IMG/VR virus record: IMGVR_UViG_3300034196_000151
Source of the DNA: a virus
Taxonomy: Duplodnaviria; Heunggongvirae; Uroviricota; Caudoviricetes
Length of the DNA: 64,000 nt
Direction: 5' to 3' (one strand)
Part shown: positions 1 through 64,000 of the stretch, in pieces
How positions within the stretch are numbered: position 1 is the stretch's first letter
Layout: every line of letters starts with the position of its first letter
Notes under the pieces: model-generated
The model's database searches: none
What the model was told of the DNA's origin: nothing
What the model saw: only the letters and a program-made list of their open reading frames with translations
Made by a program: the position numbers and the translations under genes

Positions 1-189
1 ATCTGAGTGCGACTCATTGAGATTATTAGCTAAACTAACAATATCAATAAAAGTAGGATCAGCGGTTTTAGTGGCGGCTTGATAATAAGTTACTGCCACA
101 ATGAGAATCATTGCAAAGAGAGCAACAACCATTAGGGGTTCAATTAATGGAACATCGCCAGCCATTTTTTTTATATTTTTAATATTCAT
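1..189 (-). CDS. hypothetical membrane-anchored protein (3' end runs off window)
   Basis: ATG at 189 preceded by AAGGTG SD; N-terminal hydrophobic segment GDVPLIEPLMVVALFAMILIVAV. Confidence 0.4.
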   Translation of the reverse strand, partial: MNIKNIKKMAGDVPLIEPLMVVALFAMILIVAVTYYQAATKTADPTFIDIVSLANNLNESHSD

Positions 190-246
190 AAGCACCTTTT
201 TAATAGTAATCAATAGAATATCAAGAAATCTATAAAATGCAAACAA

Positions 247-275
247 CAAAAAACCGCCAGCGAGGCGGCTTTTTT
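247..275. terminator. bidirectional intrinsic terminator
   Basis: aaaaaaCCGCCagcgaGGCGGcttttttc: hairpin flanked by an A-run and a T-run. Confidence 0.6.
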
Positions 276-290
276 CACAGCGTTAACGAA

Positions 291-674
291 TTATGACAAT
301 TTAACATCGGAAACGACGCTTTTACAACTCAACTCACCATCAACAATAGGAACCGTTTTGAATTTGCCTGTAACTGTTTTAACTTCAGTCATGCGATAAT
401 AGATGGTTGCTCGTTTTTTAATAGGTTCAGACCTGCAACTGAACCTACCAGTAACATCTTTTTCAGCAATGCGAACAAAGAAAGAACTGACCTTTTCATC
501 GCTGTAAATGGTGGCTTCGATGGACATCAATTCCGATTTTTTTCCGGTAGGTTGATACCCATTGACAATTACTTGATAAAAAACAGCGACAACAATAACC
601 ACAAAAATGCCAACAAACCACTTGGCGACGGTAGCCATTTGCTTATCTTCGTAATCTTCAATATTGTAGTTCAT
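291..674 (-). CDS. hypothetical protein, N-terminal TM helix
   Basis: 127-aa ORF; hydrophobic stretch VGIFVVIVVAVFYQVIV; bidirectional terminator hairpin at 247-275 downstream. Confidence 0.5.
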   Translation of the reverse strand: MNYNIEDYEDKQMATVAKWFVGIFVVIVVAVFYQVIVNGYQPTGKKSELMSIEATIYSDEKVSSFFVRIAEKDVTGRFSCRSEPIKKRATIYYRMTEVKTVTGKFKTVPIVDGELSCKSVVSDVKLS

Positions 675-683
675 ATCAATTCC

Positions 684-1052
684 TTAGATGGTAATGGTGC
701 CAATGACTGGGTATTCTTGGATTTTTACGTCTTGAAAATCTTCGCCATCCATCGAAATCAAGAAAACGCCATGCTTGTGAGAGCAATCAACGATGAAAGG
801 AGTATCATTGTAGACGATAACCGAACGTGGAAGTGGCGAGAACGACAACTGAATATCTTTCGGGTTGAAGTCTGCATCTTTTGCGGCCAAATCAAAACGA
901 ATGGCATTAATCTTGGCTTCAAAGAACGACTTTGCGTGTTCAGGCACTACGCTGGCGGCAACGATGTTCGCCAACTCGACAGAGATGTTTTCGACTACAA
1001 CACCACAAGCTTTCAACTGAGTTTTGATATCATCTTCGTTCAAAGTCTTCAT
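684..1052 (-). CDS. hypothetical protein
   Basis: 122-aa ORF, co-directional tight spacing with neighbours. Confidence 0.5.
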   Translation of the reverse strand: MKTLNEDDIKTQLKACGVVVENISVELANIVAASVVPEHAKSFFEAKINAIRFDLAAKDADFNPKDIQLSFSPLPRSVIVYNDTPFIVDCSHKHGVFLISMDGEDFQDVKIQEYPVIGTITI

Positions 1053-1153
1053 TGGTTCATCCTCGTTATGATGGGTTTATTATACCATTTCACCACATCA
1101 AAAACAACAAAAAAGGGACTTTCAGCCCCTTTTATGTTCAAACAGTTTATGGA

Positions 1154-1570
1154 TTAAGCGGGAACCGCATTTTTCCAAGCCCAATCAGCCGGGGTCAATT
1201 CTCGCAAGCCATGCTTGGCCCGTGCCTTATCGCAACGTTCATTCTTTTCACCATCCTCATAGGAAGCTGGAAAATCATCACGACAAGTGGATGAACGAGT
1301 CGCATAACCACCACAGAAAGCGTCTTTACCAATAGTGCCAGTAAGGTTAATACAGTAAGGTTCTGTTGAGCTATCAGTGCCTTTCATGGCAACACGGTGA
1401 GGACTGATTTGAACTACGGTGTCATCTGGAACAGTGCCCCCACCAGATACACATTCCTTCCAGTAAAAGGATGCCCGAAAGTAGGCACAGCAAGCACCAC
1501 AGCCAACACAAGGGTTGTTTTCTTGACCTTCTGGAACTTTGATTTTGTCGCTAACGATAATCGCGGTCAT
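1154..1570 (-). CDS. YkgJ-like zinc/iron-chelating cysteine-cluster protein
   Basis: 138-aa ORF with CVGCGACC (CxxCGxCC) motif typical of the UPF0153/YkgJ family. Confidence 0.5.
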   Translation of the reverse strand: MTAIIVSDKIKVPEGQENNPCVGCGACCAYFRASFYWKECVSGGGTVPDDTVVQISPHRVAMKGTDSSTEPYCINLTGTIGKDAFCGGYATRSSTCRDDFPASYEDGEKNERCDKARAKHGLRELTPADWAWKNAVPA

Positions 1571-1672
1571 GATGTTTCTCGATTGTTTTTGATGGAGATA
1601 TTATAGCAAAATTCGGTTTGCCTGTAAATATAAAAATGAAAAACCCCTCTTATGAGGGGCTTTCGCTGTCAG

Positions 1673-1885
1673 TTAATGCAGGTTTTCGATGACTCGACCG
1701 AACAAATAATGATGAGCATCCACTCGACACTTTTCATGTTGTTCTGGCGTCATTTTAGCAATGTATTCGTCAGCTTTATTGATATTTTCTTTCCATTTCT
1801 CAACGTCAATAGTGACAGGTTCAGCAATCACAAAAGGAGTCTGAGGTTGACTGAGATAATCCAGTATCATTGGATGAATGTTCAT
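1673..1885 (-). CDS. hypothetical protein
   Basis: 70-aa ORF; terminator hairpin (ccctcttatgagggg) at 1644-1668 downstream. Confidence 0.45.
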   Translation of the reverse strand: MNIHPMILDYLSQPQTPFVIAEPVTIDVEKWKENINKADEYIAKMTPEQHEKCRVDAHHYLFGRVIENLH

Positions 1886-1930
1886 AGGTAATGCCTCTTT
1901 GAATGGAAGTTGATTATAACAAAAAAGACT

Positions 1931-2551
1931 TTACTGGTCAATTTTTTTTGTATAGGTAAGTACATCAAAGCATTGAATTCCAGCCAACGTGCAATCAGAT
2001 TTAGTTACAGGTGTTTTTAAATCATTTTCCATGTAGTATTCATGACTAACATGGCTCATCATGTCAACAATAGCTGCAGTATTGGGCCTGCCAACACGAA
2101 AGCTGGTGCTTTGTGTGAAGGAGTCGGGTAGGAACAATCCTTTTGAATAAGGTTGTGTGGATAAATTATTATTGAAAACAAAATCAATTCTTTTCGAGTA
2201 TATTTTAATGTATTCAACAGCAGTATTAACATAACTAATTTCCAGAAAAGCACCAGAAACAAGATCACCATCAAAAGTAACACAGTAGTCTTGATTACGT
2301 GAACAATTTAACGTTTTGATTACATTGTTTTGAATATTTAATGCTTCATTATAGTTAATGATATGAACACCATCAACTCCCTTAGACAAGCCTAAATGAT
2401 GAAGGAAGGTTAAATAGTTTAAATCATCAACAACTGTTTTTCTTTTGAGTTCATATGAAAACCACCAACCCACAATAGCAATCATAATTAAAATACATAT
2501 AACAATTATATATTCACTTTTTGAAATGTTTTTATTCATTTTTATAACCAA
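1931..2551 (-). CDS. N-terminally anchored protein, paralog of 3281..3871
   Basis: 206 aa; N-terminal TM helix; shared motifs NYL(T/G)F..H(L/H)(G/S)LSKG and C-terminal DCT.AG..CF..L.YT with 3281..3871; AT-rich. Confidence 0.5.
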   Translation of the reverse strand: MVIKMNKNISKSEYIIVICILIMIAIVGWWFSYELKRKTVVDDLNYLTFLHHLGLSKGVDGVHIINYNEALNIQNNVIKTLNCSRNQDYCVTFDGDLVSGAFLEISYVNTAVEYIKIYSKRIDFVFNNNLSTQPYSKGLFLPDSFTQSTSFRVGRPNTAAIVDMMSHVSHEYYMENDLKTPVTKSDCTLAGIQCFDVLTYTKKIDQ

Positions 2552-3147
2552 TTTTTGTAGTGAATAACAAATAAGCAGTCAGACTGAGCGTTTAAACAGT
2601 CGTCTTTTGTAATTATCTTTTTTATATCAGAAGACCTAGCATAATAACTTTTAAGGTTGGAGCGTATTCTTAACAATTCATCAATTTTATTTTTGGGCAA
2701 ACTTGAGTTATAATGTTGTGTATTGTTAAATAGCTCCGTTGGATAGTTTTTTACACCTGATAGATAAGGAGAATATAAATAAACATCAGTAAATGAAAAC
2801 TTATTGTCCATAATGGTTGATGAGTATTGTATTAACGCCGTGGTTGAATCGGGATAGTCTTGTGGCATGGTTAACAGACAAGAATAACGAGTACAATCGG
2901 TATCTTTTATCAACTCTTGTTGAAATTCTGCAAATTTATATTTATCCATTGAAACGGTTGCCTGATTGGATGTTGAGTTAGCAACATTTTCAATAAATGA
3001 AAGCACACTCAGTGATCTATCATTACCGGCCATTGCATTATAGATAGCATAAGCACCCATAATACAAGTTAATGGAAGTAGAACCAACATAACAACCATC
3101 GTTTCGAGTAAAGTAAATCCCTTCTGTTTGCTTGAATTAAAACGCAT
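2542..3147 (-). CDS. type IV pilin-like / pseudopilin protein (prepilin N-terminal domain)
   Basis: N-terminus MRFNSSKQKGFTLLETMVVMLVLL carries the canonical prepilin cleavage/methylation motif G|FTLLE followed by a hydrophobic helix. Confidence 0.6.
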   Translation of the reverse strand: MRFNSSKQKGFTLLETMVVMLVLLPLTCIMGAYAIYNAMAGNDRSLSVLSFIENVANSTSNQATVSMDKYKFAEFQQELIKDTDCTRYSCLLTMPQDYPDSTTALIQYSSTIMDNKFSFTDVYLYSPYLSGVKNYPTELFNNTQHYNSSLPKNKIDELLRIRSNLKSYYARSSDIKKIITKDDCLNAQSDCLFVIHYKNWL

Positions 3148-3280
3148 ATCGGTCCCCTTAAAATATTACGGACATAATATTTGATGGCAAAAAAAAACAT
3201 TGTCCGTTTTTAAATCATAATTGTAGTCTTTTATTTGATTTTGTCAACATCATCCGGTCTTAAATTAGTCAATAAAATGA

Positions 3281-3871
3281 CTACAATGTGTAGTGTAAAG
3301 CTTCAAAACATGCCACACCAGCGGGAGTGCAGTCATTTTCACTTACCAAATGAGTGAGATTATGTTCTAAATAATATTCATAAGTTATCTTTTTTTGGAC
3401 GCTTAATGGATAAACATAAGAAGGATTTTCCTTCATCGAAAATTCACTCACAGAAAAATTATCGGAATAAAAAGAAGACGTACTATTATTATCAATAAAT
3501 ATAGAGTTAAAATTAGGTGCGTAAACCTTAATATCGTTTACAATACCCTTATCATAACTAACTGAAACAAAAGAACCCACTGGAAGCTCCTTTTTCAATG
3601 GTGAACAATAATTATTATTACAATCTAATGTTGATATTACAGATTGTTGAAGATTTAATGCTTCTTTTTGGTTATAAACAACAACTCCATTACCTTTAGA
3701 TAAACTTAAATGATAAATAAAACCTAAGTAATTAGTTTTTTCTTCAATATCTTTTTCTCGCAATGTTCCATAAAGTGTTAATGTTAAAATAACAATAGCT
3801 GAAAGAACAATGATAGTCATTAGCAAATCAATTGAAAGAAATCCACCGTTTTTAATTTTTTTTATACTCAT
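3281..3871 (-). CDS. pilin-like N-terminally anchored protein (degenerate GGFLSID prepilin-like motif)
   Basis: 196 aa; MSIKKIKNGGFLSIDLLMTIIVLSAIVIL; paralog of 1931..2551. Confidence 0.5.
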   Translation of the reverse strand: MSIKKIKNGGFLSIDLLMTIIVLSAIVILTLTLYGTLREKDIEEKTNYLGFIYHLSLSKGNGVVVYNQKEALNLQQSVISTLDCNNNYCSPLKKELPVGSFVSVSYDKGIVNDIKVYAPNFNSIFIDNNSTSSFYSDNFSVSEFSMKENPSYVYPLSVQKKITYEYYLEHNLTHLVSENDCTPAGVACFEALHYTL

Positions 3872-3956
3872 AAACCACCTAATAATTCGATAATAACAAC
3901 TATAACTTAGATTGAAATTAAATCAATTATTAAATGATAAAATCCCATAATATAAT

Positions 3957-3989
3957 AAAAAAAAGAGCCGCGAAGGCTCTTTTATAGTT
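3957..3989 (-). terminator. intrinsic terminator (UUCG loop on minus strand)
   Basis: aaaaaaaaGAGCCgcgaaGGCTCtttt; on the minus strand GAGCC-UUCG-CGGCUC followed by a U-run. Confidence 0.6.
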
Positions 3990-4010
3990 AAGACATGTAG
4001 GGGCAATCGT

Positions 4011-4370
4011 TTAGTTTGAAAAGCTCAACATCTCACTGAATGGTTGGCCGATTGCTTCTTCGACCATTGTAGTAATCTGGCAGGAGCCTTCGCCATAAAC
4101 AATCACACCACCTTGTGGGAAGAGGTCATGTTTATTTGGAGTAAAGACATCCAACCGCATGATGTTGTTATCTTCATAATCTGTGATGTATGCACGACCA
4201 TGACCATCGGTATCAAGGGCTGTTTTAGTAGCTTCAACAACCGCTGCACGAACCTTCATCATCACTACTGGGCGTTTGAGATAAGAAGAAGTAATCATGG
4301 GTGTAGCCTCATCTGTTTGTGTGTAGCCATTATACGACAAATCTGTTTTTTGAGCAAGCTTTTTAGCCAA
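4011..4370 (-). CDS. hypothetical protein
   Basis: 119-aa ORF; UUCG terminator at 3957-3989 downstream. Confidence 0.5.
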   Translation of the reverse strand: MAKKLAQKTDLSYNGYTQTDEATPMITSSYLKRPVVMMKVRAAVVEATKTALDTDGHGRAYITDYEDNNIMRLDVFTPNKHDLFPQGGVIVYGEGSCQITTMVEEAIGQPFSEMLSFSN

Positions 4371-5004
4371 GCAAACCTTTGAGTTGACGAAGTTTTTCGG
4401 CGGTTTCTGGTGATATTTTAAGTTTTGGCATGAATCGTCTTTGTTCAGCCATCAGCTTTTGGTAAGTTTCAAAGATAAACGGATAGACCCAATGATCAAC
4501 CTGAGAGCCATCCAAACCATGTTTTAAGTATTCTTCTTTGGTTGACAAAATGGCAGCTTGCAACACCTCTCTAACAGCCGCCAGCCAACTGGCTTCAACA
4601 TTGTCAGGAACTTGGAAGATTATCGAGTACTGGTTAAGAAGACGGACATCAGACGATGTAAACCCTTTATCCGTTGGTAAACCAGATTTTACCAGAACAT
4701 CGAAGTGTTTTTCCATCACCAGATACTTAGCCAGTTCCATTTCTCGGTGAATTTGCTGCGGTGTTACATACTTTTCGTAAATGGGAGCCAGTTCAGGTGA
4801 AACCGCAAGATGATCTCTGCTTATTTTGGCGTCATGTGTATCAGTTTTTGAGATATTATGTGAATGAACAGTGCCATCAGATGCCCAGCACGACTCTGGA
4901 TCACGAACAAGAACAAATTTCAACACATCCATACGACTCTGAAACAAATCAGGGTATTTGATAATGTGGTTCTTGACGTTGATTTCAGCCGGGGCTAATG
5001 ACAT
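4363..5004 (-). CDS. hypothetical protein, paralog of 44632..45312
   Basis: 213 aa; shared block F(Q/N)(V/I)PDNVEASW..A..EV..A with 44632..45312. Confidence 0.55.
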   Translation of the reverse strand: MSLAPAEINVKNHIIKYPDLFQSRMDVLKFVLVRDPESCWASDGTVHSHNISKTDTHDAKISRDHLAVSPELAPIYEKYVTPQQIHREMELAKYLVMEKHFDVLVKSGLPTDKGFTSSDVRLLNQYSIIFQVPDNVEASWLAAVREVLQAAILSTKEEYLKHGLDGSQVDHWVYPFIFETYQKLMAEQRRFMPKLKISPETAEKLRQLKGLLG

Positions 5005-5063
5005 GTTGGGAAACCTCTTTAATTGATAATGGATTATACCACAATCTAATGTACAGGTAAAGA

Positions 5064-5097
5064 AAAAGCCACCCGAAGGTGGCCTTTGTTGTAGCCG
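5064..5097 (-). terminator. intrinsic terminator (UUCG loop)
   Basis: aaaaaGCCACCcgaaGGTGGCctttg. Confidence 0.6.
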
Positions 5098-5106
5098 AAA
5101 CCTGTA

Positions 5107-5460
5107 TTACAGGTTCATGCAAGCCAGCTTGCGACGGCCATAATTCAGGATTTCAGCCAGCACTTTTGGGTCGTTGATGTCAGCACCCTCGAAGTCACCC
5201 AAGTAGGCAACAACGTGCGGATTGCGGGAAGCCCACAAGTCACCTTCTTTTTTGATAATGGTAGTGCCTTCCTGAGCACCCCAACCGGCGATGACCGTGC
5301 CACGGCAAGCGAAGCCAGTGTGGCAAGTGCTGGTCGAACCATCACTGAAAGTGATTTCTTTTGGCTCGTCCGAAGTGATAACACCCCAAACATTCTTACT
5401 GCAGAGAGCGAGAGCGAATTTTTTGACTGGCAGGTTGGTCAGGGTTTTAGCTTGGGCCAT
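5107..5460 (-). CDS. hypothetical protein
   Basis: 117-aa ORF; terminator aaaaagccacccgaaggtggc at 5064-5097 downstream. Confidence 0.5.
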   Translation of the reverse strand: MAQAKTLTNLPVKKFALALCSKNVWGVITSDEPKEITFSDGSTSTCHTGFACRGTVIAGWGAQEGTTIIKKEGDLWASRNPHVVAYLGDFEGADINDPKVLAEILNYGRRKLACMNL

Positions 5461-5503
5461 GATTGAAATTCCTTTGTGTCGTTGAGTTGATGGAGCTATT
5501 CTA

Positions 5504-5872
5504 TCAAAAAACAGTTTTCATTGCAAGAAAATTAAAGGCATTTGATTTGATTTCATGCTCAATAATGTAAGACAAATCAGTTACACTAAGCTCGACAACA
5601 AAACCTGTATTGAAATAGAAAACAAAGCCAGCCAACGAACAGGTTTTCAACCAACTGGAAGCATCATCAAAAGCAAGGTTACTGGCAGTAGAAAACAAGA
5701 AGTGATTCCGATTAATGGCTTCATTTCGTGCTTGGCTCAGTTTCCGCTGAGCCTCAACGATCTCATCTTGAGTGTAAAGATTACCATATTCAGCCACCAC
5801 ATTATGATTGGATCTATCAGTTTCAACAGGCAATGGGGTTATTTTTGTTTTTTGAAAAACAGTAAGGTTCAT
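5504..5872 (-). CDS. hypothetical protein
   Basis: 122-aa ORF. Confidence 0.5.
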   Translation of the reverse strand: MNLTVFQKTKITPLPVETDRSNHNVVAEYGNLYTQDEIVEAQRKLSQARNEAINRNHFLFSTASNLAFDDASSWLKTCSLAGFVFYFNTGFVVELSVTDLSYIIEHEIKSNAFNFLAMKTVF

Positions 5873-5890
5873 AGAAAATCCTCCAACTGG

Positions 5891-6097
5891 TTATTTTTTA
5901 TCCGATAAAGGATTCGCCATATCCCAGAATACAAACTTTTGCTGAGTCATGACACAATAAGATGTCGACTCTTGCTTCAAACAAGTATCCATTCGTTCTT
6001 TTGAAGCTATCAACAAAACAACAACGAAGGCTAAGAAAACTAAACAAAGCAAGCCCATACCAACAATTGTTAAGATTTTTTTCATCAATGGTTTCAT
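5891..6097 (-). CDS. small membrane protein (tandem paralog)
   Basis: 68 aa, TM helix, conserved C-terminal C..C..TQ(Q/R)(K/D)FV(F/L)WD...PLS(D/E)KK shared with 6094..6294. Confidence 0.5.
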   Translation of the reverse strand: MKPLMKKILTIVGMGLLCLVFLAFVVVLLIASKERMDTCLKQESTSYCVMTQQKFVFWDMANPLSDKK

Positions 6098-6294
6098 GAT
6101 TTTTTCTCACTCAAAGGATAAATAGAATCCCAAAGCACAAAGTCCCGTTGAGTAAAACTGCAATACATGAAAGAATTAACAGCAATACACTCAGAAAAGC
6201 GGTTGGATTTAACGACTACTGTGAAGATAATGAAGGAAATGAGAGCAAGGCACAAAATAATAGTGCCAGCGGCTTTGATTTTTTCCATAGACAC
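6094..6294 (-). CDS. small membrane protein (tandem paralog)
   Basis: 66 aa; stop/start ATGA overlap with the downstream paralog suggests translational coupling. Confidence 0.5.
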   Translation of the reverse strand: MSMEKIKAAGTIILCLALISFIIFTVVVKSNRFSECIAVNSFMYCSFTQRDFVLWDSIYPLSEKKS

Positions 6295-6410
6295 CTCTCA
6301 AATAATTGGATAGATTATATCATAAAAATTAAAAAAATGTAAGATTTGTTAATAAAAAGATTGAAAAAATAAAAATAAATGTAATTATATGAACACAAAA
6401 AGGAAATGAC

Positions 6411-7118
6411 ATGAAAAATTACTTAAAAAAATATTTTGAAACACTAAAAGAAAGCTTTTATGCTGATAAATTGTTAGCGTCCTTCTTCTTTTTAACGGTT
6501 TCCATCATTGCGATATATACGTTTAACACACCAGTAGAAAAAGTAGTTGCAACTTACATAGTGCTTGACATAGTGGCGAAGTTTGTGATGGTTGGTATAC
6601 TAACTTATCATAAAACAAACTATGTAGATGTTGAAAACAACAAACTAAGTGTACTATTTCATGAAGGCTTAAACTACTTACTATTTGCAGGTTTAGTTTA
6701 TTCATTGATGTATTTTGATTCAAACTATGAACAGTATTCTTTTTTGAACTTTGTTGTTAATATAGTGATTGTCTGTATTTTTGGAATAGCTTTTATAGTT
6801 AAGTTAGAAAGTTATAGAAAAATATACAGTCATCTGTTTAAAAAGACAGGTATTAATAATGAAGGTTTTAAGTCATTTTATTTATTTGATAGTTATGATG
6901 ATTTATATTTTAAATTTCATGCTCTATCTAATCTTGGGTTTGCACTTATCTCTCTTGAAAAGAATGGCATTAAAGTTGATGAAGACTACATATACATCAA
7001 TAAAAAACCTTATAATAAAAAACAATACATTAAATATATGAGAGAAACCGATATAAAAACAGTAGAGGCGTTAACCGAAGAAGATCGATTACTGATTGAG
7101 ATGATAAACATAAAATAA
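6411..7118 (+). CDS. multi-pass membrane protein, plus-strand low-GC gene
   Basis: 235 aa, several hydrophobic helices, SD AAGGAAATGAC before ATG; very AT-rich; own terminator at 7120-7148. Confidence 0.55.
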   Translation: MKNYLKKYFETLKESFYADKLLASFFFLTVSIIAIYTFNTPVEKVVATYIVLDIVAKFVMVGILTYHKTNYVDVENNKLSVLFHEGLNYLLFAGLVYSLMYFDSNYEQYSFLNFVVNIVIVCIFGIAFIVKLESYRKIYSHLFKKTGINNEGFKSFYLFDSYDDLYFKFHALSNLGFALISLEKNGIKVDEDYIYINKKPYNKKQYIKYMRETDIKTVEALTEEDRLLIEMINIK

Positions 7119-7119
7119 C

Positions 7120-7148
7120 AAAGGAACCTCGCGGTTCCTTTTTTGTCT
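7120..7148. terminator. bidirectional terminator between convergent genes
   Basis: caaaGGAACCtcgcGGTTCCttttttg. Confidence 0.6.
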
Positions 7149-7157
7149 TCAGTTAAG

Positions 7158-7673
7158 TTAGTTGACAGTTTTTCCGATGACATAATGCGGCGTGTCATAA
7201 AGACCAAACTTAAAGCTAAGATCAATGAAAAAGTTTTTCTTTGACTTAATTTGAACAGTTGTTGCAGTTTGTTTGTCAACATCAATTTCTGTAACAACCA
7301 TCCATTCACCAGACCAGAAAATAACATCACCAACCAGACAAGGGGCTGTATCTACCATAATCGTATCGTATGGTACAAAACAATCAGCCGCTTCTATTGC
7401 ACACAAATGAGAAATGACTTGAGCATTCAAATCAGACATGTAATTGTAATGACCTTGGCGATCAATCCCAACAAGAACTGGCATCAAATTAGACAATCGA
7501 AAAAAAGCTCGAATATTTTCGGACGAAATTTCATTTGTCACCAAGGAAAGCTGGTTGTTGAAGCCTTCTTCGTCATTGTGATCAGAAGGCTGATGAAACA
7601 CTTTATCGGAGTGAAAGTCCTTAAAGATTTCGACAAGTTCCGAAAAAGGTTTTAATGGGATTCTTCTTTTCAT
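7158..7673 (-). CDS. hypothetical protein
   Basis: 171-aa ORF convergent with 6411..7118. Confidence 0.5.
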   Translation of the reverse strand: MKRRIPLKPFSELVEIFKDFHSDKVFHQPSDHNDEEGFNNQLSLVTNEISSENIRAFFRLSNLMPVLVGIDRQGHYNYMSDLNAQVISHLCAIEAADCFVPYDTIMVDTAPCLVGDVIFWSGEWMVVTEIDVDKQTATTVQIKSKKNFFIDLSFKFGLYDTPHYVIGKTVN

Positions 7674-7739
7674 TAGGCAATCCTATAGTAGCTGAATATT
7701 TCCATTATACAGGATTGCACAAAATAAAGAAAGAGTTTT

Positions 7740-8000
7740 CTAACCTGTATATACCATTTTAAAAATGGCAATAATAAGTGGGAGAGCCAAAATGAAACCG
7801 GCTGACCAAATTGAAAACTTCAACCAGAAAAGGGATCTTTTATCAAATTTTTTAATGTCCTCTCGACTTTCATCAATGATGGCATTGATGCAATAAGAGG
7901 CATTACCATAGGTGCTACATTTTGGACAACTACAAGCGATCATTACATATCTCCGATTAAGTACAGCAATTATAACCATTATTGAACAGTCATGCAACAA
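7740..8000 (-). CDS. small cysteine-rich protein with C-terminal TM helix
   Basis: 86-aa ORF (start approximate); CSCPKCSTYGNASYC motif; C-terminal hydrophobic tail. Confidence 0.4.
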   Translation of the reverse strand: MLHDCSIMVIIAVLNRRYVMIACSCPKCSTYGNASYCINAIIDESREDIKKFDKRSLFWLKFSIWSAGFILALPLIIAIFKMVYTG

Positions 8001-8019
8001 AAAACCGCCGAAGCGGTTT
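7998..8019 (-). terminator. intrinsic terminator (UUCG loop)
   Basis: aaaaaACCGCcgaaGCGGTttg. Confidence 0.6.
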
Positions 8020-8041
8020 GATTTATTCTTATGTTACATTA

Positions 8042-8308
8042 TTACGTTTCGTCAATCGCATACAGATTGAGAGCGGTTACGCCTGTAATGTCATCGACAC
8101 AATCATTCGAGAGCACACACTTCTGATCAACAAAGCGGGTCTTCAAAGACTGCAGATAAGCAATGGCTTCGTCAATAGACATGCCATCCATGATGGTGTC
8201 AAGAGAGTTTTCTTCTTGCATTAACTGTTGCATAGGAAATTCCTTATTTCGATTTAACGATAACCGAAGGCTCACCAGAAGGTTGTTCAGCCAGCGGCTT
8301 TGTATCAT
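8042..8308 (-). CDS. hypothetical protein
   Basis: 88-aa ORF; UUCG terminator at 7998-8019. Confidence 0.45.
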   Translation of the reverse strand: MIQSRWLNNLLVSLRLSLNRNKEFPMQQLMQEENSLDTIMDGMSIDEAIAYLQSLKTRFVDQKCVLSNDCVDDITGVTALNLYAIDET

Positions 8309-8643
8309 CTTTTTGGTCTTTTTTGCAGACTTTGCATTTATCGCACATATTTTTTAGCTCCGACCTCATTAAAGTAACCCAATTATAGCAAGAAAACCTC
8401 AAAAAAGAAAGATTTTTAAGCGTAATTTAAAAATAAACGAATATTTTTAACATTTGAAATATTTTATAAAATGGATTTTTAAATGCAATTAAATAAACAA
8501 CTTTATAAAAAACTCTATCAAATAATAAAGTACATAGTTAATATAAAACCTTATATAATAGGCTTTAATTGTACTTTTTTATATTTGATTTTATTTAAAA
8601 TATGCTAAATTTGTACTAAGATAATAATAACAATAATATTAAT

Positions 8644-9267
8644 ATGAAAAAAACACTACTTATATTAACAAGTGCCATATTAGCAAGCACTGTGTTAACA
8701 GCTAACGCATCTTATACGGCAGTTTATGGCGAAAGCCAAATCAATGGCGATAACATTACTTTTGTAGATAAAGGTATTTGGAATAAAACAACTCCAACAA
8801 TATCTTCATGGCTTAATGTTGGTGAGGCTACTGGATGTTCTGAATGGGCACCAGCAATCGACACCATAGCAAAAGACCTAGTGTTTGAACAAACTTCAAG
8901 CAATTGTAAGCAAGAACAATCAAGAACAGTTCAAAATAGAGAGCAAAACAGTAAATCACTTGCATACAGAAATGCAGGCAGTCCAATCAAAGAATCACAG
9001 ATGCTTACTGATTATTCAATGAAGCGTTCAGCAACAGGAACGAAAGTGACAGATGAATGTTCAAAAGATCAAAATACACGTTGGGTGAATGGAACCCCAT
9101 CAATGAACATGATGTATATCATGTGGGAAGGTGTAAAAGTATTCCCTGATATTGGAAATATTTACTTAACAGAATACACCTATAATGGATATAAATATAC
9201 CAAAGGTGCTTTAACAGCTAATTTAGGATATTACACATTCCATAGTGTATGTAGAATCAAACTTTAA
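8644..9267 (+). CDS. secreted protein (signal peptide), plus-strand low-GC gene
   Basis: 207 aa; N-terminus MKKTLLILTSAILASTVLTANA is a classical Sec signal peptide; preceded by a ~300-nt extremely AT-rich region; bidirectional terminator at 9281-9311. Confidence 0.55.
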   Translation: MKKTLLILTSAILASTVLTANASYTAVYGESQINGDNITFVDKGIWNKTTPTISSWLNVGEATGCSEWAPAIDTIAKDLVFEQTSSNCKQEQSRTVQNREQNSKSLAYRNAGSPIKESQMLTDYSMKRSATGTKVTDECSKDQNTRWVNGTPSMNMMYIMWEGVKVFPDIGNIYLTEYTYNGYKYTKGALTANLGYYTFHSVCRIKL

Positions 9268-9280
9268 ACCAAACGAAAAC

Positions 9281-9311
9281 AAAAAAAGCCCTATATCGAG
9301 GGCTTTTTCTT
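9281..9311. terminator. bidirectional terminator
   Basis: aaaaaaaGCCCTatatcgAGGGCtttttc. Confidence 0.6.
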
Positions 9312-9318
9312 TGTCTTG

Positions 9319-9453
9319 TTACTCGGCGTCTTGATGGCGATTACGACGCTTGTCACGCCATTGACGGTCTTTCTTGTTGTGTTGGGCTTTCTCGTTGTCA
9401 CGTTTCTTTGCACCGCTGAAACGTTCTTGTGCTTCACCGAAAGAACCTTGCAT
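9319..9453 (-). CDS. 44-aa highly basic protein, copy 1 of 3
   Basis: MQGSFGEAQERFSGAKKRDNEKAQHNKKDRQWRDKRRNRHQDAE; SD AGGAGATA upstream; near-identical copies at 20074..20208 and 26224..26358. Confidence 0.55.
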   Translation of the reverse strand: MQGSFGEAQERFSGAKKRDNEKAQHNKKDRQWRDKRRNRHQDAE

Positions 9454-9535
9454 GTTGTATCTCCTAACCTTTGATTTGTTTGTGTTGTTTCGTTTTGATG
9501 GGATAATTATAACGAAATCACTCCCCACTGTAAAG
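9454..9535 (-). promoter_or_regulatory. type A promoter and leader (TATAAT-TATCCCATCAAAACGAAACA...AGGAGATA)
   Basis: Minus strand GTTATAATTATCCCATCAAAACGAAACAACACAAACAAATCAAAGGTTAGGAGATACAACATG; same leader at 20209-20270, 23397-23440, 38035-38075 and 39030-39060. Confidence 0.5.
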
Positions 9536-9580
9536 CACTTTTTTCATCATTTTTTAGTTTATTTCTATTACATTAATAAC

Positions 9581-9606
9581 AAAAAAGAGGCCGAAGCCCC
9601 TTTTTT
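9581..9606 (-). terminator. intrinsic terminator (UUCG loop, G-U wobble stem)
   Basis: aaaaaaGAGGCcgaaGCCCCtttttt. Confidence 0.55.
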
Positions 9607-9621
9607 AACCATCAACGGTTT

Positions 9622-10059
9622 TCAGGCCGCTTTGTATTCCTGAATATAAGTATAAAATTCACTATGGAACTGTGCCCATGTTAGCAAATCTTGCTCTACT
9701 GGCTCAATCAGGGAATTGGAAGCCCCCATGAAAGTAAGCATTTCGATTTCTTTTTTGAGTTCATCTTTTTGAAGTTCGTAAGCCTTAGTAAAGGCCAACA
9801 ACTCATCAGGTGTTACAACGGCTTCGCTGTCTGGCCGACCTTCCAACTGGCGAGTATATTTTGAAAAGATGGCGTTATAATTCCGCTCCAACGCATCATT
9901 CACCGCCGACAGTTTTTGAAATTCAGCCATTTTTTCCTTCGTCTGCTTTCCTTTGGCACGGCTCAACACGTAAAAGACCAACGTAATGTGGTTTTTTTTG
10001 CATTGATCACGAACCACCAAGCTCAGGTAACGCAGTTTTTCGTAGTAGTCAGCTAACAT
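9622..10059 (-). CDS. hypothetical protein
   Basis: ORF with ATG at 10059 preceded by GAGGA SD, downstream of a TATAAT at ~10090; the track's longer N-terminus overlaps the promoter. Confidence 0.5.
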   Translation of the reverse strand: MLADYYEKLRYLSLVVRDQCKKNHITLVFYVLSRAKGKQTKEKMAEFQKLSAVNDALERNYNAIFSKYTRQLEGRPDSEAVVTPDELLAFTKAYELQKDELKKEIEMLTFMGASNSLIEPVEQDLLTWAQFHSEFYTYIQEYKAA

Positions 10060-10118
10060 GGCGAATCCTCGGTTTGTTTGATGGCTTATTATAACATCAA
10101 GGCCAATCAAAAACAAGA

Positions 10119-10292
10119 TTAATTCAGGCGATCATTCTGGTATTCGTAAATGTCAGTGCTGCAACCATCCATACGGCCATGAACAAGCACGCGGTCTGAC
10201 ACAAAAGACTTCAACCAGATCCACTGACCATTAATCGTGCGTGGGAAAAGAGCAAAACGTTTTACTGGATTGGATTCTTCGTAGAGCATCAT
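10119..10292 (-). CDS. 57-aa hypothetical protein (not in ORF track)
   Basis: ATGATG start with AGAAGGA SD, TATAAT at ~10322, fills an otherwise empty 250-nt gap. Confidence 0.45.
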   Translation of the reverse strand: MMLYEESNPVKRFALFPRTINGQWIWLKSFVSDRVLVHGRMDGCSTDIYEYQNDRLN

Positions 10293-10372
10293 CGCTTAAT
10301 CCTTCTGTGTTAATAGAGGTGTATTATATCAAAAAATAAAAAAGAACAACAAAAAAGGGCCGTAGCCCTTAT

Positions 10373-10651
10373 TCAATTATCTTTAAAATAACATTGCGAA
10401 ACAGGAATCCGCATAGTAATGCCAGTATCAACTTCTTGAACTGTAGCAGAAATATCAGCATCATTAATGGCAAAGACCAAAATAACATTATCATGGTGGT
10501 ACGTTTCGAAAGTTCCTGAATAACAACTAACAGTTCGAGTTTTTTTACCTGAAGTGTTAATTGCTTGGTTAGTATTACTTTTCTCTTCGGCCTTACAACC
10601 AGCCGACACAGAAAGAGCGAGTGCAAGTGCAAGAACAAATGTCTTTTTCAT
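10373..10651 (-). CDS. lipoprotein (paralog of 45401..45706)
   Basis: MKKTFVLALALALSVSAGC lipobox; shared CYSG..TY.H.DV...SQC core with 45401..45706. Confidence 0.55.
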   Translation of the reverse strand: MKKTFVLALALALSVSAGCKAEEKSNTNQAINTSGKKTRTVSCYSGTFETYHHDNVILVFAINDADISATVQEVDTGITMRIPVSQCYFKDN

Positions 10652-10746
10652 GAAAACTCCTAATTAATATAAGTCACTTATTGTAGCAGGAAAGATTTAA
10701 TTATACAAACAAAAAGGGCCGAAGCCCCTTTTGAGTAATCTAGCAA

Positions 10747-11253
10747 TCAGGCCAGAACTGGTAGACCACGCAGGTCAATCGGGTCAAGGTCAGACAATTT
10801 AATGTCAACAATGTGAAGATTTGGATGCATGTCTCGAACCATGTCAGAAAAACTGCGAGGCATAACTTCTGCTTCGATTTCAGTCACCGCGTCAGCAAGA
10901 CGGCGGGCTTTGGTGCGAATGGCAATCAGCTCGTTGATGAGTTTCAGCTCATGGGCCGACGATGGCTTAGCTGGGCGGTTCAGTTCCAAATTGCTTTCAT
11001 GACGAAGGGTGTCGAGGTCTTTCTGTGCAGGGAACAGTTCTGCATGGAGAGCAACACCGGCTTCTGTCAGCGAAACACCATCATCATCACGGGACACCAG
11101 ACCTTTGCCTTTCAGGTTCAGCAGAACAGCGTTCACCTGAGAGAGTTTAACAGCTTCTGGGCCGTTAGGGATGTTGTTAACATTCACCGACGAAGTGCCG
11201 AGAGCAACAATGTTCACGATTACTGCGGTTTCGAGAGCGGTAACTTTGGTCAT
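10747..11253 (-). CDS. winged-helix (MarR-like) DNA-binding protein, higher GC than surroundings
   Basis: 168 aa; LLNLKGKGLVSRDDDGVSLTEAGV resembles a MarR wHTH recognition region; GC visibly higher (~48%) than the flanking ~38%. Confidence 0.5.
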   Translation of the reverse strand: MTKVTALETAVIVNIVALGTSSVNVNNIPNGPEAVKLSQVNAVLLNLKGKGLVSRDDDGVSLTEAGVALHAELFPAQKDLDTLRHESNLELNRPAKPSSAHELKLINELIAIRTKARRLADAVTEIEAEVMPRSFSDMVRDMHPNLHIVDIKLSDLDPIDLRGLPVLA

Positions 11254-11353
11254 GGTGTTTCTCCGATGTTTGATTGGGTATCTCGTTTTGATGTGTCTAT
11301 CATATCAAAAAACACATTTACTGGCAAGCATTATATCATCAAAAAACACATTT

Positions 11354-11560
11354 TTATTTGATGAATGGGGCAATCGCCTTTTCGTATTCTTTGTTTGACT
11401 TGTATAAATCATAAGCGAAAAATATCAAACAGAACGAGATGAACCCCCAAAAAACCATTTGATCAGAAAATTCACTTCGGACAGGTTCTTGGACAAAGTT
11501 GTAGGCACAAATACCCATCATCAGTAAACACAACAGAATTTGAGCGATAAGACTTCTCAT
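11354..11560 (-). CDS. small two-TM membrane protein
   Basis: ATG at 11560 with GGTGGGAA SD; ATGA overlap with upstream gene. Confidence 0.45.
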   Translation of the reverse strand: MRSLIAQILLCLLMMGICAYNFVQEPVRSEFSDQMVFWGFISFCLIFFAYDLYKSNKEYEKAIAPFIK

Positions 11561-11820
11561 GGTTCCCACCGTTTAACCAAATCCTCAGCAACAAGTTCTT
11601 TGTTCTGTGGTGTCCAGCAAATACAAACCATCGTGGCAATGACCCCACCAATCAACGAGATAATCATCAATAACGCCGAAATGTGAAACCAAACTGGCAC
11701 ATCAAGCGTTACATGATAAGCCATATGAGCTGTATAGCGACCACTTTGGAAAAAGTTGGCTGTCAACAACGCAAAAATAATGGCAATCAAACCAGAATTG
11801 AACCTAGTGATATGTTTCAT
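11557..11820 (-). CDS. small two-TM membrane protein
   Basis: 87-aa ORF, two hydrophobic helices. Confidence 0.45.
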   Translation of the reverse strand: MKHITRFNSGLIAIIFALLTANFFQSGRYTAHMAYHVTLDVPVWFHISALLMIISLIGGVIATMVCICWTPQNKELVAEDLVKRWEP

Positions 11821-11967
11821 TTGATATCCTCTAAATGGAAGCTAATCTTATCAAAAATACGATTTTTATGCAAGCTTATCTATTGTGGTCGAATAAATAA
11901 TAATCAAAAATATAACTTGAAAAAATATCAACATTTGTTATATTATGTGGAACAATGGAGGAATGCT

Positions 11968-12378
11968 ATGAGTTATGTAAGTGACAATTTGATGGATGGT
12001 GAGAAAATAGAATATGAAGCCAGTTTAAGCAACTGGGGTTTCTTTTGGCAGATTTTCTTTGGAATACTACTTATTCCAGTCATTGTAGGTATTGTAATTT
12101 TAATCGTCGTCTACATTCAGAAAAAGTGTACAGAATTGGCTGTAACCAACAAAAGATTGATTGCTAAAAAAGGATTTATTCAGAGAGACACGGTTGAAAT
12201 AAACTTGAAAAAAGTTGAAAGTATACAAGTAAATCAAGGTTTGATGGGTAGGATGTTCAACTTTGGAACAATTATTGTTTCCGGTACCGGTCATGGTAAT
12301 GCACCCATAAAATACATTGCTGATCCACTTGAATTTAGAAGACGACTTTCAATGGCCCAAGATAAAATGGACGAATAA
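11968..12378 (+). CDS. bacterial PH-domain (YdbS/YdbT-like) membrane protein, plus strand
   Basis: GGAGGAA SD before ATG; TM helix followed by a TNKRLIAKKGF...VESIQVNQGLMGRMFNFGTIIV bPH_2-like pattern; bidirectional terminator at 12381-12411. Confidence 0.5.
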   Translation: MSYVSDNLMDGEKIEYEASLSNWGFFWQIFFGILLIPVIVGIVILIVVYIQKKCTELAVTNKRLIAKKGFIQRDTVEINLKKVESIQVNQGLMGRMFNFGTIIVSGTGHGNAPIKYIADPLEFRRRLSMAQDKMDE

Positions 12379-12380
12379 AC

Positions 12381-12411
12381 AAAAGAAGACTGTTCAAACA
12401 GTCTTTTTTTT
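12381..12411. terminator. bidirectional terminator
   Basis: aaaagaAGACTGTTcaaAACAGTCTtttttttt. Confidence 0.6.
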
Positions 12412-12419
12412 CGCCTACA

Positions 12420-12902
12420 TTATTTGTCATAACGATAATAGAATGTATAATAACCTGAACCACTTGCACCGACATGGCAACCATATTTGCGACCATCAAT
12501 AGGATCAGCAGGAATAGTGGAAACTGTGTCAAATTTTAGAGAATCATAATTAGCAATGATTTGTTTACAAACATCCAGTGAAAGTAATGATGAGTCTTGT
12601 ATTTTAACTAAGGATTCGTCCGCATCAATTACAAAATCAACACTTTCATAGTTAGGAACTTGTGTTAAATAGGCAGCATCTTTAAGTTTACTCACATTAT
12701 CAACACTCATGCCAGTCATGGAAACACCTTCATTTTTTGCAAATAGAGCCGCCGTAGCAATAGTATTTGCAGTGTTTAATAAGTAAGCAGTTTTTGTATA
12801 AATAGAATTGTTATTATAGGCATAAAAACCATAAGCAATTGTTGCAACTGATAAAGCAGCCATAAGAGCAATAGAAATGATCGAGATAATAAGTGAAAAC
12901 AT
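12420..12902 (-). CDS. pilin-like N-terminally anchored protein
   Basis: ACGGAGAATAC SD before ATG at 12902; N-terminus MFSLIISIISIALMAALSVATIAYG resembles a mature pilin helix. Confidence 0.5.
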   Translation of the reverse strand: MFSLIISIISIALMAALSVATIAYGFYAYNNNSIYTKTAYLLNTANTIATAALFAKNEGVSMTGMSVDNVSKLKDAAYLTQVPNYESVDFVIDADESLVKIQDSSLLSLDVCKQIIANYDSLKFDTVSTIPADPIDGRKYGCHVGASGSGYYTFYYRYDK

Positions 12903-13095
12903 GTATTCTCCGTTATTAATATTAACTTCCAAGTTAGTCTAACACCAAACTCTTAATTAATAATTTACCTCGGAGTACAACGATGTCAATTGTTTTTTAT
13001 ACAAGTTAATATATCAAAGTGTCATCATCTATATATAAAAATAAATATATAAACAAAAAAGACAGCCTTAGCTGTCTTCTTTTTAATCCTGCTGA

Positions 13096-13404
13096 TTACT
13101 TCCAGAGCTTCAACATGCTACCAGCCATATCTGCACTAATGGGTTCCATCTCATAATGCCGACCAGTCTGTTTATTGATGATTTCCTTGAGTCGAACAAC
13201 TTCTTTATCTGCGTACTCTTTGGTGGTAAACAGCATGGCCTGCAGAGTTTTTTCGTTTTCTTTAAAGCCAGTGTCAGCACTGACCATTGGTTTATTGAAA
13301 ATCGGAATGGTTCCATCACTTTGAGAATCAGCTTTAAAACCACCCCAGAACATGTAACCAAGGGCATTTTTTGGATCGAGGTCTTTAACGGCGATTACAT
13401 ACAT
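13096..13404 (-). CDS. hypothetical protein
   Basis: 102-aa ORF. Confidence 0.5.
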   Translation of the reverse strand: MYVIAVKDLDPKNALGYMFWGGFKADSQSDGTIPIFNKPMVSADTGFKENEKTLQAMLFTTKEYADKEVVRLKEIINKQTGRHYEMEPISADMAGSMLKLWK

Positions 13405-13511
13405 GTGTAAATTCCTTGTGTGGTTTTTTAAAAGACCGTGCGGCTCTTTTTCATAGAGTGATTATAGCGAAAAACAGTTTTTCTGTAAAGCTGTTTTTGA
13501 GAAAAGACGAT

Positions 13512-13625
13512 TAAAGATTCTTTTTGAACTGGGCACGGGAATAGAACTCGATAGCCGCAAAGACACCAATAGCCAAAAAACCGACAATAACGATTGTGTG
13601 CATGCTTTCAACCATTTCTTTCATG
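13512..13625 (-). CDS. 37-aa hydrophobic peptide (not in ORF track)
   Basis: ATG with GGTGA SD, TATAAT at ~13650; single TM helix IVIVGFLAIGVFAAI. Confidence 0.35.
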
Positions 13626-13723
13626 ATAATTCACCGCTGTTATGGAATGTTGATTATATCAAAATTAATGAATGACATCAACAAAAAGACACCAGAAGGT
13701 GTCTTTATGTTTAACTATTCGTG

Positions 13724-14479
13724 TTACAAAATGGTGACATTGGCCCGAGTTTTGACGTGTTCAATAAAACCTTGAATACCATCAGTAATGAACGCATTGA
13801 AATGAAATTCAAAGTCGTTCAAGCCTGCTTTCTGTGCGGCGTCAAAGTATTCATACATTTGCGGCACGTTCATACCTGTGGTGTAAACATAAACAGTTTT
13901 GCCACCTTTTGCTTTGAATTCGGCAAAAACCTGAACCAGAGCATCTTTGGAGTATCCACCCAAGTTCAAGATGTAAGAGAATTTCGGATCGCGTTCACCC
14001 AAATATTGACGTGTGTGTTCTTCCAGATAAGGGTCATTTTCAAGGTTAATGTATTGGGTCTTGTCGTTGATGACGTGGGTAGGTTTCCAGCCCATATCAA
14101 CAGGTTCTTCGCTTTCAATTTCCCACTCTGGAAGCATGAAGCAATAGCCACCCGCTGAGTTGATCAGCACTCGATTACCATCAAGAATTTCTGCCAGCAT
14201 ATTGGAAAAACGTTTGTTGATAATGCCATCCAATTCGTAAATTGGGTTTTTACCATGAAGTTTGCAGTGAGCAACCGTTGCCGCAAGGATACCAGCAGCC
14301 GGTGTGTTTCGTGGAAGATCGCCCCAGCTTTCAACTTCGGCTTTTTCACGAATCAAATGGCTGACCTGTGCGACGACTTGATTGGAAGTGTGTTCCATAA
14401 AAGCCATCAAATCATCTGGGGTTTCGATCAAAATCCACTGACCTTCAACGGGTGCGTTCTTGATGGTAACTCGATTCAT
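13724..14479 (-). CDS. hypothetical protein (251 aa)
   Basis: One of the larger ORFs; no motif I can assign by eye. Confidence 0.55.
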   Translation of the reverse strand: MNRVTIKNAPVEGQWILIETPDDLMAFMEHTSNQVVAQVSHLIREKAEVESWGDLPRNTPAAGILAATVAHCKLHGKNPIYELDGIINKRFSNMLAEILDGNRVLINSAGGYCFMLPEWEIESEEPVDMGWKPTHVINDKTQYINLENDPYLEEHTRQYLGERDPKFSYILNLGGYSKDALVQVFAEFKAKGGKTVYVYTTGMNVPQMYEYFDAAQKAGLNDFEFHFNAFITDGIQGFIEHVKTRANVTIL

Positions 14480-14581
14480 GATATTTAATCCATTTGTGTT
14501 TTAGTGAAGCCATTATAGCAAAAGCCCCGAACAAAAACAAGATTATTCAGGGTTTAGATGGTTTTTCTTAACAAGAGACTA

Positions 14582-15325
14582 TCAAGAAATGATGTTTTTT
14601 TGTTTCAATTCCTTGTAAAACAAGTCGCGTGCGTAGGCTGGAATATTCTTGGTGTTGGTGTTCAGCAAGAACGTGCGTTCAGTCAACAACGCTTTCGATT
14701 TAGCCATAGCTTCGGCCAATTGTTCACGTTGTTTAATCAAACGAGAGTCGCCACGGTTTGCAATTTCGGTTGCCCACAAGAGTTCACGAGCAGCATCAAC
14801 CGCCTGATTAGCAGCTTTAAACCGTGCCATCACGTCTTCGACTTCTTGAATGCGTTCAGCTTTAATTGAATTCAAAGCTGAGAGTGTAAGTGCCGAGCTA
14901 ACAACAATATCGAATTCTTTAACAAAAGCGGCCAAGAATTCTTCTTTATCAGTGATACCCAACGCCAGAACAGCTTTCATTTTTGGTTCGATTTCTGCAA
15001 CTGAGTATTCACGCGAATATTCAGCAGACAGATCTTTGGAAGGCTTAATGGAAGCACGAACAGTCGGTTCGCCTTCTTTGAAATTGAAGCAAAACGAGAA
15101 GCTACGGTCAAAACGCTGATGGCCTTTTTCATTGTGGTGAATACCACCACGAATGTTGAAGATAGCCATGAAGTCAAACGTCACAGAAGCGGCCACATAC
15201 ACCTGATCATTGGCGTAAGTATGACGTTCTTCTTTACGGTTCAATTCAAGATAAGAAATGAACGACAGTGCTTTAAACAAAGTCAATTCTGGTTTCAGGA
15301 CGGCCATCGGGGTCATGTTTTTCAA
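14582..15325 (-). CDS. hypothetical protein (~247 aa, probable TTG start)
   Basis: AGGAGA SD 7 nt before TTG at 15325; the track's GTG start at 15361 overlaps the TATAAT at ~15351. Confidence 0.5.
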   Translation of the reverse strand: MKNMTPMAVLKPELTLFKALSFISYLELNRKEERHTYANDQVYVAASVTFDFMAIFNIRGGIHHNEKGHQRFDRSFSFCFNFKEGEPTVRASIKPSKDLSAEYSREYSVAEIEPKMKAVLALGITDKEEFLAAFVKEFDIVVSSALTLSALNSIKAERIQEVEDVMARFKAANQAVDAARELLWATEIANRGDSRLIKQREQLAEAMAKSKALLTERTFLLNTNTKNIPAYARDLFYKELKQKNIIS

Positions 15326-15435
15326 GGGTATATCTCCTAAGAAAGTAGATTGATTATACACAAAAATAAGTTTTTCTACAACCTTTTTTAGAGAATAAAA
15401 AAACCTTCCGAAGAAGGTCTTTTTCTTGTTATCAA

Positions 15436-15787
15436 CTAACGGTTAAGCTGGTCAATAACGTATTGGTCTTCAACATGGTTCATGATGTCATCAATATCAC
15501 GCAGACCAGAAGCAAAGGCTTCATGAATACGCTTCATATCAACGATAGCCTGACCATAAGCCGCATGGAAGGATTCAGCACGGGCTACATCGTCATACTC
15601 ACTGTAACCACCCATCGAGTTGGTAATAGTGACTTCGATGCCTTGTTTGTTGATGATAACGGCCCGAACTTTGATAGCCTCGTCAGACGAATAGCCATTT
15701 GGCTTAAACGTAATTACAAGCCATTGGCGGTCTGGCTGCATAATAGAACTTTTACTGATTTCAAATTTACGCTCGTAACCAACCATG
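15436..15787 (-). CDS. hypothetical protein
   Basis: ORF; internal ATG chosen to clear the upstream promoter; terminator aaaaaccttccgaagaaggtc at 15398-15425. Confidence 0.45.
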
Positions 15788-15851
15788 ACTGTACTCCACT
15801 TCAAATTAAGAAAACGATTATAGCAAAAATGAGATTTACTGTCCACAACAA

Positions 15852-16148
15852 TTAGTGGATAGTGATGCTCTTGCGATGAATGACCAACAAACATTCAGCC
15901 ATGTCTTTAAGTAAAGGGTTGCTGATGTCATAATAAGCATGGATATAGGCCAACAATTCCACCAAAGACACTTCGCCCGTAAAAGGCTTATGAGCCGTTG
16001 CCAGTGAATGCTGGTTGACCAAAGATGAAAATGTGGTGATTGCCTCGTTAAGAACAGGCAGTTGAACAGGATCACACTCAAATGTGCCATCCATAATAGA
16101 ACCATTAACAAACAACAAATGACCGCTAGAAGCTATTGAAGTATTCAT
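15852..16148 (-). CDS. hypothetical protein
   Basis: ATG at 16148 with AAGAGGA SD; TATAAT at ~16222. Confidence 0.45.
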   Translation of the reverse strand: MNTSIASSGHLLFVNGSIMDGTFECDPVQLPVLNEAITTFSSLVNQHSLATAHKPFTGEVSLVELLAYIHAYYDISNPLLKDMAECLLVIHRKSITIH

Positions 16149-16251
16149 GTTAGATCCTCTTTGAGTGAGTAAATCAGTTCTGAAAACCATACTTGCTTGT
16201 TTGTTTTACTAGGGTCATTATACACAAAAACAAGTTTTTACACAAGCTCTT

Positions 16252-16527
16252 TTACATCTCAAAATTGAATCGGCTGTTCTTTTTGGGCTTGGGTAGCTTG
16301 TTTTTTTTCTGTCTTGCGGGTTTGCGGTCATCTTTCAAGTAATCTATATCACCTAACAAATCCACACCAGTAGTTTCAAAAACTTTTGCTGAATGGGTGA
16401 TGTTCGCCAGCCCATAACCACGGGAAATGGCCCGACTGGTTTCCTTCATGTCTGAGTTGATTTGCCAGATCATGGCGGCACAAAATAAGACAAAAAGAGC
16501 AATACCGATGAAGCCTAAAATACTCAT
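16252..16527 (-). CDS. small membrane protein
   Basis: 91 aa; N-terminal TM helix; basic C-terminus. Confidence 0.5.
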   Translation of the reverse strand: MSILGFIGIALFVLFCAAMIWQINSDMKETSRAISRGYGLANITHSAKVFETTGVDLLGDIDYLKDDRKPARQKKNKLPKPKKNSRFNFEM

Positions 16528-16997
16528 ACGACCTCCGTTTCTTGGTTGACTGGAATGACAGCAGCCGTCACAACTTTGATGAACTCATCAATCGGCATGA
16601 TATACTGTGAATAATCCTTGGAATGACCATACCAACCAACTTGGGTATAAGCGTGCTTGTTTCGCATGGTTTTGAGCACGTCTCGGGCGATTTGACGAAC
16701 AACACGGCTCTTTTCCTTCGGTAACACCAAGCCAACATGGAAACGGATAATAGAACGCAACGCAGATTGATCCATGCCGTAATAGGTGGTGTCAGATGAT
16801 TGGTAGAACAAGCTATCATCATCACTGTCATGGCTTGATGATTCGAGGTAGGTGATCGAAAATAGGTTTTTTTCAAGATCCATGCGGACAATCGCTTTGT
16901 CGAAGTCATAAATCGTGGCGAAAGGATACTGATGCTTGGCAAAGTGAGCCGAAGCTACCGCAATGGATTTGACATTTTTGTTGATACGCATGATCAA
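16524..16997 (-). CDS. hypothetical protein
   Basis: 157-aa ORF. Confidence 0.5.
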   Translation of the reverse strand: MIMRINKNVKSIAVASAHFAKHQYPFATIYDFDKAIVRMDLEKNLFSITYLESSSHDSDDDSLFYQSSDTTYYGMDQSALRSIIRFHVGLVLPKEKSRVVRQIARDVLKTMRNKHAYTQVGWYGHSKDYSQYIMPIDEFIKVVTAAVIPVNQETEVV

Positions 16998-17056
16998 TAC
17001 CTTCGAAGAAATCTGTATGAACAGATTATAGCAAAAGTCAGTTTTTTAATCAACCA

Positions 17057-17449
17057 TTAACAGCCGAAATCATAAGCTTTCAACCGACCTTTTACGTCAT
17101 AACCTACCTGACAGCAATCAATCGACATTACCCAAGTCGGCAAACCCTGCAGTTTTTCGGGCATGGTAAGTTTTTCCTGAACAACACAATTAAAATCACC
17201 CAGAATGACTTTACGACCTTTTGCATAGGCTGCATAGCCATCGGAATAACCTTTAGATTCAATCGAATTATCCCGAAGGCCATCGAAGTTAAGCGGGAAT
17301 TTGATAACACAATGCTTGCTGGTGAAGGCTGCACGGTTACGCCCACAAGACGGTTGACCATATTTGGTTTCAAGACTGGTCAAGATATCCAACGCCAGTG
17401 CATTAAGGTTATCACAACCGAAATTGACAAAATTAGCAAGACTGGACAT
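17057..17449 (-). CDS. hypothetical protein
   Basis: 130 aa; preceded by a perfect TTGCCT-17-TGGTATAAT promoter and AAAGGA SD. Confidence 0.55.
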   Translation of the reverse strand: MSSLANFVNFGCDNLNALALDILTSLETKYGQPSCGRNRAAFTSKHCVIKFPLNFDGLRDNSIESKGYSDGYAAYAKGRKVILGDFNCVVQEKLTMPEKLQGLPTWVMSIDCCQVGYDVKGRLKAYDFGC

Positions 17450-17476
17450 GGCTCAAATCCTTTAAGATAGGACATG

Positions 17477-17505
17477 ATTATACCAAAAAACTTAAAAATA
17501 GGCAA
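17477..17505 (-). promoter_or_regulatory. sigma70-type promoter TTGCCT-17-TGGTATAAT
   Basis: Minus strand TTGCCTATTTTTAAGTTTTTTGGTATAAT immediately 3' of a terminator and 27 nt upstream of ATG 17449. Confidence 0.6.
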
Positions 17506-17530
17506 CAAAAAAGAGATCCGAAGATCTCTT
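17505..17530 (-). terminator. intrinsic terminator, part of the duplicated terminator-promoter cassette
   Basis: aaaaaAGAGATCcgaaGATCTCTtt. Confidence 0.6.
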
Positions 17531-17689
17531 TCTGTAATCAAAACCGTCTTTTGATTGCCTCAAAGGGAGACTAAACAACACCCGTCAATGTTGAGTCATA
17601 GGAGAACGCCTACACCGTAAAACATGGCTCAAAGGCCGACTTAACAACTATAACAAAAGATCCTGAAAAAATCAAGACCTTTTCTAATT

Positions 17690-17902
17690 TTAAGTCAAGT
17701 TAATCGCAAACTCATAAGCAAGTTTAAAGCTATCAAATTCACCCTGTTCGGCATTTTCACCACCGTGTTCTGGAATTTCAAACACTTTGAATTTGCCGTC
17801 TACATGAGCCTCGATATACCAACCGTCTTCAATATACGGTGCCCGCTGAGTAGTCATCACACCAGTAGCTTCATCAAAAAACGAGAAAAGTTTAGTATTC
17901 AT
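17690..17902 (-). CDS. hypothetical protein
   Basis: 70-aa ORF followed by a ~160-nt 3' UTR. Confidence 0.5.
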   Translation of the reverse strand: MNTKLFSFFDEATGVMTTQRAPYIEDGWYIEAHVDGKFKVFEIPEHGGENAEQGEFDSFKLAYEFAINLT

Positions 17903-17919
17903 CTGATCACCTCAATGCG

Positions 17920-18363
17920 TTAAGATTGCAAATCAATCACAACAGAGCCAAAGTGGAGCACTTTGGTTGGTGTATGAACGTAGGCTGTCAGTGTTTGGTT
18001 ACCACCCGTTTCTGCCCGACCTGCTTGCGTAAGGTCTGAAAGCACTGACAATTCACGGATAAAACCAAGAAACCGTTCCAGTCGTTCTTCTTTACCTTTC
18101 AACGGGGTAAACGTCAAGTTTTTGAGGGCATTCAGATAAACCTGACCTACAAAGCTATCGCCAAGAGGAAATGCACCACTGTAAGAGTATTCGCCATTGA
18201 CGAAAAAATCTTCATCAGTATTGATTTCGATAAAAAGTTGCTTTACACCAAGTTGTGCCTGTGCATTCTTGATTTCTTGAATAATAGGGCTGACATCTCG
18301 GATAAATGATGAGTCAGCGTTATTTAGAACATTCAAAAGCACCGAAGCGGGAATATTTTTCAT
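17920..18363 (-). CDS. hypothetical protein
   Basis: 147-aa ORF. Confidence 0.5.
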   Translation of the reverse strand: MKNIPASVLLNVLNNADSSFIRDVSPIIQEIKNAQAQLGVKQLFIEINTDEDFFVNGEYSYSGAFPLGDSFVGQVYLNALKNLTFTPLKGKEERLERFLGFIRELSVLSDLTQAGRAETGGNQTLTAYVHTPTKVLHFGSVVIDLQS

Positions 18364-18507
18364 GAGAATTGTCTCTCTTAAATTGAGCCTTTATTATAAC
18401 ACAAAAGCCATCAAAAAGCTATGTTTCGGGTAATAAAAAACCAGCCGAAGCTGGTTTGGGGTTGGAATGCACGAATAAATCCATGCAATTACAAACTGAT
18501 AAATCAG

Positions 18508-18681
18508 TTATTTCGTTTTTACACGGTACTCAAGGCTGTTACGAAATTCAACTTCATCACGGTCGAGGGTAATCCAACCGACAACAGTTTCGGTGTTAAC
18601 TTGAAGTTCACCACCAGCATTAACTGCAGCCATGAAATCAGTGGACATCACGCCGTCTTCTTTGCAAAGTTCTTTCAACAT
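18508..18681 (-). CDS. 57-aa hypothetical protein (not in ORF track)
   Basis: AAGGTAA SD, TATAAT at ~18720, UUCG terminator at 18441-18462; the track's plus ORF 18421..18732 is its antisense shadow. Confidence 0.45.
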   Translation of the reverse strand: MLKELCKEDGVMSTDFMAAVNAGGELQVNTETVVGWITLDRDEVEFRNSLEYRVKTK

Positions 18682-18759
18682 TTTAAGTTACCTTGTTTTG
18701 TTTGGGAAGGTGTTCATTATATCAAAAAATGAAGCTATCATCAATCATTATTTTGGAAA

Positions 18760-18966
18760 CTACACACGCATACTGCGATAAGCATACAGTCGAGATTTAC
18801 ACTCAGCATTGCGTTTTGACCAAGCTTCTCGTTTCTCTTCTGGAGTGCCATTCTCCATGATTTCTCTATGAGTTTTGATTCGAGATAACGCTTCATTGGC
18901 AATATTGTAAGTTGTAACCTTATTGAGTTCAATAAAGAAGTTTTTAATCATTTTAACAATTTTCAT
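18760..18966 (-). CDS. hypothetical protein
   Basis: 68-aa ORF preceded by TTGCCT-17-TGGTATAAT. Confidence 0.45.
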   Translation of the reverse strand: MKIVKMIKNFFIELNKVTTYNIANEALSRIKTHREIMENGTPEEKREAWSKRNAECKSRLYAYRSMRV

Positions 18967-19005
18967 GTTTCACCTGATTTCATCAATATGGTTATATATG
19001 TGGTT

Positions 19006-19034
19006 ATTATACCAAAAACAAGAATTTTAGGCAA
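19006..19034 (-). promoter_or_regulatory. sigma70-type promoter TTGCCT-17-TGGTATAAT (cassette copy 2)
   Basis: Minus strand TTGCCTAAAATTCTTGTTTTTGGTATAAT. Confidence 0.6.
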
Positions 19035-19058
19035 CAAAAAAGAGATCATAAGATCTCT
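19035..19058 (-). terminator. intrinsic terminator, part of the duplicated cassette
   Basis: aaaaaAGAGATCataaGATCTCTtt. Confidence 0.55.
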
Positions 19059-19203
19059 TTCTGTTATTGCTTTCCATTAGGTTAATAAGGCGTTTCGATT
19101 CCACCTTATGCCTTTTGGAACTACTTAGAAGGAAAACATCACCGACTAAAACCCAAGGAGGACGTTAATAATACAACAAATCGCTCAGTGAGTCAACTCG
19201 TTT

Positions 19204-19563
19204 TTATTGATGTTTCAAATAAATTCGATACAAGTCAACAAAATTGATGTCAAAAGTGTACTCGGGATAATGTGTTTCATAAAAATCTTGAACATCATCC
19301 AAATATGTTTGTGCCCTTGCATAAACCTCATTGGCAAACGCAATCATATCCTTAGCAGAAGCATCAGGAAACAAGACAAACGCAATTTCATAATGTGGTG
19401 GTTCAGAAACAACCTCATCAGGAATGCAAGAGCCTGTTGAAGTGACGACAAACGACTTTTTGTCACTGCTGGCTCGATAATTGAACAAGGCTTTAAATGC
19501 CAAAAAGTCTGCTGAATTTTCATCGACTTCAATTTCTTTCACTTTTTTCTTGGTCATATTCAT
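19204..19563 (-). CDS. hypothetical protein
   Basis: 119-aa ORF followed by a ~140-nt 3' UTR. Confidence 0.5.
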   Translation of the reverse strand: MNMTKKKVKEIEVDENSADFLAFKALFNYRASSDKKSFVVTSTGSCIPDEVVSEPPHYEIAFVLFPDASAKDMIAFANEVYARAQTYLDDVQDFYETHYPEYTFDINFVDLYRIYLKHQ

Positions 19564-19577
19564 TTCTCCCTATGAAA

Positions 19578-19958
19578 CTAATCCGACACTACGCGGTATA
19601 AAATAATTTGGCGACCTTCAACCTCAAAGGTATGGTCGCAAGCACAAGTTTTTTTGTATGTCCAAACCCATTCATGTTCTGATTCATCACAAGCCATGTA
19701 TCCACGACCACATTTTGGACAGAAGATATCAGCTTCTGAATTGTGAACCATGCCAGTTTTGTATTCTTTGATATAAACTTCCGCTTCTTCCACAGTGTCA
19801 AAGAACGTAAAGCCGTGGGCGTAATCAATGGTTGTTTGTAATGAGAAACCTTTACCCGGCTCTGTCAGCGAGTCATAAAACTTCTGGTTGTCGTCAAGCT
19901 TGTAAATTCGATGATCTTCTTTACTGAAGCTTTCTTTAAAGACAATAATCTGTTTCAT
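19578..19958 (-). CDS. zinc-ribbon protein
   Basis: 126 aa; CPKCG...CACDH four-cysteine pattern. Confidence 0.5.
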   Translation of the reverse strand: MKQIIVFKESFSKEDHRIYKLDDNQKFYDSLTEPGKGFSLQTTIDYAHGFTFFDTVEEAEVYIKEYKTGMVHNSEADIFCPKCGRGYMACDESEHEWVWTYKKTCACDHTFEVEGRQIILYRVVSD

Positions 19959-20073
19959 AAATCACCCATATTGGTTTGATACACAAGTATAACAAAAAAT
20001 AGCTTTTTAAGCAAGATTTTTTTAATGAACGAAAAAAAAGGCACCCTACTGGATGCCTTTCTTCTGGTAGCAG

Positions 20074-20208
20074 TTACTCTGCGTCTTGATGTCGGTTACG
20101 ACGACGATTGCGGAACTCGTTGTCTTTTTTGTGAAATTTTGCCTTTTCGTTATCTTTTTTCTTGCCGCCGCGAAAACGTTCTGTTGCGTCACCGAAAGAG
20201 CCTTGCAT
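20074..20208 (-). CDS. 44-aa highly basic protein, copy 2 of 3
   Basis: MQGSFGDATERFRGGKKKDNEKAKFHKKDNEFRNRRRNRHQDAE; below the ORF-track size cut-off. Confidence 0.55.
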   Translation of the reverse strand: MQGSFGDATERFRGGKKKDNEKAKFHKKDNEFRNRRRNRHQDAE

Positions 20209-20317
20209 TTTGTATCTCCTAACATTTAATTTGATTGTTTGTTTCGTTTTGATGGGATAAGTATATCAAGAAGCGTTTTATTGGTCAATCACTTTTTTCA
20301 AAAAACTTCAAAACAAC

Positions 20318-20455
20318 TTAACCCACTACTCGTTCATATTTAACATGATATTCAACCATCGACGCCACCATGAAAAGCAACATACAAGCCCCCATCACAC
20401 CGACAAGCCACAACGGGAAGGCTTCGACTGAGAACCATTCAAATGGTTTACACAT
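20318..20455 (-). CDS. 45-aa membrane peptide (not in ORF track)
   Basis: ATG overlaps the stop of 20455..20643 (TGATG); hydrophobic FPLWLVGVMGACMLLFMVASM. Confidence 0.35.
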   Translation of the reverse strand: MCKPFEWFSVEAFPLWLVGVMGACMLLFMVASMVEYHVKYERVVG

Positions 20456-20643
20456 CACAGGTCACCATCAGTAGACAGCGAAGGCTCATCTTTATTCATC
20501 CACGATTCGATTTCCGCTTTGGATTCCCACTTAGCATGGCCTTCACAGTCCACCAACCGGACTTTCTCATCAGTTTGGTCAATAATGCGAAACCATGCAC
20601 CAAGACCATTGACATAAATTTGAGCATTTTGGGTGAAAATCAT
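20455..20643 (-). CDS. hypothetical protein
   Basis: 62-aa ORF. Confidence 0.45.
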   Translation of the reverse strand: MIFTQNAQIYVNGLGAWFRIIDQTDEKVRLVDCEGHAKWESKAEIESWMNKDEPSLSTDGDL

Positions 20644-20701
20644 GGCAGTCTCTCCATTTTGGGAAATTGATTATACCATAAATCTTGTTTTTAAATCAAG
20701 C

Positions 20702-21040
20702 TTACTGACGTTTATTCTTGAAATCGGCCAAGTCTTTATTAAATCGCTCAGACATTGCTTTGATGCCAAGAATATAGACGCCATTCAAGATGTTGTATTC
20801 CTCAATAACATCCGACATTGAGCTATGCAAAATACGCTCACGCAAGAGTTTATAAACAGCAAACTGATTGGTGCCAAATTTTACATGGATTTCATAAGCA
20901 ACTTGAAAACAAGCTACTTTAAAGTCACCGGGTTTATCTTCAACCAAACGACCAGACATATCGGAAAAAGTAGCTTCCAACTCATTGGCAGCATCATTAA
21001 CAAACACCATATCAGACGGGGACACTGTAATTTCGATCAT
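20702..21040 (-). CDS. hypothetical protein
   Basis: 112-aa ORF. Confidence 0.5.
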   Translation of the reverse strand: MIEITVSPSDMVFVNDAANELEATFSDMSGRLVEDKPGDFKVACFQVAYEIHVKFGTNQFAVYKLLRERILHSSMSDVIEEYNILNGVYILGIKAMSERFNKDLADFKNKRQ

Positions 21041-21119
21041 GATAACCTCAAATGTGGTAAATGTGTTGTTTAAGGAGGTATTTTATCACTTTTTCCTTAG
21101 TTTTTCAACAAATATACAA

Positions 21120-21734
21120 TTAGATTACATACATTTTCAAGAGTTCGACATAGGAACTGTCTGTTTTCACAAAATGTTTAAACTGAGAAAAATAGTCATC
21201 AATTGGTAAAATTTCTTTTAATTTGGTATGTTTCATCAAATGGTGGAATACATAAAAGGCCGCACTATTACCATCATTCAATTTAAACTGATTACTCAGT
21301 TCAGCAGAATACAATAAATAGTTAACTTCATCCGATCCATCCGATGCAACAGATTGATTCAGTGTTATTTTATCAAGGCTATGACCAATAAATTGGAACC
21401 ATAAATTATTATTATTACTATAAACGTTTTTATGATTCAATTTGATTGAACTATTGATAGCATTTAAATCAATAGAATAAGGAATTCTTCTCTTGCCAGT
21501 TTTTATTGAAATTGGAACTCGATGATGAACCTCTTTATTAACTGATGAATAGCTGTCAAAAAATCTTTCATCACCATTAGGCATGGTAACAACACAATAA
21601 CAGCCAGCCTCATCCCAAACCATCTGCATAGGTTTAAAGACAGCACTCACATGGCCTTGAAAGAAAAAGGTTTCCTGTGCCAGAAAAGCTTTCGCAGACG
21701 CCAAAACATGGTCAGGAATAATGAGGTCAGTCAT
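21120..21734 (-). CDS. hypothetical protein (AT-rich)
   Basis: 204-aa ORF, low GC. Confidence 0.5.
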   Translation of the reverse strand: MTDLIIPDHVLASAKAFLAQETFFFQGHVSAVFKPMQMVWDEAGCYCVVTMPNGDERFFDSYSSVNKEVHHRVPISIKTGKRRIPYSIDLNAINSSIKLNHKNVYSNNNNLWFQFIGHSLDKITLNQSVASDGSDEVNYLLYSAELSNQFKLNDGNSAAFYVFHHLMKHTKLKEILPIDDYFSQFKHFVKTDSSYVELLKMYVI

Positions 21735-21840
21735 GATAAAATCTCTGAAATTATGCTTGAATTATAACACATGATTTTAAACAAAAGCAAAAAATCCGAC
21801 CATCAGGCCGGATTATTGTTATCTGATTGTTTGGTGTTGA

Positions 21841-22320
21841 CTATTGTTCTATTTTATAAATGTTGTAGGCTTCAAATGATCTGAAAGCTCCTTGCTTTTT
21901 AAAAAACTTGAAATATTTTACAGCAATTTTATTGCTGGCCTTATTGCTTTCATGAGCAATATAAATAAGGTTTTTATACTTGTTGAGATAGTGTTCAACC
22001 ACTTGACTAGCATAACCATTGCCACGTTCTTTTTTAGCAATATAAATCATGCCAAGGTTATGATAAGTCAAATCTTTTTCAATACCCAACCGAAGACTGA
22101 GCTGAAAAGTAACCTCACTGGTGTTAACAATCCCTACAATTTTACCATCAACTTTGATAACAGTCACAGGTTGACGGGAAATAATTGAGCGAACTTCTTT
22201 AAAGGTCAATCCAGAAGGATCTGAATCTGCCGTATATTTATTCCGCATAGAGTGAAAAACCAGTTTTACAACATCTGGATTTTCGGCTGGGTTGGCATAC
22301 GGCTCGATAGAAATCATGAT
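21841..22320 (-). CDS. GNAT-family N-acetyltransferase
   Basis: Start at MISIEPY; motif IAKKERGNGYASQVVEHYL matches the GNAT motif A (R-x-x-G-x-G/A). Confidence 0.55.
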   Translation of the reverse strand: MMISIEPYANPAENPDVVKLVFHSMRNKYTADSDPSGLTFKEVRSIISRQPVTVIKVDGKIVGIVNTSEVTFQLSLRLGIEKDLTYHNLGMIYIAKKERGNGYASQVVEHYLNKYKNLIYIAHESNKASNKIAVKYFKFFKKQGAFRSFEAYNIYKIEQ

Positions 22321-22418
22321 AAACCTGTTATTTGGTTGATGACCTATTATATCAAAAAACAAAAGGATGGGCAATAGAAAACCGCCAAAGTGGCGGCTTA
22401 ATAACAACAAAACACAGA

Positions 22419-22616
22419 TTAATCATTGGCGTCTTGAGCATCTTCAAAGGATTCGTAATAGCCATCAGCCTCAAAAAAATAACAGGCTTGAAGGAAACGA
22501 TCCTGATCGGGATAGTTGTAACTACTGATCTCAGCATAGCCCATACTGCCATCAGCCCGCTTACGATAGTAGGTCTTGCGAATTTCTTCGTGCATTAACT
22601 CTTTGTGCATGAACAT
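22419..22616 (-). CDS. small acidic protein
   Basis: 65 aa, D/E-rich C-terminus; TATAAT at ~22646. Confidence 0.45.
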   Translation of the reverse strand: MFMHKELMHEEIRKTYYRKRADGSMGYAEISSYNYPDQDRFLQACYFFEADGYYESFEDAQDAND

Positions 22617-22807
22617 ATCCTCACGATTGATTAATATGCTAATTATACAACAATTATTTTTTTTTTAACAACAAAAAACCCCTATTGCGAGGGGTTTTTC
22701 TTATCATCTTAATTAAATTCTCTGATTTAGGTTAAGGTTATGGCTGCATCGGTAGTTCACCTCTGGCACTCGATTAGATTATCTAGTGGTTAATGTTATT
22801 TTCAATC

Positions 22808-22884
22808 TGGTGGGACTTATAGGACTTGAACCTATGACCTGCCGATTATGAGTCGGACGCTCTAACCAACTGAGCTAAAGTCCC
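22808..22884 (-). tRNA. tRNA-Met/Ile (anticodon CAU)
   Basis: Minus-strand GGGACTTTAGCTCAGTTGGTTAGAGCGTCCGACTCATAATCGGCAGGTCATAGGTTCAAGTCCTATAAGTCCCACCA: 7-bp acceptor, D and T arms, anticodon loop CTCATAA, encoded CCA. Confidence 0.85.
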
Positions 22885-23173
22885 GTGGTTGGTGGCCTAG
22901 AAACCTGTCTAAACCACCCAGTATCCTCAATTATATATTCTCTATTTTAAAATATAAATACCTAGCAATCTATTTCAAGCGACTTCGAACTCGTTTATTG
23001 AAGCCCCTGCTTTGGATTTAGTTGTCTACCAAAGGTCTTAGGTTCTGCCTGAATTCGCAGGATGCCAACCTACGAAAATCTCTGTTAGTCCTCTTTCTGG
23101 TTCTAGTTAAGAAGGCTCTATTTTAAGCCTTGTCATCATCGTTTGCAACTGTTTTTTTACATTTATTTAAATT

Positions 23174-23258
23174 TGGTGCCCGGTGCCGGACTCGAACCGG
23201 CACTCCTTGCGGAAAGGGATTTTAAGTCCCTCGTGTCTACCAATTTCACCAACCGGGC
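23174..23258 (-). tRNA. tRNA-Leu (anticodon UAA), type II with long variable arm
   Basis: Minus-strand GCCCGGTTGGTGAAATTGGTAGACACGAGGGACTTAAAATCCCTTTCCGCAAGGAGTGCCGGTTCGAGTCCGGCACCGGGCACCA; loop CTTAAAA; encoded CCA. Confidence 0.85.
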
Positions 23259-23552
23259 TTAATATGATATGGACTACTCTATTTATATCTGCACCGAGTA
23301 GTGTTCCATACTTACAAGCTATATTGGCAACCGAAGTTGTTGTTCCAAAACAAGCCACTTGTAAGAAGTGCTGGTTTATTCTGGCAAGATGTTTGTTTCT
23401 CCGTTTCGTCTTGATGGGGTAATTATAGAGAAAATCGCTTTGAAGGTCAAGCACTTTTTTAGCTTATTTTTCAAATACTTAAATCAAAATTATGTTGACA
23501 TAACAACGAAAAAGACCTGCTGCAGTAGGTCTTGATGACATAAAATCATGTT

Positions 23553-24464
23553 TTAGTGATAGACCAACTCACCGATGGATTTTTTGGTCACTCGGGCATT
23601 TGCAGGATTGCCAAAGATATGAATGCCACCAATCCCTGTTGCAGATCCAACAATAGATTTTAAGGCCGTCACTTTTACCTTGCCGATACCGGACGAATTG
23701 AGTGTTACGTTATCCGCTTTCAATCCTTTCGCGTCAACTGAGCCGGTGCCAGAAGTATTTAAATCAAGGTTTTCACAAGTGCCATCAAAAGTCGATGAAC
23801 CCACTGAATCTTGTTTAATTTTGATGGATTGGGAAGCTTCACCCTCGTATTCAAAAGATCCTGTGCCGCTGATGGTAAAGATAGCGTTCAGAACACGACC
23901 AGAGATAAAACAATCCCCAGTGCTGCATTTATTTACAGTGGCTTCATCTGCATTGATTTTGGCGTTAAAGGAGCCAGTGCCAGAAACATCAAGCAAGATG
24001 GTGTCAAAGTCACCATTTAAATCACATTTACCTGTGCCCGATTTTTTGATGTTGATTTTTTCTTGTTTAAAGTGTTGAATATCAACTTTACCTGAACCCT
24101 TGTGAGAAATGGACTCTAACAGAGGTGCAGTAATGAAAAGCTTCATAACTGGGTTAATAAGAACATCCTTTTCAACCTTGATTTTAAAACAGCCTTCAAC
24201 AGTTTCCACTTTTAGAAATGGAATGAGTTTTTCATTGATTTCAAGTTGAATCGTAAGCTTTTCACCTTGTTGGATGACAGTTTCAAAAGGGCCACTAATA
24301 CTGACCGAAGAGAAATCTTTGAATTGAACTGGATGGTTGACAACAGGACCGTAGTCTTCTTTCGGGATTTTACCACCAACAATGGAACCATTAATGATTG
24401 TCACATCATTGAAGCTATTTTTTTTCCCAAAAAGAGATTCCATGACTTCTTTGAATACGGACAT
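23553..24464 (-). CDS. DUF2807/GIN-like beta-helix protein (adhesin-head-like repeats)
   Basis: 303 aa with reiterated SGTGS/SGIGK/TGIGG repeats every ~20 aa. Confidence 0.55.
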   Translation of the reverse strand: MSVFKEVMESLFGKKNSFNDVTIINGSIVGGKIPKEDYGPVVNHPVQFKDFSSVSISGPFETVIQQGEKLTIQLEINEKLIPFLKVETVEGCFKIKVEKDVLINPVMKLFITAPLLESISHKGSGKVDIQHFKQEKINIKKSGTGKCDLNGDFDTILLDVSGTGSFNAKINADEATVNKCSTGDCFISGRVLNAIFTISGTGSFEYEGEASQSIKIKQDSVGSSTFDGTCENLDLNTSGTGSVDAKGLKADNVTLNSSGIGKVKVTALKSIVGSATGIGGIHIFGNPANARVTKKSIGELVYH

Positions 24465-24631
24465 AATGTGTCTCCATGTAAATGATACTCCATTATATCA
24501 AAAAACAGTTTTTAAAACAACAGTTTTTCATTATTTTATGGTTGTTTAGAATATTTGTGAAAACGTACAAACAAAAACCCCAAGAATGGGGCTTTTTGTT
24601 ATTCCTAATATGATCGAAGTTAGCAGAGATC

Positions 24632-24802
24632 TTATTCAATAATAGGAATAGGCTCACATTCAACGTAGTTGTAATGACCTGATGTCTCAAGTTCCTTTTT
24701 CAAGGCTTCTGCCTTTACTTCGTCAAGAAAAACACCCTTAACCTGTTTATCGGCGGTTGTCGGATAATACTGATCCCACGCATAAACCATATAACCTTGC
24801 AT
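24632..24802 (-). CDS. 56-aa hypothetical protein (not in ORF track)
   Basis: GGAGATG SD 5 nt before ATG; terminator caaaaaccccaagaatggggc at 24578-24600. Confidence 0.4.
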   Translation of the reverse strand: MQGYMVYAWDQYYPTTADKQVKGVFLDEVKAEALKKELETSGHYNYVECEPIPIIE

Positions 24803-24833
24803 AATCACATCTCCAAAGAAAGGATTTCGTGTT

Positions 24834-25115
24834 TTAAACTTCCGAGAAAGTCAATTTGAACAAAGAATAAGGAACTACCAGTGTTTCGCCGTTTTTCACG
24901 ACAACAAAATCACCAACTTCAATACGTTGCCAGCCCACATTGGTTTTTACGCCAAAAAACGCATTTTTAGGGGTGCCCATCATATCACCGGGAACTTTGG
25001 CAATTTTGTTTTCATAGTCCATATAGCATTGGCGAATGTGATCAGCCGCTTCTGGGTCAGTGCCATATTGAGCCGCTTGGCAGGTGATGTTGTCGTTACT
25101 GATATACGTTTTCAT
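24834..25115 (-). CDS. hypothetical protein
   Basis: 93-aa ORF. Confidence 0.5.
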   Translation of the reverse strand: MKTYISNDNITCQAAQYGTDPEAADHIRQCYMDYENKIAKVPGDMMGTPKNAFFGVKTNVGWQRIEVGDFVVVKNGETLVVPYSLFKLTFSEV

Positions 25116-25133
25116 AAGTTTTAATTCCTATTG

Positions 25134-25523
25134 TTAACCAATGGTGAAAATACAAGCCAATTTTTTATCGGGTTCGATTTCGTTATCCCAAATGCTTTCA
25201 TTGTCGAAATGTTTGACATTTTTCTTTTTCAACAAGGCATGCAGTTCTGTAAAATTGAACTGATAAGGCTTATCCAGTTCTGGTTCAACACAAAACCGTT
25301 CACCATCCAAATGATAGATGAAGAAATAACCGGGCAAAACAGCCACAAAGGTAATCGTCCAAACACGCTCATCGCCCATAGGCTCATCACAATGAGGGTC
25401 AACCTCAGACATGTAGGCATATTCGACGCCATTCACGGTCAAGCGTTCTGTATAGGCAGAAGCCTTACGTTCTTTACAGCGTTCTACAATGGCATTAACG
25501 ATTGTCTGATTGTTCGTCTTCAT
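25134..25523 (-). CDS. hypothetical protein
   Basis: 129-aa ORF. Confidence 0.5.
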   Translation of the reverse strand: MKTNNQTIVNAIVERCKERKASAYTERLTVNGVEYAYMSEVDPHCDEPMGDERVWTITFVAVLPGYFFIYHLDGERFCVEPELDKPYQFNFTELHALLKKKNVKHFDNESIWDNEIEPDKKLACIFTIG

Positions 25524-25607
25524 GGTGAGATACCAAGGCTACTGATTAGGGTAATTATATCAATAAAGCCTTGGCGAGTAAAGAAAAATCGTTTTTGATG
25601 GTGATTT

Positions 25608-25925
25608 TTAAATTAATTGCATGAGAATGTTTTCCATGTGGTCGCAAAAACCTATCGGGTAATGATCAAAACGCCCAGATTCATAGATAATGATTTTCTG
25701 GTCATTAAATCGAATACCGATATCGGATGGCAATAAATCCTTCTTAAAAACAGCAAACTGGAAACAAGCCACAACTAGTGAACTCGAGGTGTAAATCAAG
25801 TGTTGTTGCTGACTGGATACAATATCCGCCACAAATTCGGCTACCAGACCATCAGCGGTCGGAACACCATGAACAGGATCATAAACCAGAAGAATACGTG
25901 TTTCTTGTTGGAGAGTAGACATCAT
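25608..25925 (-). CDS. hypothetical protein
   Basis: 105-aa ORF. Confidence 0.5.
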   Translation of the reverse strand: MMSTLQQETRILLVYDPVHGVPTADGLVAEFVADIVSSQQQHLIYTSSSLVVACFQFAVFKKDLLPSDIGIRFNDQKIIIYESGRFDHYPIGFCDHMENILMQLI

Positions 25926-25938
25926 AACACCTCAAAAG

Positions 25939-26175
25939 TTAATCGCTCATCAGATCTTCAACGCGATCCAATGTTTTAAACATGTCGTAAAGTTGAGTGC
26001 AGTAGCAGACAAGCAAGGCTTCTACCACCAATACAACGCTTGCGAGAGCCGCTTCCATTTTATCACCAAACCAAAGCTGATAAACAACGAAACAAGCGGT
26101 TGCCATCATCAAAAGAATGATAGCAGAAACGGCCAAGAGCTTATTTGAAATTTTCATGTTAAAAACCTCGTTCAA
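25939..26175 (-). CDS. small two-TM membrane protein
   Basis: 78 aa, two hydrophobic helices. Confidence 0.45.
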   Translation of the reverse strand: MNEVFNMKISNKLLAVSAIILLMMATACFVVYQLWFGDKMEAALASVVLVVEALLVCYCTQLYDMFKTLDRVEDLMSD

Positions 26176-26223
26176 AGAACTTGATCAAAAAAGCAGTAGA
26201 CTGGCTACTGCTTTGCGGTTTGG

Positions 26224-26358
26224 TTACTCTGCGTCTTGATGACGGTTGCGGCGTTTATCACGCCATTGACGGTCTTTTTTATTGTGCTGGGCTTTCTCAC
26301 TGTCGCGTTTCTTGGCACCGCTGAAACGTTCTTGTGCATCACCGAAAGAACCTTGCAT
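26224..26358 (-). CDS. 44-aa highly basic protein, copy 3 of 3
   Basis: MQGSFGDAQERFSGAKKRDSEKAQHNKKDRQWRDKRRNRHQDAE; different (type B) leader upstream. Confidence 0.55.
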   Translation of the reverse strand: MQGSFGDAQERFSGAKKRDSEKAQHNKKDRQWRDKRRNRHQDAE

Positions 26359-26470
26359 TTTTTGTATCCTTTTTGACTGATTTGATTAAGTGAGCAATCA
26401 CAAGGATAAAGGCTTACTGTTTTGCTCGACCCTTGCTGCTTCAACGTGGTTAGTATATCAAAGGTAATTA
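26359..26470 (-). promoter_or_regulatory. type B promoter plus ~55-nt structured leader
   Basis: Minus strand GATATACT then AACCACGTTGAAGCAGCAAGGGTCGAGCAAAACAGTAAGCCTTTATCCTTGTGATT; near-identical copy at 58873-58985 ahead of an unrelated lipoprotein gene. Confidence 0.5.
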
Positions 26471-26495
26471 ACCAAAACAAGCTTTTTAAGAGATT

Positions 26496-26816
26496 TTAAG
26501 AAAAATAAGGTAGTATGTTCATTGGTTCAAAGGGAGTCGAAACCACCTTTTTATAAAATAGAACAGTCAAAACAACGGCAACGGTGGCAAAAGGACTAAC
26601 AAAAACTGCCGAAGCATAATCCCCCTTCCAGACAGACGAACCACACAACAACACCAAAAAGGAAGTCAGCATAATCAAGAGAGCAAAAAATATAAAATCA
26701 ATAATTTTTTCTTCTCGAAAACTTTTAAATCTTGCTTTTTCAGCCAAATAAATATTTTTTTTATCTTGTTCTTTTTTCAAAAGAATCCAAGCATTAATTT
26801 CTTTATGAGTCTTCAT
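26496..26816 (-). CDS. membrane protein
   Basis: 106 aa, two or three hydrophobic helices. Confidence 0.45.
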   Translation of the reverse strand: MKTHKEINAWILLKKEQDKKNIYLAEKARFKSFREEKIIDFIFFALLIMLTSFLVLLCGSSVWKGDYASAVFVSPFATVAVVLTVLFYKKVVSTPFEPMNILPYFS

Positions 26817-26836
26817 AATATTAAACCTCGCGTAGT

Positions 26837-27427
26837 TTAAATTTCAGCCAAACCTGTTTTAAAGTAATGAGAAATCAGCAAAATCCGATACAGCTCTTTT
26901 ATTTTAAGGGTTGGCGTTTTCTCTATTTCTGCCTTGATCGGATCATAATCAAAATCATAAAAACCCATAGGTTCTTTTGACATGATGACTTTAATCCAAC
27001 GATAAAGGTTGGGAGTTTCACGGTCAGAAAGAAATAACATCAATTCATTTTTGGAGTTGATAATGGCTTCTTTCACAGCATATTTATAATGCTTACCTAT
27101 ATCAATGAGCGAAGTTTCAGGTGCCGAATATAGACCATCACAAGACACCAAATTCTGAACTTCTGTCAAATGACAGGCATTTTCAAGAAAAGTCTTATCA
27201 TGATCACTAAACTCGGTATGGTGGGAAATGATCGTAGTGAGTGCAGCCACTTTGTTGGTAATTCCACCCATGATAATAATGCTTAATTCACCTTTGACCG
27301 CCTGAACACAGCGGCTAAAAAAGTCGTTTTTGAGAGGTCGTGTAAAAAAACCATTTTCATCAAGAATGACCTTGGCAACATCAATATCCATGCCCGTTTC
27401 GATTCCATATGAAGAGTATTGTGTCAT
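26837..27427 (-). CDS. hypothetical protein
   Basis: 196-aa ORF. Confidence 0.5.
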   Translation of the reverse strand: MTQYSSYGIETGMDIDVAKVILDENGFFTRPLKNDFFSRCVQAVKGELSIIIMGGITNKVAALTTIISHHTEFSDHDKTFLENACHLTEVQNLVSCDGLYSAPETSLIDIGKHYKYAVKEAIINSKNELMLFLSDRETPNLYRWIKVIMSKEPMGFYDFDYDPIKAEIEKTPTLKIKELYRILLISHYFKTGLAEI

Positions 27428-27503
27428 GTAATAAAAACTCCATTAAAAAGATACCCGAGTATAACAGAATTGTAAAAAAAATAAAAGCCCATGAAAGGCT
27501 TTT

Positions 27504-28070
27504 TTAATTGCGATATAAATCTATTGGCGGCTGGTAAGTAGCTTCAATGACTACAAATAAATTATAGCTGTTCATGAGGGATTGAACTTCGACCACCACA
27601 TCACCTTTTTTGTATTTAGCCACCTTTGGTGTCGTCAAGTCTTCATAACCTGCTGCAACCAGATCGCTTTTTGCTTTATTGTAAACGGAAAGAGCATTGT
27701 TGTAGAGTGTTGCCTTATCGTTAAAATACAATTCATTAGAGCGTGATACATCACTAAACGTGTAAGTAATTTTACCACTTTGAACAACGCCTTCATCGTA
27801 TGTGTATTTTACTTCTGGATTAATGTGTTCGCCTTCTTCCACGACCAATGTTTTTGAAAAAAAGCTGTCCGTTTTAGTAGATACCTCAGTAACAGTAATA
27901 TGTTTTCCGTTTTCGGTGGAACGATACACTTTGAAAGACGGATGTTTACCCACCTGTGAAGCCATAGCAGAGGCACTGACCGGGTAAATGACAGGTTCTT
28001 GAACGTCTGCATAGACAGAGCCACAAACAGACACTGATAAGGTAAGAGCAACCATTAAACGTTTAATCAT
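27504..28070 (-). CDS. secreted protein (signal peptide)
   Basis: Start at MIKRLMVALTLSVSVCGSVYA, a signal-peptide-like N-terminus. Confidence 0.5.
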   Translation of the reverse strand: MIKRLMVALTLSVSVCGSVYADVQEPVIYPVSASAMASQVGKHPSFKVYRSTENGKHITVTEVSTKTDSFFSKTLVVEEGEHINPEVKYTYDEGVVQSGKITYTFSDVSRSNELYFNDKATLYNNALSVYNKAKSDLVAAGYEDLTTPKVAKYKKGDVVVEVQSLMNSYNLFVVIEATYQPPIDLYRN

Positions 28071-28132
28071 ACACACAACTCCTATAATGAAATATTTTAG
28101 AAACAAAAAAGCCCCATCACTGGGGCTTGTTA

Positions 28133-28399
28133 TTACGAACTTTTTACAGTGAAAGAGTCCGATGACACTTCGGAACCATCAAGAGAAAGTGTGATTCGAT
28201 AACCGGAGTAATCGTAATCATAGTAATCCGAGCAACTAAGCTCAAACGACACATCTTCTTTGACGATTGCCACAACAGCAGCCCTCAACTCAACATCAGC
28301 CTCCATCATACCCACAATGGAGTCTTTCAACAGTTCGGTAACAGCCGAACGCACATCAACATCAGTTTGCAACAAGTGAATCAGTTCTGTTTTAGTCAT
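28133..28399 (-). CDS. small acidic protein
   Basis: 88 aa; terminator aaaaaagccccatcactggggc at 28104-28130. Confidence 0.45.
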   Translation of the reverse strand: MTKTELIHLLQTDVDVRSAVTELLKDSIVGMMEADVELRAAVVAIVKEDVSFELSCSDYYDYDYSGYRITLSLDGSEVSSDSFTVKSS

Positions 28400-28533
28400 A
28401 ATAGTATCCTCAGTTGACTATCTAAACGAAAGTTTGAGGTATTTGACTGCAGAACTCTTTAACACGATTGATAATAACAAATCATCACAGAAACGTCAAG
28501 CATTATTCGGAATAAGGCTTAAATCGTTACAAC

Positions 28534-28731
28534 TCATCCAAATTGTGGTTTGTCAGCAGCGGATTTGGCATCCATTTCAGCCGACAGGCGTTCATACACC
28601 TCGGAATCGTCGTTATTATCACCACAACGACAGATGGAACCGATAACTTCATGCGGTTCAATTTGCGTGTTGCAGCCGGAGCAAATACCAAAATTTTCTT
28701 CAACTGGATTAGGGTTCGGGGCGAGTGGCAT
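28534..28731 (-). CDS. zinc-ribbon protein
   Basis: ATG at 28731 with ACGGAGAA SD below a TATAAT at ~28765; CSGCN...CRCG. Confidence 0.4.
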   Translation of the reverse strand: MPLAPNPNPVEENFGICSGCNTQIEPHEVIGSICRCGDNNDDSEVYERLSAEMDAKSAADKPQFG

Positions 28732-28883
28732 AATATTAATTCTCCGTTGTTTGAAGCGTCTATTATAGCACTTACAGCCTTTTTTATCAACGAAAGTTTT
28801 CATAAATCAACCACTTGCAATCAAAAATAACAGGAGTATACTTATAAATTAGATAGCAAGCTAACAATATAAAAGGTGATAGA

Positions 28884-29042
28884 ATGAAGAAAGAAAATGT
28901 GAAAAAAGAAATGACCGGGTTGGTGTTGAGTGTCTTTATGGGATTATTTGGTACCGGGGCCATTGCAGAAGAAAAGACCAGCACCAGCGATATAAAAAGC
29001 GAAGCGACCACTCAGGTAGATGTTAAAAAGCTTCAAAAGTAG
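28884..29042 (+). CDS. 52-aa small membrane/secreted peptide, plus strand
   Basis: AAAAGGTGATAGA SD before ATG; hydrophobic LVLSVFMGLFGTGAIA. Confidence 0.4.
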   Translation: MKKENVKKEMTGLVLSVFMGLFGTGAIAEEKTSTSDIKSEATTQVDVKKLQK

Positions 29043-29108
29043 TAGAAAAAGCTTGTTTTTGTTGTCTGTTTTAACTATAATAGACCAACAAACCAAGAGG
29101 CTTTAATC

Positions 29109-29318
29109 ATGGCAAAGAATAAAGTAAACGAACATGTGATTACAGAAGAAATGCTGAACAGCTTTGAAATCGGTAAACCGATTGCTCGTTTTGGTTTTTT
29201 TGTCAATTTGATTTTTATCTGGGTCGAAGAAGGTCGAGTAGTCTTTGCGGATCAAGTTGGTAATGTCAAAACAGAACCTGTGTGGCTTTTTTTGAAGCAC
29301 GCCCGAGTCGCTAAGTAG
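29109..29318 (+). CDS. hypothetical protein, plus strand
   Basis: 69 aa; TTGTTT-17-TATAAT promoter at 29053-29081; terminator at 29337-29363. Confidence 0.45.
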   Translation: MAKNKVNEHVITEEMLNSFEIGKPIARFGFFVNLIFIWVEEGRVVFADQVGNVKTEPVWLFLKHARVAK

Positions 29319-29336
29319 TTTTTCCAACAGTAATAA

Positions 29337-29363
29337 TAAAAAGCCCGCAGAAGCGGGTTTTTT
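29337..29363 (+). terminator. plus-strand terminator after 29109..29318
   Basis: aaaaaGCCCGCagaaGCGGGtttttt. Confidence 0.6.
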
Positions 29364-29398
29364 ATTGCTTAAAATTATGAATATTTTGTAGAAAAAAG

Positions 29399-29427
29399 CT
29401 TGTACTCGCCAGTAGTATTTGATATTA
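29399..29427 (+). promoter_or_regulatory. plus-strand promoter TTGTAC-17-TATTAT for the candidate sRNA
   Basis: cTTGTACtcgccagtagtatttgaTATTATagc. Confidence 0.5.
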
Positions 29428-29433
29428 TAGCTT

Positions 29434-29612
29434 TGGAGATGCGGGATGAGAAAAAACTCATCCTTCAGGGTTGTTCTTTAGCATCCGATGACCATTCAGA
29501 GGCTCTGCCGACATGGTAGCTCGTCATACGCTGGTGATGTATGATGGAAAACCGCACCGCATAAAAGGAGTCCAATCTTCTTTTTGGGAGAGGCTAAATG
29601 CCTCTTTTTTTT
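29434..29612 (+). ncRNA. candidate ~180-nt small RNA with own promoter and terminator
   Basis: TTGTAC-17-TATTAT promoter at 29399-29427; internal 7-bp hairpin GGATGAG-aaaaaa-CTCATCC; terminator gagaggctaaatgcctc plus T8 at 29586-29612; no ORF of convincing length. Confidence 0.45.
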
Positions 29613-29649
29613 CGTCTTGAATAAAGTAAAAAAGCCACCGAAGTGACTT

Positions 29650-30366
29650 TTATAATTTTAGTTTCGCAGGGTCGATAAGCCCTATCAAATAAACAAACTC
29701 TTTTTTACCCGCAATCTCACTGCTTTTAAAATCGGCTGAGAAGGTTGTGTAGAATTTTTTGTAATCCGACAGTGATAAGTACCCTTGTGTAGCGGTCAAC
29801 GACTGGTTGAATGTCTCCACTGATTTTAAGGGGAACAAATTAACCACTTCAACAATTTGATTGTTTTTAAGGTCGATGATTTTAAGAGCATCAAGATCAT
29901 TAGAAACTTCTTTCAACGTTGAATAATCATGTGAAACAAGAGCTTTCGCAAACTTAATACCAATAGGAGATTTGTTAAAACTTGGATTTAGTTTAACCGT
30001 TTCATCATATAAAGCACTAATAGGCTGATACATAAACTCATCAGTAGATTTATACTGAAAAGCAATCATAATCAATGGCAAAATTGACACTGCCGTAAAA
30101 AACACCTTCTTCTTCAAATATGTTTTATTGATCCAATGAAAAACTGTTTGTAAGACAATGAACGCATAAACAAATAAAAAAGGGATTAGAAAGTAAACAG
30201 AAGTTTTATCGACACTAAAATTAGCAAACTTTGCATAGTGATATTCACTCGAAACTGCAACATGCTGATTAATTAATTCTACCGCGATATTGGTGCAGAA
30301 ATACATGACACCTAAAACAAAAACACTAGACAACAACACAATAAGTAGATCACTTATTTTTTCTTT
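29650..30366 (-). CDS. multi-pass membrane protein (AT-rich)
   Basis: Start MKEKISD with GGAG SD; several TM helices. Confidence 0.5.
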   Translation of the reverse strand, partial: KEKISDLLIVLLSSVFVLGVMYFCTNIAVELINQHVAVSSEYHYAKFANFSVDKTSVYFLIPFLFVYAFIVLQTVFHWINKTYLKKKVFFTAVSILPLIMIAFQYKSTDEFMYQPISALYDETVKLNPSFNKSPIGIKFAKALVSHDYSTLKEVSNDLDALKIIDLKNNQIVEVVNLFPLKSVETFNQSLTATQGYLSLSDYKKFYTTFSADFKSSEIAGKKEFVYLIGLIDPAKLKL

Positions 30367-30462
30367 CATGATAAACTCCAATTCAAATTTTACAAATCGT
30401 CTCATGAAATAAAAAAAAGTCAACAAAAAACCCGCCGAAGCGGGTCTATTTAGGTATTCTTA

Positions 30463-30804
30463 TTAGCAACGACGCCCGTTACGATGGTCTTTACCGTAAG
30501 GCTGTGTAAACTTGTGGTAGTGGCGAGCGGCTGGATTTGGTTTTACACGTAGGTCGAAAGACTGACGTTGATAAGCTTCCAGTTCAAGGCTTTCATGAAT
30601 AATAATGTTATTGATTTCATTAATACTCATTGGCCTGCAAAGTTCAGCAAAAAAATCACCAACAGGGCAAGCATGCTCATCAACCAACAGGACTTGCTTG
30701 CGAGCTTCACGCTCAGTCACAGCAACAATTTTATGATCGGGCAGACGATCCTGCAGAACACGAATGACATCAATATCACCACCAACAACAAGAATTTTAC
30801 GCAT
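30463..30804 (-). CDS. hypothetical protein
   Basis: Start MRKILVVGGD with TGGAG SD. Confidence 0.45.
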   Translation of the reverse strand: MRKILVVGGDIDVIRVLQDRLPDHKIVAVTEREARKQVLLVDEHACPVGDFFAELCRPMSINEINNIIIHESLELEAYQRQSFDLRVKPNPAARHYHKFTQPYGKDHRNGRRC

Positions 30805-30901
30805 TTTTAAAGCTCCATTCGATGATTTGTTGAACAAATTATAGCACAATCAAGCGATAAAAAAAAGCCTATCAAGCGATAGGCTGTAAAAAATGTTCAT
30901 T

Positions 30902-31126
30902 TTAAACCGAAGCTGAAAGCTCAGCGATATGCAAATCAAGAGCTTTTTTTGCCTTATTGAAGTCGTCCCACAAGATCGCCAACTTTTGAGCTTCTGGTGT
31001 ATCTACCAATAGATCTTTGGTTGGAAAAGCTGGTTCAACATGTAACAGACCACCAGCTTCATGAAGACGCAAAACTTTCGCAATGCTCATTTTGTCAGGA
31101 ACGTTAGTGTGAACAGGCTGGCTCAT
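30902..31126 (-). CDS. hypothetical protein
   Basis: 74-aa ORF. Confidence 0.45.
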   Translation of the reverse strand: MSQPVHTNVPDKMSIAKVLRLHEAGGLLHVEPAFPTKDLLVDTPEAQKLAILWDDFNKAKKALDLHIAELSASV

Positions 31127-31192
31127 GCTGTAAACTCCTACAAGGTGGGAAGGTCTTCATTATACAATAAAGACCTTGGAATTGAAAGCTTT

Positions 31193-31795
31193 TTAAGCGG
31201 CTGGAACCAAGCCTTTTGCAATTGCCATCGAAACACCGATGATAGCACTGCAAGTGCGGATTTCACCACTGGCAATCATCTTCATAACGTCAGCACGTTT
31301 CAGTTTGATGATTTGAATGTCTTCATCATCAATACCATGCGAGCGGTTCAGGTCGAAATTAGACGAGTCCACATACGCGAAGTAGGTGTGGTGCATTTCG
31401 TTGGAGATACCAGCACTGGTGTAGCCTTTGCACAGATAGTGAATGTCTTCCAGCTTGATCAGCATGTTGGTTTCTTCTTGGCCTTCACGCTGAGCCGCCA
31501 GCATTGGGTCTTCTTTCGGGTCGATATGACCAGCAACCGGCTCAATAACCCAAGCGTCAGTTTCGTCAGGATGTTTGTAAGCACCCATGCGGAACTGTTT
31601 CACAAACACGAACTCGTCAGTGTCTTTGTCATAAAGGGTCAGGCAGATAGCCGACGCCTTGCAGATAACAAAGTGGTCGATTTGCTTAGTGCCACCGAAA
31701 ACACTTTCATACGAACCTTGCACTTGTTCAAGCTGCAGGAAAGAACGCTTGAAGTGAGTAAAGATATTAGTAGTGTTGAAAACTGGAATGTTCAT
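31193..31795 (-). CDS. Nudix hydrolase (ADP-ribose pyrophosphatase-like, NudE-like)
   Basis: Perfect Nudix box GHIDPKEDPMLAAQREGQEET (Gx5Ex7REx2EE); AAGGAG SD; TATAAT at ~31850. Confidence 0.75.
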   Translation of the reverse strand: MNIPVFNTTNIFTHFKRSFLQLEQVQGSYESVFGGTKQIDHFVICKASAICLTLYDKDTDEFVFVKQFRMGAYKHPDETDAWVIEPVAGHIDPKEDPMLAAQREGQEETNMLIKLEDIHYLCKGYTSAGISNEMHHTYFAYVDSSNFDLNRSHGIDDEDIQIIKLKRADVMKMIASGEIRTCSAIIGVSMAIAKGLVPAA

Positions 31796-31874
31796 AAAGG
31801 TAAAACTCCTTGGTCATTTAGTGTTGCTGATAGCGTTATTATAAATGATTTTCACTGTTAATAAAAGTTTTTTA

Positions 31875-32075
31875 TCAACTGTTTCGAGGAATAAAACCAC
31901 GATCCTCTTTAAACTCGCGTACTTGATTTTTCAAAGGTTTGTCATTGACATCAATATGACCACCCACACTACGACTACCACGAGGCAAATCCCAATCAGA
32001 GAACTTAATAGAAGCAATCTTACCATCTGGTGTGATATGGACAATACCTTCACGTTTAACAATTTTGTTAGTCAT
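31875..32075 (-). CDS. hypothetical protein
   Basis: 66-aa ORF. Confidence 0.4.
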   Translation of the reverse strand: MTNKIVKREGIVHITPDGKIASIKFSDWDLPRGSRSVGGHIDVNDKPLKNQVREFKEDRGFIPRNS

Positions 32076-32145
32076 ACGATATAACTCCTGAATTTATAAG
32101 ACATTATACACCAAAAAACCATGTTTTGGCAACAATATTAAAAGA

Positions 32146-32949
32146 TTAAATCTCAATCATATCCAAAAGAACCTTATCGCGTTGAGTTGGAATGTGTTCT
32201 GGCCGTTCACCTGTCATAAACCCGATAATATCGAGTGTGAGATTTTTGAATAGTTCGTCTCTGCTCACAATCTTAAATGCCGTCATAACAGCATCCACAT
32301 TGATTGGTGTGATACTAAACAAATTAAAAATTTTTGAGGAATTAGCGTAATAGATATGCTCATTATCATAACCAACAAAGATAGAGATTTCCTCATTTTC
32401 GTAAATTGAATCAACCGAAAAGCGAGAGATAAAAATATCAGCATGGCCTTTTCTTTTCAGAATTTGGGTGCAATGCTTGAAACCGTTGTTTTTATATTGG
32501 CTGTCGTGTTGAAATTCATAAGTGCGATGTAAAGTTCCCTTATTAGAATTAATGATACCGATTGAATTGTGCATCATACCCAGATCATTTTTACTGGCGG
32601 GGTAGTAATATGCGGCCATGTAAGCCACTTGAAGAACTTGATTGCTCAAATCCAAGAATTGTTCAGGATAATCAACTTTCAAAGCAGTTACATAATCGTT
32701 ATTACACAACATAACAGCATCACGCTTTTCAGACAAAATACCAATATCTTCACCAGCATGACGAAGCATGTCAAAATCACTATCAACGAAAAAACGGTTC
32801 CACGTTTTTCGATTAGGCGTAGCCTTCATCATATCCCGCATACACCAAGCTAACCGATTATTGACCGGGCAGAGAGCATTGATATAAAAACTATCAAGCT
32901 TGTCTGAAAAGTATTTTTTCGTCGCTTTCACTGGATTTGGGATGTGCAT
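32146..32949 (-). CDS. hypothetical protein (267 aa)
   Basis: ORF. Confidence 0.5.
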   Translation of the reverse strand: MHIPNPVKATKKYFSDKLDSFYINALCPVNNRLAWCMRDMMKATPNRKTWNRFFVDSDFDMLRHAGEDIGILSEKRDAVMLCNNDYVTALKVDYPEQFLDLSNQVLQVAYMAAYYYPASKNDLGMMHNSIGIINSNKGTLHRTYEFQHDSQYKNNGFKHCTQILKRKGHADIFISRFSVDSIYENEEISIFVGYDNEHIYYANSSKIFNLFSITPINVDAVMTAFKIVSRDELFKNLTLDIIGFMTGERPEHIPTQRDKVLLDMIEI

Positions 32950-33043
32950 AAAGCCTCCTGATTAGGGTGTAATTATAACACAAAATCAAGATTAATGAAA
33001 CAAAAAACCGCCAAGAAGGCGGTCTAATGGACACAATTATTGT

Positions 33044-33574
33044 TTATTCAGCGTCGTGCAAAGTATCAGGTGAAAGCCGCATAAGCTCAGCCAGCACCTT
33101 ATAATCTTCTTTATTGGATGAAGTCCCAAGGCTCATGCTTTCACCGTAGCACTGGATTTTGATTTTTCCGGTCTTATGGTGAACAAGAAATTTAACAAAC
33201 CCGGCACTTTCGCAGTCAATAGACCCCATAAAAGCGGCTTCGGCTACTGTTTTATGTTCCAAACTGTTCGAGAAAACAACCGCATTACCCCGCCAAATAA
33301 CGTATTTAGCGTGTTCAACATCATCATCTGGATTTTCAACACCGATGGAAGGCAGCATGTGCTCGTGGTCATCACGACGTGGTTCAACATCCAGAGAAAT
33401 GCTTTCACCGTAGCATTCTGCTTTAATGTGACCATCAACCAAAGTCAGCCGAGTAAAACCAGCACCATGAATCAGCTTGTCAGGGCCAAATGCTTTGATT
33501 GCCATGTCACGATGTTGGCAGTTTTCGTGAAAAACAATGAAGCGAGACTGGTTTCGGATATATTTGGTCGCCAT
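33044..33574 (-). CDS. hypothetical protein with internal duplication
   Basis: Two ~60-aa repeats both ending (A/I)(E/Q)CYGES(I/M)SL. Confidence 0.5.
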   Translation of the reverse strand: MATKYIRNQSRFIVFHENCQHRDMAIKAFGPDKLIHGAGFTRLTLVDGHIKAECYGESISLDVEPRRDDHEHMLPSIGVENPDDDVEHAKYVIWRGNAVVFSNSLEHKTVAEAAFMGSIDCESAGFVKFLVHHKTGKIKIQCYGESMSLGTSSNKEDYKVLAELMRLSPDTLHDAE

Positions 33575-33649
33575 GATTAATCTCTCTATGAGTTAGGTGC
33601 CTATTATACCAAAACCTGTTTTTTAATGCAACTGAAACCGTCCGTTCAA

Positions 33650-34144
33650 CTACACTTCAAGAGCTGCTTTTTCTCGTTTAATTTGGCGTTCTTCACGTTT
33701 TCGGGAAATCACTTTGGGATCTCGACGGTCACGGTGTTTTTGTCTTTTAGCGGCTTTACGCTCATAAAAATCGACCATTTGCAAAGCCAATTCATCCAGC
33801 GTAATGTCTTGATGCCCTTTTGCTGTGTTGCAATGACAGCACATTGGTTGCAAGTTTTCAATGTCATTGCTGCCACCATTCTTTTTGGCGATAACATGAT
33901 CAACCGTCATCATAACCAAATCATCAGTAAACAAATCCCAGTTATGTTTACCATTGATAGCCGTCGAGAAAATCAAACGAGTGCCCACATTGGTGCAATT
34001 AGGCGTTACGCAAGCAAACCCCTTGTGAAAAAACACCTTCAAGCGTTTATGAGCCTTGAACGCTTCAATTCCAGTAGCTGGGCGTTCACGAATGAACGTG
34101 TATTTGCAAGGTTTGATAAGATCGCCTTTTTTTAGAGGTGTCAT
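33650..34144 (-). CDS. HNH homing-type endonuclease
   Basis: VDHVIAKKNGGSNDIENLQPMCCHCNTAKGH HNH motif plus upstream Cys cluster CVTPNC. Confidence 0.75.
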   Translation of the reverse strand: MTPLKKGDLIKPCKYTFIRERPATGIEAFKAHKRLKVFFHKGFACVTPNCTNVGTRLIFSTAINGKHNWDLFTDDLVMMTVDHVIAKKNGGSNDIENLQPMCCHCNTAKGHQDITLDELALQMVDFYERKAAKRQKHRDRRDPKVISRKREERQIKREKAALEV

Positions 34145-34154
34145 TTTTTATCCC

Positions 34155-34640
34155 CTAGACTGATTCGGCCAGTTCTTCTTGCCCGCGACGTTCAGCTCTG
34201 CGTTGTTCTTTGGCGAGTTTCTTTTCAATCTTTCGAGCTTCCTTATGCTTGGCATGTTCAACCACCAACACAGCCAATTCATCAAGAGTAATGTCTTGAT
34301 TATGTTTAATCGTGTTGCAAATCGAACACATAGGTTGCAAGTTTGCAAGTTCGTTGTTGCCACCGTTAGCCTTGGCAACAATATGATCAATGTTGATCAA
34401 AACAGCATCATCTGTATAAACATCCCAATGTTCACCGCCTTGAACATCACGGGAGAAAATGAGGCGAGTGCCAACATGTTTGCAATTAGGCGTGACACAT
34501 GCCACACCTTTATTCACAAAGACTTTAAGACGACGATGATTTTCAAACATCTGCAACGCAATCAACCCACCTTCGTAAACATACGAAAAATTACAGCCGG
34601 GGATTTTGTCACCTTTGTTAAAAGTTTTCATAACGGTCAT
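34155..34640 (-). CDS. HNH homing-type endonuclease (tandem paralog)
   Basis: IDHIVAKANGGNNELANLQPMCSICNTIKHN; ~55-60% identical to 33650..34144. Confidence 0.75.
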   Translation of the reverse strand: MTVMKTFNKGDKIPGCNFSYVYEGGLIALQMFENHRRLKVFVNKGVACVTPNCKHVGTRLIFSRDVQGGEHWDVYTDDAVLINIDHIVAKANGGNNELANLQPMCSICNTIKHNQDITLDELAVLVVEHAKHKEARKIEKKLAKEQRRAERRGQEELAESV

Positions 34641-34703
34641 GGCCTTGTTCTATTGAGATTGAGACTATTGTAACAGAATAGACACCATCATTCTACTCAT
34701 AAA

Positions 34704-35114
34704 TCAGTTTTTTTGAGTGAAAAGATACGGCTCGGCGGTGATGTGAATAGTCACTGAATTGACCAAAAATTTCGCCATAACGAGTTTAAACCGTTGAACA
34801 ACCACACCAGAAATAATCGTGCCATGATGGTTGTATTCCACTTTTGAGCCTTTTTTCAAATTCGAAAATTCTTGTGCATAACAGGCTTTAAAATCATCTG
34901 GCATGTTATCAAATTGAAGTTTTTTAAACTGAGGTTCTTCAATCTGCTGGGCATGATTGGAATGTGTTAATGGGGCACAATATTTTAAGTAATATTTACT
35001 ATATGCGGTGGCTGGTTTAAAAAGAACAACACGTTCATCTTTAGCAATAAACGCAAGATAAGAATCACTAAACTGGTGATATTCGAAAATATCACCTACC
35101 TGTAAAACAGTCAT
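34704..35114 (-). CDS. hypothetical protein
   Basis: 136-aa ORF. Confidence 0.5.
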   Translation of the reverse strand: MTVLQVGDIFEYHQFSDSYLAFIAKDERVVLFKPATAYSKYYLKYCAPLTHSNHAQQIEEPQFKKLQFDNMPDDFKACYAQEFSNLKKGSKVEYNHHGTIISGVVVQRFKLVMAKFLVNSVTIHITAEPYLFTQKN

Positions 35115-35554
35115 TCCGTCACCAGAACAGGCCGTTCAAAGATTTTAACCAACCAAAGAGCGTTCATCATGCCGGTATCAACCGATTTCATACGGCCACA
35201 AGGGCGATACATTTCACGGTTGTGGAAAGTGGGACACTTTTCATGCCAGCTCCAAAAACCATCAAGGCTACCTGTCAAAAAATTAGCCCATTCTGGTGCC
35301 GTTTCCCAGCTTGGCCGTTGAGTGACCATAAAGAACAATTCTGGGTCAAGTTCGAAATAGAACTTGGGATTTTGGAGAATTTGGGAGGTAAACACCAGAT
35401 CATTGTCGAGACAATCACGCTTAGAGCTATGAAGCAATTTGTTGGTGATAGCTTGATGCGGGTAATTAGCAGCAGAAACACGTTCACGCACCAGTTTGGC
35501 GACTTTGCTAATGTTGCATTCAACTTCGGAAGCGGAAAGAGTTGGCTTGCACAT
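35111..35554 (-). CDS. hypothetical protein
   Basis: Start at MCKPTLS with AGAGG SD below a TATAAT at ~35585. Confidence 0.45.
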   Translation of the reverse strand: MCKPTLSASEVECNISKVAKLVRERVSAANYPHQAITNKLLHSSKRDCLDNDLVFTSQILQNPKFYFELDPELFFMVTQRPSWETAPEWANFLTGSLDGFWSWHEKCPTFHNREMYRPCGRMKSVDTGMMNALWLVKIFERPVLVTE

Positions 35555-35695
35555 AAAATTAGCCTCTGTAAGTAATGACTTAATTATAACAGAGTTTTTA
35601 TTCATGTTCAACATTTTATAGTTTTTTAAAAGATTGTTTTATGCTCTCAATTGTATTATAATAGGTGTCCAAAACTCAACAATGGAAAGAGATTA

Positions 35696-35952
35696 TGACA
35701 GAAGTTCAAAAAGAAATTCCTTGGCATGAAGCTCCTGCAGGCACCACGCATTATGCGGCTGAAAGCAGTGATTATCAATACGCCGAAAGCTGGTATCGTT
35801 TTGAAAACGGCGAGTGGTATTGTGTCAACACGCATAACGCTTGGCGTGTCGTGAACCGTGGGCTTGAAGCATGGCATTACATTGGCAAGACAATGAAACG
35901 TTCAATGAGCGATTTGATTGAGCGTGTTCCACCTGTTGAAGTGACAAGCTAA
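35696..35952 (+). CDS. hypothetical Trp-rich protein, plus strand
   Basis: AAAGAGATT SD; own terminator at 35966-35997. Confidence 0.45.
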
Positions 35953-35965
35953 GCACACCAGAAAA

Positions 35966-35997
35966 GAAAAAGCCGGGTAACTCCGGTTTTTTTATGC
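35966..35997 (+). terminator. plus-strand terminator after 35696..35952
   Basis: aaaaaGCCGGGtaacTCCGGttttttt. Confidence 0.55.
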
Positions 35998-36030
35998 CTT
36001 TTATTTTGTTAGGAAGAAAAATAAGACGTA

Positions 36031-36058
36031 AAAAAAGGCACACCATCACTGGAATGCC
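36031..36058 (-). terminator. conserved-stem terminator family member (GNRA loop)
   Basis: On the minus strand GGCAUUCCA-GUGA-UGGUGUGCC followed by a U-run. Confidence 0.55.
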
Positions 36059-36079
36059 TTTTGTCAACAACTGTCCTTT

Positions 36080-36727
36080 TTACACTTGTCGTGCTTCCAT
36101 GACATGAATGAGGTCATGACTATACACGGGGTTAGTTCTCACCAGACCGTTCTGGATAAAATTCAAGAGGGTTGGGTATTTTTTACGAAACTCTTTCGGT
36201 AAAGCTTCAAAGAGTTCATCCTTCAATGTGTTGAAGTGCTTAATATCGGGATTGTAATATACAACGTCTTTTTGAGCTTTAATTTCAAAGTTGGTAAAAC
36301 CCAACTCACGATAAGCGACGATTAGTGCCTCATAATCAACAGGGTCGATGATTTTCTTGTTGATGAACAAAGCAGCCCCCAAATCGCTCTCAGGAACACG
36401 GACAGCAGCCAAAAATTCTTGGGTCAGTTTTTCGAGTTCGGCCTGAATTTTATCATTATGTTTAGAAACTTCTTCTCGTCGGCTATTAATCAAATTACCA
36501 AAAACTTCAAGGTCTGCCACCAGTTTTTCTTGCATAGCTAAAGCAGCGGCTGGCATTGCGTCGGTTTGTAGTTCACGAACAATATCCGCCAACGAACGGG
36601 AATCGTCATGTTCTTCATACCAAACATCAGGAGAAGACGGGAGTTGCAGCATTTTGGCATGCAAGGCTTTTTTAGCCACTTGAAATTCAGCGGTCAATTT
36701 TTTTACGTCTTCAACAGTTACTGTCAT
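36080..36727 (-). CDS. hypothetical protein, paralog family member 1
   Basis: 215 aa; shared blocks (F/L)I(N/D)K(K/R)(I/K)I.P.D.A.L(I/V).(A/V)Y..LG(F/I)T.(F/Y)...(K/R)D(V/I)VYYNP. Confidence 0.55.
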   Translation of the reverse strand: MTVTVEDVKKLTAEFQVAKKALHAKMLQLPSSPDVWYEEHDDSRSLADIVRELQTDAMPAAALAMQEKLVADLEVFGNLINSRREEVSKHNDKIQAELEKLTQEFLAAVRVPESDLGAALFINKKIIDPVDYEALIVAYRELGFTNFEIKAQKDVVYYNPDIKHFNTLKDELFEALPKEFRKKYPTLLNFIQNGLVRTNPVYSHDLIHVMEARQV

Positions 36728-36802
36728 TTTTCATCACCATAATTGATTGAATTATTAAACTAATGAAGCATTATAGCAGAAAATAAAAACAAAAACAACA
36801 TT

Positions 36803-36833
36803 AAAAAAAAAGGCACTTCATCACTGGAATGCC
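36803..36833 (-). terminator. conserved-stem terminator family member
   Basis: aaaaaaaaaGGCACTTCATCACTGGAATGCC; on the minus strand a 9-bp stem with a GUGA loop, then a U-run. Confidence 0.55.
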
Positions 36834-36849
36834 TCAAATATCTGTGTAG

Positions 36850-37494
36850 TTATGCTTTTTTGGCATTAAAAACCGATGACATGCACGCGGTCAATGGGTC
36901 TGAATCAACGTATTCACTTCTCATATTATCCCAAAGGTCGGGGTAATTATGTTGAAACAATGATGGTGAATTCATGATGATCATGTTTTTCAAGCCATCT
37001 TCATCTACCTTGTTAGGATTGTAATAAACAATATCACGAAGTGTGAAGGTTTTGTAATGAGTGATCCCCAAAGTTTTATAAACGTCCACCAGAGTGGCAT
37101 GATCTTCTGGGGTAATTTTTCGCTTGTCAATGAGCAAAACGGCAGAAAGCAAACGTTCTGGAATATCAGTAGCTTTAAGATATTCCGTATGCAAATTACG
37201 CATTTCCATGCTGACATTGTAGTTGTTCAATTTAGCAACATGAATTTTCTCATTCATGATGTTTTGGTACGTTAACAACGCTTTCATAGCAGCTTCATGA
37301 GGCTCTTTGGCTTCTTCTGGCAATGGGTCAGTAGCCATATCACGAAGCATGTCAAGCAGCGTCGTCTCCCTCTCTGTGGCATGGTTGTAGACTTTAAAGC
37401 TGGCAGGAATTAACACAATATTTTTACCCAACTCGTCGCGGGCTAATTTGTAAGCCTTGGTCAATTGTTCAAGCTCGGAGTGAGTCAAAATCAT
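36850..37494 (-). CDS. hypothetical protein, paralog family member 2
   Basis: Start MILTHSELEQ with AAGGTGA SD; paralog of 36080..36727 and 63164..63796. Confidence 0.55.
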   Translation of the reverse strand: MILTHSELEQLTKAYKLARDELGKNIVLIPASFKVYNHATERETTLLDMLRDMATDPLPEEAKEPHEAAMKALLTYQNIMNEKIHVAKLNNYNVSMEMRNLHTEYLKATDIPERLLSAVLLIDKRKITPEDHATLVDVYKTLGITHYKTFTLRDIVYYNPNKVDEDGLKNMIIMNSPSLFQHNYPDLWDNMRSEYVDSDPLTACMSSVFNAKKA

Positions 37495-37575
37495 GATAAT
37501 CACCTTGAAGTAAGTTTTTAAATCGTGCCGTCATTATAACACTAGTTGATAGCAAAAACAACATTTATTGAAAGC

Positions 37576-37603
37576 AAAAAAGGCACTCCATCGCTGGAAT
37601 GCC
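37576..37603 (-). terminator. conserved-stem terminator family member
   Basis: aaaaaaGGCACTCCATCGCTGGAATGCC. Confidence 0.55.
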
Positions 37604-37622
37604 TCTTGTCCATCAATCGAGG

Positions 37623-38024
37623 TTAGCGAACCCAGCTATTGGCCTCGAATACCGCCATGTGCAGGGCTTCGATTTTGATTTGGAAGGAACGAACAACCAT
37701 TTCAGCTTCGCCCATTTGGCAGAAGTAAGCCATCGACTTGTCAAGTTCAGCGACTTGTTCCAGAACCGCACGATTGACGCTGTGCAACTGAAAGCGGTCA
37801 AGACGAACCGAACGTTCACCCGACAGTTCGGCGGCTCGCATGGTGGAAACAAGGCAGTCAAGACGGCTAACAGTTTCTTTATGCTTGCTGAGAAGGCGTT
37901 CGTTGGCGTCCTGATCCATCGAGTCAAAATCAGTAACGCTGTCCAGAACGTGCATGTTTTTTTCAAGGCCATTTACGGCGGCAATCAGAGCATTGGTCAG
38001 CAATACGAGAGTGGAAGTTTTCAT
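37623..38024 (-). CDS. probable periplasmic protein
   Basis: 133 aa, N-terminal signal-like MKTSTLVLLTNALIAAVNG; type A leader upstream. Confidence 0.5.
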   Translation of the reverse strand: MKTSTLVLLTNALIAAVNGLEKNMHVLDSVTDFDSMDQDANERLLSKHKETVSRLDCLVSTMRAAELSGERSVRLDRFQLHSVNRAVLEQVAELDKSMAYFCQMGEAEMVVRSFQIKIEALHMAVFEANSWVR

Positions 38025-38122
38025 GATTTTGTTTCCTTGGCTTGTTTAAGTGGGATAAGTATAACAACATTCACTAGGGTTAGCAAGACATTTAGGCTTT
38101 CAAAATGAAGCTTTTTGAAAGC

Positions 38123-38518
38123 TTAGCAATCCAAAGTAGTAAACGTGAGCGGCATAATTTGTTCGAAGGTGTAAACCTTAAATTTGCCATCTTTGTTGGA
38201 AAGGATGACTTCTGTTTCAGGTTCAAAAAACTCACTCATGATTTGACGGCAGGCACCACAAGGTGGAAGAGGGGCTACGGTATCCCCATTAATAGTGATA
38301 CTGAGGTAATCACCTTTACGGCAACCTTGCATATGAGCCACACAAAATGCAGTGCGTTCAGCACAACTACACATAGAATAGGAAGCATTTTCAATGTTTG
38401 CCCCCAAGAAAACACCTTTCTTGGTCAGTAACGCAACACCCACACGAAATTTAGATTCTGGAACATAAGCGTGCTCCTTAGCTTCCATTGCTTTTTTGAC
38501 AAGATCCGTGTGATTCAT
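38123..38518 (-). CDS. cytidine/deoxycytidylate deaminase family zinc enzyme
   Basis: CAERTAF (C/H-A-E) and PPCGACRQ (PCxxC) zinc-ligand motifs; 131 aa, Cdd-like size. Confidence 0.7.
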   Translation of the reverse strand: MNHTDLVKKAMEAKEHAYVPESKFRVGVALLTKKGVFLGANIENASYSMCSCAERTAFCVAHMQGCRKGDYLSITINGDTVAPLPPCGACRQIMSEFFEPETEVILSNKDGKFKVYTFEQIMPLTFTTLDC

Positions 38519-38656
38519 GTTAAACTCTCTTTTTCATATAGGTTAATAGGTTATATAGCTATTATAACAAAAGCAATAAGGAATTTCAAGTAAAATCAAG
38601 GTTTATGAAAAAGAAAAAACCCGGAACAATGTCCGGGTCTTTTGTTGACTGCTTGA

Positions 38657-39016
38657 TTAAGCGGCCATTTTTTTCAGTTGCTCAACAAAGGCTTCGGTTT
38701 CGAAACGGTCGATGTCAGCGTAGTTGTTTTGACCACCAGAGTAGTCTTTCATGCCTTTGCAAGTGCGGAACAGAACCTGCAGGCCACGACCAGACAGCGA
38801 TTCAGCAATTTGAACATACAGGCTTTCGCTGTGCAGGGTAACTTCACCGGAAACTGCAATGCCACCCTTGTTGCTACGCACTTCAAAACCACCTGCTGGA
38901 AGGTTCAGTTTCACAGCCAGTTCCTTCAGTGCTTTTTTACCGGCACGGTGAAATTGATCTTTATTGGTTTCGTTGTAGGACATTTCTTTGTTTTTCAACT
39001 GTTGAAGAGTAGCCAT
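38657..39016 (-). CDS. hypothetical protein
   Basis: Start MATLQQL with AAAGAGG SD; type A leader upstream. Confidence 0.45.
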   Translation of the reverse strand: MATLQQLKNKEMSYNETNKDQFHRAGKKALKELAVKLNLPAGGFEVRSNKGGIAVSGEVTLHSESLYVQIAESLSGRGLQVLFRTCKGMKDYSGGQNNYADIDRFETEAFVEQLKKMAA

Positions 39017-39088
39017 TGGGTAAACCTCTTTCATGTCGTTTGGTATGGGATAATTATACCAATCAAAAACCATATTTACAAGCTATAT

Positions 39089-39355
39089 TTAGACTTTTAG
39101 AGCTAGTTTTTGATTGATAACACGGATCGTTTCATTAGCACGATGTGCATCATGGTCGCCTTCATCGTTATCAGAATACCGAAGGCGTTGCAACAGGTCA
39201 CGGTGTTCTTTCGCAATGATTTCGAAGAAACCAAGTTTTTCACGCAAAGCCAGAACGTCACTAGCCAGAATGACAATGGTAGCGTCAGCGGGCATGGTTT
39301 TCTGATCCGTGATCAGTTCCAATGCCGATTTTTTCACAATATGTCGATCAACCAT
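39089..39355 (-). CDS. hypothetical protein
   Basis: 88-aa ORF. Confidence 0.45.
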   Translation of the reverse strand: MVDRHIVKKSALELITDQKTMPADATIVILASDVLALREKLGFFEIIAKEHRDLLQRLRYSDNDEGDHDAHRANETIRVINQKLALKV

Positions 39356-39432
39356 GATAGGTCACCTATGTTGATTAATGGGGCAATAATACCCCATTTT
39401 CACAAAAAAGTCACTATTTAAAAAACTTATTT

Positions 39433-39849
39433 TTAAGCGTCTTCAAAAGCTGATTGAAATTTATTGACATAAGAAGTTGAAAACGCATTTTCTGGAATAC
39501 CAACATAGGCGTAAGCCTCATCAGCATAGAAAATATAACCTAATTTTTTTGCTTGATCTGAAATAGCTTTATAGGCCAGATGATTAAATGAATAAACATT
39601 GACTTCTTCCTCAATGCGATAGTAATCATCATTAGGGAAATAGGCAAAACGAAAACCATTTTGTGGAAGGTTGTTGAAACCACTATCTGCCGCATTCGAT
39701 AGAAATGATTCAATATCCATGATTCGCTCAATCACTTCTTTGACGCGAAAAAGATCTGTATGACTAAAAAACTCACGGCGATCAATGCCATCGAGATTCC
39801 GAAAAAAATCAGCGACGATTTTTTCTTGATTGCAGTTTTCTTTAGTCAT
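39433..39849 (-). CDS. hypothetical protein
   Basis: 138-aa ORF. Confidence 0.5.
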   Translation of the reverse strand: MTKENCNQEKIVADFFRNLDGIDRREFFSHTDLFRVKEVIERIMDIESFLSNAADSGFNNLPQNGFRFAYFPNDDYYRIEEEVNVYSFNHLAYKAISDQAKKLGYIFYADEAYAYVGIPENAFSTSYVNKFQSAFEDA

Positions 39850-39906
39850 TATATAAATTCTCTAATTAGTAAGATAGCTAATTATACAACAAAAAACAGT
39901 TTTTAA

Positions 39907-40689
39907 TCAAGCTGATTTTGAAAAGTCTGCAAAAAAATTTAAAATTGACATTTTTCTCATAAAACCTTTGACTTTCAGAGCAAGTCGATTCGCTTCTGAT
40001 TCAAGTTGTCCTTCGGAAATATCCAGCATATTATATGTAGCTTCGTAGCTACTGGTCAATGGCGACTGCTCAAGAATGCTGACAAATTGTCGAATACGTT
40101 TTGCTACGTCAATAGGGCCGAAACGAACATATTTTTCATTTTTCACTTCTAAATTCAAAGTCGTCCAATAAACTTCTGGAATTTCAAGAGACTTCAACCA
40201 GTGAATGATAGTGTATTTGAAAATACCAAAGTCATACTCATAATTAAGAGCCGACAACAGATATTTGTAAGCGGCTGGATGTAAGCCAAAGAAGACAAAC
40301 ATAGGGAAAAAGTCTTTATGAAATTTGTCAGCTTCTTTTTGGTTTGTCGCTCCGGGTGCATAGGTCAGCTTATAGAAGGTTTTAAAGTGTGGGTAAGGTG
40401 TGGGAACAAAATCTCGGTCAATATTGCTTTCTTTTGAGGTCATCCAAAGACCAATAGCATTAAAAGCCTTAGTTTGGGCAGCACATTCAACAATACTGCA
40501 GTCCTTAAGGCTTTCCTTACGCCCCGTTGTATCATCACTGTGCATATGGGCTTTTGTGAACGCTTGTTTTTCCAAATGGTTTTCAATAAAACTAGCCAAC
40601 ATGTTCAATCGAACAATGGTTTCACTCAACGGAATGTAATCCGCCTTATAAAACATGTCATAAACAGCTTTAGGATCGATAGCAGACAT
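39907..40689 (-). CDS. hypothetical protein (260 aa)
   Basis: ORF. Confidence 0.5.
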   Translation of the reverse strand: MSAIDPKAVYDMFYKADYIPLSETIVRLNMLASFIENHLEKQAFTKAHMHSDDTTGRKESLKDCSIVECAAQTKAFNAIGLWMTSKESNIDRDFVPTPYPHFKTFYKLTYAPGATNQKEADKFHKDFFPMFVFFGLHPAAYKYLLSALNYEYDFGIFKYTIIHWLKSLEIPEVYWTTLNLEVKNEKYVRFGPIDVAKRIRQFVSILEQSPLTSSYEATYNMLDISEGQLESEANRLALKVKGFMRKMSILNFFADFSKSA

Positions 40690-40708
40690 GTCATGGCACC
40701 TGTATTAG

Positions 40709-41140
40709 TTAGGATTGAAAAAGTTTAGATTTGAGTTTACTCGCAATCGCCTGTAATCGCAAGCTAAATTCACTGTATTCGTAAACAGTGATCAGTTCGG
40801 AAACACAATGAAACTCTTTCTGAAACAAATCCACTCGGAGTTTCTGAAAATTCACTGGAACAAACAAAGGTTTACTAGGGTATCCACGTTTGAACGTAAA
40901 CGGTTCACTCACAAATTGAGTAATTCCACCAACTTGTCGAATGACAGTTGGATTATGAAAAGCACCATCACGATAAATAAGCTGGTCGAGAGTGTAGTAG
41001 ACAACATTATCGGTTACGTCAATAACCGTGAATGACTGCCCTGTAATGTTCATGAATTTAAATTCTTCCACATAATCCCACAACTGTCCAACTGCTGGCA
41101 TGGGGTGGGAAGGGGCTTGGTGAGTTTTCATAAAATACAC
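40709..41140 (-). CDS. hypothetical protein
   Basis: 143-aa ORF. Confidence 0.5.
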   Translation of the reverse strand: MYFMKTHQAPSHPMPAVGQLWDYVEEFKFMNITGQSFTVIDVTDNVVYYTLDQLIYRDGAFHNPTVIRQVGGITQFVSEPFTFKRGYPSKPLFVPVNFQKLRVDLFQKEFHCVSELITVYEYSEFSLRLQAIASKLKSKLFQS

Positions 41141-41245
41141 TCTAGGTAATAGGTGAGTAGTTTATCAAAAAATATAGGTTTTGTCTATTAATCAAATAAA
41201 AGAAAGCCACTCCAACAATGGAATGGCACTCATGCGGCTTTTAAG

Positions 41246-41599
41246 TTAAGTATTTTTCTTAACAAAAAAGGCTTTAATAAACAATGTTTTTATAATTTTA
41301 AAAAGGATTAAAAAATTAACAAAACTCATCAAACAATCCTTCAAAAGCATGAATAAAAAAACAGAAAGTGCGAACCCAAGAATAATAGGCCAGAAAAATA
41401 CAAATCCCACAATATAAACTTGTTTTTTAGTCATGCCATCAGGAACAATTTTATCAGGAACAAAACTCAGTGGGTCAACACGTTCCCCAACTCGCACACT
41501 AGCAGAAAGGCTGTCAGAAAGTGAAATGTTTCCCACAAATTGACCAAACAAGGCATATATCGGAAACAGAAAGGCAAAAGTAACAATGAATTCAAGCAT
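41246..41599 (-). CDS. membrane protein (AT-rich)
   Basis: 117 aa, multiple TM helices; conserved-stem terminator at ~41196-41225. Confidence 0.45.
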   Translation of the reverse strand: MLEFIVTFAFLFPIYALFGQFVGNISLSDSLSASVRVGERVDPLSFVPDKIVPDGMTKKQVYIVGFVFFWPIILGFALSVFLFMLLKDCLMSFVNFLILFKIIKTLFIKAFFVKKNT

Positions 41600-41660
41600 G
41601 ATGTAACTCCTATTTAAGTTAATGTCTATAATTGTCTTTTGTAACCTTTTAAACTTTTAC

Positions 41661-42158
41661 TTAACTTTTGGTATAGAATTCTGCCAATTCAGTTCTAGAA
41701 GGCTCCACAATACGAATATCATCATGCAAAGTCAAACATCTATGAACTTTCTTAAAAAACTCGTATTCAGATGCAGAATCTTTTTTTAATTGTTCTAATG
41801 CAATCAATTGAATGTCTATTGTAAAATTACTGCAATTATATAAATGAACGCTGTATGAATCAACAGTTTCCACATAGTTTTTTTCGTCATCAGTCAATGA
41901 CAAAATCTTATTTTCTTTCAAAAAGCAATTGAGCTTTTCTGTATTATCAAAGAATATGGCATTGGTTCCAAAATAAGCCATATCACCAGACGTATTATAA
42001 CCTGAGATCTCTGTTGAACTATATTTGACTTTATTATTATGCTTATCTTGAGTGACAAATTGAGCAGTATATTGACCATTTTTATAAAGAACTAATGATG
42101 GAAGTCCACCGTTAGCACCTTGGCTTCTTGTTCTTAACCATTCATATTTATCGCTCAT
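41661..42158 (-). CDS. hypothetical protein (AT-rich)
   Basis: 165-aa ORF. Confidence 0.5.
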   Translation of the reverse strand: MSDKYEWLRTRSQGANGGLPSLVLYKNGQYTAQFVTQDKHNNKVKYSSTEISGYNTSGDMAYFGTNAIFFDNTEKLNCFLKENKILSLTDDEKNYVETVDSYSVHLYNCSNFTIDIQLIALEQLKKDSASEYEFFKKVHRCLTLHDDIRIVEPSRTELAEFYTKS

Positions 42159-42262
42159 AGGAAAATCCTTTAAATTAGAATGCAGTGATTATAGCACAAA
42201 AATAACAATTTTAATACATTAAAAAGACCTATCGCTAGGTCTTTTTTCATTTGTTTGACTGG

Positions 42263-43135
42263 TTAAACAGTCACTACCACCGGCAGTTCAGTCACAACTT
42301 TTTTGTATTCGTCGGTGCCAAATTTCAAGAAGTAGGCTTTACGAGAGCTTTTCTTGATTTTGCTGGTTGCAGTTTCAATCAAAATCACACCAGTCAGGTT
42401 GCCTTGCACTTTGTAAAGGCCATCTTCGAAGCTGTCAACGTCATGGCTGAATACAAAGTTGTCTGCCCGCTCAACACTCGCCCCAAACGTGGTTTGGTCT
42501 TTTGGAGCTTTGTAGCCGTTGAAAGCAAACAGCTTGTGTTCGTTCACGTTAACTGCTTTGAAAGCTGGTAGCTTTGCCTTGATTTCAAAGTATTCATCAC
42601 CAACACGGATAGCGTCAACAGTAGACAGTGCCGATTGATCGCCTTTGACGTAATACAGTGCTTCTGTCTGACTTTTGAAGTAATGCACGCCATCAATGTC
42701 TTCGGTCTTGAAAATCGACAACACTGGGCCTTGGCTGATACGTTTTTCTTCAACGATAAAGTCAGGGTTCAGAGTGGCTTCAAAGTTGGTGTCTTTTTGT
42801 TTTGGAATTTCCAACATCATTTCCTTTGGAAGAATATAGATGTTGAGCAATGCTTCGTATTTGTTCGAACCTTTGCTAAGGTTAAAGAGCGTATAATTAC
42901 CTTCACTCTTGTAGGTGTCCTCAACCGATTTCCAATCAATCTGACTGAAGGAACTCACTGGTTTCAAAGCCTGTACAAAAGCCTTTTTGTCCAACAGAAC
43001 AGTGCTACGACTGTTGTTAACATCCCTGAAATAGCTACCCACGAAACGAACAACATCGTTAAAGGTCTTACCATGATGACGAATCACGATAGACAGAGTA
43101 GGCGTTGGGCGACGGTTTCCGTTAGTGTGGAACAT
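42263..43135 (-). CDS. hypothetical protein (~290 aa)
   Basis: Start MFHTNGN with TGAGGA SD below a TATACT at ~43168. Confidence 0.5.
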   Translation of the reverse strand: MFHTNGNRRPTPTLSIVIRHHGKTFNDVVRFVGSYFRDVNNSRSTVLLDKKAFVQALKPVSSFSQIDWKSVEDTYKSEGNYTLFNLSKGSNKYEALLNIYILPKEMMLEIPKQKDTNFEATLNPDFIVEEKRISQGPVLSIFKTEDIDGVHYFKSQTEALYYVKGDQSALSTVDAIRVGDEYFEIKAKLPAFKAVNVNEHKLFAFNGYKAPKDQTTFGASVERADNFVFSHDVDSFEDGLYKVQGNLTGVILIETATSKIKKSSRKAYFLKFGTDEYKKVVTELPVVVTV

Positions 43136-43263
43136 GGTGAAATCCTCATTCGTTTTAAGATGCGGTAAGTATATCAAAAATAGTTTTAAAAGGCAACAAA
43201 AAAGTGATTTTTGAATAAAAAAAGCCCCTGAACTAGTCAAGGGCTGGGTGTTACTTCGAAGGG

Positions 43264-43884
43264 TTAGGCAGTCGCTACCGAACCTTCCAGAGCCGTGGTT
43301 ACGTCTGCTTCGAACGCTGCCATTTCGCGTGGGGAGAAAGCTTCCGCCACGATTTTCACTTCGGCATTGATGAAGGCCCGAACAGCTTTGATGTTATCAG
43401 CCACCAGCACTTTGTCGGCAAGGGTTGCCACATAAAGCTGGGTGTGGTTGATGTAGTTACGAACCGCGACCAGTTCCAGAGAGCTACCAAGCAGGGAAGC
43501 AACCGAAATATTACCGCCGTTGTCCAGCGAGAAACCTACAAACGAGTCGCCGTTTTCGATGGTGCGATTTTCGAGGTCAACCACCACGACCTTGCTTGCT
43601 TTCATCGAAGTCATTGGCGTGGACTTGTTCAGGAAGATAGTGCTAGGTTTAGCACCCTTCGGCTTAGCGTAGCTGATGACAGCGAAACGGTTGTCGATGA
43701 CGCTTACCGATTGAGTTTCACCGTTTTTCATGGTGAGAGTCATCACGTTCGGCATTTCGGTTTTCGACAGAGTAAACTCTTGGGTCAGCATTTTCGAAAT
43801 CGCTTTCATTTCTTTGTTAGCGTTGAAAATGCTACGCAGTTTAGCCGACATTGCCGAGTGGTTGAGAACAGTAGTCTTAGTCAT
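43264..43884 (-). CDS. hypothetical protein
   Basis: 206-aa ORF. Confidence 0.5.
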   Translation of the reverse strand: MTKTTVLNHSAMSAKLRSIFNANKEMKAISKMLTQEFTLSKTEMPNVMTLTMKNGETQSVSVIDNRFAVISYAKPKGAKPSTIFLNKSTPMTSMKASKVVVVDLENRTIENGDSFVGFSLDNGGNISVASLLGSSLELVAVRNYINHTQLYVATLADKVLVADNIKAVRAFINAEVKIVAEAFSPREMAAFEADVTTALEGSVATA

Positions 43885-43956
43885 TTTTTAATTCCTTCGT
43901 GTCGTTGATTTGATGTGTGTAGTATACCGAAAAACTGCTATTTGGACAAGCATTTT

Positions 43957-44532
43957 TTACAGTTTAATCAAAAGATTTCCATCTTTATCGACTTCGAACA
44001 GGTTCGAACTTTCGATAACGTCTTTCAAGTGTGCCAATTCGGCTTGAACACGCACTTCTGGATTTTCTGGAAGTCGAGTAACAACAATCGACACCACGTC
44101 AGTCAAATTCGACCATGCGTTCAGGTGTTCTTGGCCGGGTTGTGGAGGTTTGATAATGTGCTTCGCACGAAAACGAACATCGCTGCCTTTAATGGTCAAC
44201 ACATCAGTTTTCATGCTGTTCAGTCGCTCGCTCAATGAAACAGTTTCCAACTCCACCAGCAAGTTGACTTTTTGGAAGTCAGCCAAGTCGAGTTTTTTGA
44301 GCTGTTGACCCAAGTCGAAGCTGCCATTGGCAAGTTCTTGTGGATTAGGAACGATGGTGAAAATTTTGCTACCCATGCGGAAAGTGAACAGGTGTTCTTG
44401 CGTAACAACCACTGCAGTTTTTTCCAACTGGCTTACGGCCATTTTGATGCCAGACTTGACCTGTTCAAGCTTGCGTTTCAAATCAGCACTGGATTTGATG
44501 GTAGAAATTTTACCCACATTGATAGTAGACAT
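43957..44532 (-). CDS. hypothetical protein, paralog of 57036..57587
   Basis: Shared (V/T)L(T/V)IKGSD(V/I)R(F/Y)...VSIVVTRL block. Confidence 0.5.
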   Translation of the reverse strand: MSTINVGKISTIKSSADLKRKLEQVKSGIKMAVSQLEKTAVVVTQEHLFTFRMGSKIFTIVPNPQELANGSFDLGQQLKKLDLADFQKVNLLVELETVSLSERLNSMKTDVLTIKGSDVRFRAKHIIKPPQPGQEHLNAWSNLTDVVSIVVTRLPENPEVRVQAELAHLKDVIESSNLFEVDKDGNLLIKL

Positions 44533-44594
44533 TGTTAATTTACCCGTTCTAGTTAAGATGCGTTTATTATAAAACAAAACAGAGTTTTTAGCAA

Positions 44595-44622
44595 CAAAAA
44601 AACCGCTCGAAAGCGGCTTTTT
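44595..44622 (-). terminator. intrinsic terminator
   Basis: aaaaaaaaCCGCTcgaaAGCGGcttttttc. Confidence 0.6.
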
Positions 44623-44631
44623 TCATCGTTT

Positions 44632-45312
44632 TTAGCTGTTTAGATTAATGGAATTCCACAATTCGCTAATCATTGCCTTCGCTTCTGGACTTACATTGTT
44701 TGGTGAAAGCTTTTCACGAGCATGGTAGAATTTTTCATACATACTGGCCCAATAACCTGTTCGCCAGTTTTCGGCTTTCAGTGGGTCATTACGTTCACCA
44801 TTGAGACTTTTGGAAATAAACTTTTCATCTTTCAACGCCTTGATAACAGCGTCTATCACTTCCAGAGCCGCTTTTTTCCAACTAGCTTCCACATTATCAG
44901 GAATGTTAAAAATCAGTGGATTGCGTGCATTTGCTGTCAACACTTCCGCTGTCAGACCGGGCTGATGCGAAAGTGTCTTTTTAGCAAAAACGTCAATGTT
45001 TTTTTCTATAAAGGCATATTGCATGATTTCAAATTCACGCTCAACCAACTTAGCCGCATAGAAGTCAGGAATCATTTCCTGAAGTTCCTTGTCAATAGCA
45101 AGAGGTTGTACCAAATGATCAGGCATAATCATGACGGCTTTTCGAGGGTTAGTTTCTTTAATCTTATAAACATGAATCCGACCGTCTTCACCCCACACAG
45201 CTTCAGGATCACGAAGAAAAAGTTGCGAAAGCACCGCCAAACGACTTTCAGAAATAAGCGGGTGTTGTAGCATAATGCGTTTAACAATGATTTCCGCGTG
45301 GGTCAGTTTCAT
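44632..45312 (-). CDS. hypothetical protein, paralog of 4363..5004
   Basis: 226-aa ORF with FNIPDNVEASWKKAALEV block. Confidence 0.55.
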   Translation of the reverse strand: MKLTHAEIIVKRIMLQHPLISESRLAVLSQLFLRDPEAVWGEDGRIHVYKIKETNPRKAVMIMPDHLVQPLAIDKELQEMIPDFYAAKLVEREFEIMQYAFIEKNIDVFAKKTLSHQPGLTAEVLTANARNPLIFNIPDNVEASWKKAALEVIDAVIKALKDEKFISKSLNGERNDPLKAENWRTGYWASMYEKFYHAREKLSPNNVSPEAKAMISELWNSINLNS

Positions 45313-45400
45313 TTGCGAAGCCTCATGAATTTATGTATGTCGCCATTATACAGTTTTTTCAAAAATGGCACAACAAAAAACCGCTCGAAAGCGGTCTTTT

Positions 45401-45706
45401 TTACATTGACTCTTTCTTGTGCGGTCGCCAAACACATTGAGAAATAGGCAAACCAACTTTTTCGTGGGTGTCATTCTCATAAACATCAAGAACGGTGCTG
45501 TTAATTTGAATCTCTTTATAGATAACAACGTCTTTATGGTCATAAGTCACCAACGATCCAGAATAGCAAATAATATCTTGAGGCCCATAATCACGGCTAG
45601 AAGATATAACACGATTTTGAGGATCTTTCGCATCTGGTTGCTGACGATCAAATCCACAACCGATAAGGATGAGTGGAATAGCCAGTAAAGCAATCATTTT
45701 TTTCAT
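45401..45706 (-). CDS. lipoprotein (paralog of 10373..10651)
   Basis: MKKMIALLAIPLILIGC lipobox. Confidence 0.55.
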   Translation of the reverse strand: MKKMIALLAIPLILIGCGFDRQQPDAKDPQNRVISSSRDYGPQDIICYSGSLVTYDHKDVVIYKEIQINSTVLDVYENDTHEKVGLPISQCVWRPHKKESM

Positions 45707-45719
45707 GAATTATCCTTTT

Positions 45720-46007
45720 TTAATTAAGTTTGGTAATAGGTGCGTGAGGTCTGGCCGATTTTGGTGTTACCAAGTCGAATTGAACACGACCTTCAACAAA
45801 ACCAAAAACATCCATATCGTAATTAGAGACACGTTCATCATCAACACCAAGACTTTTCAGGTGGTGAACAAAGTCATTGAATTCTTCTACGGTTTTGAAC
45901 AAGACTTCTGCAGTTTTTGGCCCACCCATGTAATAATGGCCCTGACTCGACCTGCAGAAAGTGTGAGCATAACCATGACGGTTAACGATACTGGCAGTAA
46001 AGGACAT
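45720..46007 (-). CDS. hypothetical protein
   Basis: 95-aa ORF. Confidence 0.45.
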   Translation of the reverse strand: MSFTASIVNRHGYAHTFCRSSQGHYYMGGPKTAEVLFKTVEEFNDFVHHLKSLGVDDERVSNYDMDVFGFVEGRVQFDLVTPKSARPHAPITKLN

Positions 46008-46138
46008 TCGTTGGCTCCTAAATAAAAAATATTCAACAGGTGGATTTTATCAAAAAACAGAGTTTTTGTAAAGCAAATACTGGCTCATTAAAACAAAAAA
46101 GCCCTAGAAAACTAGGGCCATTTGAATAAGAAAGCGAC

Positions 46139-47260
46139 TTACTCGGGGATTTCGACTTGTTTACGAGCAAACACCATGATAGCCGCTTGCTTGTAGTCGA
46201 TTTCAGCACCGGAATACTTGCTAATCAAGACATGCAGCAAGAGCGGTGCAACTTCCTTCGCTTTACGGGCATAATCACCACGTTCCAACCCTTTATGTTC
46301 TTCGTGGAAAGATTCCACAGTGCGAACAAGGTAATGATAGCTTTTACGGGCATAGTCTTCGACTTCATCCAAACGAGCCAGAATTTCGGCCAGTGGGAAG
46401 TTATCGCTGTGTGTCCGGTAGTGATACAGGGAACGAATTTCATCCAGAATTTCATGAAGGGTCGCTTCATAAATCACCTGACGTTCTTTGGAACGGTCTT
46501 GAATGTTGATAACCGCCGACATTTTCAGGTAAGGAATGGTCTTGACTTTGTACATATCAGGGCCGATTTCAATCACATAACCTTCGATATCTGGGTCATT
46601 AACGTTGATTTCGTTAACGGGGATACGCTTCACCAGATGGGCAGCAATGACCGGATATTCTGCGGCAAATTCTGCCGAACGAATGTCCACATAAGCCCCT
46701 GTGTTCATGTCGCGGGCTTTCAACACATGAACTTCGTAGTCAGTGTATTCGATGAACACACGGTTTTTCGGCGTGGTCAGTTCCAAGTCAACCGAAACAC
46801 CTGTGCGGGTCAGCCGCTCAACGTCTGAGTGCAATTCTGGACTGATAGACTGTTCAACAAGGCTGTAATCAGCAAACGTAGGCTTCTTTTTGCTCTTGTA
46901 GTAAATCGTATCATTGATCGGAGAAATATAGCTGGTGAGCAACGAGCCATCCGGTTTCAGATAAGCGTGGTCGGCTTCTTCTGGCTTCACCTTTTGCGTT
47001 TCAGGGGTTTCGCCCAAGGAAAAGAATTTCTGCATAGGCAATGCCACCAGCAAAGGTTCAGTGCCACCCATGTAGAACATCACACCACGGCAATCTTTCG
47101 CACCCGGAAGCTTGAATTCGGAGTGTTTCGGAATGTCATAGTTGAAGACACGGTAAGTGCCGCCGTCAACTGCCGACACTTCATCACGGTATTTGAAAGA
47201 ACCCGGATTCGTGACCAACAGGTTCATGAGTTGTGCATACAGTTCTTGTTGATAGGTCAT
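46139..47260 (-). CDS. rnlA: RNA ligase 1 (Rnl1/RnlA family)
   Basis: 373 aa (T4 Rnl1 is 374 aa); adenylylation motif AYLKPDGSL (K-x-DG); GTGGAGA SD; TATAAT at ~47294. Confidence 0.7.
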   Translation of the reverse strand: MTYQQELYAQLMNLLVTNPGSFKYRDEVSAVDGGTYRVFNYDIPKHSEFKLPGAKDCRGVMFYMGGTEPLLVALPMQKFFSLGETPETQKVKPEEADHAYLKPDGSLLTSYISPINDTIYYKSKKKPTFADYSLVEQSISPELHSDVERLTRTGVSVDLELTTPKNRVFIEYTDYEVHVLKARDMNTGAYVDIRSAEFAAEYPVIAAHLVKRIPVNEINVNDPDIEGYVIEIGPDMYKVKTIPYLKMSAVINIQDRSKERQVIYEATLHEILDEIRSLYHYRTHSDNFPLAEILARLDEVEDYARKSYHYLVRTVESFHEEHKGLERGDYARKAKEVAPLLLHVLISKYSGAEIDYKQAAIMVFARKQVEIPE

Positions 47261-47316
47261 GTAAATCTCCACATTAAGCATATTTGAATGTATTATATCA
47301 AAAACTGATTTTTAAT

Positions 47317-47637
47317 TCAAACTTTTCTTCGTTCTTGCATGATTTTATTCAGCATGTCGCCTTGAACATCGCAAAAACCCTTGGGCCAAGCCGACATTTC
47401 AAATTTATTGTCCATTGTGATTTCAACATCACCAAAATAAAAGACAACATCGTCCACACTGATTTTCTTTTCAGCCGCTGCCAAGCGAACTGCCGTGATG
47501 ACGTTAGCTGATGAGGTGACATAACTCACCACACCAAACTCACTCATGGAAATAAGTTCATCCACAAGCCCCACACAAAGGCCATCTGGGGTAGCGTCGT
47601 TATGGTTTGCATCATAAGTAATTCGAAGTTTAGTCAT
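47317..47637 (-). CDS. hypothetical protein
   Basis: 106-aa ORF between the two ligases. Confidence 0.45.
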   Translation of the reverse strand: MTKLRITYDANHNDATPDGLCVGLVDELISMSEFGVVSYVTSSANVITAVRLAAAEKKISVDDVVFYFGDVEITMDNKFEMSAWPKGFCDVQGDMLNKIMQERRKV

Positions 47638-47730
47638 AAGAACCTCTTGGATTAATCAACCGATTATACCTGAAATATTGTTTTTACACAACGAAAAAGA
47701 CAGTCAAAGACTGCCTTTTTATTTACTTCG

Positions 47731-48114
47731 TTATGCGGTGGCTTTCATTGCGGCCTTCTGTTCAAGATAGAAGGCATACAAGCGAGTGTATTCGATGGTA
47801 GCGGTGAATCGAGAATAGTTGCGTGGTGGCTCAGCATACGCTTCCGGTTCTTCGGTAATCCACCAAGAATTGAAGAGACTCCGCAGCTTTTCAGCCAAGG
47901 CCATCATGGTCACTGCCGAAACGTCTGGAAACATTTGAGCAATCAGTTTGAAGTTGGGCGGGCAACCAATCGTTTCTTCAATACCACACGAACCATCTTC
48001 AACCAACGACCAGCAAACAACCGATTCTTGTCCGATTCGGAACGGTGCCGTAAAATTCAAAAAACCTCGGCTAGTAATGTCTACGAGGGCAGCTTTTTCA
48101 CGAATGTTTTTCAT
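47731..48114 (-). CDS. hypothetical protein
   Basis: Start MKNIREK with CAGAGG SD. Confidence 0.45.
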   Translation of the reverse strand: MKNIREKAALVDITSRGFLNFTAPFRIGQESVVCWSLVEDGSCGIEETIGCPPNFKLIAQMFPDVSAVTMMALAEKLRSLFNSWWITEEPEAYAEPPRNYSRFTATIEYTRLYAFYLEQKAAMKATA

Positions 48115-48228
48115 GGGATAAACCTCTGTTTTGATGGGTTGATTATACCTCAATAAAACACGATTAGCAAACAAAAAACAGATTATTACGAAACAAAAAG
48201 CCCCGCAAATGCAGGGCTTCTTTTACAA

Positions 48229-49356
48229 CTAGGCTTCGACAGGTGGCGACAAATCGCCCAACTCAATCTGTTCCAAAGACCAGTCAACCAGATGGTTTTT
48301 AGCGTAATACGACAGGTAGTCGTTTTTCATGCCGCGAAGCAAGCACATTACAAAGCCAAAATGTGGATGGCCTTTAAGTTTGATCGCCGCCGACTTGAAG
48401 TCAAGCCCTTGGAACTCTGCCGCAATGTCGCTCACTTCTTTATCCAACGCTTCAACCGAAGATTTGATAGCGTCATTGATACGATAGATGTTGCTCAAAT
48501 CAGCCGTTGGGGAGTTCAACGACAAGTAAGCAATGTAGTCGTCCAACTTTTCTTCAACCACTAAGCGAGCAATATCACGCTCACGAACAAAACTAACCGC
48601 ATGGTGCAAATTCATATACCATTTAGTTTTGATTTTGATCATTTCACCGTTAGCGAACTGAATAACGTAGCCTTCAATTCCTTCAACCGTGTTCAACGAC
48701 TTCAACAGCGAAGCCAAATCAAATTCTTCACCAAACAGCGGCTTGTTGACCGGAATATCAAACAACAACGCCAGTTGCTCTTTTTCAGCAGGCATCAAGT
48801 AATCACCTGTGATGTTGTGGCGAACGTGAAGAAGTGTCATGTTTTCTTCGTCATAACGCAAAACGATACGATGTTTTGGCGAAGTGAATTCAAAAATAGG
48901 GGTCAGTTGTGCCTGAGAGCAATATTTAGTGAACTCGTAGTATTTCTGGTTGTTCGATACAAAGCCTTCTGCAGAAACAGCCACATCCGATTTGAAGGAC
49001 TTCTTGGACTTGGCAAAGAATTCACCGTTGAACAGCCCTGTGGTGATCATGGAACCATCCATTTTATCAAACCCGGCCACCATCTTGTTCCAATCCAAAA
49101 CGGCTGGCTGGACTTCTGCACGCTCTGCAAGGTTGAAGAACTTGTGCAACGGACGGGACAAGATTTTACCATCGTCGGCAAACGTAATACCGCGAGCTTC
49201 TTTTTCGACCGGAGTGTTAAAAGAATCACCATTGCTGATGTTGTAGCAAACGATGTTCGCCCCGTTATCCTGCTTGTTAACAGAGATATAGGCACGATCT
49301 TTGATATGGGGAAGCATATCATCAAGGGTTTCAATACGCGGGAAGATGCTAGACAT
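48229..49356 (-). CDS. RNA ligase 1 family, second paralog
   Basis: 375 aa; FDKMDGSM (K-x-DG) and shared ARG(I/V)(T/M)F, P(L/M)(H/Q)KFF, KSKK blocks with 46139..47260. Confidence 0.65.
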   Translation of the reverse strand: MSSIFPRIETLDDMLPHIKDRAYISVNKQDNGANIVCYNISNGDSFNTPVEKEARGITFADDGKILSRPLHKFFNLAERAEVQPAVLDWNKMVAGFDKMDGSMITTGLFNGEFFAKSKKSFKSDVAVSAEGFVSNNQKYYEFTKYCSQAQLTPIFEFTSPKHRIVLRYDEENMTLLHVRHNITGDYLMPAEKEQLALLFDIPVNKPLFGEEFDLASLLKSLNTVEGIEGYVIQFANGEMIKIKTKWYMNLHHAVSFVRERDIARLVVEEKLDDYIAYLSLNSPTADLSNIYRINDAIKSSVEALDKEVSDIAAEFQGLDFKSAAIKLKGHPHFGFVMCLLRGMKNDYLSYYAKNHLVDWSLEQIELGDLSPPVEA

Positions 49357-49482
49357 TGTTAAAATCTCTACTGGTTTGAATGGATTGATTATACCGAAAA
49401 TGACCTTTCAACACAAGTCAAAAATGATATTTTTCAAAAGAAAAAGCAGCCCTAGTGGACTGCCTTTCAACATCGGATGAAC

Positions 49483-49761
49483 TTAAACCTTGAAGGTAAC
49501 ACCCGAGTAAGCCACTTCGCGGCAATCGACACTGACCGACAGGCGAGAGGCGTTGAAGATTTCGGCCAGTTGGGTTTCGTCTACCGCGTTTTCCAAGTAG
49601 AGTTCCGCGACACACGTTTTGCGTTCTTTGTCGTAGCTCAAAATCATGAAGTCATAAATCACTTTATGGTTGATTTCAGCGTCCAAATGAAAGAAGTCAT
49701 TGGTATCGTCACGAAGAACAGTATCCACTTGGAAAGTGATGGTTACGGTAGTGATAGCCAT
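49483..49761 (-). CDS. hypothetical protein
   Basis: 92-aa ORF. Confidence 0.45.
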   Translation of the reverse strand: MAITTVTITFQVDTVLRDDTNDFFHLDAEINHKVIYDFMILSYDKERKTCVAELYLENAVDETQLAEIFNASRLSVSVDCREVAYSGVTFKV

Positions 49762-49884
49762 GATGTTGAACCCCTATGTTTTTGATGAAGCCATTATAAC
49801 AAGGTAAAAAAACAAAAACAACATTTATCTTTCAATAGGGCAAAAAAAAGCAGCCCGAAGACTGCCTTTTTCAAACCTTGAAAA

Positions 49885-50139
49885 TCAAATCATCTTGCGA
49901 AGGTTTTTGACTTCTTTCTCTTTGTTGCCGAGCGTTAGCCATTCATCAATGGAATCAAGCAACACTGCTTTCGCCACAATTTTGCCCAACAGCAAATGTT
50001 TAGACGTATCGTCAGTGATATTGAGAGCACCCGAAGCAACAGCCTTTTCCAGATTAGCCTTGGCTTTGACGATTACCAGTCGAATCATCTCTTCGGCTTC
50101 GTCTACAACGCTTTCTTGTGGAGTTTGATCTTCAGTCAT
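49885..50139 (-). CDS. hypothetical protein
   Basis: 84-aa ORF. Confidence 0.45.
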   Translation of the reverse strand: MTEDQTPQESVVDEAEEMIRLVIVKAKANLEKAVASGALNITDDTSKHLLLGKIVAKAVLLDSIDEWLTLGNKEKEVKNLRKMI

Positions 50140-50196
50140 GGTAAGTCCTCTACATAAGTGTGATTTGAGTATACACTAAAATCTATTAAATGGCAA

Positions 50197-50772
50197 TCAA
50201 GTTGGATAAAAACCAAAGAAAATGAACAAGCTTTGCTTTTGTTTAACCGTTTTTAAGGCCGGGTCCATTTTGAAAACATTCGCCAAAGTTGGATCGCTCA
50301 ACTTCTTCGCAATATCCAAAGAGACGGAAAAACCCAGCAAGGCTTTTTCTTTGGCAAAATCGTTAGCCGCTTGTTTGGTCGTGAAGTCTTTCGATTCTTG
50401 ATTACCTTCAAAAAGCTTCCGATAGGTGACGGTGAAAACGTTCACCCATTTTTTGGTACCTATCTTGGTATTTTTGACGGTTTTAACACCACCAATCACC
50501 GAAACGTTTTTAACGGTGTGATTTGGGATCTCAACATAAAACATGTTACCCCATTTATCACAATAAGCATCCTTTTCCAGCAGCTTGTCAACGTAATCAA
50601 ACGCCGATGCTTCAGTTTTGACGCTGGGAGGAAGTGAAACACGGGTCAAACCACCCTTATTACGCAAGGCATGTGGATGCAGCCCCTGATAAACAGAATC
50701 CTCACTGGCTTCTTTGTAGGATTCCTGAGCATTAAGACCATGCCAAGCTTTTTGGTAAACCTGAGCACCCAT
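50197..50772 (-). CDS. hypothetical protein
   Basis: 191-aa ORF. Confidence 0.5.
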   Translation of the reverse strand: MGAQVYQKAWHGLNAQESYKEASEDSVYQGLHPHALRNKGGLTRVSLPPSVKTEASAFDYVDKLLEKDAYCDKWGNMFYVEIPNHTVKNVSVIGGVKTVKNTKIGTKKWVNVFTVTYRKLFEGNQESKDFTTKQAANDFAKEKALLGFSVSLDIAKKLSDPTLANVFKMDPALKTVKQKQSLFIFFGFYPT

Positions 50773-50891
50773 GACAATTCTCCCAATATTTACGATAGGT
50801 TATTATACAATAATCCAACAGTTATCGCAACAAAATTTAGTTTTTTAGAATGCAAAAAAGGCCAACTAGTGGCCTTTTTCTTTGTGTTGCT

Positions 50892-51740
50892 TTACTGCTT
50901 TGGTTGAACTACGGGTTGCGGGACTGTTACCCCTTGCGGGAGCGAACCACCCACTACGACCAGCATGTTCACATTGTCTTTCTTTTTGACCACTTCAACA
51001 ATTTCTTTCTGGATTTCGATTTCTCGACCTTTCAGGTATTGTTCAGGGGTCATTTTCATCTTGGTCATGTATTCATTGTCAGCGTCGGCTTTGTTGGTTT
51101 CAGCCTGCTTACGTTTCTTTTCAGCGTCTGCACGGGAGTCTTCGGTCAAAGCTCGTTGAATTTGGGCTTCTGTCCGTGCCGTTTCAGCCAACACTTCATC
51201 AGGAGGCATAATCGCACCGATAGTCACCGCAAGAATACGAACCGGAATGCCTTTTGCAACCACAATATCAACCATTCGCTTGTAAACCGCATCTTCACCA
51301 GCGTCAGTAACCTCTTGTTTCGTGGTCAACTCTTTAACTGTGTGTTGTCGAGCAAAGTCTCGCAGCATGTTTTGAAAGTCTTTTTTCAGGTTGTTTTCAT
51401 ACATGGAATTACCAAACTTCTCATGATAGATATAAGCCTGTTCGGGGATAAGTTCATAACGAACAATCGCTTTAAAGTCTACCGGAGTCGAGTTGATGGT
51501 TGCCAAGTCATTAAACGCTTCTTCTTTTTGAATAGGCTTAATGTCATAGATGTGCATCATCGAAGTTGGCGAGATGTAATAGCGATCACCACCTTTATAC
51601 ACCTGTTGGTCAACACCACCGGAACCAATGAACGGATGTTTTTCAAGAACACCCACAAAACTAGCGTCTACAGTTTCGGAACAACCACTGAGAGCAACCG
51701 ATGCCAGCAGAACAATAGAAGCAAAAATCTTTTTAATCAT
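50892..51740 (-). CDS. SPFH/band-7 (prohibitin-like) domain lipoprotein
   Basis: MIKKIFASIVLLASVALSGC lipobox; VRILAVTIGAIMPPDEVLAETARTEAQIQRAL and Ala/Glu/Lys-rich coiled region typical of SPFH proteins. Confidence 0.55.
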   Translation of the reverse strand: MIKKIFASIVLLASVALSGCSETVDASFVGVLEKHPFIGSGGVDQQVYKGGDRYYISPTSMMHIYDIKPIQKEEAFNDLATINSTPVDFKAIVRYELIPEQAYIYHEKFGNSMYENNLKKDFQNMLRDFARQHTVKELTTKQEVTDAGEDAVYKRMVDIVVAKGIPVRILAVTIGAIMPPDEVLAETARTEAQIQRALTEDSRADAEKKRKQAETNKADADNEYMTKMKMTPEQYLKGREIEIQKEIVEVVKKKDNVNMLVVVGGSLPQGVTVPQPVVQPKQ

Positions 51741-51809
51741 AACGTTTCCTTTTAGGGTTTAAGTTTGAGAAGTTTAGCATTTGTAACGTTTATAAACAAG
51801 CTTTATTTA

Positions 51810-52043
51810 TCAATAAAGCGGGGTTTGTTCAAATTCATCCAGTGTCTGGTTAGCCAGATCGAGGTCAGCTTTCAGTTGTTCACTGATTTCTTTACCTTGG
51901 GTGTCAGCGGTGACACTTTCAACAAGGCAACCCAACAGCGAAATAAGACGCTCATTTCGGGCCATTAGCTCTACCACTGCTTTGGCTTCGACAGTGTTAT
52001 TCGATTGGGATTCGGCTTGGTCTTCTTGAAGTTGACGTTTCAT
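51810..52043 (-). CDS. hypothetical acidic protein
   Basis: 77-aa ORF. Confidence 0.4.
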   Translation of the reverse strand: MKRQLQEDQAESQSNNTVEAKAVVELMARNERLISLLGCLVESVTADTQGKEISEQLKADLDLANQTLDEFEQTPLY

Positions 52044-52114
52044 GGTGACACCTCTTAATGGAAGTTGATTGTAACATTATTTTTCAAAAATCACAAACAT
52101 TTTGAATGTTTTGT

Positions 52115-52687
52115 TTATTTAAAAGACTTTTGAAGTTTGACAAAATCAGTCAGGAATTTATCATAGAATTCTTCCAAGAAAACACTGTGTTCCGCAATGT
52201 TTCTTGCAACTTCTGCGAAGAAGGCTTTGAATTCTTTTTGATACATGTCATGGCCTTCTGCACCAGCCCCCATTTTGAAGGTTTGATCCAACTGGTATTT
52301 GGCCGTGGTCGCCGCTTCGTAAATATTGATAACAGTGACCATTTTGGCATGGTTAAATGCAAACAGCTTGTCATTTTCAACTTTTGACGAAACAATCATC
52401 GCCATGTCGAGAATGGTAGGCACATTGTAGTGATCCCACAACTCACGCACACGATCATAAATGCCCAAATGATCATCATTGAAAGAATCATTCAGGTAAT
52501 CGTTTTCGGTATAACCAGCACGGTCACGGTCAGTATAGCCTGAATAGCCATACGAATCATAACCCTGATTGTCGAATTGAGATTCGGGCATAAGCCCATT
52601 ACCAAAACCACCACCGTTTTTCTCAAACCAGTCTTGATCTTGGCTATAAGAGCGGCTAACAGTGGGGGAATATTTTCCAACGCCCAT
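52115..52687 (-). CDS. hypothetical protein, paralog of 52800..53237
   Basis: Shared N-terminus MG(V/I)GKYSPTVS.SY..DQ.W(F/Y)EKNGGGFGNG; AAAGAGGA SD. Confidence 0.5.
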   Translation of the reverse strand: MGVGKYSPTVSRSYSQDQDWFEKNGGGFGNGLMPESQFDNQGYDSYGYSGYTDRDRAGYTENDYLNDSFNDDHLGIYDRVRELWDHYNVPTILDMAMIVSSKVENDKLFAFNHAKMVTVINIYEAATTAKYQLDQTFKMGAGAEGHDMYQKEFKAFFAEVARNIAEHSVFLEEFYDKFLTDFVKLQKSFK

Positions 52688-52799
52688 GTGTGTATCCTCT
52701 TTGATTTAGAAGCCTATCTTATCAAAAAACTGAAAAATAAGCAACCATTAAAACAAAAAAAACCTAGCCGGAGCTAGGTCTTTAATCGTATTGACAAAA

Positions 52800-53237
52800 T
52801 TAATCGAGCAGCAAGTCAGGATAAGCCTTAGTAATATCGGCTTTCAGGCCACGCTCAATCTCAGCAGCTTTTCGGAGAATGTCTTGAACTTCTGCAAGTT
52901 GACGGAAGGCTTCTTGCATTTCTGGATTAGCAGCCGCGTCTTCACGGGCCTTACGCATAGCAAGAATGCAGCGACCACCCCATTCAGACTGAACATCTTC
53001 ATGCAGTGGGTAATATGCTGAATCGCCATCCCATTGAGAACTAGCGGCGTAATCATTTTCATGATGACCCGCCCGGTCACGATCATCGGCGTTGTAGCCA
53101 TACGAATCGTAACCATCATCATCGTAATCAGAATCAGGGTTTTTACCATTGCCAAAACCGCCGCCATTTTTTTCATACCAAGCTTGATCTTTACGGTAGG
53201 AAGTGCTGACGGTTGGAGAATATTTACCAATGCCCAT
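52800..53237 (-). CDS. hypothetical protein, paralog of 52115..52687
   Basis: ATG at 53237 (MGIGKYSPTV). Confidence 0.5.
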   Translation of the reverse strand: MGIGKYSPTVSTSYRKDQAWYEKNGGGFGNGKNPDSDYDDDGYDSYGYNADDRDRAGHHENDYAASSQWDGDSAYYPLHEDVQSEWGGRCILAMRKAREDAAANPEMQEAFRQLAEVQDILRKAAEIERGLKADITKAYPDLLLD

Positions 53238-53334
53238 AATGTTCAACCTCTGTAATGTAGATGGCTATGATACCAAAAAACTGAAAAATACGCAAACATT
53301 AAAACAAAAGACCTAGCCGAAACTAGATATTTTT

Positions 53335-53913
53335 TCAATCTTCAATGTAAAGACGTTTCAAATAAGGCCGAACCTGATGATAAACGGTGTTGGCGTCTTC
53401 CACAGTTAACCCTTTATTATTCACAATGCTTTCAAGCTTTTCAATCCCTTTGTTATAGACATAAGCAGGCGTGTGCAAGTGATTAAAAGCAACTTTCCAG
53501 TCAAGTTCATCTGCAGTTGGGAATTGTTTAATGTAATCCGCCATAAACTGCTTTTCAAGGGTTTCATAGAAACGATGAAAATACTGTTTTGATTGTTCAA
53601 TGATTTCATCGACTGTAAAAATAGCAACAGGTAGAGAATACGGCGAATTACTCACCAAAATTTCCCATTCAATGAGAGCGGTTTCTGAGGTAATTACTTG
53701 CAGCTCGGTATAATTCTTTGGCAGTGATCTAAAGTAAACAAACAGCTTGCTAGAAGCCATACCAGCAACCACAGATCCAAAGGTTTGCCACGAAAACAGA
53801 ATGGTCTGGTATTTGGGATTTTGATGGTCTTTAAACATGCTACGAGCGACGGCAATACCGACTTCTTGAGCCAACTGTTCATCTTTTGTGTTTAAAACAG
53901 GATGGGTGTTCAT
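53335..53913 (-). CDS. hypothetical protein
   Basis: Start MNTHPVLN with AAGGAAC SD. Confidence 0.5.
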   Translation of the reverse strand: MNTHPVLNTKDEQLAQEVGIAVARSMFKDHQNPKYQTILFSWQTFGSVVAGMASSKLFVYFRSLPKNYTELQVITSETALIEWEILVSNSPYSLPVAIFTVDEIIEQSKQYFHRFYETLEKQFMADYIKQFPTADELDWKVAFNHLHTPAYVYNKGIEKLESIVNNKGLTVEDANTVYHQVRPYLKRLYIED

Positions 53914-54024
53914 CGTAAGTTCCTTAAATTTTCTCGATTGTATCATAAACAAGATTTTTTGTGAACCTATTTTTTTGCAAAAAAAAGCAACCTATCGCTA
54001 GATTGCTGTCTCTAACCTATGAAA

Positions 54025-54423
54025 TTAATCTTCGGAGTAATTCCACTTCCCATGATAACGGCTCATTTTTTCAGCCAGTTCTTTGAGAATGAAACCTTCC
54101 CCTTCACCCTTGTAGTTAACGAGCCAAACATAGGTCGAAACCTTCGCCATTGCTTCGGCTTGCTCACGGGTCATACCTTCATGGATGATTTCCAAGTCAG
54201 GACTGTCGGGAGCGTCAAAAAATTCATCATCATCCCGAAACAGCGGGTCAGCAGGTTCATGCTTGTAAACAGGTTCCATATGATAAGAAACCAGTTCATC
54301 CAGCATTTCTGGGTATTCTGAGAGTGTGAATTCTTCGGCCTTGAAGCTGGATGCATACACCTGTTCGGCATAATCCATTGCAGCTTGTCCCATCGGGCTA
54401 TTTAAAAATTCGTTAGTAAACAT
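54025..54423 (-). CDS. hypothetical acidic protein
   Basis: 132-aa ORF. Confidence 0.5.
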   Translation of the reverse strand: MFTNEFLNSPMGQAAMDYAEQVYASSFKAEEFTLSEYPEMLDELVSYHMEPVYKHEPADPLFRDDDEFFDAPDSPDLEIIHEGMTREQAEAMAKVSTYVWLVNYKGEGEGFILKELAEKMSRYHGKWNYSED

Positions 54424-54543
54424 TGTCGGTAATTCCTAATTGCGTTTGTTTATTTTAACAAAGAATGAGGCAAATTACAACAAAAAACTTAATTTTGAAT
54501 AAAAAAAAGTCAAAAGAAGATAATCCTTTAAACTTAAGGTTTC

Positions 54544-54735
54544 TTAATCATCTGGTTCATCTACTTTCGATCCCCATGATTGGATATCGTAGTAAGATGA
54601 GATTGGTTTTCGACTACCAACTTCAAGAACAAGCATTTCTTTTGTCAGATAAATAATATCTTTACTACCAGTCACAGCACGTTTAATCCAATAATAACCC
54701 GGTTCTGTTGGATGTTCGTCTGTCCATACATTCAT
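54544..54735 (-). CDS. hypothetical protein
   Basis: 63-aa ORF. Confidence 0.4.
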   Translation of the reverse strand: MNVWTDEHPTEPGYYWIKRAVTGSKDIIYLTKEMLVLEVGSRKPISSYYDIQSWGSKVDEPDD

Positions 54736-54794
54736 AGCAAATACTCCTACATGATGATCAAAAAACCCTCCGAAGAGGGCTTTTCTTTTGTTTT

Positions 54795-55112
54795 TCAGCT
54801 TTTGTCAGCTTTCAAGAAGAAGTTCTCTTCTTCCCATTTGAACTTCATGATCATATGCTGCATGGCAGGAACGAACTCGGCGGGCACTTCCCATGAAGAA
54901 GTCAGCGAGCCATCAGAACATTGCTCATCTACCTTATCACGACCACCCCAGCAAGAAATGCAGTCCAATGCATAGAACTGAGATTTCAGCAGTGCCGAAG
55001 CTTCACCCTGTTTGTAAAGCATCGAAGTCGTGCAATTAACCCAAACACGTTTAGTGCTGGTAAGCGTGTCAGAGACGTAGACCAAAGGCTTTTTTTCAAA
55101 GTTGAAAGGCAT
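54795..55112 (-). CDS. hypothetical protein
   Basis: 105-aa ORF; UUCG terminator aaaaaaccctccgaagagggc at ~54765-54795. Confidence 0.45.
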   Translation of the reverse strand: MPFNFEKKPLVYVSDTLTSTKRVWVNCTTSMLYKQGEASALLKSQFYALDCISCWGGRDKVDEQCSDGSLTSSWEVPAEFVPAMQHMIMKFKWEEENFFLKADKS

Positions 55113-55215
55113 TTTTTAATCCTTGATGATGTGTTTTGATGAACAGATTATAACGTAAAAACTCATTTTTAACAACCAATATTTTGGCTGAAATGAAAAA
55201 ACCGCCGAAGCGGTC

Positions 55216-55722
55216 TTATTCCTCAGTGCTGAGTGTGGCAACCTTTTCAAAGAAGCCACTGTCAGTCAACTTTTGTAAGATAACTTCACGCGAATCACGT
55301 TTGATTTGGTCATGATTCACATTGGTTTGCGGTGTCGAGTAACGATAGACAAGGCTAGTAATTTCAGCCGGAGTCAGTTTCAGGACAGCTTCAAGGCGAA
55401 CATCATTGTATTCCATTACCGCACCGAAAGGCATGACTTCTTCACCGGAGAGGTAATCCTTGATGACAAGGTGAGGACGTTTAGCCTTGGAAACATCTTG
55501 AATTGCGATACCAATACCAACAACAGGATTCGACCAGTCATTACCCACGGCAATAACAGGCTTACCAATCAAAACTTCCAAAGCAGCCCGTTCAATAACA
55601 TCTTCACGCCCACGGCGTTCTTTTTCTGATGCTGTCACAGCCGCTTGAGACATTTGATACATTTCAGCCGGGAACAGTGCTTGAAAGGTCAGAAACACTT
55701 TTTCTTTGATAGTGCTAAGCAT
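55216..55722 (-). CDS. hypothetical protein
   Basis: 168-aa ORF. Confidence 0.5.
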   Translation of the reverse strand: MLSTIKEKVFLTFQALFPAEMYQMSQAAVTASEKERRGREDVIERAALEVLIGKPVIAVGNDWSNPVVGIGIAIQDVSKAKRPHLVIKDYLSGEEVMPFGAVMEYNDVRLEAVLKLTPAEITSLVYRYSTPQTNVNHDQIKRDSREVILQKLTDSGFFEKVATLSTEE

Positions 55723-55785
55723 GGCGTTACTCCAAAAGATAAGGGGTACATTATATATAAAACCAAAATTTAAAGCAATTAGAAC

Positions 55786-55980
55786 TTAAAGAAAACTACC
55801 AAAAAGACCAAAGAGCGGCTTACCCAAAAGCCCCAAAAGGCACAGAACAATAGCCACTAAAAACAAGCCAGTGTTAAATCGCTGAGAGCGATAAATGCCG
55901 GAACGCATTTCGATCAACTGGTTCTCGCATGCAATGTGTTCATCACTGCCGCCACATTTAACACAATTACAAACAACCAT
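55786..55980 (-). CDS. zinc-ribbon protein with C-terminal TM helix
   Basis: Start MVVCNCVKCGG with GAAGGG SD. Confidence 0.4.
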   Translation of the reverse strand: MVVCNCVKCGGSDEHIACENQLIEMRSGIYRSQRFNTGLFLVAIVLCLLGLLGKPLFGLFGSFL

Positions 55981-56150
55981 GACAATACCCTTCACTTGAT
56001 GATTTCGACTATTATAGCAAAATACGAACAAAATAAAAAGCAGTTTTTAACTAAAAATAAATCAAAAAACACTTTTCAAACGCTTAAAATCTTGGTATAA
56101 TGACCCCACTGAAACAAACCAACCATACAAAACTTATTGAGGTGATACCA

Positions 56151-56273
56151 TGAAAGTTCAAAACTTCGTAGCAAAACACATGAACACCGTCAATAAGGCG
56201 GCAACGCATGTAGACAAGAAGCGTAAAGACAAAAACAAACGCGACAAGCGTGCTTACTTGAAGGAGATGTAAT
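56151..56273 (+). CDS. 40-aa highly basic protein, plus strand
   Basis: MKVQNFVAKHMNTVNKAATHVDKKRKDKNKRDKRAYLKEM; TGGTATAAT promoter at ~56110-56120, GAGGTGA SD, UUCG terminator at 56291-56320. Confidence 0.45.
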
Positions 56274-56290
56274 CCTTCGGTAAGTTGAAA

Positions 56291-56320
56291 AAGAAAAGGT
56301 GTCTTCGGACACCTTTTTTT
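56291..56320. terminator. bidirectional terminator with UUCG loop
   Basis: aaaAGGTGTCttcgGACACCTttttttt. Confidence 0.6.
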
Positions 56321-56337
56321 GTGCGTGTTGTTTGGGA

Positions 56338-56910
56338 TTAGAACAAGCTAAAAATACCTGCAACAGTGCCTGCCGTGCCAATAACATCCCAAATGTCAAT
56401 CGACCGAGAATCCTCACCAGAAGCGGTGCGGCTATATCGTGTTCGATCTGGAATTCGTTGGCCCATTCTAGACGGAGATCCCACAATTGACATCCAGATA
56501 TCACGATTCACATCGTGCGTATCCTTTGATTTCCCCAGCAGAACAAAATCGCCATTAGAACTCATGGCACCATTGAAAAGCTGAAAATCATCATTAACAG
56601 GAAATGATTTTTTAAAATGTTCCGGCATAGGTGCGTATCGGTTTTTAAATAGGAATTCAAGATATTTGACGTAAATATCATTAATGTTGGCTGATGGAAT
56701 AGATTCCGAATAGACAAACATGGAAACTTCATTTTTCTTATTGGAACCAATAATGACATTCTCATTGTCTTTTGAAAGGCGAAAGAAATTAAAGAAAAGC
56801 TTATTGTCAGGCAACTTTTGATAGCTGTAACCTTCAGCTTTTTTGGCATTCCACAAGGCTTGAACATCATCACCCAGCCCAATTTTTCTGATAGTTAGAC
56901 ACATAGTCAA
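56338..56910 (-). CDS. hypothetical protein
   Basis: 190-aa ORF. Confidence 0.5.
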   Translation of the reverse strand: MTMCLTIRKIGLGDDVQALWNAKKAEGYSYQKLPDNKLFFNFFRLSKDNENVIIGSNKKNEVSMFVYSESIPSANINDIYVKYLEFLFKNRYAPMPEHFKKSFPVNDDFQLFNGAMSSNGDFVLLGKSKDTHDVNRDIWMSIVGSPSRMGQRIPDRTRYSRTASGEDSRSIDIWDVIGTAGTVAGIFSLF

Positions 56911-57035
56911 TAACCTCCAATTTTCGCAATTATACTATAATTCTACAAAATAAACAATATTAGAAACCTACAAAATCTAAATTTAACGCACAAAAAAGAC
57001 CGAACATGTCGGCCTTTTTTATTGACTTCTGTGAT

Positions 57036-57587
57036 TTAGATGACAGTGAGAACACCGGCTTCATCAATGGTATAACCCATTTTCACAACAGCATCCAGAG
57101 CTTCTTTCAGTTGGCGTTGACGGAACTCTTTGTGGTCTTCATCAGTCAATGCCAGCCGAGTAACGACGATGCTAACATTATCTGGCAATGTCTCCCAAGT
57201 CCGATTCTTACCAGAAGTTTTGGGATGATAACGAATATCAGATCCCTTAATCACAAGAGTATTGTCTCGTATTTTTTCATCAATCATCCAATCAAGAGTT
57301 CCGAGTGAAATTTCAGCATAAGGATCTTCATGATTAAGGTGCAACACACCAGCAGCAGCCAGACGTTGACCCAACTGGCAAGCTTCCATAGAAAGTTCCG
57401 TCGAGCTAACAGTAACCGCCATACCAACAGGGCCAACCATATAGTTGATCAGGTATTTGTAGTCAGGGGCTGCATTGGTGTGCTGCAGAGCCGCCACAAT
57501 TTTTTCAAGCTTCAACTGAACAGCCAAGACAGCATTCACTGCAGACTGGGCGTCGGTTGTGTTCAGTGCAATTTTAACTTGAGTCAT
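57036..57587 (-). CDS. hypothetical protein, paralog of 43957..44532
   Basis: 183-aa ORF. Confidence 0.5.
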   Translation of the reverse strand: MTQVKIALNTTDAQSAVNAVLAVQLKLEKIVAALQHTNAAPDYKYLINYMVGPVGMAVTVSSTELSMEACQLGQRLAAAGVLHLNHEDPYAEISLGTLDWMIDEKIRDNTLVIKGSDIRYHPKTSGKNRTWETLPDNVSIVVTRLALTDEDHKEFRQRQLKEALDAVVKMGYTIDEAGVLTVI

Positions 57588-57641
57588 GATAGGATTTCCT
57601 ATTTCGTTTATGATGGGGTTATTGTATCAAAAAACAGAATT

Positions 57642-58061
57642 TTAGTCTACTTGTTTTTGCGTGTTTTTCAACACCCATTCTTCCCACTTTTGAACACGGG
57701 GCAAGCATGAAGACAATGCGTCTCTGTAATCTTTGTGAGATAAAGCAGAATCCAGCCGAACATGGGCCATATGATTTAAGTCAATGACGTCTTTTTGGGC
57801 GATATTAAGATCAATGATGTCACAACCACTGATGGTGAAAACATGCTCTTGATTGCCCACTAAACGGCCACCAAACAGGGAACGAGCGAGTAATGCCGCA
57901 AACTTACAGCTACCCGAACGATCACCATTGTAGACCATGCCACGCTCAAGGCACCGTTCTTCCCACAAGTAATCCAATGCAATGTTGACACGGATAAAGT
58001 TGTGTTCGGTGTAGGCGATTTTAGCAGGGTAAGTGCTACGAATGTCTTTAACTGAGAGCAT
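57642..58061 (-). CDS. hypothetical protein
   Basis: Start MLSVKDIR with GAAGG SD. Confidence 0.5.
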   Translation of the reverse strand: MLSVKDIRSTYPAKIAYTEHNFIRVNIALDYLWEERCLERGMVYNGDRSGSCKFAALLARSLFGGRLVGNQEHVFTISGCDIIDLNIAQKDVIDLNHMAHVRLDSALSHKDYRDALSSCLPRVQKWEEWVLKNTQKQVD

Positions 58062-58140
58062 GGTGCTGACCTTCAACCTAAATGTATAGGTAGATTATAC
58101 ACAAATTGACAATAAGACACAAGAAAAAACTTAAAAATGA

Positions 58141-58440
58141 TTAAGAATGAACATCCAGAATGGTTTCACAATCTTTAACCATCAATGCCATGTCAGCTTT
58201 AATGCTTTCAATTTTGGAAAAATCCTTTTCTTTCACTTTTTCAATCCAGACTTCAAAGCTGTTTCGATAATTTTTCTTCAAACTCTCAAAACCATTGACG
58301 AGTTGAGCCAACGAAAAACCTTTGCGGTAAAGAAACAGGCGACCACTCCATTCATAGGCAGTATAGCCATTGTCTTCAAAGACCAGTTTATAGGTTTCGT
58401 GAATAACGGCTTTGGTTGGTGCTGCAGTATGATAAGGCAT
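58141..58440 (-). CDS. hypothetical protein
   Basis: 99-aa ORF. Confidence 0.45.
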   Translation of the reverse strand: MPYHTAAPTKAVIHETYKLVFEDNGYTAYEWSGRLFLYRKGFSLAQLVNGFESLKKNYRNSFEVWIEKVKEKDFSKIESIKADMALMVKDCETILDVHS

Positions 58441-58533
58441 GATAAACCTCCAAAATTTTGTAAATTATACCACAAAACTTAAAAAAGATAAACAAAAAAC
58501 CCGCACTAGGCGGGCTTTTTAACACCGTTACAA

Positions 58534-58872
58534 TTAGTAGTAGGTGCGGTTATACATGCGGTTGGTGGTGCGGCGGAGCTGTTCTTCAAAAATCCGACGC
58601 TGACCACTCGACAAGCAGCGATCTCGGCTCTCTTCAATGTTAGCGATACGTTTCTGGAAGGTTTGTTGGGCTTTGACTGCTGACTTTTGAGAGGAAGCAA
58701 AGCGAACATCGGTTTCTTTCTGAATATAGGCATTCTGAGCCTTTTTATCAGCAGTCACAATGCATTTGCGTTCGATTTGACGCTCTTGATAAGAACCATA
58801 CTGACCAGAAGACATGCAGCCGGTCATCATTACAAGGGCAAGAGCAGCAAAAACAATTTTCATTACTTTCAT
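58534..58872 (-). CDS. lipoprotein
   Basis: MKVMKIVFAALALVMMTGC lipobox; AGAAGGA SD; type B structured leader upstream. Confidence 0.5.
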   Translation of the reverse strand: MKVMKIVFAALALVMMTGCMSSGQYGSYQERQIERKCIVTADKKAQNAYIQKETDVRFASSQKSAVKAQQTFQKRIANIEESRDRCLSSGQRRIFEEQLRRTTNRMYNRTYY

Positions 58873-58983
58873 GGTCGTATCCTTCTCGTATCAATTAAGG
58901 TCGAATGAGCAATTACAAGGGGAAAGGCTTACTGGGTTGCTCGCCCCTTGCTGCTTCGATGGAGTAATTATATCAATATCGAC

Positions 58984-59358
58984 CTAGATAATCAAGGTTT
59001 TTGGTTCATTTCTTTTAATAAGTTCGCAAAAAAAGCTGGTCATGAATTTGAGTTTCTTCCAAAAACCTTTTGGAGAAAATTGAGAACTGTGATAGGTATA
59101 CAAAGTATTTCCTTTCCAATGGTCAATCACCATACCACCACGAAAAATCATCAGAGTGACTGAGTTATAGTCATACTTGTAATAAGTGATTTTACCAGAA
59201 ACAGGATGAATAACTGGCTGACTGGTTGACTTGCTAAATTTAATTCTGGCTCCAACTCTGTTAAATTTGTCCTTGCTGAAATATTCAACAGGCAAAGAGT
59301 AACCAAGAATCATACCAACCAGAAATCGCATCAACAAAATTTGAAAGAAGATGATCAT
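58984..59358 (-). CDS. N-terminally anchored membrane protein
   Basis: 124-aa ORF with N-terminal TM helix. Confidence 0.45.
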   Translation of the reverse strand: MIIFFQILLMRFLVGMILGYSLPVEYFSKDKFNRVGARIKFSKSTSQPVIHPVSGKITYYKYDYNSVTLMIFRGGMVIDHWKGNTLYTYHSSQFSPKGFWKKLKFMTSFFCELIKRNEPKTLII

Positions 59359-59361
59359 GCA

Positions 59362-59733
59362 TTATTCCTCAATATAGCAACGTTTAACAATTTTAAGAGC
59401 TTTTTTAACTTCTTTTTCCCATTCTTTATCACTGACTTCAACGAGTGTTCTGACAAATTCCAGAGCTTTGGTTTCGTCCAAACCTAATACAAGGTCTTCA
59501 TCACTTTCATCAAGTACTACAATAGGTGGATAAGCTCCATCAATGTCGATTTGACAACCATCCAGAGACAGCCATGCATGTTCGATATTTTTTATCGACA
59601 AATCATCTTCTGTGCGAATTTGAATTTCACCACCAAACGTTCGCCACAAAGCGACTGCCAGAAAAATAGATTTTGCAGACAGGTATTCTTCTGAGATTTC
59701 ATTAGGAACGCTGTCTTTAATTTGTTTCATCAT
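59362..59733 (-). CDS. hypothetical protein
   Basis: Start MMKQIKD with TGGAGTG SD. Confidence 0.45.
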   Translation of the reverse strand: MMKQIKDSVPNEISEEYLSAKSIFLAVALWRTFGGEIQIRTEDDLSIKNIEHAWLSLDGCQIDIDGAYPPIVVLDESDEDLVLGLDETKALEFVRTLVEVSDKEWEKEVKKALKIVKRCYIEE

Positions 59734-59781
59734 GGGCACACTCCAAGTAGGCTTTGAGTATAACAAAAACTTAGAAATAAA

Positions 59782-60246
59782 TCAATCTTGAACGTAGTTT
59801 TTGAAGGGTTTTAGCCTGTCTTTTTGATAATGTTTGAACTTCCCAATAGTGATATGTCCTTGGTCTGTTCCCAAAACATTATAGTATTCACGAATTTTAA
59901 AAAACTCGGCTGAATAACAGTTTATCCATACATGGGAATCATTCCAGAACAATTCATGGGTGTAATGAAGTTCAACAGGCTGTTGGTCAAGCCAGCCCCA
60001 CGGTTTAGACGTGTCTGTATTGGTATAACCTTTCAAAACCGAACAATGCGGTTCCCAGTTGGGTTTATCTAACTCAACGCCATAACGCTGATAAAAAAGA
60101 TGGCGATAGTAGGCCGCAATATCCGTTTCTACGGTGATAACCGCCCAATGCTCAATGTTATTTTTCATTGTCCCACGGTCAGGGTCATAAACAATGGTGC
60201 CTTCCGTTTCAAATTCAAAACAACGATGTCTAAGTGTAAAGTTCAT
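59782..60246 (-). CDS. 2H phosphoesterase superfamily protein (LigT/CPDase-like; possibly Acb1-like)
   Basis: Two H-x-(S/T)-x motifs (EPHCSVLKG and GHITIGKF) ~65 aa apart in a 154-aa protein. Confidence 0.5.
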   Translation of the reverse strand: MNFTLRHRCFEFETEGTIVYDPDRGTMKNNIEHWAVITVETDIAAYYRHLFYQRYGVELDKPNWEPHCSVLKGYTNTDTSKPWGWLDQQPVELHYTHELFWNDSHVWINCYSAEFFKIREYYNVLGTDQGHITIGKFKHYQKDRLKPFKNYVQD

Positions 60247-60321
60247 AATAAAAATCTCAAAAAAAAAGGAGATCCGAAGATCCCCTTGATTATACAGTTT
60301 TTTGAAAGGGCCGTCAACCGA

Positions 60322-60846
60322 TTAGTCGGGTTGGGAACCAAGGAATACCGCACTTACATCAAGGCACAAGCCTTTGCGGTTTTTGTCGAAGTTAATATCG
60401 ACAAAGTTTTCAAGCCATTCTTTGTTGGCACGGCCTTTTTGTTGGCCTTTCGTATCTTCCATACGAGTAACAAACAGTTTCATACCCAAGAAGTGAGTGC
60501 AAACATACACAACATCTGCTTTTTCAAGCTCTCGGCAGAAAATGTCATGCGGTTCACGGTAAACGTCAGGGTCGATTTTGTTACCGACTTTTGCGGCAAG
60601 CTTGACGATAGCAGGCAGCGAAGTTGGCATGTCAATTTCATCAATTTCGATAGCGGCGGATCGGTTATCCTTAATAGCGGTCAACAGATATTTGGAAAGC
60701 GTGTTAGCTTTGTGGGCCTGATCCCTGAGCAAGAAGCTCAATCCTTTGATTTTGTTGGTCGCACCAGAAAACAGATCGTTGAGTTCGTCAACACTGATGT
60801 TTTTGTCTTCAATAATCAATGTCGCCTTGATTGTTTTATTAGCCAT
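60322..60846 (-). CDS. hypothetical protein
   Basis: Start MANKTIK; palindromic TGTATAAT promoter at 60878-60897. Confidence 0.5.
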   Translation of the reverse strand: MANKTIKATLIIEDKNISVDELNDLFSGATNKIKGLSFLLRDQAHKANTLSKYLLTAIKDNRSAAIEIDEIDMPTSLPAIVKLAAKVGNKIDPDVYREPHDIFCRELEKADVVYVCTHFLGMKLFVTRMEDTKGQQKGRANKEWLENFVDINFDKNRKGLCLDVSAVFLGSQPD

Positions 60847-60877
60847 TTGACACTCCAAAAATATGTTTATAAGAAAG

Positions 60878-60897
60878 AAACCTGATTATACAGGTTT
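60878..60897 (-). promoter_or_regulatory. -10 element inside a perfect palindrome AAACCTG-TATAAT-CAGGTTT
   Basis: Plus strand aaacctgattatacaggttt; 7-bp arms exactly flank the -10 for gene 60322..60846. Confidence 0.45.
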
Positions 60898-60960
60898 CCA
60901 TCATGTTTATCAACAAAAATAAGATTTAAAACTTAAAAAAATGAGTTCGATCTATTTTTT

Positions 60961-61251
60961 TTATGAAACGGCCCATTCATCTATATATTTTTTAAATTTA
61001 TGAAGAATGTCGTTCTCCATAGATTCAATTGTGCTAATAAGAACAGTCACAGTCATAGTTGGAATGGCGATTCCATCACAATCATAGGAAGTGTCGAATG
61101 CTTTAACTTCAACATAATGAGAATGCGGTTTTTTTACCTTGATCGCAAAGTCAAAATCAATTTCATTTTTCAACGATACTGGAAATAGATTTTCAACTTT
61201 TTCTTTGAAAGACAAATCATTTAGAAATGTTTCTATTTCAATAATTTCCAT
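60961..61251 (-). CDS. small protein downstream of tnpB with HUH-like and Tyr motifs (possible minimal Y1 HUH fold)
   Basis: 96 aa; KKPHSHYVEV (H-x-H followed by hydrophobic residues) and C-terminal KKYIDEW; starts 9 nt after the tnpB stop. Confidence 0.45.
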   Translation of the reverse strand: MEIIEIETFLNDLSFKEKVENLFPVSLKNEIDFDFAIKVKKPHSHYVEVKAFDTSYDCDGIAIPTMTVTVLISTIESMENDILHKFKKYIDEWAVS

Positions 61252-61259
61252 AACATGAA

Positions 61260-62996
61260 CTACCCCGCCCTGAAGGACGAAGTTTCTTGGGTTTTTGAAA
61301 CCTTTCCCAATCGCTGACGTTCATTGTCAACTTCAAACAAAGCGGTCAGCTTCACTCGCACGGTTTCTCTTTTCATTTTGGATGGACTGTACTGCCCATC
61401 TTTTAACAGGTGAAAAGTGAGACGAAGAACTTCTTCGGTTATTCTGTTTCTTACATTTTTTGCTGCATTCTGATCAGCGTCTTCTTTATGACCACAAAAA
61501 TTACAATGAAAACTTCTTCCTTGTCTGACTGTGTGTTCCACACAGTGACACTTTGAACAGGTTTTCGATGTATAACTTGGGGTGGTCAAATGAACTCGAA
61601 TGCCTTTATTATTCGCTTGTTCTTGAAACCAATCTTTAATACTTGATAATCTCAATAAGCGAATAAGCTTTGAATATTTTATATTTAATGTTTCATCTTT
61701 GATGAAAGAAGCTTTACATTGTGAAAGATTGAGATCTTCTAATACAATGTCGGTTATTCCATCATCTATTAGGCTTTTTAATGTCTTTGATATAAGTTCT
61801 TTAAAGTGAAATTCAACACCACCTAATAGCTTATTAAATTGGGTTTGTTCATAGGTTGTTAATTGTTTGAACCCTTTCTTTTCAAAAGATTGTAGAGACT
61901 TTACAACCTTTTGAAGATATTCACGATTATAATCAATGGCTATTTCTCGATCATGAAAAGCAATGGTGCAAAAGTTTGAAGCAACATTAATATCAATACC
62001 GCACACAGCTTTTTTATCAATGATACTGTCTTTTTCTAATGGTTTGAAGTATTCTTTTTCATCTTCATAGGTTAAGCCAATTTCAATTCTATTTTTTCGA
62101 TTAAGACGAACCGTATGAATAGCGTCAAGATCAAAATCATTAATATCGCCATGATATTTAGGATTGAAAGCCAATGGAACATGGATATGTTCCTTCCCAA
62201 TCCTAAAATTATACCAATATTTGTACTCATTTGTTTCATCAACATGAAGATAAGAATGTTTAGTTTGTCCGATTTTAGGTATTTTCATATAAGACCCAGT
62301 TGAAAACACAATCGGTGATTTCATGGATTGTAACATTCGTATCTGTTTTCTAAGTAAAAGTGCTTTAATTCTATCCCAAAGGAAAACTTCAACACCATCT
62401 GTCGTAAAATGTCTTTTAGTTCTTAATGCATTAAGTGTTGAATTAAAATTCTCTATGTCTTTAATTTTTTTTGGATTCTCTTCACTTTCTTTATGTGCTT
62501 TTAAAACAGAATCAAGCATAGAAGAATCAACATAGATTAACCAATTTGACAAATTGGTTAATGCAGTAGTTTTGTGAATCACTTCTGTTTTTTTAATATC
62601 ACCTTTTACTGCAATAACTTCACCCACACTGTTTGTAACTTTTCGCTTATATCGAGTGACTTTATATTCTTTTTGAATGACAAACTTTTGATTGTCGGTG
62701 AGTTTATCTACCCAATTAGAGTAAAAATCAATAATTTGTTGGTACATTTTTTGAACTTCCCAAGAATACAATTCAGGGCAATTGTGTTGTTTCGCATGGG
62801 AAATAAGTGTATTTTTAGAAGTCGAAGAAAGAAGTGAAAGTTTATGTTCAAAGACATATTGAGAAATTTCATTTTTAAGGGATTTAACAAAAGAAAAATG
62901 CTCAACAAAACGCTCTGTCTTCTTCGAATTGACAATCGAAGAAGCAGAAATACGTTTAGTTTTAATCTTTTTTTTGTCAGAGCTACCGTAAGCCAT
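61260..62996 (-). CDS. tnpB: TnpB/Cas12-like RuvC plus zinc-finger protein (IS200/IS605 OrfB superfamily; putative RNA-guided nuclease)
   Basis: 578 aa from ATG 62996 (AGGAAA SD); RuvC-I AVCGIDINV, RuvC-II ITDIVLEDLNL, Zn ribbon CSKCHC...CNFCGH followed by RuvC-III EDADQNAAKN; ~31% GC; the track's 12 extra N-terminal residues are a TTG read-through of the promoter. Confidence 0.75.
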   Translation of the reverse strand: MAYGSSDKKKIKTKRISASSIVNSKKTERFVEHFSFVKSLKNEISQYVFEHKLSLLSSTSKNTLISHAKQHNCPELYSWEVQKMYQQIIDFYSNWVDKLTDNQKFVIQKEYKVTRYKRKVTNSVGEVIAVKGDIKKTEVIHKTTALTNLSNWLIYVDSSMLDSVLKAHKESEENPKKIKDIENFNSTLNALRTKRHFTTDGVEVFLWDRIKALLLRKQIRMLQSMKSPIVFSTGSYMKIPKIGQTKHSYLHVDETNEYKYWYNFRIGKEHIHVPLAFNPKYHGDINDFDLDAIHTVRLNRKNRIEIGLTYEDEKEYFKPLEKDSIIDKKAVCGIDINVASNFCTIAFHDREIAIDYNREYLQKVVKSLQSFEKKGFKQLTTYEQTQFNKLLGGVEFHFKELISKTLKSLIDDGITDIVLEDLNLSQCKASFIKDETLNIKYSKLIRLLRLSSIKDWFQEQANNKGIRVHLTTPSYTSKTCSKCHCVEHTVRQGRSFHCNFCGHKEDADQNAAKNVRNRITEEVLRLTFHLLKDGQYSPSKMKRETVRVKLTALFEVDNERQRLGKVSKTQETSSFRAG

Positions 62997-63015
62997 TAGT
63001 TTTCCTATAAAAAGT

Positions 63016-63053
63016 CTTGCTAAATTATACAATGTATTCGATAATAAAGCAAG
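63016..63053 (-). promoter_or_regulatory. tnpB promoter TTGCTT-17-(TG)TATAAT flanked by a 13-bp imperfect inverted repeat
   Basis: -10 at 63024-63029, -35 at 63047-63052; arms tCTTGCTaaATTAT (63015-63028) and ATAATaaAGCAAGc (63041-63054). Confidence 0.5.
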
Positions 63054-63163
63054 CTAAAAAGTAAAGAAAACAAAAAAACAAGAAAATACTTATTCCCCAC
63101 CTGAAGGAAGGGTTTTTGTATTTTTTAGATTGCTTTCTGTCGGATAAAACCTCTTAAAATGAA

Positions 63164-63796
63164 TTATTTTTTCAAGCCAACCACATACATCAAAGCTTCT
63201 ACTTGCTCAATGCGAGAGTTGTCACATTGCACATGGAGGCTGAGTGATGGATACTTGTTGCCAGTAAGGCGATGAAACTCTCTCAGGAAGGATTGACGGA
63301 TTTCACCCACCAGCGGGTCAAAGTAGATGTAGTCAGTGCGTTGGCTGATTTCGCAATATTGAAAGCCAAGATTGTCATAGGCTTCTTGCAAAAAGTGAAG
63401 ATCCGCTTCTTCGATGATCTTTTTGCCCACTCGCATTTTTCGTGTCAACAGGCTTTCTGGAACATTGCGGATGTTGTCAAACAGTTTAGCTTTGAGTTCA
63501 GCAACTGCCAAATCCATTCGCTCATGTTCAAGCTTCCTTTCAAGCTGAGCCTGAGCGACAATGCGATTCATTTCAGTCAGCGAAGAAATAATGCTTTGAC
63601 GCAAAACTTCTACACGGCTGGGAAGCGTGGCTGTTTCAAAATTATTGAAAGCGTTCAAAATTTCATCTGGCCCAATGACAAACCCGTCTTCGGCGTAAAT
63701 GTCGAGAACATTCACAAGTGGCTGTCGATCTTTTTGAAGATTCTGAATTTGAATATCGGTGTCTTTTGCCAGTTGCTGAGCTTTTTCAGGGTTCAT
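63164..63796 (-). CDS. hypothetical protein, third member of the 36080/36850 family
   Basis: KMRVGKKIIEEADLHFLQEAYDNLGFQYCEISQRTDYIYFDP aligns with LIDKRKITPEDHATLVDVYKTLGITHY...RDIVYYNP. Confidence 0.5.
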   Translation of the reverse strand: MNPEKAQQLAKDTDIQIQNLQKDRQPLVNVLDIYAEDGFVIGPDEILNAFNNFETATLPSRVEVLRQSIISSLTEMNRIVAQAQLERKLEHERMDLAVAELKAKLFDNIRNVPESLLTRKMRVGKKIIEEADLHFLQEAYDNLGFQYCEISQRTDYIYFDPLVGEIRQSFLREFHRLTGNKYPSLSLHVQCDNSRIEQVEALMYVVGLKK

Positions 63797-64000
63797 GATA
63801 AATGTCCGTAGCTATTTAAGTATCGCTAGTATAACAGATAAAAACTATTTTTCAAAGCAATGAATTGACTGTTTAAATGAAAATAAATTTGATTTTTTTG
63901 ACTTATTGTAGTATTATCGAGACTATTTGAGAGGATTAACATGGACAAAAGGCGGATAGAAAATTATAAAAAGATGGCGGATAATTCTGCGGCCATAATC

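What the first reader, a model, noticed from the sequence alone, without database searches (positions are those of the whole stretch)
26359..58985. ~55-nt conserved structured leader (type B) shared by a small basic ORF and an unrelated lipoprotein gene 32 kb away
Upstream of 26224..26358 the minus strand reads AACCACGTTGAAGCAGCAAGGGTCGAGCAAAACAGTAAGCCTTTATCCTTGTGATT. Upstream of lipoprotein gene 58534..58872 it reads TACTCCATCGAAGCAGCAAGGGGCGAGCAACCCAGTAAGCCTTTCCCCTTGTAAT. The block GAAGCAGCAAGGG.CGAGCAA..CAGTAAGCCTTT..CCTTGT is conserved and can fold as a stem, CAAGGG(G)...(C)CCCTTG, enclosing a ~22-nt loop. The stem shows partial compensatory change (GGGG/CCCC versus GGGT/ATCC). The downstream coding sequences are unrelated, so what is conserved is the untranslated leader. 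That is the signature of a cis-regulatory RNA such as a riboregulator, thermosensor or protein-binding operator.
Basis: seen in the sequence. Interest (0 to 1): 0.55.

Follow-up and report, generated by a model that had tools for sequence, protein, structure and literature searches.

The report
Conserved 5'-end hairpin on phage early mRNAs
Two unrelated early genes of this T4-like phage begin their mRNAs with the same ~50-nt RNA hairpin; the hairpin recurs in related uncultured phages, its stem shows compensating base changes and it matches no catalogued RNA family, but what it does is still inferred.

Summary
Both copies exist exactly as described (minus strand, 26442..26392 and 58957..58907). 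A 35-nt shared pattern is expected 0 times by chance.

Each copy starts 4-6 nt after the predicted start of a sigma70-type early promoter. A covariance model found 11 more distinct copies in five related metagenomic phage contigs, in front of at least seven unrelated genes. All sit at the same distance from the -10 box. Distance to the AUG varies from 19 to 57 nt.

The fold is P1 (4-5 bp), a 3-nt bulge, S1 (8 bp) and a 21-nt nearly invariant cap. 98% of cells pair, against 52-67% for shifted controls. Three S1 pairs changed on both sides. The many G-U pairs place the structure on the sense RNA.

There is no Rfam hit and no match in INPHARED or IMG/VR. Occlusion of the ribosome-binding site, a thermometer, a riboswitch platform and a boxA/nut site were tested and not supported.

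Best reading: a portable hairpin at the mRNA 5' end that docks a specific factor and/or shields the 5' end, setting the fate of a small group of early mRNAs. The RNA element is well supported. The mechanism is inferred. A put-like antiterminator is the main rival.

The parts
26452..26480 (-). Promoter of copy 1: -35 TTGTTT (26480..26475), 17-nt spacer, extended -10 TGATATACT with -10 TATACT at 26457..26452. Predicted +1 is G at 26445.
   Evidence: Read directly from the sequence. This site scores 8/12 and falls below the scan threshold. In all 13 copies the -10 ends at the same alignment column.
26392..26445 (-). Leader B copy 1, from predicted +1 to the end of the hairpin. G26442 pairs with C26392. 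P1 is 26440..26437 with 26396..26393. S1 is 26436..26429 with 26407..26400. The 21-nt cap is 26428..26408. The 3-nt bulge is 26399..26397.
   Evidence: Pattern match. Covariance-model hits of 81.5 and 81.7 bits. Pair counts and RNAalifold consensus. S1 forms with P = 0.81 in the fold of the full 5' UTR.
26224..26358 (-). 44-aa Arg/Lys-rich protein gene served by copy 1. Shine-Dalgarno AAAGGA lies at about 26372..26367.
   Evidence: ORF list. The family is conserved, with 34 clusters and an alignment. Paralogs at 9319..9453 and 20074..20208 carry a different leader, type A.
26187..26213 (-). Intrinsic terminator after the 44-aa gene (GCAGTAG-CCAGT-CTACTGC followed by a T run). Two ORFs, 25939..26175 and 25608..25925, follow it before the next promoter-like site at 25582..25554.
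   Evidence: Sequence. Promoter scan. ORF list.
58967..58995 (-). Promoter of copy 2: TTGATT, 17-nt spacer, TATAAT with an upstream TG. It overlaps the end of the upstream ORF 58984..59358. Predicted +1 is A at 58960.
   Evidence: Promoter scan, 10/12 with TG. Sequence.
58907..58960 (-). Leader B copy 2. G58957 pairs with C58907. P1 is 58955..58952 with 58911..58908. S1 is 58951..58944 with 58922..58915. The 21-nt cap is 58943..58923. The bulge is 58914..58912.
   Evidence: Pattern match. Covariance-model hits of 87 and 89.5 bits. The isolated fold has z = -3.3. S1 forms with P = 0.99 in the full UTR.
58534..58872 (-). 112-aa putative lipoprotein gene served by copy 2.
   Evidence: ORF list. 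Only a weak, sub-threshold match to Lpp/OprI-type lipoproteins. No relatives in the phage collection.
58493..58521 (-). Intrinsic terminator after the lipoprotein gene. It is directly followed by another extended -10 promoter (TGTGGTATAAT) for the next gene.
   Evidence: Terminator scan, 12-pair stem. Sequence.

Best explanation
Leader B is a cis-acting structured RNA module encoded from about +4 to +54 of sigma70-driven early transcripts in a narrow clade of uncultured T4-like phages.

Its fold is an irregular hairpin. It consists of G-C/P1 (5 pairs), a 3-nt bulge on the 3' strand, S1 (8 pairs) and a 21-nt nearly invariant cap. The cap may itself form a short invariant P3 helix with a 10-nt apical loop.

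Shown:
- the element exists;
- it is under selection;
- S1 pairs in the sense RNA;
- it sits at a fixed distance from the promoter and a variable distance from the AUG;
- it is carried by at least seven unrelated genes.

Inferred:
- because it is tied to the RNA 5' end and not to the ribosome-binding site, it acts through the 5' end;
- the hairpin leaves only about 3-5 unpaired nucleotides, which would hinder 5'-end-dependent attack (RppH/RNase E type);
- its invariant cap is a docking site for a sequence-specific factor of phage or host origin;
- the marked subset of early mRNAs therefore shares a common lifetime or timing.

The module reaches unrelated genes together with its promoter by the cassette shuffling typical of T4-type hyperplastic regions. 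I put about 0.85 on 'functional sense-strand 5'-terminal RNA structure' and about 0.35 on this specific stability/factor-docking mechanism.
For: Existence and selection:
- There are two window copies plus 11 further distinct copies in L011, L016/L017, L018/L019/L020, L023/L024, L025/L026 and L038, at 68-90 bits.
- Identity is 0.82 inside the element against 0.30-0.44 in the flanks.

Structure:
- 98.2% of cells pair, against 52-67% when the 3' partners are slid.
- Three S1 pairs changed on both sides (G-C/A-U 7:5; G-C/G-U/A-U; G-C/G-U/U-A), with G-U intermediates present. 0/500 shuffles reach the observed score.
- RNAalifold independently returns P1+S1+P3.
- 33 of 169 cells are G-U. These would be A-C mismatches on the antisense strand, so the structure belongs to the sense RNA (arithmetic).

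5'-end link:
- In 13/13 copies the -10 hexamer ends at the same column, 7 nt before the predicted +1 (promoter scan).

Not linked to the ribosome-binding site:
- The distance to the AUG is 19-57 nt.
- S1 forms with P = 0.7-0.99 in 10 of 11 full UTR folds, without consistent Shine-Dalgarno pairing.
- Cap-versus-initiation-region duplexes are no better than those of shuffled caps.

Modularity:
- The 44-aa gene carries leader B at 26224..26358 and in L016/L023. Its paralogs and most homologs carry the unstructured type A leader.

Precedent:
- Promoter cassettes are known to shuffle genes in T4-type genomes (PMC2839356, PMC4122927).
- 5' leaders that stabilise mRNA are known from established knowledge (the ompA 5' hairpin, the T4 gene 32 leader).
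Against: - No transcription start site has been mapped. +1 is inferred from promoter geometry.
- With 3-5 unpaired 5' nucleotides the end may still be accessible to RppH or RNase E.
- A passive protective hairpin would not need a nearly invariant 21-nt cap, and the postulated binding factor is unidentified.
- P1 has only one-sided changes and two A-A mismatches. The lower helix is therefore not proven, and an alternative GAGCA/UGCUC pairing fits equally well.
- The 13 copies come from closely related phages, so the compensatory changes represent only about three independent events.
- One copy (L023) has an A-C mismatch in S1, and one UTR (L011a) is predicted to misfold.
Confidence: 0.35

Rival explanations
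1. Leader B is a processive antitermination RNA. It would fold as it leaves RNA polymerase and make the elongation complex resistant to the many intrinsic terminators of this region. It could act alone (like HK022 put) or with a small basic protein (like lambda N at nut). The 44-aa Arg-rich protein encoded directly behind three copies is a candidate partner.
For: - The element starts at about +4 of early transcripts. putL likewise begins at +3 of the PL transcript and works in cis (PMC9378689).
- There are several copies per genome, all behind early promoters.
- The region is packed with terminators.
- After copy 1, the 44-aa gene is followed by a terminator and then two ORFs with no promoter of their own. 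The same holds for the second copy in L018.
- A promoter-hairpin-small Arg-rich gene layout resembles PL-nutL-N (established knowledge).
Against: - The fold is a single ~50-nt hairpin, not the two stem-loops of ~70 nt of put (PMC9378689).
- There is no boxA. The consensus TGCTCTTTAACAA is not enriched in the window, and neither window copy matches it within 3 mismatches.
- The cap is 21 nt, not a boxB-type pentaloop.
- In 3 of 5 units inspected, the terminator is immediately followed by a fresh promoter, so read-through is not needed.
- The 44-aa protein has no detectable similarity to any family or solved structure. It occurs in relatives where no leader B was found within 10 kb.
Confidence: 0.2
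2. Leader B is a translational operator or riboswitch. A protein or small ligand would bind the hairpin and switch translation of the downstream gene on or off.
For: - A nearly invariant cap and a covarying stem are typical of specific binding sites.
- Phage early operons are known to carry 5'-UTR hairpins bound by their own regulators, such as Aca2 and Aca1 (bioRxiv 10.64898/2026.07.27.740549).
- Three copies precede the gene of a small basic protein that could autoregulate.
Against: - There is no expression platform. No U tract follows the hairpin.
- The distance to the AUG varies from 19 to 57 nt, with no conserved pairing to the Shine-Dalgarno/AUG region.
- The downstream genes are functionally unrelated, which is unlike a riboswitch regulon.
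- No Rfam family matches, even at E = 10.
- No regulator gene sits in the single-gene window operons.
Confidence: 0.15
3. The RNA has no function. The block would be a piece of a mobile promoter cassette kept similar by recent duplication or gene conversion (PeSL-like), or a DNA-level operator downstream of the promoter.
For: - The window is a typical hyperplastic region with dozens of promoter/terminator cassettes and other repeated leaders.
- Recombination between -10 and ATG is documented for PeSLs (PMC2839356).
- Leaders A and B are exchanged in front of the same gene.
- The element has a narrow phylogenetic range.
Against: - The flanks, including the promoter spacers, have diverged to 0.3-0.44 identity while the element stays at 0.82.
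- Changes in S1 preserve pairing in 99% of cells, with three double changes.
- The G-U pairs make the structure strand-specific, which a DNA palindrome would not be.
- The PeSL stem-loop is the terminator upstream of the promoter, not a transcribed hairpin, and neither window copy has a terminator directly upstream.
Confidence: 0.1
4. Leader B works in trans. After processing, the stable 5' hairpin would act as a small RNA or decoy. Its cap could pair with a host or phage RNA, or it could titrate a host protein such as a defence sensor or nuclease.
For: - The hairpin is an independent, stable folding unit at the extreme 5' end.
- The long invariant single-stranded cap could serve as a seed.
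- Several copies on strong early promoters would give high dosage.
Against: - No complementary target of useful length occurs in the window. The best matches to the cap have 2 mismatches in 12.
- There is no terminator or obvious processing signal after the hairpin.
Confidence: 0.08

Closest known systems
HK022 putL/putR antitermination RNAs
   Same: A cis-acting structured RNA encoded right behind early sigma70 promoters. putL begins at +3 of the transcript. There are several copies per genome with shared sequence, and no link to a ribosome-binding site (PMC9378689).
   Different: put is ~70 nt with two stem-loops forming a V shape and a triplex. Leader B is one irregular ~50-nt hairpin with a 21-nt cap. 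No sequence similarity was seen, no antitermination was shown, and the phage type differs (T4-like rather than lambdoid).
5'-terminal stabiliser hairpins (E. coli ompA 5' UTR, T4 gene 32 leader; from established knowledge)
   Same: A stem-loop within a few nucleotides of the mRNA 5' end, followed by an unstructured A/C/U-rich stretch and then the Shine-Dalgarno sequence. It is portable between genes.
   Different: Those hairpins act largely independently of loop sequence. Leader B has a nearly invariant 21-nt cap and conserved flanks, which implies specific recognition. Stabilisation was not measured.
Aca2/Aca1 RNA motifs in 5' UTRs of phage acr-aca operons
   Same: Conserved, covarying hairpins in the 5' UTR of strongly transcribed phage early operons. 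They are bound by a phage regulator whose reach can extend to neighbouring operons (bioRxiv 10.64898/2026.07.27.740549).
   Different: No Aca-like HTH/RHH gene lies in or beside the leader B units. Aca2 hairpins act at the ribosome-binding site, whereas leader B is tied to the 5' end at a variable distance from the AUG.
PeSL promoter-terminator cassettes of T4-type phages
   Same: Repeated regulatory cassettes with strong sigma70-like early promoters placed before unrelated small ORFs in hyperplastic regions. Recombination within them swaps genes (PMC2839356, PMC4122927).
   Different: The PeSL stem-loop is a terminator upstream of the promoter and its conservation is explained at the DNA level. 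Leader B is a transcribed hairpin downstream of the promoter with RNA-type covariation.
Lambda nut sites (boxA + boxB) with N protein
   Same: A hairpin RNA behind early promoters. One copy lies directly upstream of a small, very basic protein gene, as nutL lies upstream of N.
   Different: No boxA match. The cap is 21 nt rather than a boxB pentaloop. The 44-aa protein shows no homology to N.

Membership tests
HK022 put RNA | Located just downstream of an early promoter, beginning within the first few transcribed nucleotides (putL) | tested here: met
   In 13/13 copies the hairpin starts 4-6 nt after the +1 predicted from the -10 position. The start site is predicted, not mapped.
HK022 put RNA | About 70 nt folded into two stem-loops | tested here: not met
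   RNAalifold and the pair counts give a single irregular hairpin of about 50 nt. The flanks are not conserved.
HK022 put RNA | Suppresses termination in cis by binding the RNA polymerase beta' zinc-binding domain | not testable with these tools
   Needs read-through assays or structural work.
Lambda-type nut site | Single-stranded boxA (consensus TGCTCTTTAACAA) next to the hairpin | tested here: not met
   36 matches at 3 or fewer mismatches against 40.9 expected in the window, and none at either leader B copy. Only some relatives show a loose UGCUC..UUA resemblance.
Lambda-type nut site | boxB: short hairpin with a GNRA-like pentaloop bound by an Arg-rich N peptide | tested here: not met
   The cap is 21 nt, or a 10-nt apical loop if P3 forms. 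The 44-aa Arg-rich protein has no detectable relative among families or solved structures.
PeSL cassette (T4-type phages) | Strong sigma70-like early promoter repeated before unrelated ORFs in a hyperplastic region | tested here: met
   TTGATT-17-TATAAT with TG and TTGTTT-17-TATACT. There are dozens of similar promoters and terminators in the window.
PeSL cassette (T4-type phages) | The conserved stem-loop is a terminator immediately upstream of the promoter | tested here: not met
   The conserved hairpin is downstream of the promoter and has no U tract. No terminator lies directly upstream of either copy, and the promoter of copy 2 overlaps the end of ORF 58984..59358.
Riboswitch / RNA thermometer | Expression platform: a terminator or a helix that sequesters the Shine-Dalgarno/AUG region | tested here: not met
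   No U tract after the hairpin. Shine-Dalgarno accessibility is not linked to the element. Cap-versus-initiation-region duplexes equal the shuffled controls.
Riboswitch / RNA thermometer | Match to a described RNA family | tested here: not met
   Rfam 15 gives only two tRNAs at gathering score. Nothing is shared by the two copies at E up to 10.
Aca-type 5'-UTR RNA motif | Cognate HTH/RHH regulator gene in the same operon | tested here: not met
   Both window units are single-gene operons (a 44-aa basic protein and a lipoprotein) ending in terminators. The downstream genes of the window copies and of most related copies that were scanned gave no regulator-domain hit; not every downstream gene was scanned, and the Pfam scan of this set failed.
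5'-terminal stabiliser hairpin | Stem-loop with at most a few unpaired nucleotides at the mRNA 5' end | tested here: inconclusive
   Three unpaired nucleotides if G11-C61 forms, five if only P1 forms, counted from a predicted +1. No 5'-end data are available.
5'-terminal stabiliser hairpin | Prolongs mRNA half-life in an RNase E / RppH-dependent way | not testable with these tools
   Requires half-life measurements.

The most novel reading that the evidence does not exclude
Leader B is a nascent-RNA element that reprograms RNA polymerase for processive antitermination in T4-like phages. It would act either alone (put-like) or as the binding site of the multi-copy 44-aa Arg-rich early protein (an N/nut-like pair that also autoregulates the copy at 26224..26358). 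That would supply the antitermination device long suspected for delayed-early expression in T4-type phages.
Probability: 0.12. Interest if true: 0.8.

Novelty: new variant of a known kind. Interest (0 to 1): 0.5.

Why it matters
Post-transcriptional control in T4-type phages is known mainly from T4 itself (RegA, RegB, the gene 32 and gene 43 operators). A portable structured RNA that marks the 5' end of a subset of early mRNAs, independently of which gene follows, would be a new regulon-level signal in this large phage group.

It is small (about 50 nt), has clear boundaries and offers a natural set of compensatory variants. That makes it easy to test in reporter, half-life and terminator read-through assays.

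If it turns out to stabilise transcripts or modify RNA polymerase, it would also be a useful compact part for expression engineering. If it is only a stability hairpin, it is a modest addition to the catalogue of phage RNA motifs.

Tried and rejected
1. Known RNA families. Rfam at gathering score and at E up to 10 gave nothing shared by the two copies. The weak DUF2815-RNA hit (14.7 bits) is seen in copy 1 only.

2. Exact-pattern scans of public collections. IMG/VR gave 0 hits with three increasingly degenerate patterns. The metagenome and genome scans returned three hits each.

3. INPHARED phages. No DNA match to either locus or to the leader, and no protein match for either downstream gene.

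4. H-type pseudoknot (cap GAGCA with 3' UGCUC). It fits the data as well as P1 does. However, its connecting loop would be 3 nt across an 8-bp stem, which I judge sterically unlikely. It is kept as unresolved and not adopted.

5. Mimic of the 23S rRNA GTPase-associated region (GAAGCAGC...GUAAUAGCUCAC, recalled from memory). The resemblance holds only for the window-type copies and not for the AGCGG/UUCUGCU-type copies. No ribosomal-leader family hit was found. Rejected as chance.

6. boxA/nut. Rejected.

7. Shine-Dalgarno occlusion or cap-to-initiation-region pairing. Rejected.

8. Leader peptide. Reading frames differ between copies, an ATG is present only in L016, and the substitutions follow pairing rather than codon periodicity.

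9. RegB link. A RegB-like gene occurs in relative L032, but no homolog is in the window. The leader has no GGAG.

10. Link to the TnpB-like gene at 61260..63032. It is 2.3 kb away, and relative L012 has TnpB without leader B.

11. The 44-aa protein. No Pfam, PHROG, NCBIfam or PDB relative.

12. More distant relatives (L029-L037, L039-L045) have the 44-aa gene but no leader B within 10 kb.

Full report
**Observation.** The 35-nt shared pattern occurs only at 26408..26442 and 58923..58957. It never occurs in 100 dinucleotide-preserving shuffles. BLAST aligns 52 nt at 88% identity. The downstream ORFs are unrelated: a 44-aa Arg/Lys-rich protein (26224..26358) and a 112-aa putative lipoprotein (58534..58872). 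A full covariance-model scan of the window with filters off finds no third copy.

**Context.** The window looks like an early or hyperplastic region of a large T4-like phage.
- Nearly all genes are small and lie on the minus strand.
- Dozens of sigma70-type promoters and intrinsic terminators are repeated through it.
- It holds two tRNA genes and two RnlA-type RNA ligase paralogs.
- Relatives carry Pfam hits such as Phage_T4_Y00F and a weak REGB_T4.

Each leader copy lies directly behind a promoter. Copy 1 has TTGTTT-17-TGATATACT (read). Copy 2 has TTGATT-17-TGATATAAT. Each gene is followed by an intrinsic terminator.

**Relatives.** The phage is absent from INPHARED and from IMG/VR. Exact-pattern scans of metagenomes and genomes gave only chance hits.

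The 44-aa protein, which has two paralogs in the window, opened the way. A profile search found 34 clusters. Their contigs were fetched.

A covariance model built from four copies, and a second built from eleven, found leader B in six groups of loci. All hits scored 68-90 bits.

| Locus | Copies |
|---|---|
| L011 | 2 |
| L016/L017 | 1 |
| L018/L019/L020 | 3 |
| L023/L024 | 1 |
| L025/L026 | 2 |
| L038 | 2 |

That makes 13 distinct copies including the window's two. No copy was found in more distant relatives that still carry the 44-aa gene.

**Anatomy.** The 13 copies align without gaps (A4).
- In every copy the -10 hexamer ends at column 1, so the predicted +1 is column 8. The hairpin starts at column 11-13.
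- Mean pairwise identity is 0.82 within columns 8-61, 0.44 upstream and 0.30-0.41 downstream. Selection therefore acts on the transcribed block, not on the cassette as a whole.
- The downstream genes differ. They are the 44-aa protein (three orthologous copies), the lipoprotein, a membrane protein beginning ME(A/S)FKINK, a 182-aa protein, a 241-aa protein and others. None has a recognisable family.
- The element ends 19 to 57 nt before the AUG.

**Structure.** For G11-C61, P1 (13-16/57-60) and S1 (17-24/46-53), 98.2% of cells form standard pairs. With the 3' partners slid by 1-3 columns the figure is 52-67%.
- Three S1 pairs show changes on both sides: 21-49 (G-C 7, A-U 5, G-U 1), 22-48 (G-C 8, G-U 3, A-U 1, A-C 1) and 24-46 (G-C 11, G-U 1, U-A 1).
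- No shuffle out of 500 reaches the observed pairing or covariation score.
- RNAalifold independently predicts P1+S1 plus an invariant P3 inside the cap.
- 33 of 169 cells are G-U, which would be A-C on the other strand. The structure therefore belongs to the sense RNA and not to a DNA palindrome.
- P1 shows only one-sided changes and two A-A mismatches. An alternative pairing of cap GAGCA with the same 3' UGCUC fits equally well. I consider that pseudoknot sterically unlikely but cannot exclude it.

The copies come from closely related phages, so the double changes represent roughly three independent events.

**What it is not.**
- No Rfam family matches.
- No U tract follows the hairpin, so it is not an attenuator.
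- In folds of the full 5' UTRs the hairpin forms as an autonomous unit (S1 P = 0.7-0.99 in 10 of 11) and the Shine-Dalgarno sequence is not consistently sequestered.
- The cap pairs with the translation initiation region no better than shuffled caps do.

Thermometer and riboswitch platforms, and direct ribosome-blocking operators, are therefore not supported.
- boxA is not present.
- The PeSL cassettes of T4-type phages (PMC2839356, PMC4122927) explain how one promoter-leader module can come to precede unrelated genes. Indeed the 44-aa gene carries leader B in one place and the unstructured 'type A' leader in others. But the PeSL stem-loop is an upstream terminator, not a transcribed hairpin.

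**Mechanism.** Two facts carry the most weight. The element sits at a fixed position at the RNA 5' end with a variable distance to the AUG. It also has a nearly invariant 21-nt cap on a covarying stem.

I therefore favour a 5'-end module (about 0.35). The hairpin would limit 5'-end-dependent decay, and its cap would be read by a specific factor that gives the marked mRNAs a common fate.

The main rival (about 0.2) is a put- or nut-like antiterminator. putL also begins at +3 of an early transcript (PMC9378689). The region is full of terminators. Copy 1 is followed by a terminator and then two promoterless ORFs. A small Arg-rich protein gene sits right behind three copies. Against this, the fold is not put-like, there is no boxA, and most units are followed by fresh promoters.

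A translational operator of the Aca2/Aca1 type (bioRxiv 10.64898/2026.07.27.740549), a trans-acting RNA, and a functionless cassette remnant rank lower.

**Novelty and score.** This is an undescribed RNA motif of a familiar general kind, a structured cis-acting 5' leader. It is restricted, as far as seen, to a narrow clade of uncultured T4-like phages. The RNA element is well supported, but its function is inferred. Interest is 0.5.

Noticed in passing
window 9476-9515, 11269-11308, 20230-20269, 23392-23431, 38028-38067 (minus-strand leaders): A second repeated leader ('type A'), CCCAUCAAAACGAAACAAC..., is C/A-rich and unstructured. It starts right after early promoters. It precedes the two other paralogs of the 44-aa gene and most homologs of that gene in related phages. 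Where it precedes the 44-aa gene its Shine-Dalgarno sequence is UAGGAGAUA (contains GGAG, the T4 RegB target motif). The leader B copy of the same gene has AAAGGAUA.
   Followed up: partly
window 26224-26358, 9319-9453, 20074-20208 (all minus strand): There are three paralogous copies of a 44-aa Arg/Lys-rich protein (MQGSFGDA.ERF.G.KK.D...FR.KRRNRHQDAE). It is a tightly conserved family of 34 clusters in related metagenomic phages. No Pfam, PHROG, NCBIfam or PDB relative was found.
   Followed up: partly
L024 (Ga0370506_000001, 1,917,244 bp), L038 (ERZ27281805 k141_522346, 1,843,594 bp), P0008 (1,851,360 bp contig), L025 (Ga0308164_10000028, 497,857 bp): Gene arrangements syntenic with this phage-like region sit inside contigs of 0.5 Mb and 1.84-1.92 Mb from independent assemblies. 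IMG/VR relatives are only 152-193 kb. Whether these are misassemblies, concatemers, integrated copies or very large replicons was not resolved.
   Followed up: no
window 61260-63032 (minus strand): A 590-aa ORF carries a Cas12f1-like TNB domain (TnpB-like). It has weak tblastn matches to IS200/IS605 transposases of Thermus phages. Relative L012 also carries a split TnpB-like gene.
   Followed up: no
window 46139-47281 and 48229-49356 (minus strand): Two RnlA-type (T4 RNA ligase 1) paralogs lie about 1 kb apart. Relatives also encode Tpt1/KptA-like, NUDIX, RNase T-like and CinA-like proteins.
   Followed up: no
window 36031-36065, 36806-36840, 37576-37610 (also 41200-41234, 53980-54014): A repeated hairpin, AAAAAAGGCAC.CCATC.CTGGAATGCC, is spaced about 770 nt apart. 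It flanks what look like tandem paralogous ~215-aa genes (36080..36727, 36850..37503). Other tandem paralog pairs are at 33771-33940/34258-34427 and 52545-52687/53095-53237.
   Followed up: no
L039 11354-12673, L040 1357-2676: A 439-aa PAS-domain methyl-accepting chemotaxis-like protein gene sits on the opposite strand inside the phage-like early region of a related contig.
   Followed up: no
window 25939-26175 (minus strand): The 78-aa ORF immediately after the terminator of the leader B/44-aa unit has a weak PHROG holin match (E = 3.6e-5) and no promoter of its own.
   Followed up: no

Follow-up and report, generated by a model that had tools for sequence, protein, structure and literature searches.

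A predicted structured small-RNA gene with a near-invariant central domain in an accessory cassette of uncultured huge phages

The locus and its relatives

The window considered here is a 64,000-nt (64-kb) stretch of viral DNA (IMGVR_UViG_3300034196_000151) that houses a predicted plus-strand small RNA (29435..29612) between two protein-coding genes. Upstream and on the same strand, a gene for a 69-aa protein and its bidirectional terminator (29109..29366, with the hairpin at 29344-29357) form a separate transcription unit. Downstream, the gene for a predicted 240-aa membrane protein (29650-30372) is convergent and carries its own terminator (29651-29630), the two together occupying 29630..30372 on the minus strand. 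These genes and their orientation are as an earlier note, made from the sequence of the window alone, had described them, and neither has a Pfam or PHROG match. In every locus that bears the element, the next gene after it is convergent and no plus-strand gene follows. The small-RNA terminator is followed after 20 nt by a second terminator hairpin, and the G+C content is 45-46% at the element and ~36% in its flanks. Two plus-strand copies of an 8-nt direct repeat, AAAAAAGC (an A-tract plus GC), mark the boundaries of what appears to be a cassette, with the left copy (29392..29399) directly upstream of the -35 hexamer and the right copy at 29628..29635.

The phage itself has no nucleotide match to the window among 50,697 GenBank phage records. 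The window encodes two Rnl1-type RNA ligases, a NUDIX protein, two tRNAs (22.8-23.3 kb), and a TnpB/Cas12f-like ORF. The closest protein relative of one ligase, at 43% identity, belongs to the Ralstonia jumbo phage RsoM2USA (344 kb), and homologues of the flanking genes are found on metagenomic contigs of 320 kb and 678 kb. Taken together with the missing GenBank match, the ligase relative and the size of these contigs point to an uncultured jumbo or huge phage clade. The style of the promoters, Shine-Dalgarno sequences, and terminators suggests a proteobacterial host.

Relatives of the locus were collected through the flanking proteins, with six homologue clusters (70-93% identity) for the 240-aa membrane protein and eight for the 69-aa protein. 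Contigs carrying these homologues, from independent metagenomes, provided the syntenic loci L002-L011 and L015-L023, and a scan with the core pattern described below yielded two more, L012 in JGI metagenomes and L014, on a 672-bp contig, in GTDB genomes. That contig, which supplies the only taxonomic label, is binned in a Bacteroidota metagenome-assembled genome, an assignment that conflicts with the sigma-70 and Shine-Dalgarno style and comes from a contig too short to trust. An exact look-up of the 69-aa product returned only an identical 1.5-kb fragment of the window (L001), and the same look-up with the 240-aa product gave no record. In total, 10 distinct versions of the element are represented among the syntenic and related loci. 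No relatives were found in IMG/VR by protein-based scans with both flanking proteins or by three DNA-pattern scans, no similar DNA was found in E. coli genomes, and plasmids gave chance matches only. Paralogues were likewise not found, as nhmmer and the covariance model R1 over 149 kb returned one copy per genome.

An accessory cassette

Three of the syntenic loci (L007, L015, and L016) have the flanking genes and not the element. What is absent is exactly one copy of AAAAAAGC together with all that separates the two copies, 236 nt in all, a block that spans everything from the promoter through the terminator, and in L007 and L015 the deletion junction falls inside the repeat. The terminators of the 69-aa gene and the membrane-protein gene lie ~90 nt apart in these three loci, and deletion of the element leaves the membrane-protein gene unchanged. 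Since the element is present in more divergent lineages and the flanks of L007 are near-identical to those of the window, loss by deletion between the 8-nt repeats is the parsimonious explanation for the missing cassette, rather than a recent insertion. On this distribution the element is to be regarded as accessory and dispensable in some lineages.

Promoter, terminator, and extent of the RNA

The predicted promoter is of the sigma-70 type (29400..29428, plus strand) and consists of a -35 hexamer TTGTAC (29400-29405), a 17-nt spacer ending in TGa, and a -10 hexamer TATTAT (29423-29428), so that an extended -10 element TGaTATTAT occupies 29420-28. The same TTGTAC-17-TATTAT promoter had been proposed on the plus strand at 29399-29427; the sequence and spacing hold, but those coordinates are one base low. 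Judged from the window by itself, the promoter would be weak evidence. Promoter-like sites in the region number 14 against 9.7 +/- 2.6 expected from shuffles, which is not a significant enrichment, and the small-RNA promoter is not among the sites listed by a generic promoter scan because TTGTAC agrees with TTGACA at just 3/6 positions. The same scan listed a minus-strand promoter-like site (29452-29424) that is not kept in the alignment of the relatives.

The small-RNA promoter becomes credible only through its conservation in the relatives. All of the loci with upstream sequence (11/11) have TTG, a spacer of 17 nt that ends in TGn, TAnnAT, and GG after a further 6 nt, and the spacer sequence varies freely among the variants except for an A/T-rich tract leading into the TGn. 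This pattern is the one expected of a working promoter and supports the prediction. In locus L017, 280 nt are inserted upstream and the -35 hexamer differs (TTGCAT), yet the element is retained and the promoter geometry kept; the insertion includes an odd tRNA-like gene. A looser scan found many TTGnnn-N17-(TGn)TATAAT promoters across the window, matching the style of the small-RNA promoter, and AAAAGCTTGT is common to the small-RNA promoter region and the promoter of the 69-aa gene at 29047.

At the other end of the unit, an intrinsic terminator (29586..29612, plus strand) is formed by the stem-loop GGGAGAGGC-UAAAU-GCCUCUUU followed by U8. Both the sequence and a terminator scan, which listed this site, agree with the GAGAGGC-taaat-GCCTCT hairpin plus T8 that the earlier note had placed at 29586-29612. 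The core of the terminator hairpin, GAGGCUAAAUGCCUC, and the U-run are invariant in 10/10 variants, variation being confined to the two outermost pairs of the stem, where G·U becomes A-U. The RNA would start at the G 7 nt past the -10 hexamer (29435) and end within the U-tract, which by the alignments gives a length of ~171-178 nt here and 157-179 nt in the relatives.

Secondary structure and covariation

Structure was compared over the 10 element variants with RNAalifold and explicit pair counts. In the resulting model, a 5' domain (29438..29485, plus strand) is closed by helix P1 (29438-42 with 29481-85), which encloses the hairpin P2 and a conserved UUCAGGGUUG. P1 has one compensatory pair (U-A to C-G). 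P2 (29443-50 with 29457-64) has an A-rich loop and reads GGGAUGAG(29443-50)-AAAAAA-CUCAUCC(U)(29457-64), which is where the 7-bp hairpin GGATGAG-aaaaaa-CTCATCC noticed from the single sequence is found; it has two compensatory pairs plus G-C/G-U changes. Further downstream, the P4 hairpin (29521..29547, plus strand) has a 10-bp stem (29521-30 with 29538-47) and a loop of 7-9 nt with an invariant UGGU, and compensatory changes occur in 4/10 of its pairs (e.g., C-G to G-C and A-U to G-C). The loop UGGU could pair with an invariant ACC(R) at 29556-59, a contact for which the variation is one-sided A/G only.

Between P4 and the terminator lies the variable hairpin P5 (29563..29584, plus strand), AAAAGGAG-UCCAAU-CUUCUUUU, whose U-rich 3' arm adjoins the terminator and whose predicted fold sequesters AAGGAG. 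P5 is found in 7/10 variants, with different sequences in two groups; in the group of L012, L014, and L019 the hairpin is AAAAAAG...CUUUUUU. The group of L003, L008, and L010 does not have the P5 hairpin and is A-rich before the terminator.

Both partners have changed in seven pairs of P1, P2, and P4 (e.g., U-A to C-G, G-C to A-U, and C-G to G-C), and standard pairs occupy 99.5% of the cells compared with 37-59% when the 3' partners are slid by 1-3 columns. None of 500 shuffles matched the observed covariation score and 2/500 reached seven doubly changed pairs, statistics that derive from 10 related sequences and are indicative rather than a formal R-scape test. The comparison also speaks to the strand. 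Canonical pairs make up 99.5% of the cells in the sense orientation versus 86.4% in the antisense orientation, a gap that reflects many G·U pairs, and because these G·U pairs are valid on the plus strand, the plus strand is taken as the RNA strand. Single-sequence folding gives -56.1 kcal/mol for the plus strand (z = -2.4) and z = -1.8 for the minus strand.

A near-invariant core

Between P1 and P4 lies the most conserved part of the element, a 45-nt core (29478..29522, plus strand; UAGCAUCCGAUGACCAUUCAGAGGCUCUGCCGACAUGGUAGCUCG) in which 41/45 columns (91%) are invariant across seven genomes. For comparison, in the flanking genes about half of all positions and 22-23% of third codon positions are invariant, and the two flanking proteins are 52-93% and 62-80% identical among the relatives. 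The core may pair internally (ACCAU with AUGGU and CAG with CUG), at positions where nothing varies. The heptamer AGAGGCU is found within the core (29498-29504) and again in the terminator's 5' arm (29589-29595). From this degree of conservation we infer that the core is the functional surface of the RNA.

Coding potential

The view that the interval has no convincing ORF, the best candidates being 11-26 codons, is mostly borne out; there are also an ORF of 35 codons (29513-29620) and one of 18 codons (29488-29544). In ORF5 (26 codons, 29439), L008 and L010 have ACG in place of the ATG and L006 has a frameshift, and ORF12 (11 codons, 29446) loses its start in L006. ORF79 (35 codons, 29513-29620) passes through the terminator in the window. 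It is frameshifted in L008, L009, and L011 by a 1-nt deletion, which is not a sequencing error since it is found in three independent assemblies, and its stops differ widely among the variants, leaving 18 codons in the L012, L014, and L019 group. Most of its substitutions hit the first or second codon position, and they follow the compensatory changes in P4.

ORF54 (29488-29544, 13-18 codons, beginning MTIQRLCRHGSSS) is intact in 10/10 variants. It has no Shine-Dalgarno sequence, its start being preceded by UUUAGCAUCCG-AUG and abutting the foot of helix P1. Eight of its nine synonymous third positions are invariant against the 22-23% background (binomial p ~6e-5, calculated by hand), and conservation reaches upstream of its ATG. 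With the synonymous sites frozen, selection therefore acts on the nucleotides. Most gene callers called no gene at the element. Genes were called in L003 (49 aa) and in L008 and L009 (64 aa), and those in L003 and L008 run onto the antisense strand of the neighboring gene. A type I toxin-antitoxin system or small hydrophobic peptide does not fit the candidate peptides, which are hydrophilic and have no in-frame conservation. The earlier note had named translation into a conserved micro-protein in related phages as one outcome that would speak against a small RNA; no ORF shows conservation of the protein type in those phages. We conclude that selection acts on the RNA, with a small residual chance of a dual-function RNA.

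Comparison with known RNA classes and search for targets

An Rfam scan had been suggested as a check on the small-RNA reading. With Rfam 15, whose models cover small RNAs, riboswitches, ribozymes, tRNA/tmRNA, 6S, SRP, Y-RNA-like RNAs, and CRISPR repeats, the element matches no family at gathering thresholds and only the two tRNAs of the window pass. Permissive scans of the window, L012, and L003 gave sub-threshold matches driven by the terminator, and the weak likenesses to ar9 (RF02343), Hrs12 (RF02630), and sraA (RF02029), at 13-23 bits against gathering thresholds of 45-70 bits, are limited to a generic terminator hairpin and U-tail and do not amount to membership. The element thereby appears to be a new phage small-RNA family, matching no described RNA family.

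Several specific classes were considered and set aside. ARAGORN finds no tRNA or tmRNA at 29.4-29.6 kb, and the Rfam tRNA and tmRNA models do not match. The element is not the leader or riboswitch of a downstream gene because there is no such co-oriented gene, and neither an anti-terminator in the alignment nor a match to a riboswitch model was found for a transcriptional riboswitch or attenuator. A guide RNA (omega-RNA, crRNA, or tracrRNA) for the TnpB/Cas12-like protein was rejected, along with a link to a CRISPR array, because the nuclease-like ORF (61260-63032) is 31.6 kb away, no repeat array was found in 57-64 kb, and the element has no second copy. Visual likenesses to 4.5S RNA, box C/D or k-turn motifs, and the hammerhead core were dropped because the matching Rfam models do not hit.

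Small RNAs of proteobacteria that bind Hfq share a module made up of a rho-independent terminator, a tail of at least 7 U, and a U-rich stretch or hairpin before it. The element has a U tail of at least 8 and an invariant hairpin core in 10/10 variants and a U-rich tract before the terminator in 7/10. A search for base-pairing targets, also suggested beforehand, returned no convincing target within the 64-kb window. No perfect complement of at least 12 nt to the element occurs there, and most complements of 10-11 nt are rich in A/U or lie away from the invariant core. At 162 translation-initiation regions, the duplex energies (-41.3) are within the range given by shuffled cores (-38.5 +/- 3.3).

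Interpretation

What would be expected of a free-standing bacterial-type small-RNA gene is largely found at this locus. The element has a predicted promoter and terminator of its own with no co-oriented gene downstream, its secondary structure is conserved by compensatory substitutions, and it carries no conserved coding frame, with residual doubt over ORF54. The earlier note's view of a self-contained plus-strand small-RNA unit, rather than a UTR, gains support from the conservation, the covariation, the strand preference, the non-coding character, the clean absence from some loci, and the fact that nothing lies downstream in cis. That the element is a real non-coding RNA gene is very probable on these comparisons, and that its RNA acts in trans is likely. 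The best explanation, to which we assign a probability of roughly 0.5, is a free-standing structured small-RNA gene carried as an accessory, moron-like cassette of uncultured huge phages and acting as a trans riboregulator. Most likely it would regulate in trans, or serve as a decoy, by means of the invariant core.

The sequence of events proposed for this reading is as follows. Host sigma-70 RNA polymerase would start at the extended -10 promoter near 29435, as the conservation of the promoter suggests, probably early in infection like the other sigma-70-type promoters of the window. Transcription would end at the conserved intrinsic terminator to release an RNA of ~157-179 nt, which would fold into a scaffold of P1, P2, and P4, helices shown by covariation, joined by P5 in most variants. 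The scaffold helices would then present the 45-nt domain, whose sequence is invariant and whose role is proposed, and the RNA would act in trans, most likely by base-pairing with a host transcript or with a phage transcript encoded outside the window. The 3' end resembles an Hfq-binding module in its U-rich stretch, terminator hairpin, and tail of at least 8 U, a matter of likeness only, and because of this resemblance a base-pairing riboregulator is our first choice of mechanism. A regulator specifically of the base-pairing, Hfq-type kind is nevertheless a tentative assignment that we hold at somewhat less than even odds. The invariant block of 45 nt is much longer than a typical small-RNA seed and would be no less in keeping with a domain for protein binding or tertiary structure, and the L003, L008, and L010 group does not have the U-rich tract before the terminator.

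The first alternative is a protein-binding or decoy RNA, in which the core would specifically bind, or act as a mimic for, a host or phage protein (a defence nuclease, RNA chaperone, polymerase, or repair enzyme, for instance), with the covarying helices as mere scaffold and with no mRNA target. It is favored by the manner in which 45 nt are frozen in predicted stems and loops alike while the scaffold helices covary, by the lack of target complementarity within the 64-kb window, and by the clean loss of an accessory element in some lineages, as counter-defence genes are often accessory and lost cleanly. Against it, there is no match to a known protein-binding motif or RNA family, the permissive Rfam matches being terminator-like noise; no partner gene is consistently linked and the neighbors have no recognizable domains; and repeated GGA or other sponge-type motifs are absent. 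We regard this alternative as unlikely, though a serious contender. In a conditional terminator, akin to a riboswitch or attenuator, the structured domain would sense a factor and so control read-through past 29612, which would produce antisense RNA to the 240-aa membrane-protein gene. Transcriptional riboswitches do place an intrinsic terminator after a conserved, structured domain, all loci with the element have the membrane-protein gene pointing toward it, and AGAGGCU is shared by the core and the 5' arm of the terminator. However, the core heptamer is identical to the terminator arm rather than complementary to it, so that it makes no convincing anti-terminator, and it is broken by a G-to-A change in L008 and L010. 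The second terminator hairpin 20 nt downstream, the missing match to any riboswitch family, and the unchanged membrane-protein gene in loci where the element is deleted also count against this reading, which we consider quite improbable.

The two remaining alternatives place the function in a peptide or in the DNA. A micro-protein or dual-function RNA could be encoded by the core as a peptide of 13-18 aa, MTIQRLCRHG(S/N)S(S/L)... (29488-29544), or by the ORF at 29513. For the former, the frame is intact in all 10 variants and the sole substitution in the first 10 codons is synonymous (AGG to AGA); for the latter, a loosely similar N-terminus (MVAxHxxVxYxG) is kept and AGAGG stands 10 nt upstream, and ORFs were called in three of the relatives. 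Against this stand the features set out above for the 29488 ORF (the missing Shine-Dalgarno sequence, the start abutting P1, the eight of nine invariant synonymous positions, and conservation extending 5' of the ATG), to which may be added that the C-terminus of its peptide changes with the compensatory changes in P4. The 29513 ORF fares no better, given its frameshifts in L008, L009, and L011, its 18 codons in L012, L014, and L019, its passage through the terminator in the window, and the bias of its substitutions toward first and second codon positions. A coding role is accordingly rated very improbable. A DNA-level element with no functional RNA, such as a cluster of binding sites, a replication origin, or a recombination site, would account for the very high nucleotide conservation of the core and for its position at a local switch of transcription direction. 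Yet the covariation keeps RNA helices that include many G·U pairs valid on the plus strand only, the promoter and terminator are conserved as signals, iterons or repeats were not found, and the local change in GC skew is explained by three plus-strand units. This last alternative is scarcely credible.

Comparison with known systems and significance

The riboregulator reading has its nearest parallels among trans-acting phage small RNAs that act with Hfq, and prophage small RNAs such as DicF may also be named. One of the Hfq-associated kind is LPR1/PreS of lambda (bioRxiv 10.1101/2024.10.31.621285), with which the element shares the form of a short phage non-coding RNA, an intrinsic terminator, a poly-U tail, and accessory status; action on host transcripts would be a further likeness and is only proposed for the element. 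The differences from LPR1/PreS are considerable, as the element has an invariant domain of 45 nt instead of a short seed and is ~175 nt long with several helices. There is no sequence or Rfam relationship between them, and the element comes from an uncultured huge phage, apparently lytic, and not from a lambdoid prophage. Among jumbo and virulent Pseudomonas phages, candidate non-coding RNAs include those derived from the 5'UTRs and 3'UTRs of phiKZ and ncRNA1 and ncRNA2 of PAK_P3 (PMC10914365; PMC8244752). Small RNAs have been predicted for only a few virulent phages (PMC8244752), and the candidates of one study are mostly UTR-derived or processed, without a start site of their own (PMC10914365). 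The element likewise belongs with the small RNAs of large virulent phages, a class that is poorly explored and largely uncharacterized in function. In contrast to the phiKZ and PAK_P3 candidates, it has its own conserved predicted promoter and terminator and no adjacent co-oriented gene. The evidence differs in kind as well, since those candidates are backed by transcript data without covariation, whereas the element is backed by covariation and is known here from sequence alone.

In terms of genome organization, the closest comparison is to morons, the independent cassettes of promoter, gene, and terminator that sit between phage genes in lambdoid phages. The element is moron-like in being self-contained, in being transcribed against the surrounding genes, and in its clean presence or absence among close relatives. 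It departs from morons in that its cargo would be a structured RNA rather than a protein and in that loss by deletion is favored over recent insertion.

A further and more speculative suggestion, which we think unlikely and put forward with greater reserve than the decoy alternative, is that the core and its covarying scaffold make up a new RNA module that binds, neutralizes, or hijacks a host factor and would serve as a counter-defence or takeover device. If this were true, the clean loss of the cassette in some lineages would reflect hosts without the factor.

Little has been charted of the small RNAs that virulent and huge phages encode, and the element would be a rare phage RNA gene delimited by comparative genomics alone. 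It offers natural deletion variants, an exceptionally conserved domain, and evidence from promoter, structure, and terminator in one place. A seed alignment and covariance model are available for this new RNA family, currently of 10 variants from one phage clade. With these resources, the element gives a testable handle on how huge phages may manipulate their hosts at the level of RNA.

Genomic setting of the small RNA

The predicted plus-strand small RNA belongs to what appears to be a small island of independent units, together with two tiny plus-strand units that lie directly upstream of it (window 28815-29366). One of these units codes for a 52-aa protein whose N-terminus resembles a signal peptide and the other for a 69-aa protein, and each unit appears to have a separate sigma-70-type promoter. 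GAAAAAGCTTGT occurs both in the promoter of the 69-aa gene and in that of the small RNA. All three members of the island run opposite in direction to the surrounding minus-strand genes. The promoter and 5′ end of the small RNA are also overlapped by a promoter-like site on the minus strand (TTCTCA-17-TATAAT, window 29452-29424, 10/12 matches). This site is probably fortuitous, since its −10 element decays to the weaker AATAAT in several relatives. In one relative, L017, an insertion of ~280 nt separates the 69-aa gene from the small RNA, and this insertion contains a minus-strand tRNA-like gene (L017 3182-3255) for which ARAGORN returned a two-base anticodon call that leaves the tRNA type not assignable.

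Nuclease-like, RNA ligase and tRNA genes in the window and its relatives

Three relatives carry two HNH endonuclease genes in tandem within a few kilobases of the small-RNA element (L002 759-1740, L005 629-1624, and L008 1334-2315), whereas L003 carries a single such gene at a similar remove of a few kilobases. The matching place in the window is occupied by two minus-strand ORFs of 161-164 aa (33650-34640). From this pattern, homing-type endonucleases seem to vary in copy number. Two of the relatives without the small-RNA cassette, L015 and L016, have a minus-strand gene (1-154 in both loci) for a 902-aa Cas3-like protein with HD nuclease and helicase domains at a distance of ~3 kb from the 69-aa gene, which suggests a CRISPR-Cas component borne by a phage or element. 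L012, a divergent relative of the phage region, sits at the extreme start of JGI contig Ga0308158_10000001, and the reported size of this contig (1,859,102 bases) greatly exceeds the sizes of known phages. Chimeric assembly, concatemer formation or integration of a copy could account for this length.

In the window itself, a minus-strand ORF of 590 aa (61260-63032) contains a Cas12f1-like TNB domain (Pfam PF07282, E = 1.7e-15) and shows weak similarity by tblastn to IS200/IS605-type transposases of Thermus phages. Its predicted product is a TnpB/Cas12-like nuclease carried by a huge phage. A search of the stretch from 57 to 64 kb in the window turned up no repeat array. Also on the minus strand are two paralogous genes for T4 Rnl1-type RNA ligases (46139-47281 and 48229-49356), which are spaced 1 kb apart and the second of which has 43% identity to a protein of the Ralstonia jumbo phage RsoM2USA, and phage-encoded genes for tRNA-Met (CAU, 22808-22884) and tRNA-Leu (UAA, 23174-23258). 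Taken together, the paired ligases and the tRNA genes suggest an RNA-repair module.

Follow-up and report, generated by a model that had tools for sequence, protein, structure and literature searches.

Insertion sequences of the IS1341 group in the IS200/IS605 family have been described from archaeal and bacterial chromosomes and code for a TnpB of about 400 aa. They carry a single tnpB gene and no tnpA, have neither terminal inverted repeats nor a target duplication, insert 3' of a fixed pentanucleotide and possess subterminal hairpins at both ends. A sense RNA module covers the 3' end of tnpB and finishes with a G+C-rich hairpin that has a UUCA tetraloop. Transcripts of this type, named sotRNA or HgcC, were found at the 3' end of archaeal IS1341-type tnpB genes and have the UUCA tetraloop (PMC4615843). 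The IS1341 sotRNA (sot0042) and HgcC (RF00062) transcripts are now understood as TnpB omega RNAs.

The TnpB proteins of ISDra2 and ISFba1 are experimentally characterised RNA-guided nucleases that function in transposon retention. Their fold is of the WED/REC/RuvC type, with a D-E-D triad in RuvC and a TNB domain of the zinc-ribbon kind, and the sequence for their guide RNA scaffold is located at the 3' end of tnpB and in the right end. ISDra2 carries tnpA in cis, encodes a TnpB of 408 aa and has a T-rich TAM of 5 nt, TTGAT, located 5' of the target. Viral TnpB or IS605-like genes have been reported for the Campylobacter phage CPt10 (ISCaje1), the cyanophage A-1(L) (tnpB), the Thermus phages TMA and YS40, landfill megaphages and giant viruses (Fanzor2). 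TnpB is often encoded by phages according to PMC12607003, and a cyanophage tnpB identical to host copies points to a recent pick-up (10.64898/2026.02.14.705889). A functional analogy only is provided by the homing endonuclease genes of T4-like phages, selfish genes that stand on their own between other genes of the phage and encode nucleases, with presence/absence polymorphism and a flank divergence that begins at the insertion or cleavage site.

We analysed a stretch of 64,000 nucleotides of viral DNA, termed the window. It very probably contains a 1,889-bp insertion sequence of the IS200/IS605 family and of the tnpB-only (IS1341) type, which is located 3' of TTTAT in a 23-nt intergenic spacer of a very large phage. 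All the traits listed above for the gene content, the ends, the insertion and the RNA module of the IS1341 group are found here as well. The hairpin, with the consensus CccCGCCCUUcAGGGCGggG in that group, reads CUUCGUCCUUCAGGGCGGGG in the present element. The latter differs in its occurrence in huge-phage-like genomes and in its TnpB of 578 aa. With ISDra2 and ISFba1 it has the triad, the TNB domain, the fold and the position of the scaffold in common, and TTTAT is the candidate TAM; in contrast to these experimentally studied proteins, the present clade is known from sequence. The similarity to ISDra2 is confined to the C-terminal RuvC/TNB part (PDB profile E 0.002). The identity to the viral TnpB proteins listed above is at most 21-28%, and in contrast to the cyanophage tnpB, cellular relatives of the present clade were not detected, and huge genomes contain it in several copies. 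Compared to the T4-like homing endonucleases, the element would recognise its target by an RNA guide plus a TAM instead of by protein, and its nuclease has an unrelated fold, RuvC and not GIY-YIG or HNH. TnpB in phages is documented and the kind of element is therefore already known; the lineage found here is unusually large.

Ends, promoter and mobility of the element

The whole element spans 61255..63143 and reads on the minus strand, as do all features below. The left end is followed by the promoter, tnpB, the guide-RNA scaffold and then the right end. Copies located in unrelated flanks are homologous to it over 61255-63143 only, and the in-silico removal of this segment left an intergenic spacer of 23 nt, compared to 22 nt in element-free relatives. 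An earlier note had flagged the region 60961-63140; the 96-aa ORF at 60961..61251 lies outside the element and is flanking target DNA. The low GC content claimed there (about 31% versus 38-40% of the neighbours) was reproduced with 32% for the element, 40% for the left flank, 37% for the right flank and 39% for the whole window.

At the right end, 17 of 17 distinct copies terminate with ...GTAR-TTCAT, with a GTGA variant in one of them. The terminal pentanucleotide TTCAT (61255..61259) is invariant in all 17 and the flanks diverge directly after it. Directly 5' of the left end, the flanking DNA contains the target pentanucleotide and candidate TAM, TTTAT (63144..63148). The left junction was TTTAT followed by C in 11 of 12 independent cases and ATTAT followed by C in the other one. 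Based on the IS200/IS605 paradigm and on the variant in copy L050, TTTAT is probably derived from the target and not part of the element; the empty sites found are diverged at the junction and compatible with TTTAT or TTCAT as the target-derived pentamer, and the paralogue in L021 is likewise ambiguous. When filled and empty sites were compared, no target-site duplication was observed. The two termini, CCGACAG... and ...GTAGTTCAT, do not form terminal inverted repeats either.

Both ends have a subterminal hairpin (63095-63112 and 61262-61283), and the two hairpins are similar, each with a TTCA loop and each with compensatory changes. The left-end hairpin CCCTTCC-TTCA-GGTGGGG (63095..63112) is followed by a T-rich tract and was kept in 11 copies. 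In L006 it shows a compensatory base-pair insertion, and in L015 and L050 it reads CCCCATCA...TGGTGGGG.

The element has its own promoter, which is conserved. As proposed earlier, it consists of the -35 region TTGCTT (63047-63052), a 17-nt spacer and the extended -10 region TGTATAAT (63024-63031), together 63024..63052, and the Shine-Dalgarno sequence AGGAAA of tnpB is found at 63001-63006. Across 11 copies the -35 core CTTGC and the -10 residues T-A-T..T are invariant and the sequence of the spacer is variable. A generic sigma-70 scan did not list this promoter because its -35 region agrees at 3 of 6 positions only, and promoter-like sites in the region were not enriched compared to shuffled sequences. 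Around the promoter (63013..63055) an inverted repeat is present, AGCTTGCT (63048-63055) and AGCAAGaCT (63013-63021), and its core GCTTGC/GCAAGC was observed in 10 of 11 copies without covariation. It is possibly an operator. The other suggestion made for this repeat, a hairpin of the left end, was not borne out, since the repeat is internal and the true left-end hairpin is at 63095-63112.

The defined ends were found at identical positions in at least 13 independent insertions in different genomic contexts. Two copies that are 97% identical reside at unrelated sites about 730 kb apart on the same 1.54-Mb contig. The orthologous site was empty in 13 contigs of related phages, so that the comparison with relatives, which had been proposed as a check, shows the segment as an indel with defined ends. 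In L021, a gapless paralogous empty site was found, and the element copy there splits a gene. Near-identical phages differ in the presence or absence of the element, and most close relatives are without it. The many sites, the presence/absence pattern and the 97%-identical copies in one genome show that the element behaves as an active mobile element, and the earlier suggestion of a possibly domesticated gene finds no support in these observations. The assignment as an IS605-type element in minus orientation is supported by the defined ends, the multiple insertions and the lack of a target duplication.

No Y1 TnpA was detected in the element itself, among the 108 ORFs of the window or in the 3-6 kb around each copy examined. 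A CRISPR-like array was likewise absent from the 64-kb window, as noted before, and from the flanks of the other copies examined. The reading as an IS607-type element was rejected because a serine recombinase is absent.

The distribution of the element was analysed by database searches. In 50,697 phage records, megablast found no match to 60000-64000 or to 40000-60000, and tblastn detected only distant TnpBs with 23-47% identity over part of the length. IMG/VR yielded a single contig, and the clade was seen on huge-phage-like contigs only. In 185,579 cellular species genomes, neither the protein (pattern-plus-tblastn scan) nor the right-end motif (exact scan) was found; these scans are sensitive to close relatives only, and the term phage-restricted therefore holds for this clade and not for distant TnpBs.

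The TnpB protein

The tnpB gene (61260..62996) starts with ATG and encodes 578 aa plus stop; an alternative version of 590 aa would start from an upstream TTG. All the motifs named before for a TnpB-type RuvC and zinc ribbon were found in this ORF: AVCGIDINV at residue 330 (D335), ITDIVLEDL at 414 (E420), CSKCHC at 480, CNFCGH at 498 and EDADQNAAKNV at 505 (D508), with the CxxC...CxxC zinc ribbon covering residues 480-501. The 16 homologues, with 46-90% identity, retain D335, E420, D508 and the four cysteines of the zinc ribbon without exception. Judged from its sequence, the TnpB of 578 aa is intact and under selection.

Profile searches for the TnpB and Cas12 families, which had been suggested as a check, gave clear matches. 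Pfam PF07282 (Cas12f1-like_TNB) was found with 57.4 bits (E 1.7e-15), which is above the cut-off of 26.3 bits, and phrog_506 (transposase) with an E value of 1e-21. The NCBIfam profile guided_TnpB matched with an E value of 6.4e-21 and 75.1 bits, which is below the curated 100-bit cut-off, and covered residues 99-518 with the profile positions 7-389 of 389. The score below the cut-off together with the near full-length coverage characterises the protein, by these profile matches, as a divergent member of the TnpB superfamily. An N-terminal extension, as anticipated, of about 98 aa and a C-terminal tail of about 60 aa lie outside the profile.

An AlphaFold model of the protein was compared to the PDB with Foldseek. 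The top 36 matches were all TnpB, Cas12 or Fanzor, with E values down to 4.5e-9 and low TM scores; ISFba1 was found with 1e-7 and ISDra2 with 3e-6. The model is moderate, with a mean pLDDT of 69 and low values for residues 233-317, and the N-terminal extension is therefore described without domain-level claims. The best matches in the PDB by sequence and structure were Cas12f (Cas14) proteins, with AsCas12f at 2.6e-13 (profile) and 4.5e-9 (Foldseek). In common with Cas12f are the overall size and a RuvC-I motif that is similarly far into the protein (D335 here). The identity, however, is 12-17%, and the present element has no CRISPR array or tracrRNA context, its guide being set by the transposon end. 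In a profile search against PDB sequences, the protein showed no particular relationship to the phage-specific Cas-lambda or Cas-phi.

The predicted guide-RNA scaffold and guide

The last 59 codons of tnpB, the stop codon and 5 nt overlap with a predicted omega (guide) RNA scaffold of about 184 nt (61255..61438). The earlier note had expected it at 61263-61420, close to the extent found. The fold consists of the helices S1 (61422-61438), S2 (61411-61417 with 61369-61375), S3 (61381-61400), S4 (61334-61358), S5 (61313-61331), S6 (61287-61310) and S7 (61262-61283). A long-range helix GAAACC/GGUUUC (61362-61367 with 61297-61302) forms a pseudoknot with the UUGGG/CCCAA helix S6. The latter corresponds to the hairpin TTGGG...CCCAA pointed out before, which is real and shows compensatory changes between the copies.

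The fold of 51 pairs was evaluated in 16 sequences. The positions were paired in 90.6%, compared to 34-50% with slid partners, and double (compensatory) changes occurred at 18 pairs, compared to 4-9 in the slid controls; none of 500 shuffles matched the observed values. The pairs were counted in the very sequences that had served to derive the structure, and these 16 sequences represent about 6 clades, so that there were fewer independent events than the covariation counts indicate. RNAalifold was in agreement with the 7-helix fold, and the covariance model R1 found copies outside of its training, L050 with 94 bits and L049 with 40 bits. Owing to its numerous G-U pairs, the fold is specific for the sense strand. 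These data show a conserved, covarying sense-strand fold of about 184 nt that finishes exactly at the right end; what they demonstrate is the conservation of the structure only.

The terminal right-end hairpin ACUUCGUCC-UUCA-GGGCGGGGU (61262..61283) is at the same time the subterminal hairpin of the right end and the last stem of the RNA. Its pairing amounted to 99% across 16 copies, where exchanges of the types CG/AU and UG/CG/UA were seen, and it was kept in L021 although it is non-coding there. In Rfam, the right end matched only HgcC (RF00062) and sot0042 (RF02656), which are both IS1341-tnpB-associated RNAs, and the hairpin aligns to the terminal hairpin of both. The scores were 19 versus the gathering threshold of 50 bits for HgcC and 12 versus 88 bits for sot0042; being far below these thresholds, the RNA is not filed as a member of either family and only its 3' module is recognisably similar. 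The likeness is limited to the first hairpin, a GAU and the terminal UUCA hairpin. At gathering thresholds, Rfam detected two tRNAs only. When the window was searched with the covariance model for further guide-RNA modules, solo or degenerate, the matches were weak (at most 21 bits), and the best of them is an ordinary intrinsic terminator in reverse complement.

By analogy with the TnpB paradigm, the guide would be positioned directly 3' of the right end. The predicted 20-nt guide/target GUUAUGGAAAUUAUUGAAAU (61235..61254) comprises 3 nt of the intergenic spacer and 17 nt from the start of the following gene, the 96-aa ORF, in line with what had been proposed. Within the window the guide segment is unique at up to 3 mismatches, and the right flanks of the 17 copies have no sequence in common.

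The earlier note had named findings that would speak against its reading, a lack of profile matches or uniform conservation in related phages together with no structured RNA and a dead RuvC. What we found was that the profiles match, that the segment is an indel, that a structured RNA is associated with it and that RuvC is intact.

Proposed role and alternative readings

By analogy with the characterised TnpB elements, the likely role that we infer is the RNA-guided cutting of element-free alleles, after which the element would be restored or spread by recombination. In the following steps, the RNA with its ends, the length of the guide and the cleavage are modelled on established TnpB systems (ISDra2 and related). 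Transcription from the element promoter or processing of the tnpB mRNA would generate an omega RNA with a 3' end about 16-20 nt into the flank (GUUAUGGAAAUUAUUGAAAU). TnpB together with this RNA would cut DNA that contains TTTAT followed by the guide sequence, and the predicted substrate is TTTAT-GTTATGGAAATTATTGAAAT. This substrate would be an element-free allele that was left by excision or was brought in by a sibling phage during co-infection. A genome with the element would then serve as the template for recombinational repair, by which the element is regained, leading to retention or homing. For moves to new TTTAT sites, a Y1 TnpA would be needed in trans, provided by the phage or the host.

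The insertion has parted the 96-aa ORF from its original Shine-Dalgarno sequence AAGAGG (63151-63156). The reconstructed empty site reads AAGAGG-ttttat/gtt-ATG, with the slash marking the insertion point, and the element-free relatives have TAGGAG-TTTTTGTC-ATG at the same site. Exactly at the element, the identity to these relatives drops from 94-96% to about 74%. All the element-free alleles seen are without TTTAT and without a guide match, and a cleavable empty allele with TAM and guide was found neither in the window nor in the examined loci nor in IMG/VR. This is expected if cleavable alleles get converted. The mosaic breakpoint at the element could also be a coincidence in a highly mosaic region.

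A different beneficiary is assumed in a reading that we regard as unlikely, in which the phage has co-opted TnpB and its guide RNA as a weapon that serves mainly for the destruction or exclusion of element-free co-infecting competitors, and profits as well, in the way of the marker exclusion by T4 homing endonucleases. The occurrence of the clade on huge-phage-like contigs with none in 185,579 cellular species genomes, the strong conservation of protein and RNA, the sharp haplotype break at the insertion site and a predicted guide against the start of a phage gene would fit. However, the element acts like a selfish IS, with many unrelated sites, a gene split in L021 and most close relatives without it, and the guide is set by the landing site, so that there is no chosen target. 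The two readings differ only in the beneficiary, and the sequence data are compatible with both.

The hairpins at both ends might also be ssDNA recognition sites for TnpA only, which would make the element a passenger with no functional guide RNA. The TnpA of the IS200/IS605 family recognises subterminal DNA hairpins similar to those observed here, and G-T pairs are tolerated in such hairpins. But TnpA requires the terminal hairpin only, whereas six more helices, reaching about 184 nt into the coding region, are kept here by compensatory changes. Since the nuclease residues are also invariant and the layout agrees with the HgcC/sotRNA transcripts, we consider a passenger improbable.

The predicted guide spans the ribosome-binding region and the start codon of the next gene, and an inverted repeat surrounds the element promoter, as might be expected for a TldR-like, nuclease-dead or nuclease-independent TnpB that is guided by RNA to the downstream 96-aa gene and represses its transcription. 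This is very improbable and was rejected: D335, E420 and D508 are invariant, and TldRs are without RuvC residues and mobile-element ends, whereas the element here is mobile and has intact ends; the right flanks of other copies are unrelated sequences, some of them in the interior of coding regions. Least credible of all, and likewise rejected, are a miniature CRISPR-Cas12 effector of the Cas12f type, as the size of 578 aa and the best structural matches might indicate, and an intron-borne nuclease (IStron), as one copy interrupts a gene, because a repeat array is absent from the window and beside every copy examined, group I/II intron matches were zero at E up to 10 in 60900-63300, and the left end, which holds the promoter, is with 150 nt shorter than a group I intron would require.

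The selfish, mobile tnpB element with an RNA-guided nuclease, which remains the preferred reading, allows a wider proposal that we put forward tentatively. The huge-phage TnpB lineage might spread between co-infecting phage genomes as a gene drive guided by RNA, mostly without the help of a transposase, and its enlarged protein might be an intermediate between a phage-resident TnpB and a miniature Cas12. If this were true, conversion would have affected the cleavable alleles together with their flank, and the resistant alleles alone would remain. The step from about 95% to about 74% identity and the alleles free of TAM and guide would then be the population footprint of the drive. The enlarged protein, with its N-terminal extension of about 98 aa and its Cas12f-like size, would represent an intermediate toward phage-specific miniature Cas12 effectors.

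Our current understanding of TnpB elements is unchanged by these results. In conclusion, a complete and apparently active TnpB element of a jumbo phage has been mapped with its protein, promoter, scaffold, candidate TAM and natural target. Its compact, AT-adapted nuclease with a T-rich candidate TAM could be screened for genome editing. The element adds a data point on the relation of phage-resident TnpBs to the miniature Cas12 families of huge phages, and it offers a natural test case for TnpB homing between viral genomes and its effect on phage mosaicism.

The TnpB gene and its protein

The open reading frame at 61260-62996 on the minus strand encodes, counted from the ATG, a protein of 578 residues, as the earlier note had claimed, and all the motifs quoted there were found in it. 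When the protein was searched against profiles, it matched Pfam Cas12f1-like_TNB with 57.4 bits, above the family cut-off, NCBIfam guided_TnpB with an E-value of 6.4e-21 over residues 99-518 (75 bits, below the curated 100-bit cut-off) and PHROG 506 'transposase'. When the AlphaFold model (mean pLDDT 69) was compared with the PDB, all matches were TnpB, Cas12 or Fanzor structures, the best being AsCas12f (E 4.5e-9), with ISFba1 TnpB at 1e-7; among viral structure models the matches were TnpB-like 'transposases' only. A profile search of the PDB sequences was concordant, with the similarity restricted to the C-terminal RuvC/TNB part. The profile and structure matches agree with the TnpB/Cas12-like identity that had been proposed. 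About 90 full-length homologues were present in the database searched. In 16 aligned homologues (46-90% identity), neither the RuvC triad (D335, E420, D508) nor any of the four cysteines of the zinc ribbon varied, so the nuclease appears to be active and maintained by selection. In the 90%-identity cluster of P0003, some JGI members, fragments of 448-492 aa, carry the label 'transcription elongation factor Elf1'. A weak Pfam Elf1 match was seen at residues 48-99 (E 0.012), and the zinc ribbon is the probable cause of what seems to be a wrong label.

Boundaries and mobility of the element

The copies were compared at base resolution, which placed the whole element of 1,889 bp at 61255-63143 (minus strand). 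The earlier interpretation was supported overall, with its boundaries corrected to these positions. The GC content of 32%, compared with 37-40% in the flanks and 39% in the window, bears out the low value noted before. The DNA of copies at 45-100% protein identity was similar to the window in one block only. The right end read ...GGGCGGRGTAR-TTCAT in 17 of 17 distinct copies (GTGA-TTCAT in one), 5 nt past the stop codon, and the flanks were unrelated from the first base after TTCAT. To the left of the element lies the conserved pentanucleotide TTTAT (63144-63148), and the left junctions were TTTAT/C in 11 of 12 cases and ATTAT/C in the other. Since the left side shows this single ATTAT variant and the right side TTCAT in 17 of 17, the comparison favours TTTAT, as in IS200/IS605, rather than TTCAT as the target-derived pentamer.

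The site was empty in phages with a 96-98% identical 210-aa upstream gene. In these, represented by 13 contigs from independent samples, the 210-aa gene is followed by 22 nt and a homologue of the 96-aa ORF, which in the window lies at 60961-61251 (minus strand). When the element was removed in silico from the window, a 23-nt spacer AAGAGG-ttttat/gtt-ATG with a normal Shine-Dalgarno sequence and spacing was obtained. Compared with the 22 nt of the empty sites, the insertion therefore occurred without target duplication. At locus L021 a related copy interrupts a gene, and the joined flanks aligned gaplessly to an intact tandem paralogue. There (L021:2217-4966) the split gene is left as ORFs of 70 and 48 aa; immediately upstream, the intact paralogue (262 aa, L021:1325-2113) has TTCAT where the interrupted copy reads TTTAT. 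On one 1.54-Mb contig, a pair of copies separated by about 730 kb was 97% identical in DNA and occupied unrelated flanks, which points to a fairly recent transposition. The suggested domestication was not supported, as the element looks mobile. As the earlier note had reported for the window, TnpA and CRISPR arrays were missing: no Y1 transposase was found in the element, among the 108 window ORFs or up to 3-6 kb from any copy, and no CRISPR-like array in the window. By every testable criterion, the element belongs to the IS200/IS605 family, IS1341 type, with a divergent TnpB. That phages carry TnpB genes is already documented (PMC12607003). Further examples are found in cyanophage A-1(L) and in Campylobacter and Thermus phages.

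Promoter, end hairpins and predicted guide RNA

Subterminal hairpins with compensatory changes were found at both ends on the minus strand, CCCTTCC-TTCA-GGTGGGG at 63095-63112 on the left and CUUCGUCC-UUCA-GGGCGGGG within 61262-61283 on the right, with the TTCA loop in common. The interval between the left hairpin and the ATG contains a T-rich tract, the promoter and a Shine-Dalgarno sequence. The 17-nt spacer of the putative promoter varied among 11 copies, while no change was seen in the core of the -35 or in the TAT..T of the -10. A generic promoter scan missed the promoter because the -35 agrees at 3 of 6 positions only, and the conservation is the better evidence. The inverted repeat noted earlier around the promoter, GCTTGC ... 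GCAAGC, is present at 63013-63055 (minus strand) and kept in 10 of 11 copies, but the left-end hairpin is separate from it. One arm overlaps the -35 and the other lies just downstream of the -10; covariation was absent among the 11 copies, and the repeat may be an autoregulatory operator.

When 16 distinct copies are aligned, the predicted guide-RNA scaffold at 61255-61438 (minus strand) has 7 helices with 51 pairs, and single-sequence folds of 17 copies gave the same hairpin series in each. In this coding region, and in the same 16 sequences (about 6 clades) from which the structure was derived, it was 90.6% paired, compared with 34-50% when the partners were slid by 1-3 columns, 18 pairs were changed on both sides, compared with 4-9 in the slid controls, and 500 of 500 shuffles were beaten on every measure. 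Independently, RNAalifold gave 9 compensatory pairs within the last 113 nt. Because many pairs are G-U, the fold is limited to the sense strand. An extra helix UUGGG/CCCAA (61287-61310), represented in other copies by UCUGA/UCAGA, UGGGG/CCCCA and UUGGUU/AACCAA, would make a pseudoknot together with the long-range helix GAAACC/GGUUUC; it was left out of the pair count, as the alignment is shifted in this part. The ORF of L021 ends 48 nt sooner, and the terminal hairpin and GUAGUUCAU are retained as non-coding sequence. A covariance model from 15 copies recovered two divergent copies not used for it, L050 with 94 bits and L049 with 40 bits. In the window it found exactly one genuine copy, and the next match was an ordinary terminator in reverse orientation. 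At 21786-21822, a strong intrinsic terminator of the minus-strand genes (ATCCGGCCTGATGGTCGGAT then TTTTTTGCTTTTG) has a hairpin loosely like those of the element ends and gave a spurious 21-bit match to the RNA model.

When the element was scanned against Rfam with permissive settings, the right end on the gene strand matched HgcC (19 bits) and sot0042 (12 bits) and no other family. Both scores fall far short of the gathering scores, and the relation of the right-end RNA to both is resemblance, not family membership. Gomes-Filho et al. (PMC4615843) showed that these RNAs are transcribed in sense orientation from the 3' end of tnpB genes of the IS1341 type; their hallmark is a hairpin with a UUCA tetraloop, and this hairpin consensus is nearly identical to the terminal hairpin of the element.

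Element-free alleles, proposed mechanism and distribution

Element-free relatives matched the window at 94-96% identity as far as the left junction and at about 74% over at least 2 kb beyond the right junction. The haplotypes break at the insertion site (59083-61168 versus 63146-64000), and in protein the 96-aa ORF shares about 50% identity with its counterpart in these relatives. Every element-free allele seen reads TTTTTGTC-ATGATTTTT..., without TTTAT and without a guide match, and no cleavable allele (TTTAT plus guide) was found in the window, the collected loci or IMG/VR. At L038:4134-4424 and L039, loci of a 208-kb contig, the 95/96-aa gene is absent and a terminator-like hairpin (CACCCACCTTAAAGAAGGGG...) is found instead; a different copy of the TnpB element (L029) lies about 9 kb away on this contig. 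Gene turnover has a hot spot in this neighbourhood.

The comparisons show the element's anatomy and mobility, the conservation of its nuclease and a conserved RNA fold; the mechanism proposed here is derived from the established TnpB paradigm of ISDra2-type systems. The RNA would extend about 16-20 nt past 61255 and provide the guide GUUAUGGAAAUUAUUGAAAU (61235-61254). TnpB with this RNA would cut TTTAT plus a guide-matching sequence, i.e. the element-free allele, and recombination with an element-bearing genome would then restore or spread the element; new TTTAT sites would be reached only with TnpA. The paradigm behind these steps is also found in PMC10055086 and PMC10690162. The identity drop at the insertion and the lack of TTTAT and of a guide match in the element-free alleles fit such RNA-guided cutting but do not prove it.

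Small ORFs are densely packed in the window, 85 of 109 on the minus strand, and family matches are few; these include two T4 Rnl1-type RNA ligases, a dCMP deaminase, SPFH, DUF2807 and two tRNAs (tRNA-Met, 22808-22884; tRNA-Leu, 23174-23258). The paralogous ligase genes lie about 1 kb apart at 46142-47281 and 48232-49356 (minus strand; Pfam RNA_lig_T4_1, E 1.5e-7 and 7e-27; phrog_562), and the window RNA ligase shares about 30% identity with T4-like RnlA and with a 309-kb Xanthomonas jumbo phage. Taken together, the ligase pair and the tRNAs give a hint of a module for tRNA repair or counter-defence. The 96-aa ORF is separated from the following gene by a perfect bidirectional hairpin, GAAACCTG-ATTATA-CAGGTTTC (60876-60899), and a strong sigma-70-like promoter, TTGATA-17-TATAAT with 11 of 12 matches, is located at 60913-60885 (minus strand). 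The close relatives of the locus lie on contigs of 160-210 kb.

Particular here are the apparent restriction of the TnpB clade to huge-phage-like genomes, with several copies per genome, and further the T-rich TTTAT motif, the location at a mosaic breakpoint and the size. With an N-terminal extension of about 98 aa and a C-terminal tail of about 60 aa, whose codons double as predicted RNA scaffold, the 578-aa protein approaches Cas12f in size. Members of the clade were present on a single 290-kb contig of IMG/VR, on contigs of up to 1.86 Mb from metagenomes, and in 0 of 185,579 cellular species genomes in scans sensitive to close relatives only. Element copies on 1.3-1.9 Mb contigs were observed in Ga0308158_10000001 (1,859,102 bp; loci L006, L009 and L010), Ga0247725_1000001 (1,539,155 bp; L014 and L018) and ENA k141_1011963 (1,281,823 bp). 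The neighbourhoods sampled there were ORFan-rich and window-like, with matches only to DUF2201, NADAR, DUF4326 and DEDDh_C. These contigs could alternatively be cells, other giant elements or misassemblies. If they are phage genomes, they would far surpass the largest known published one, of about 735 kb.
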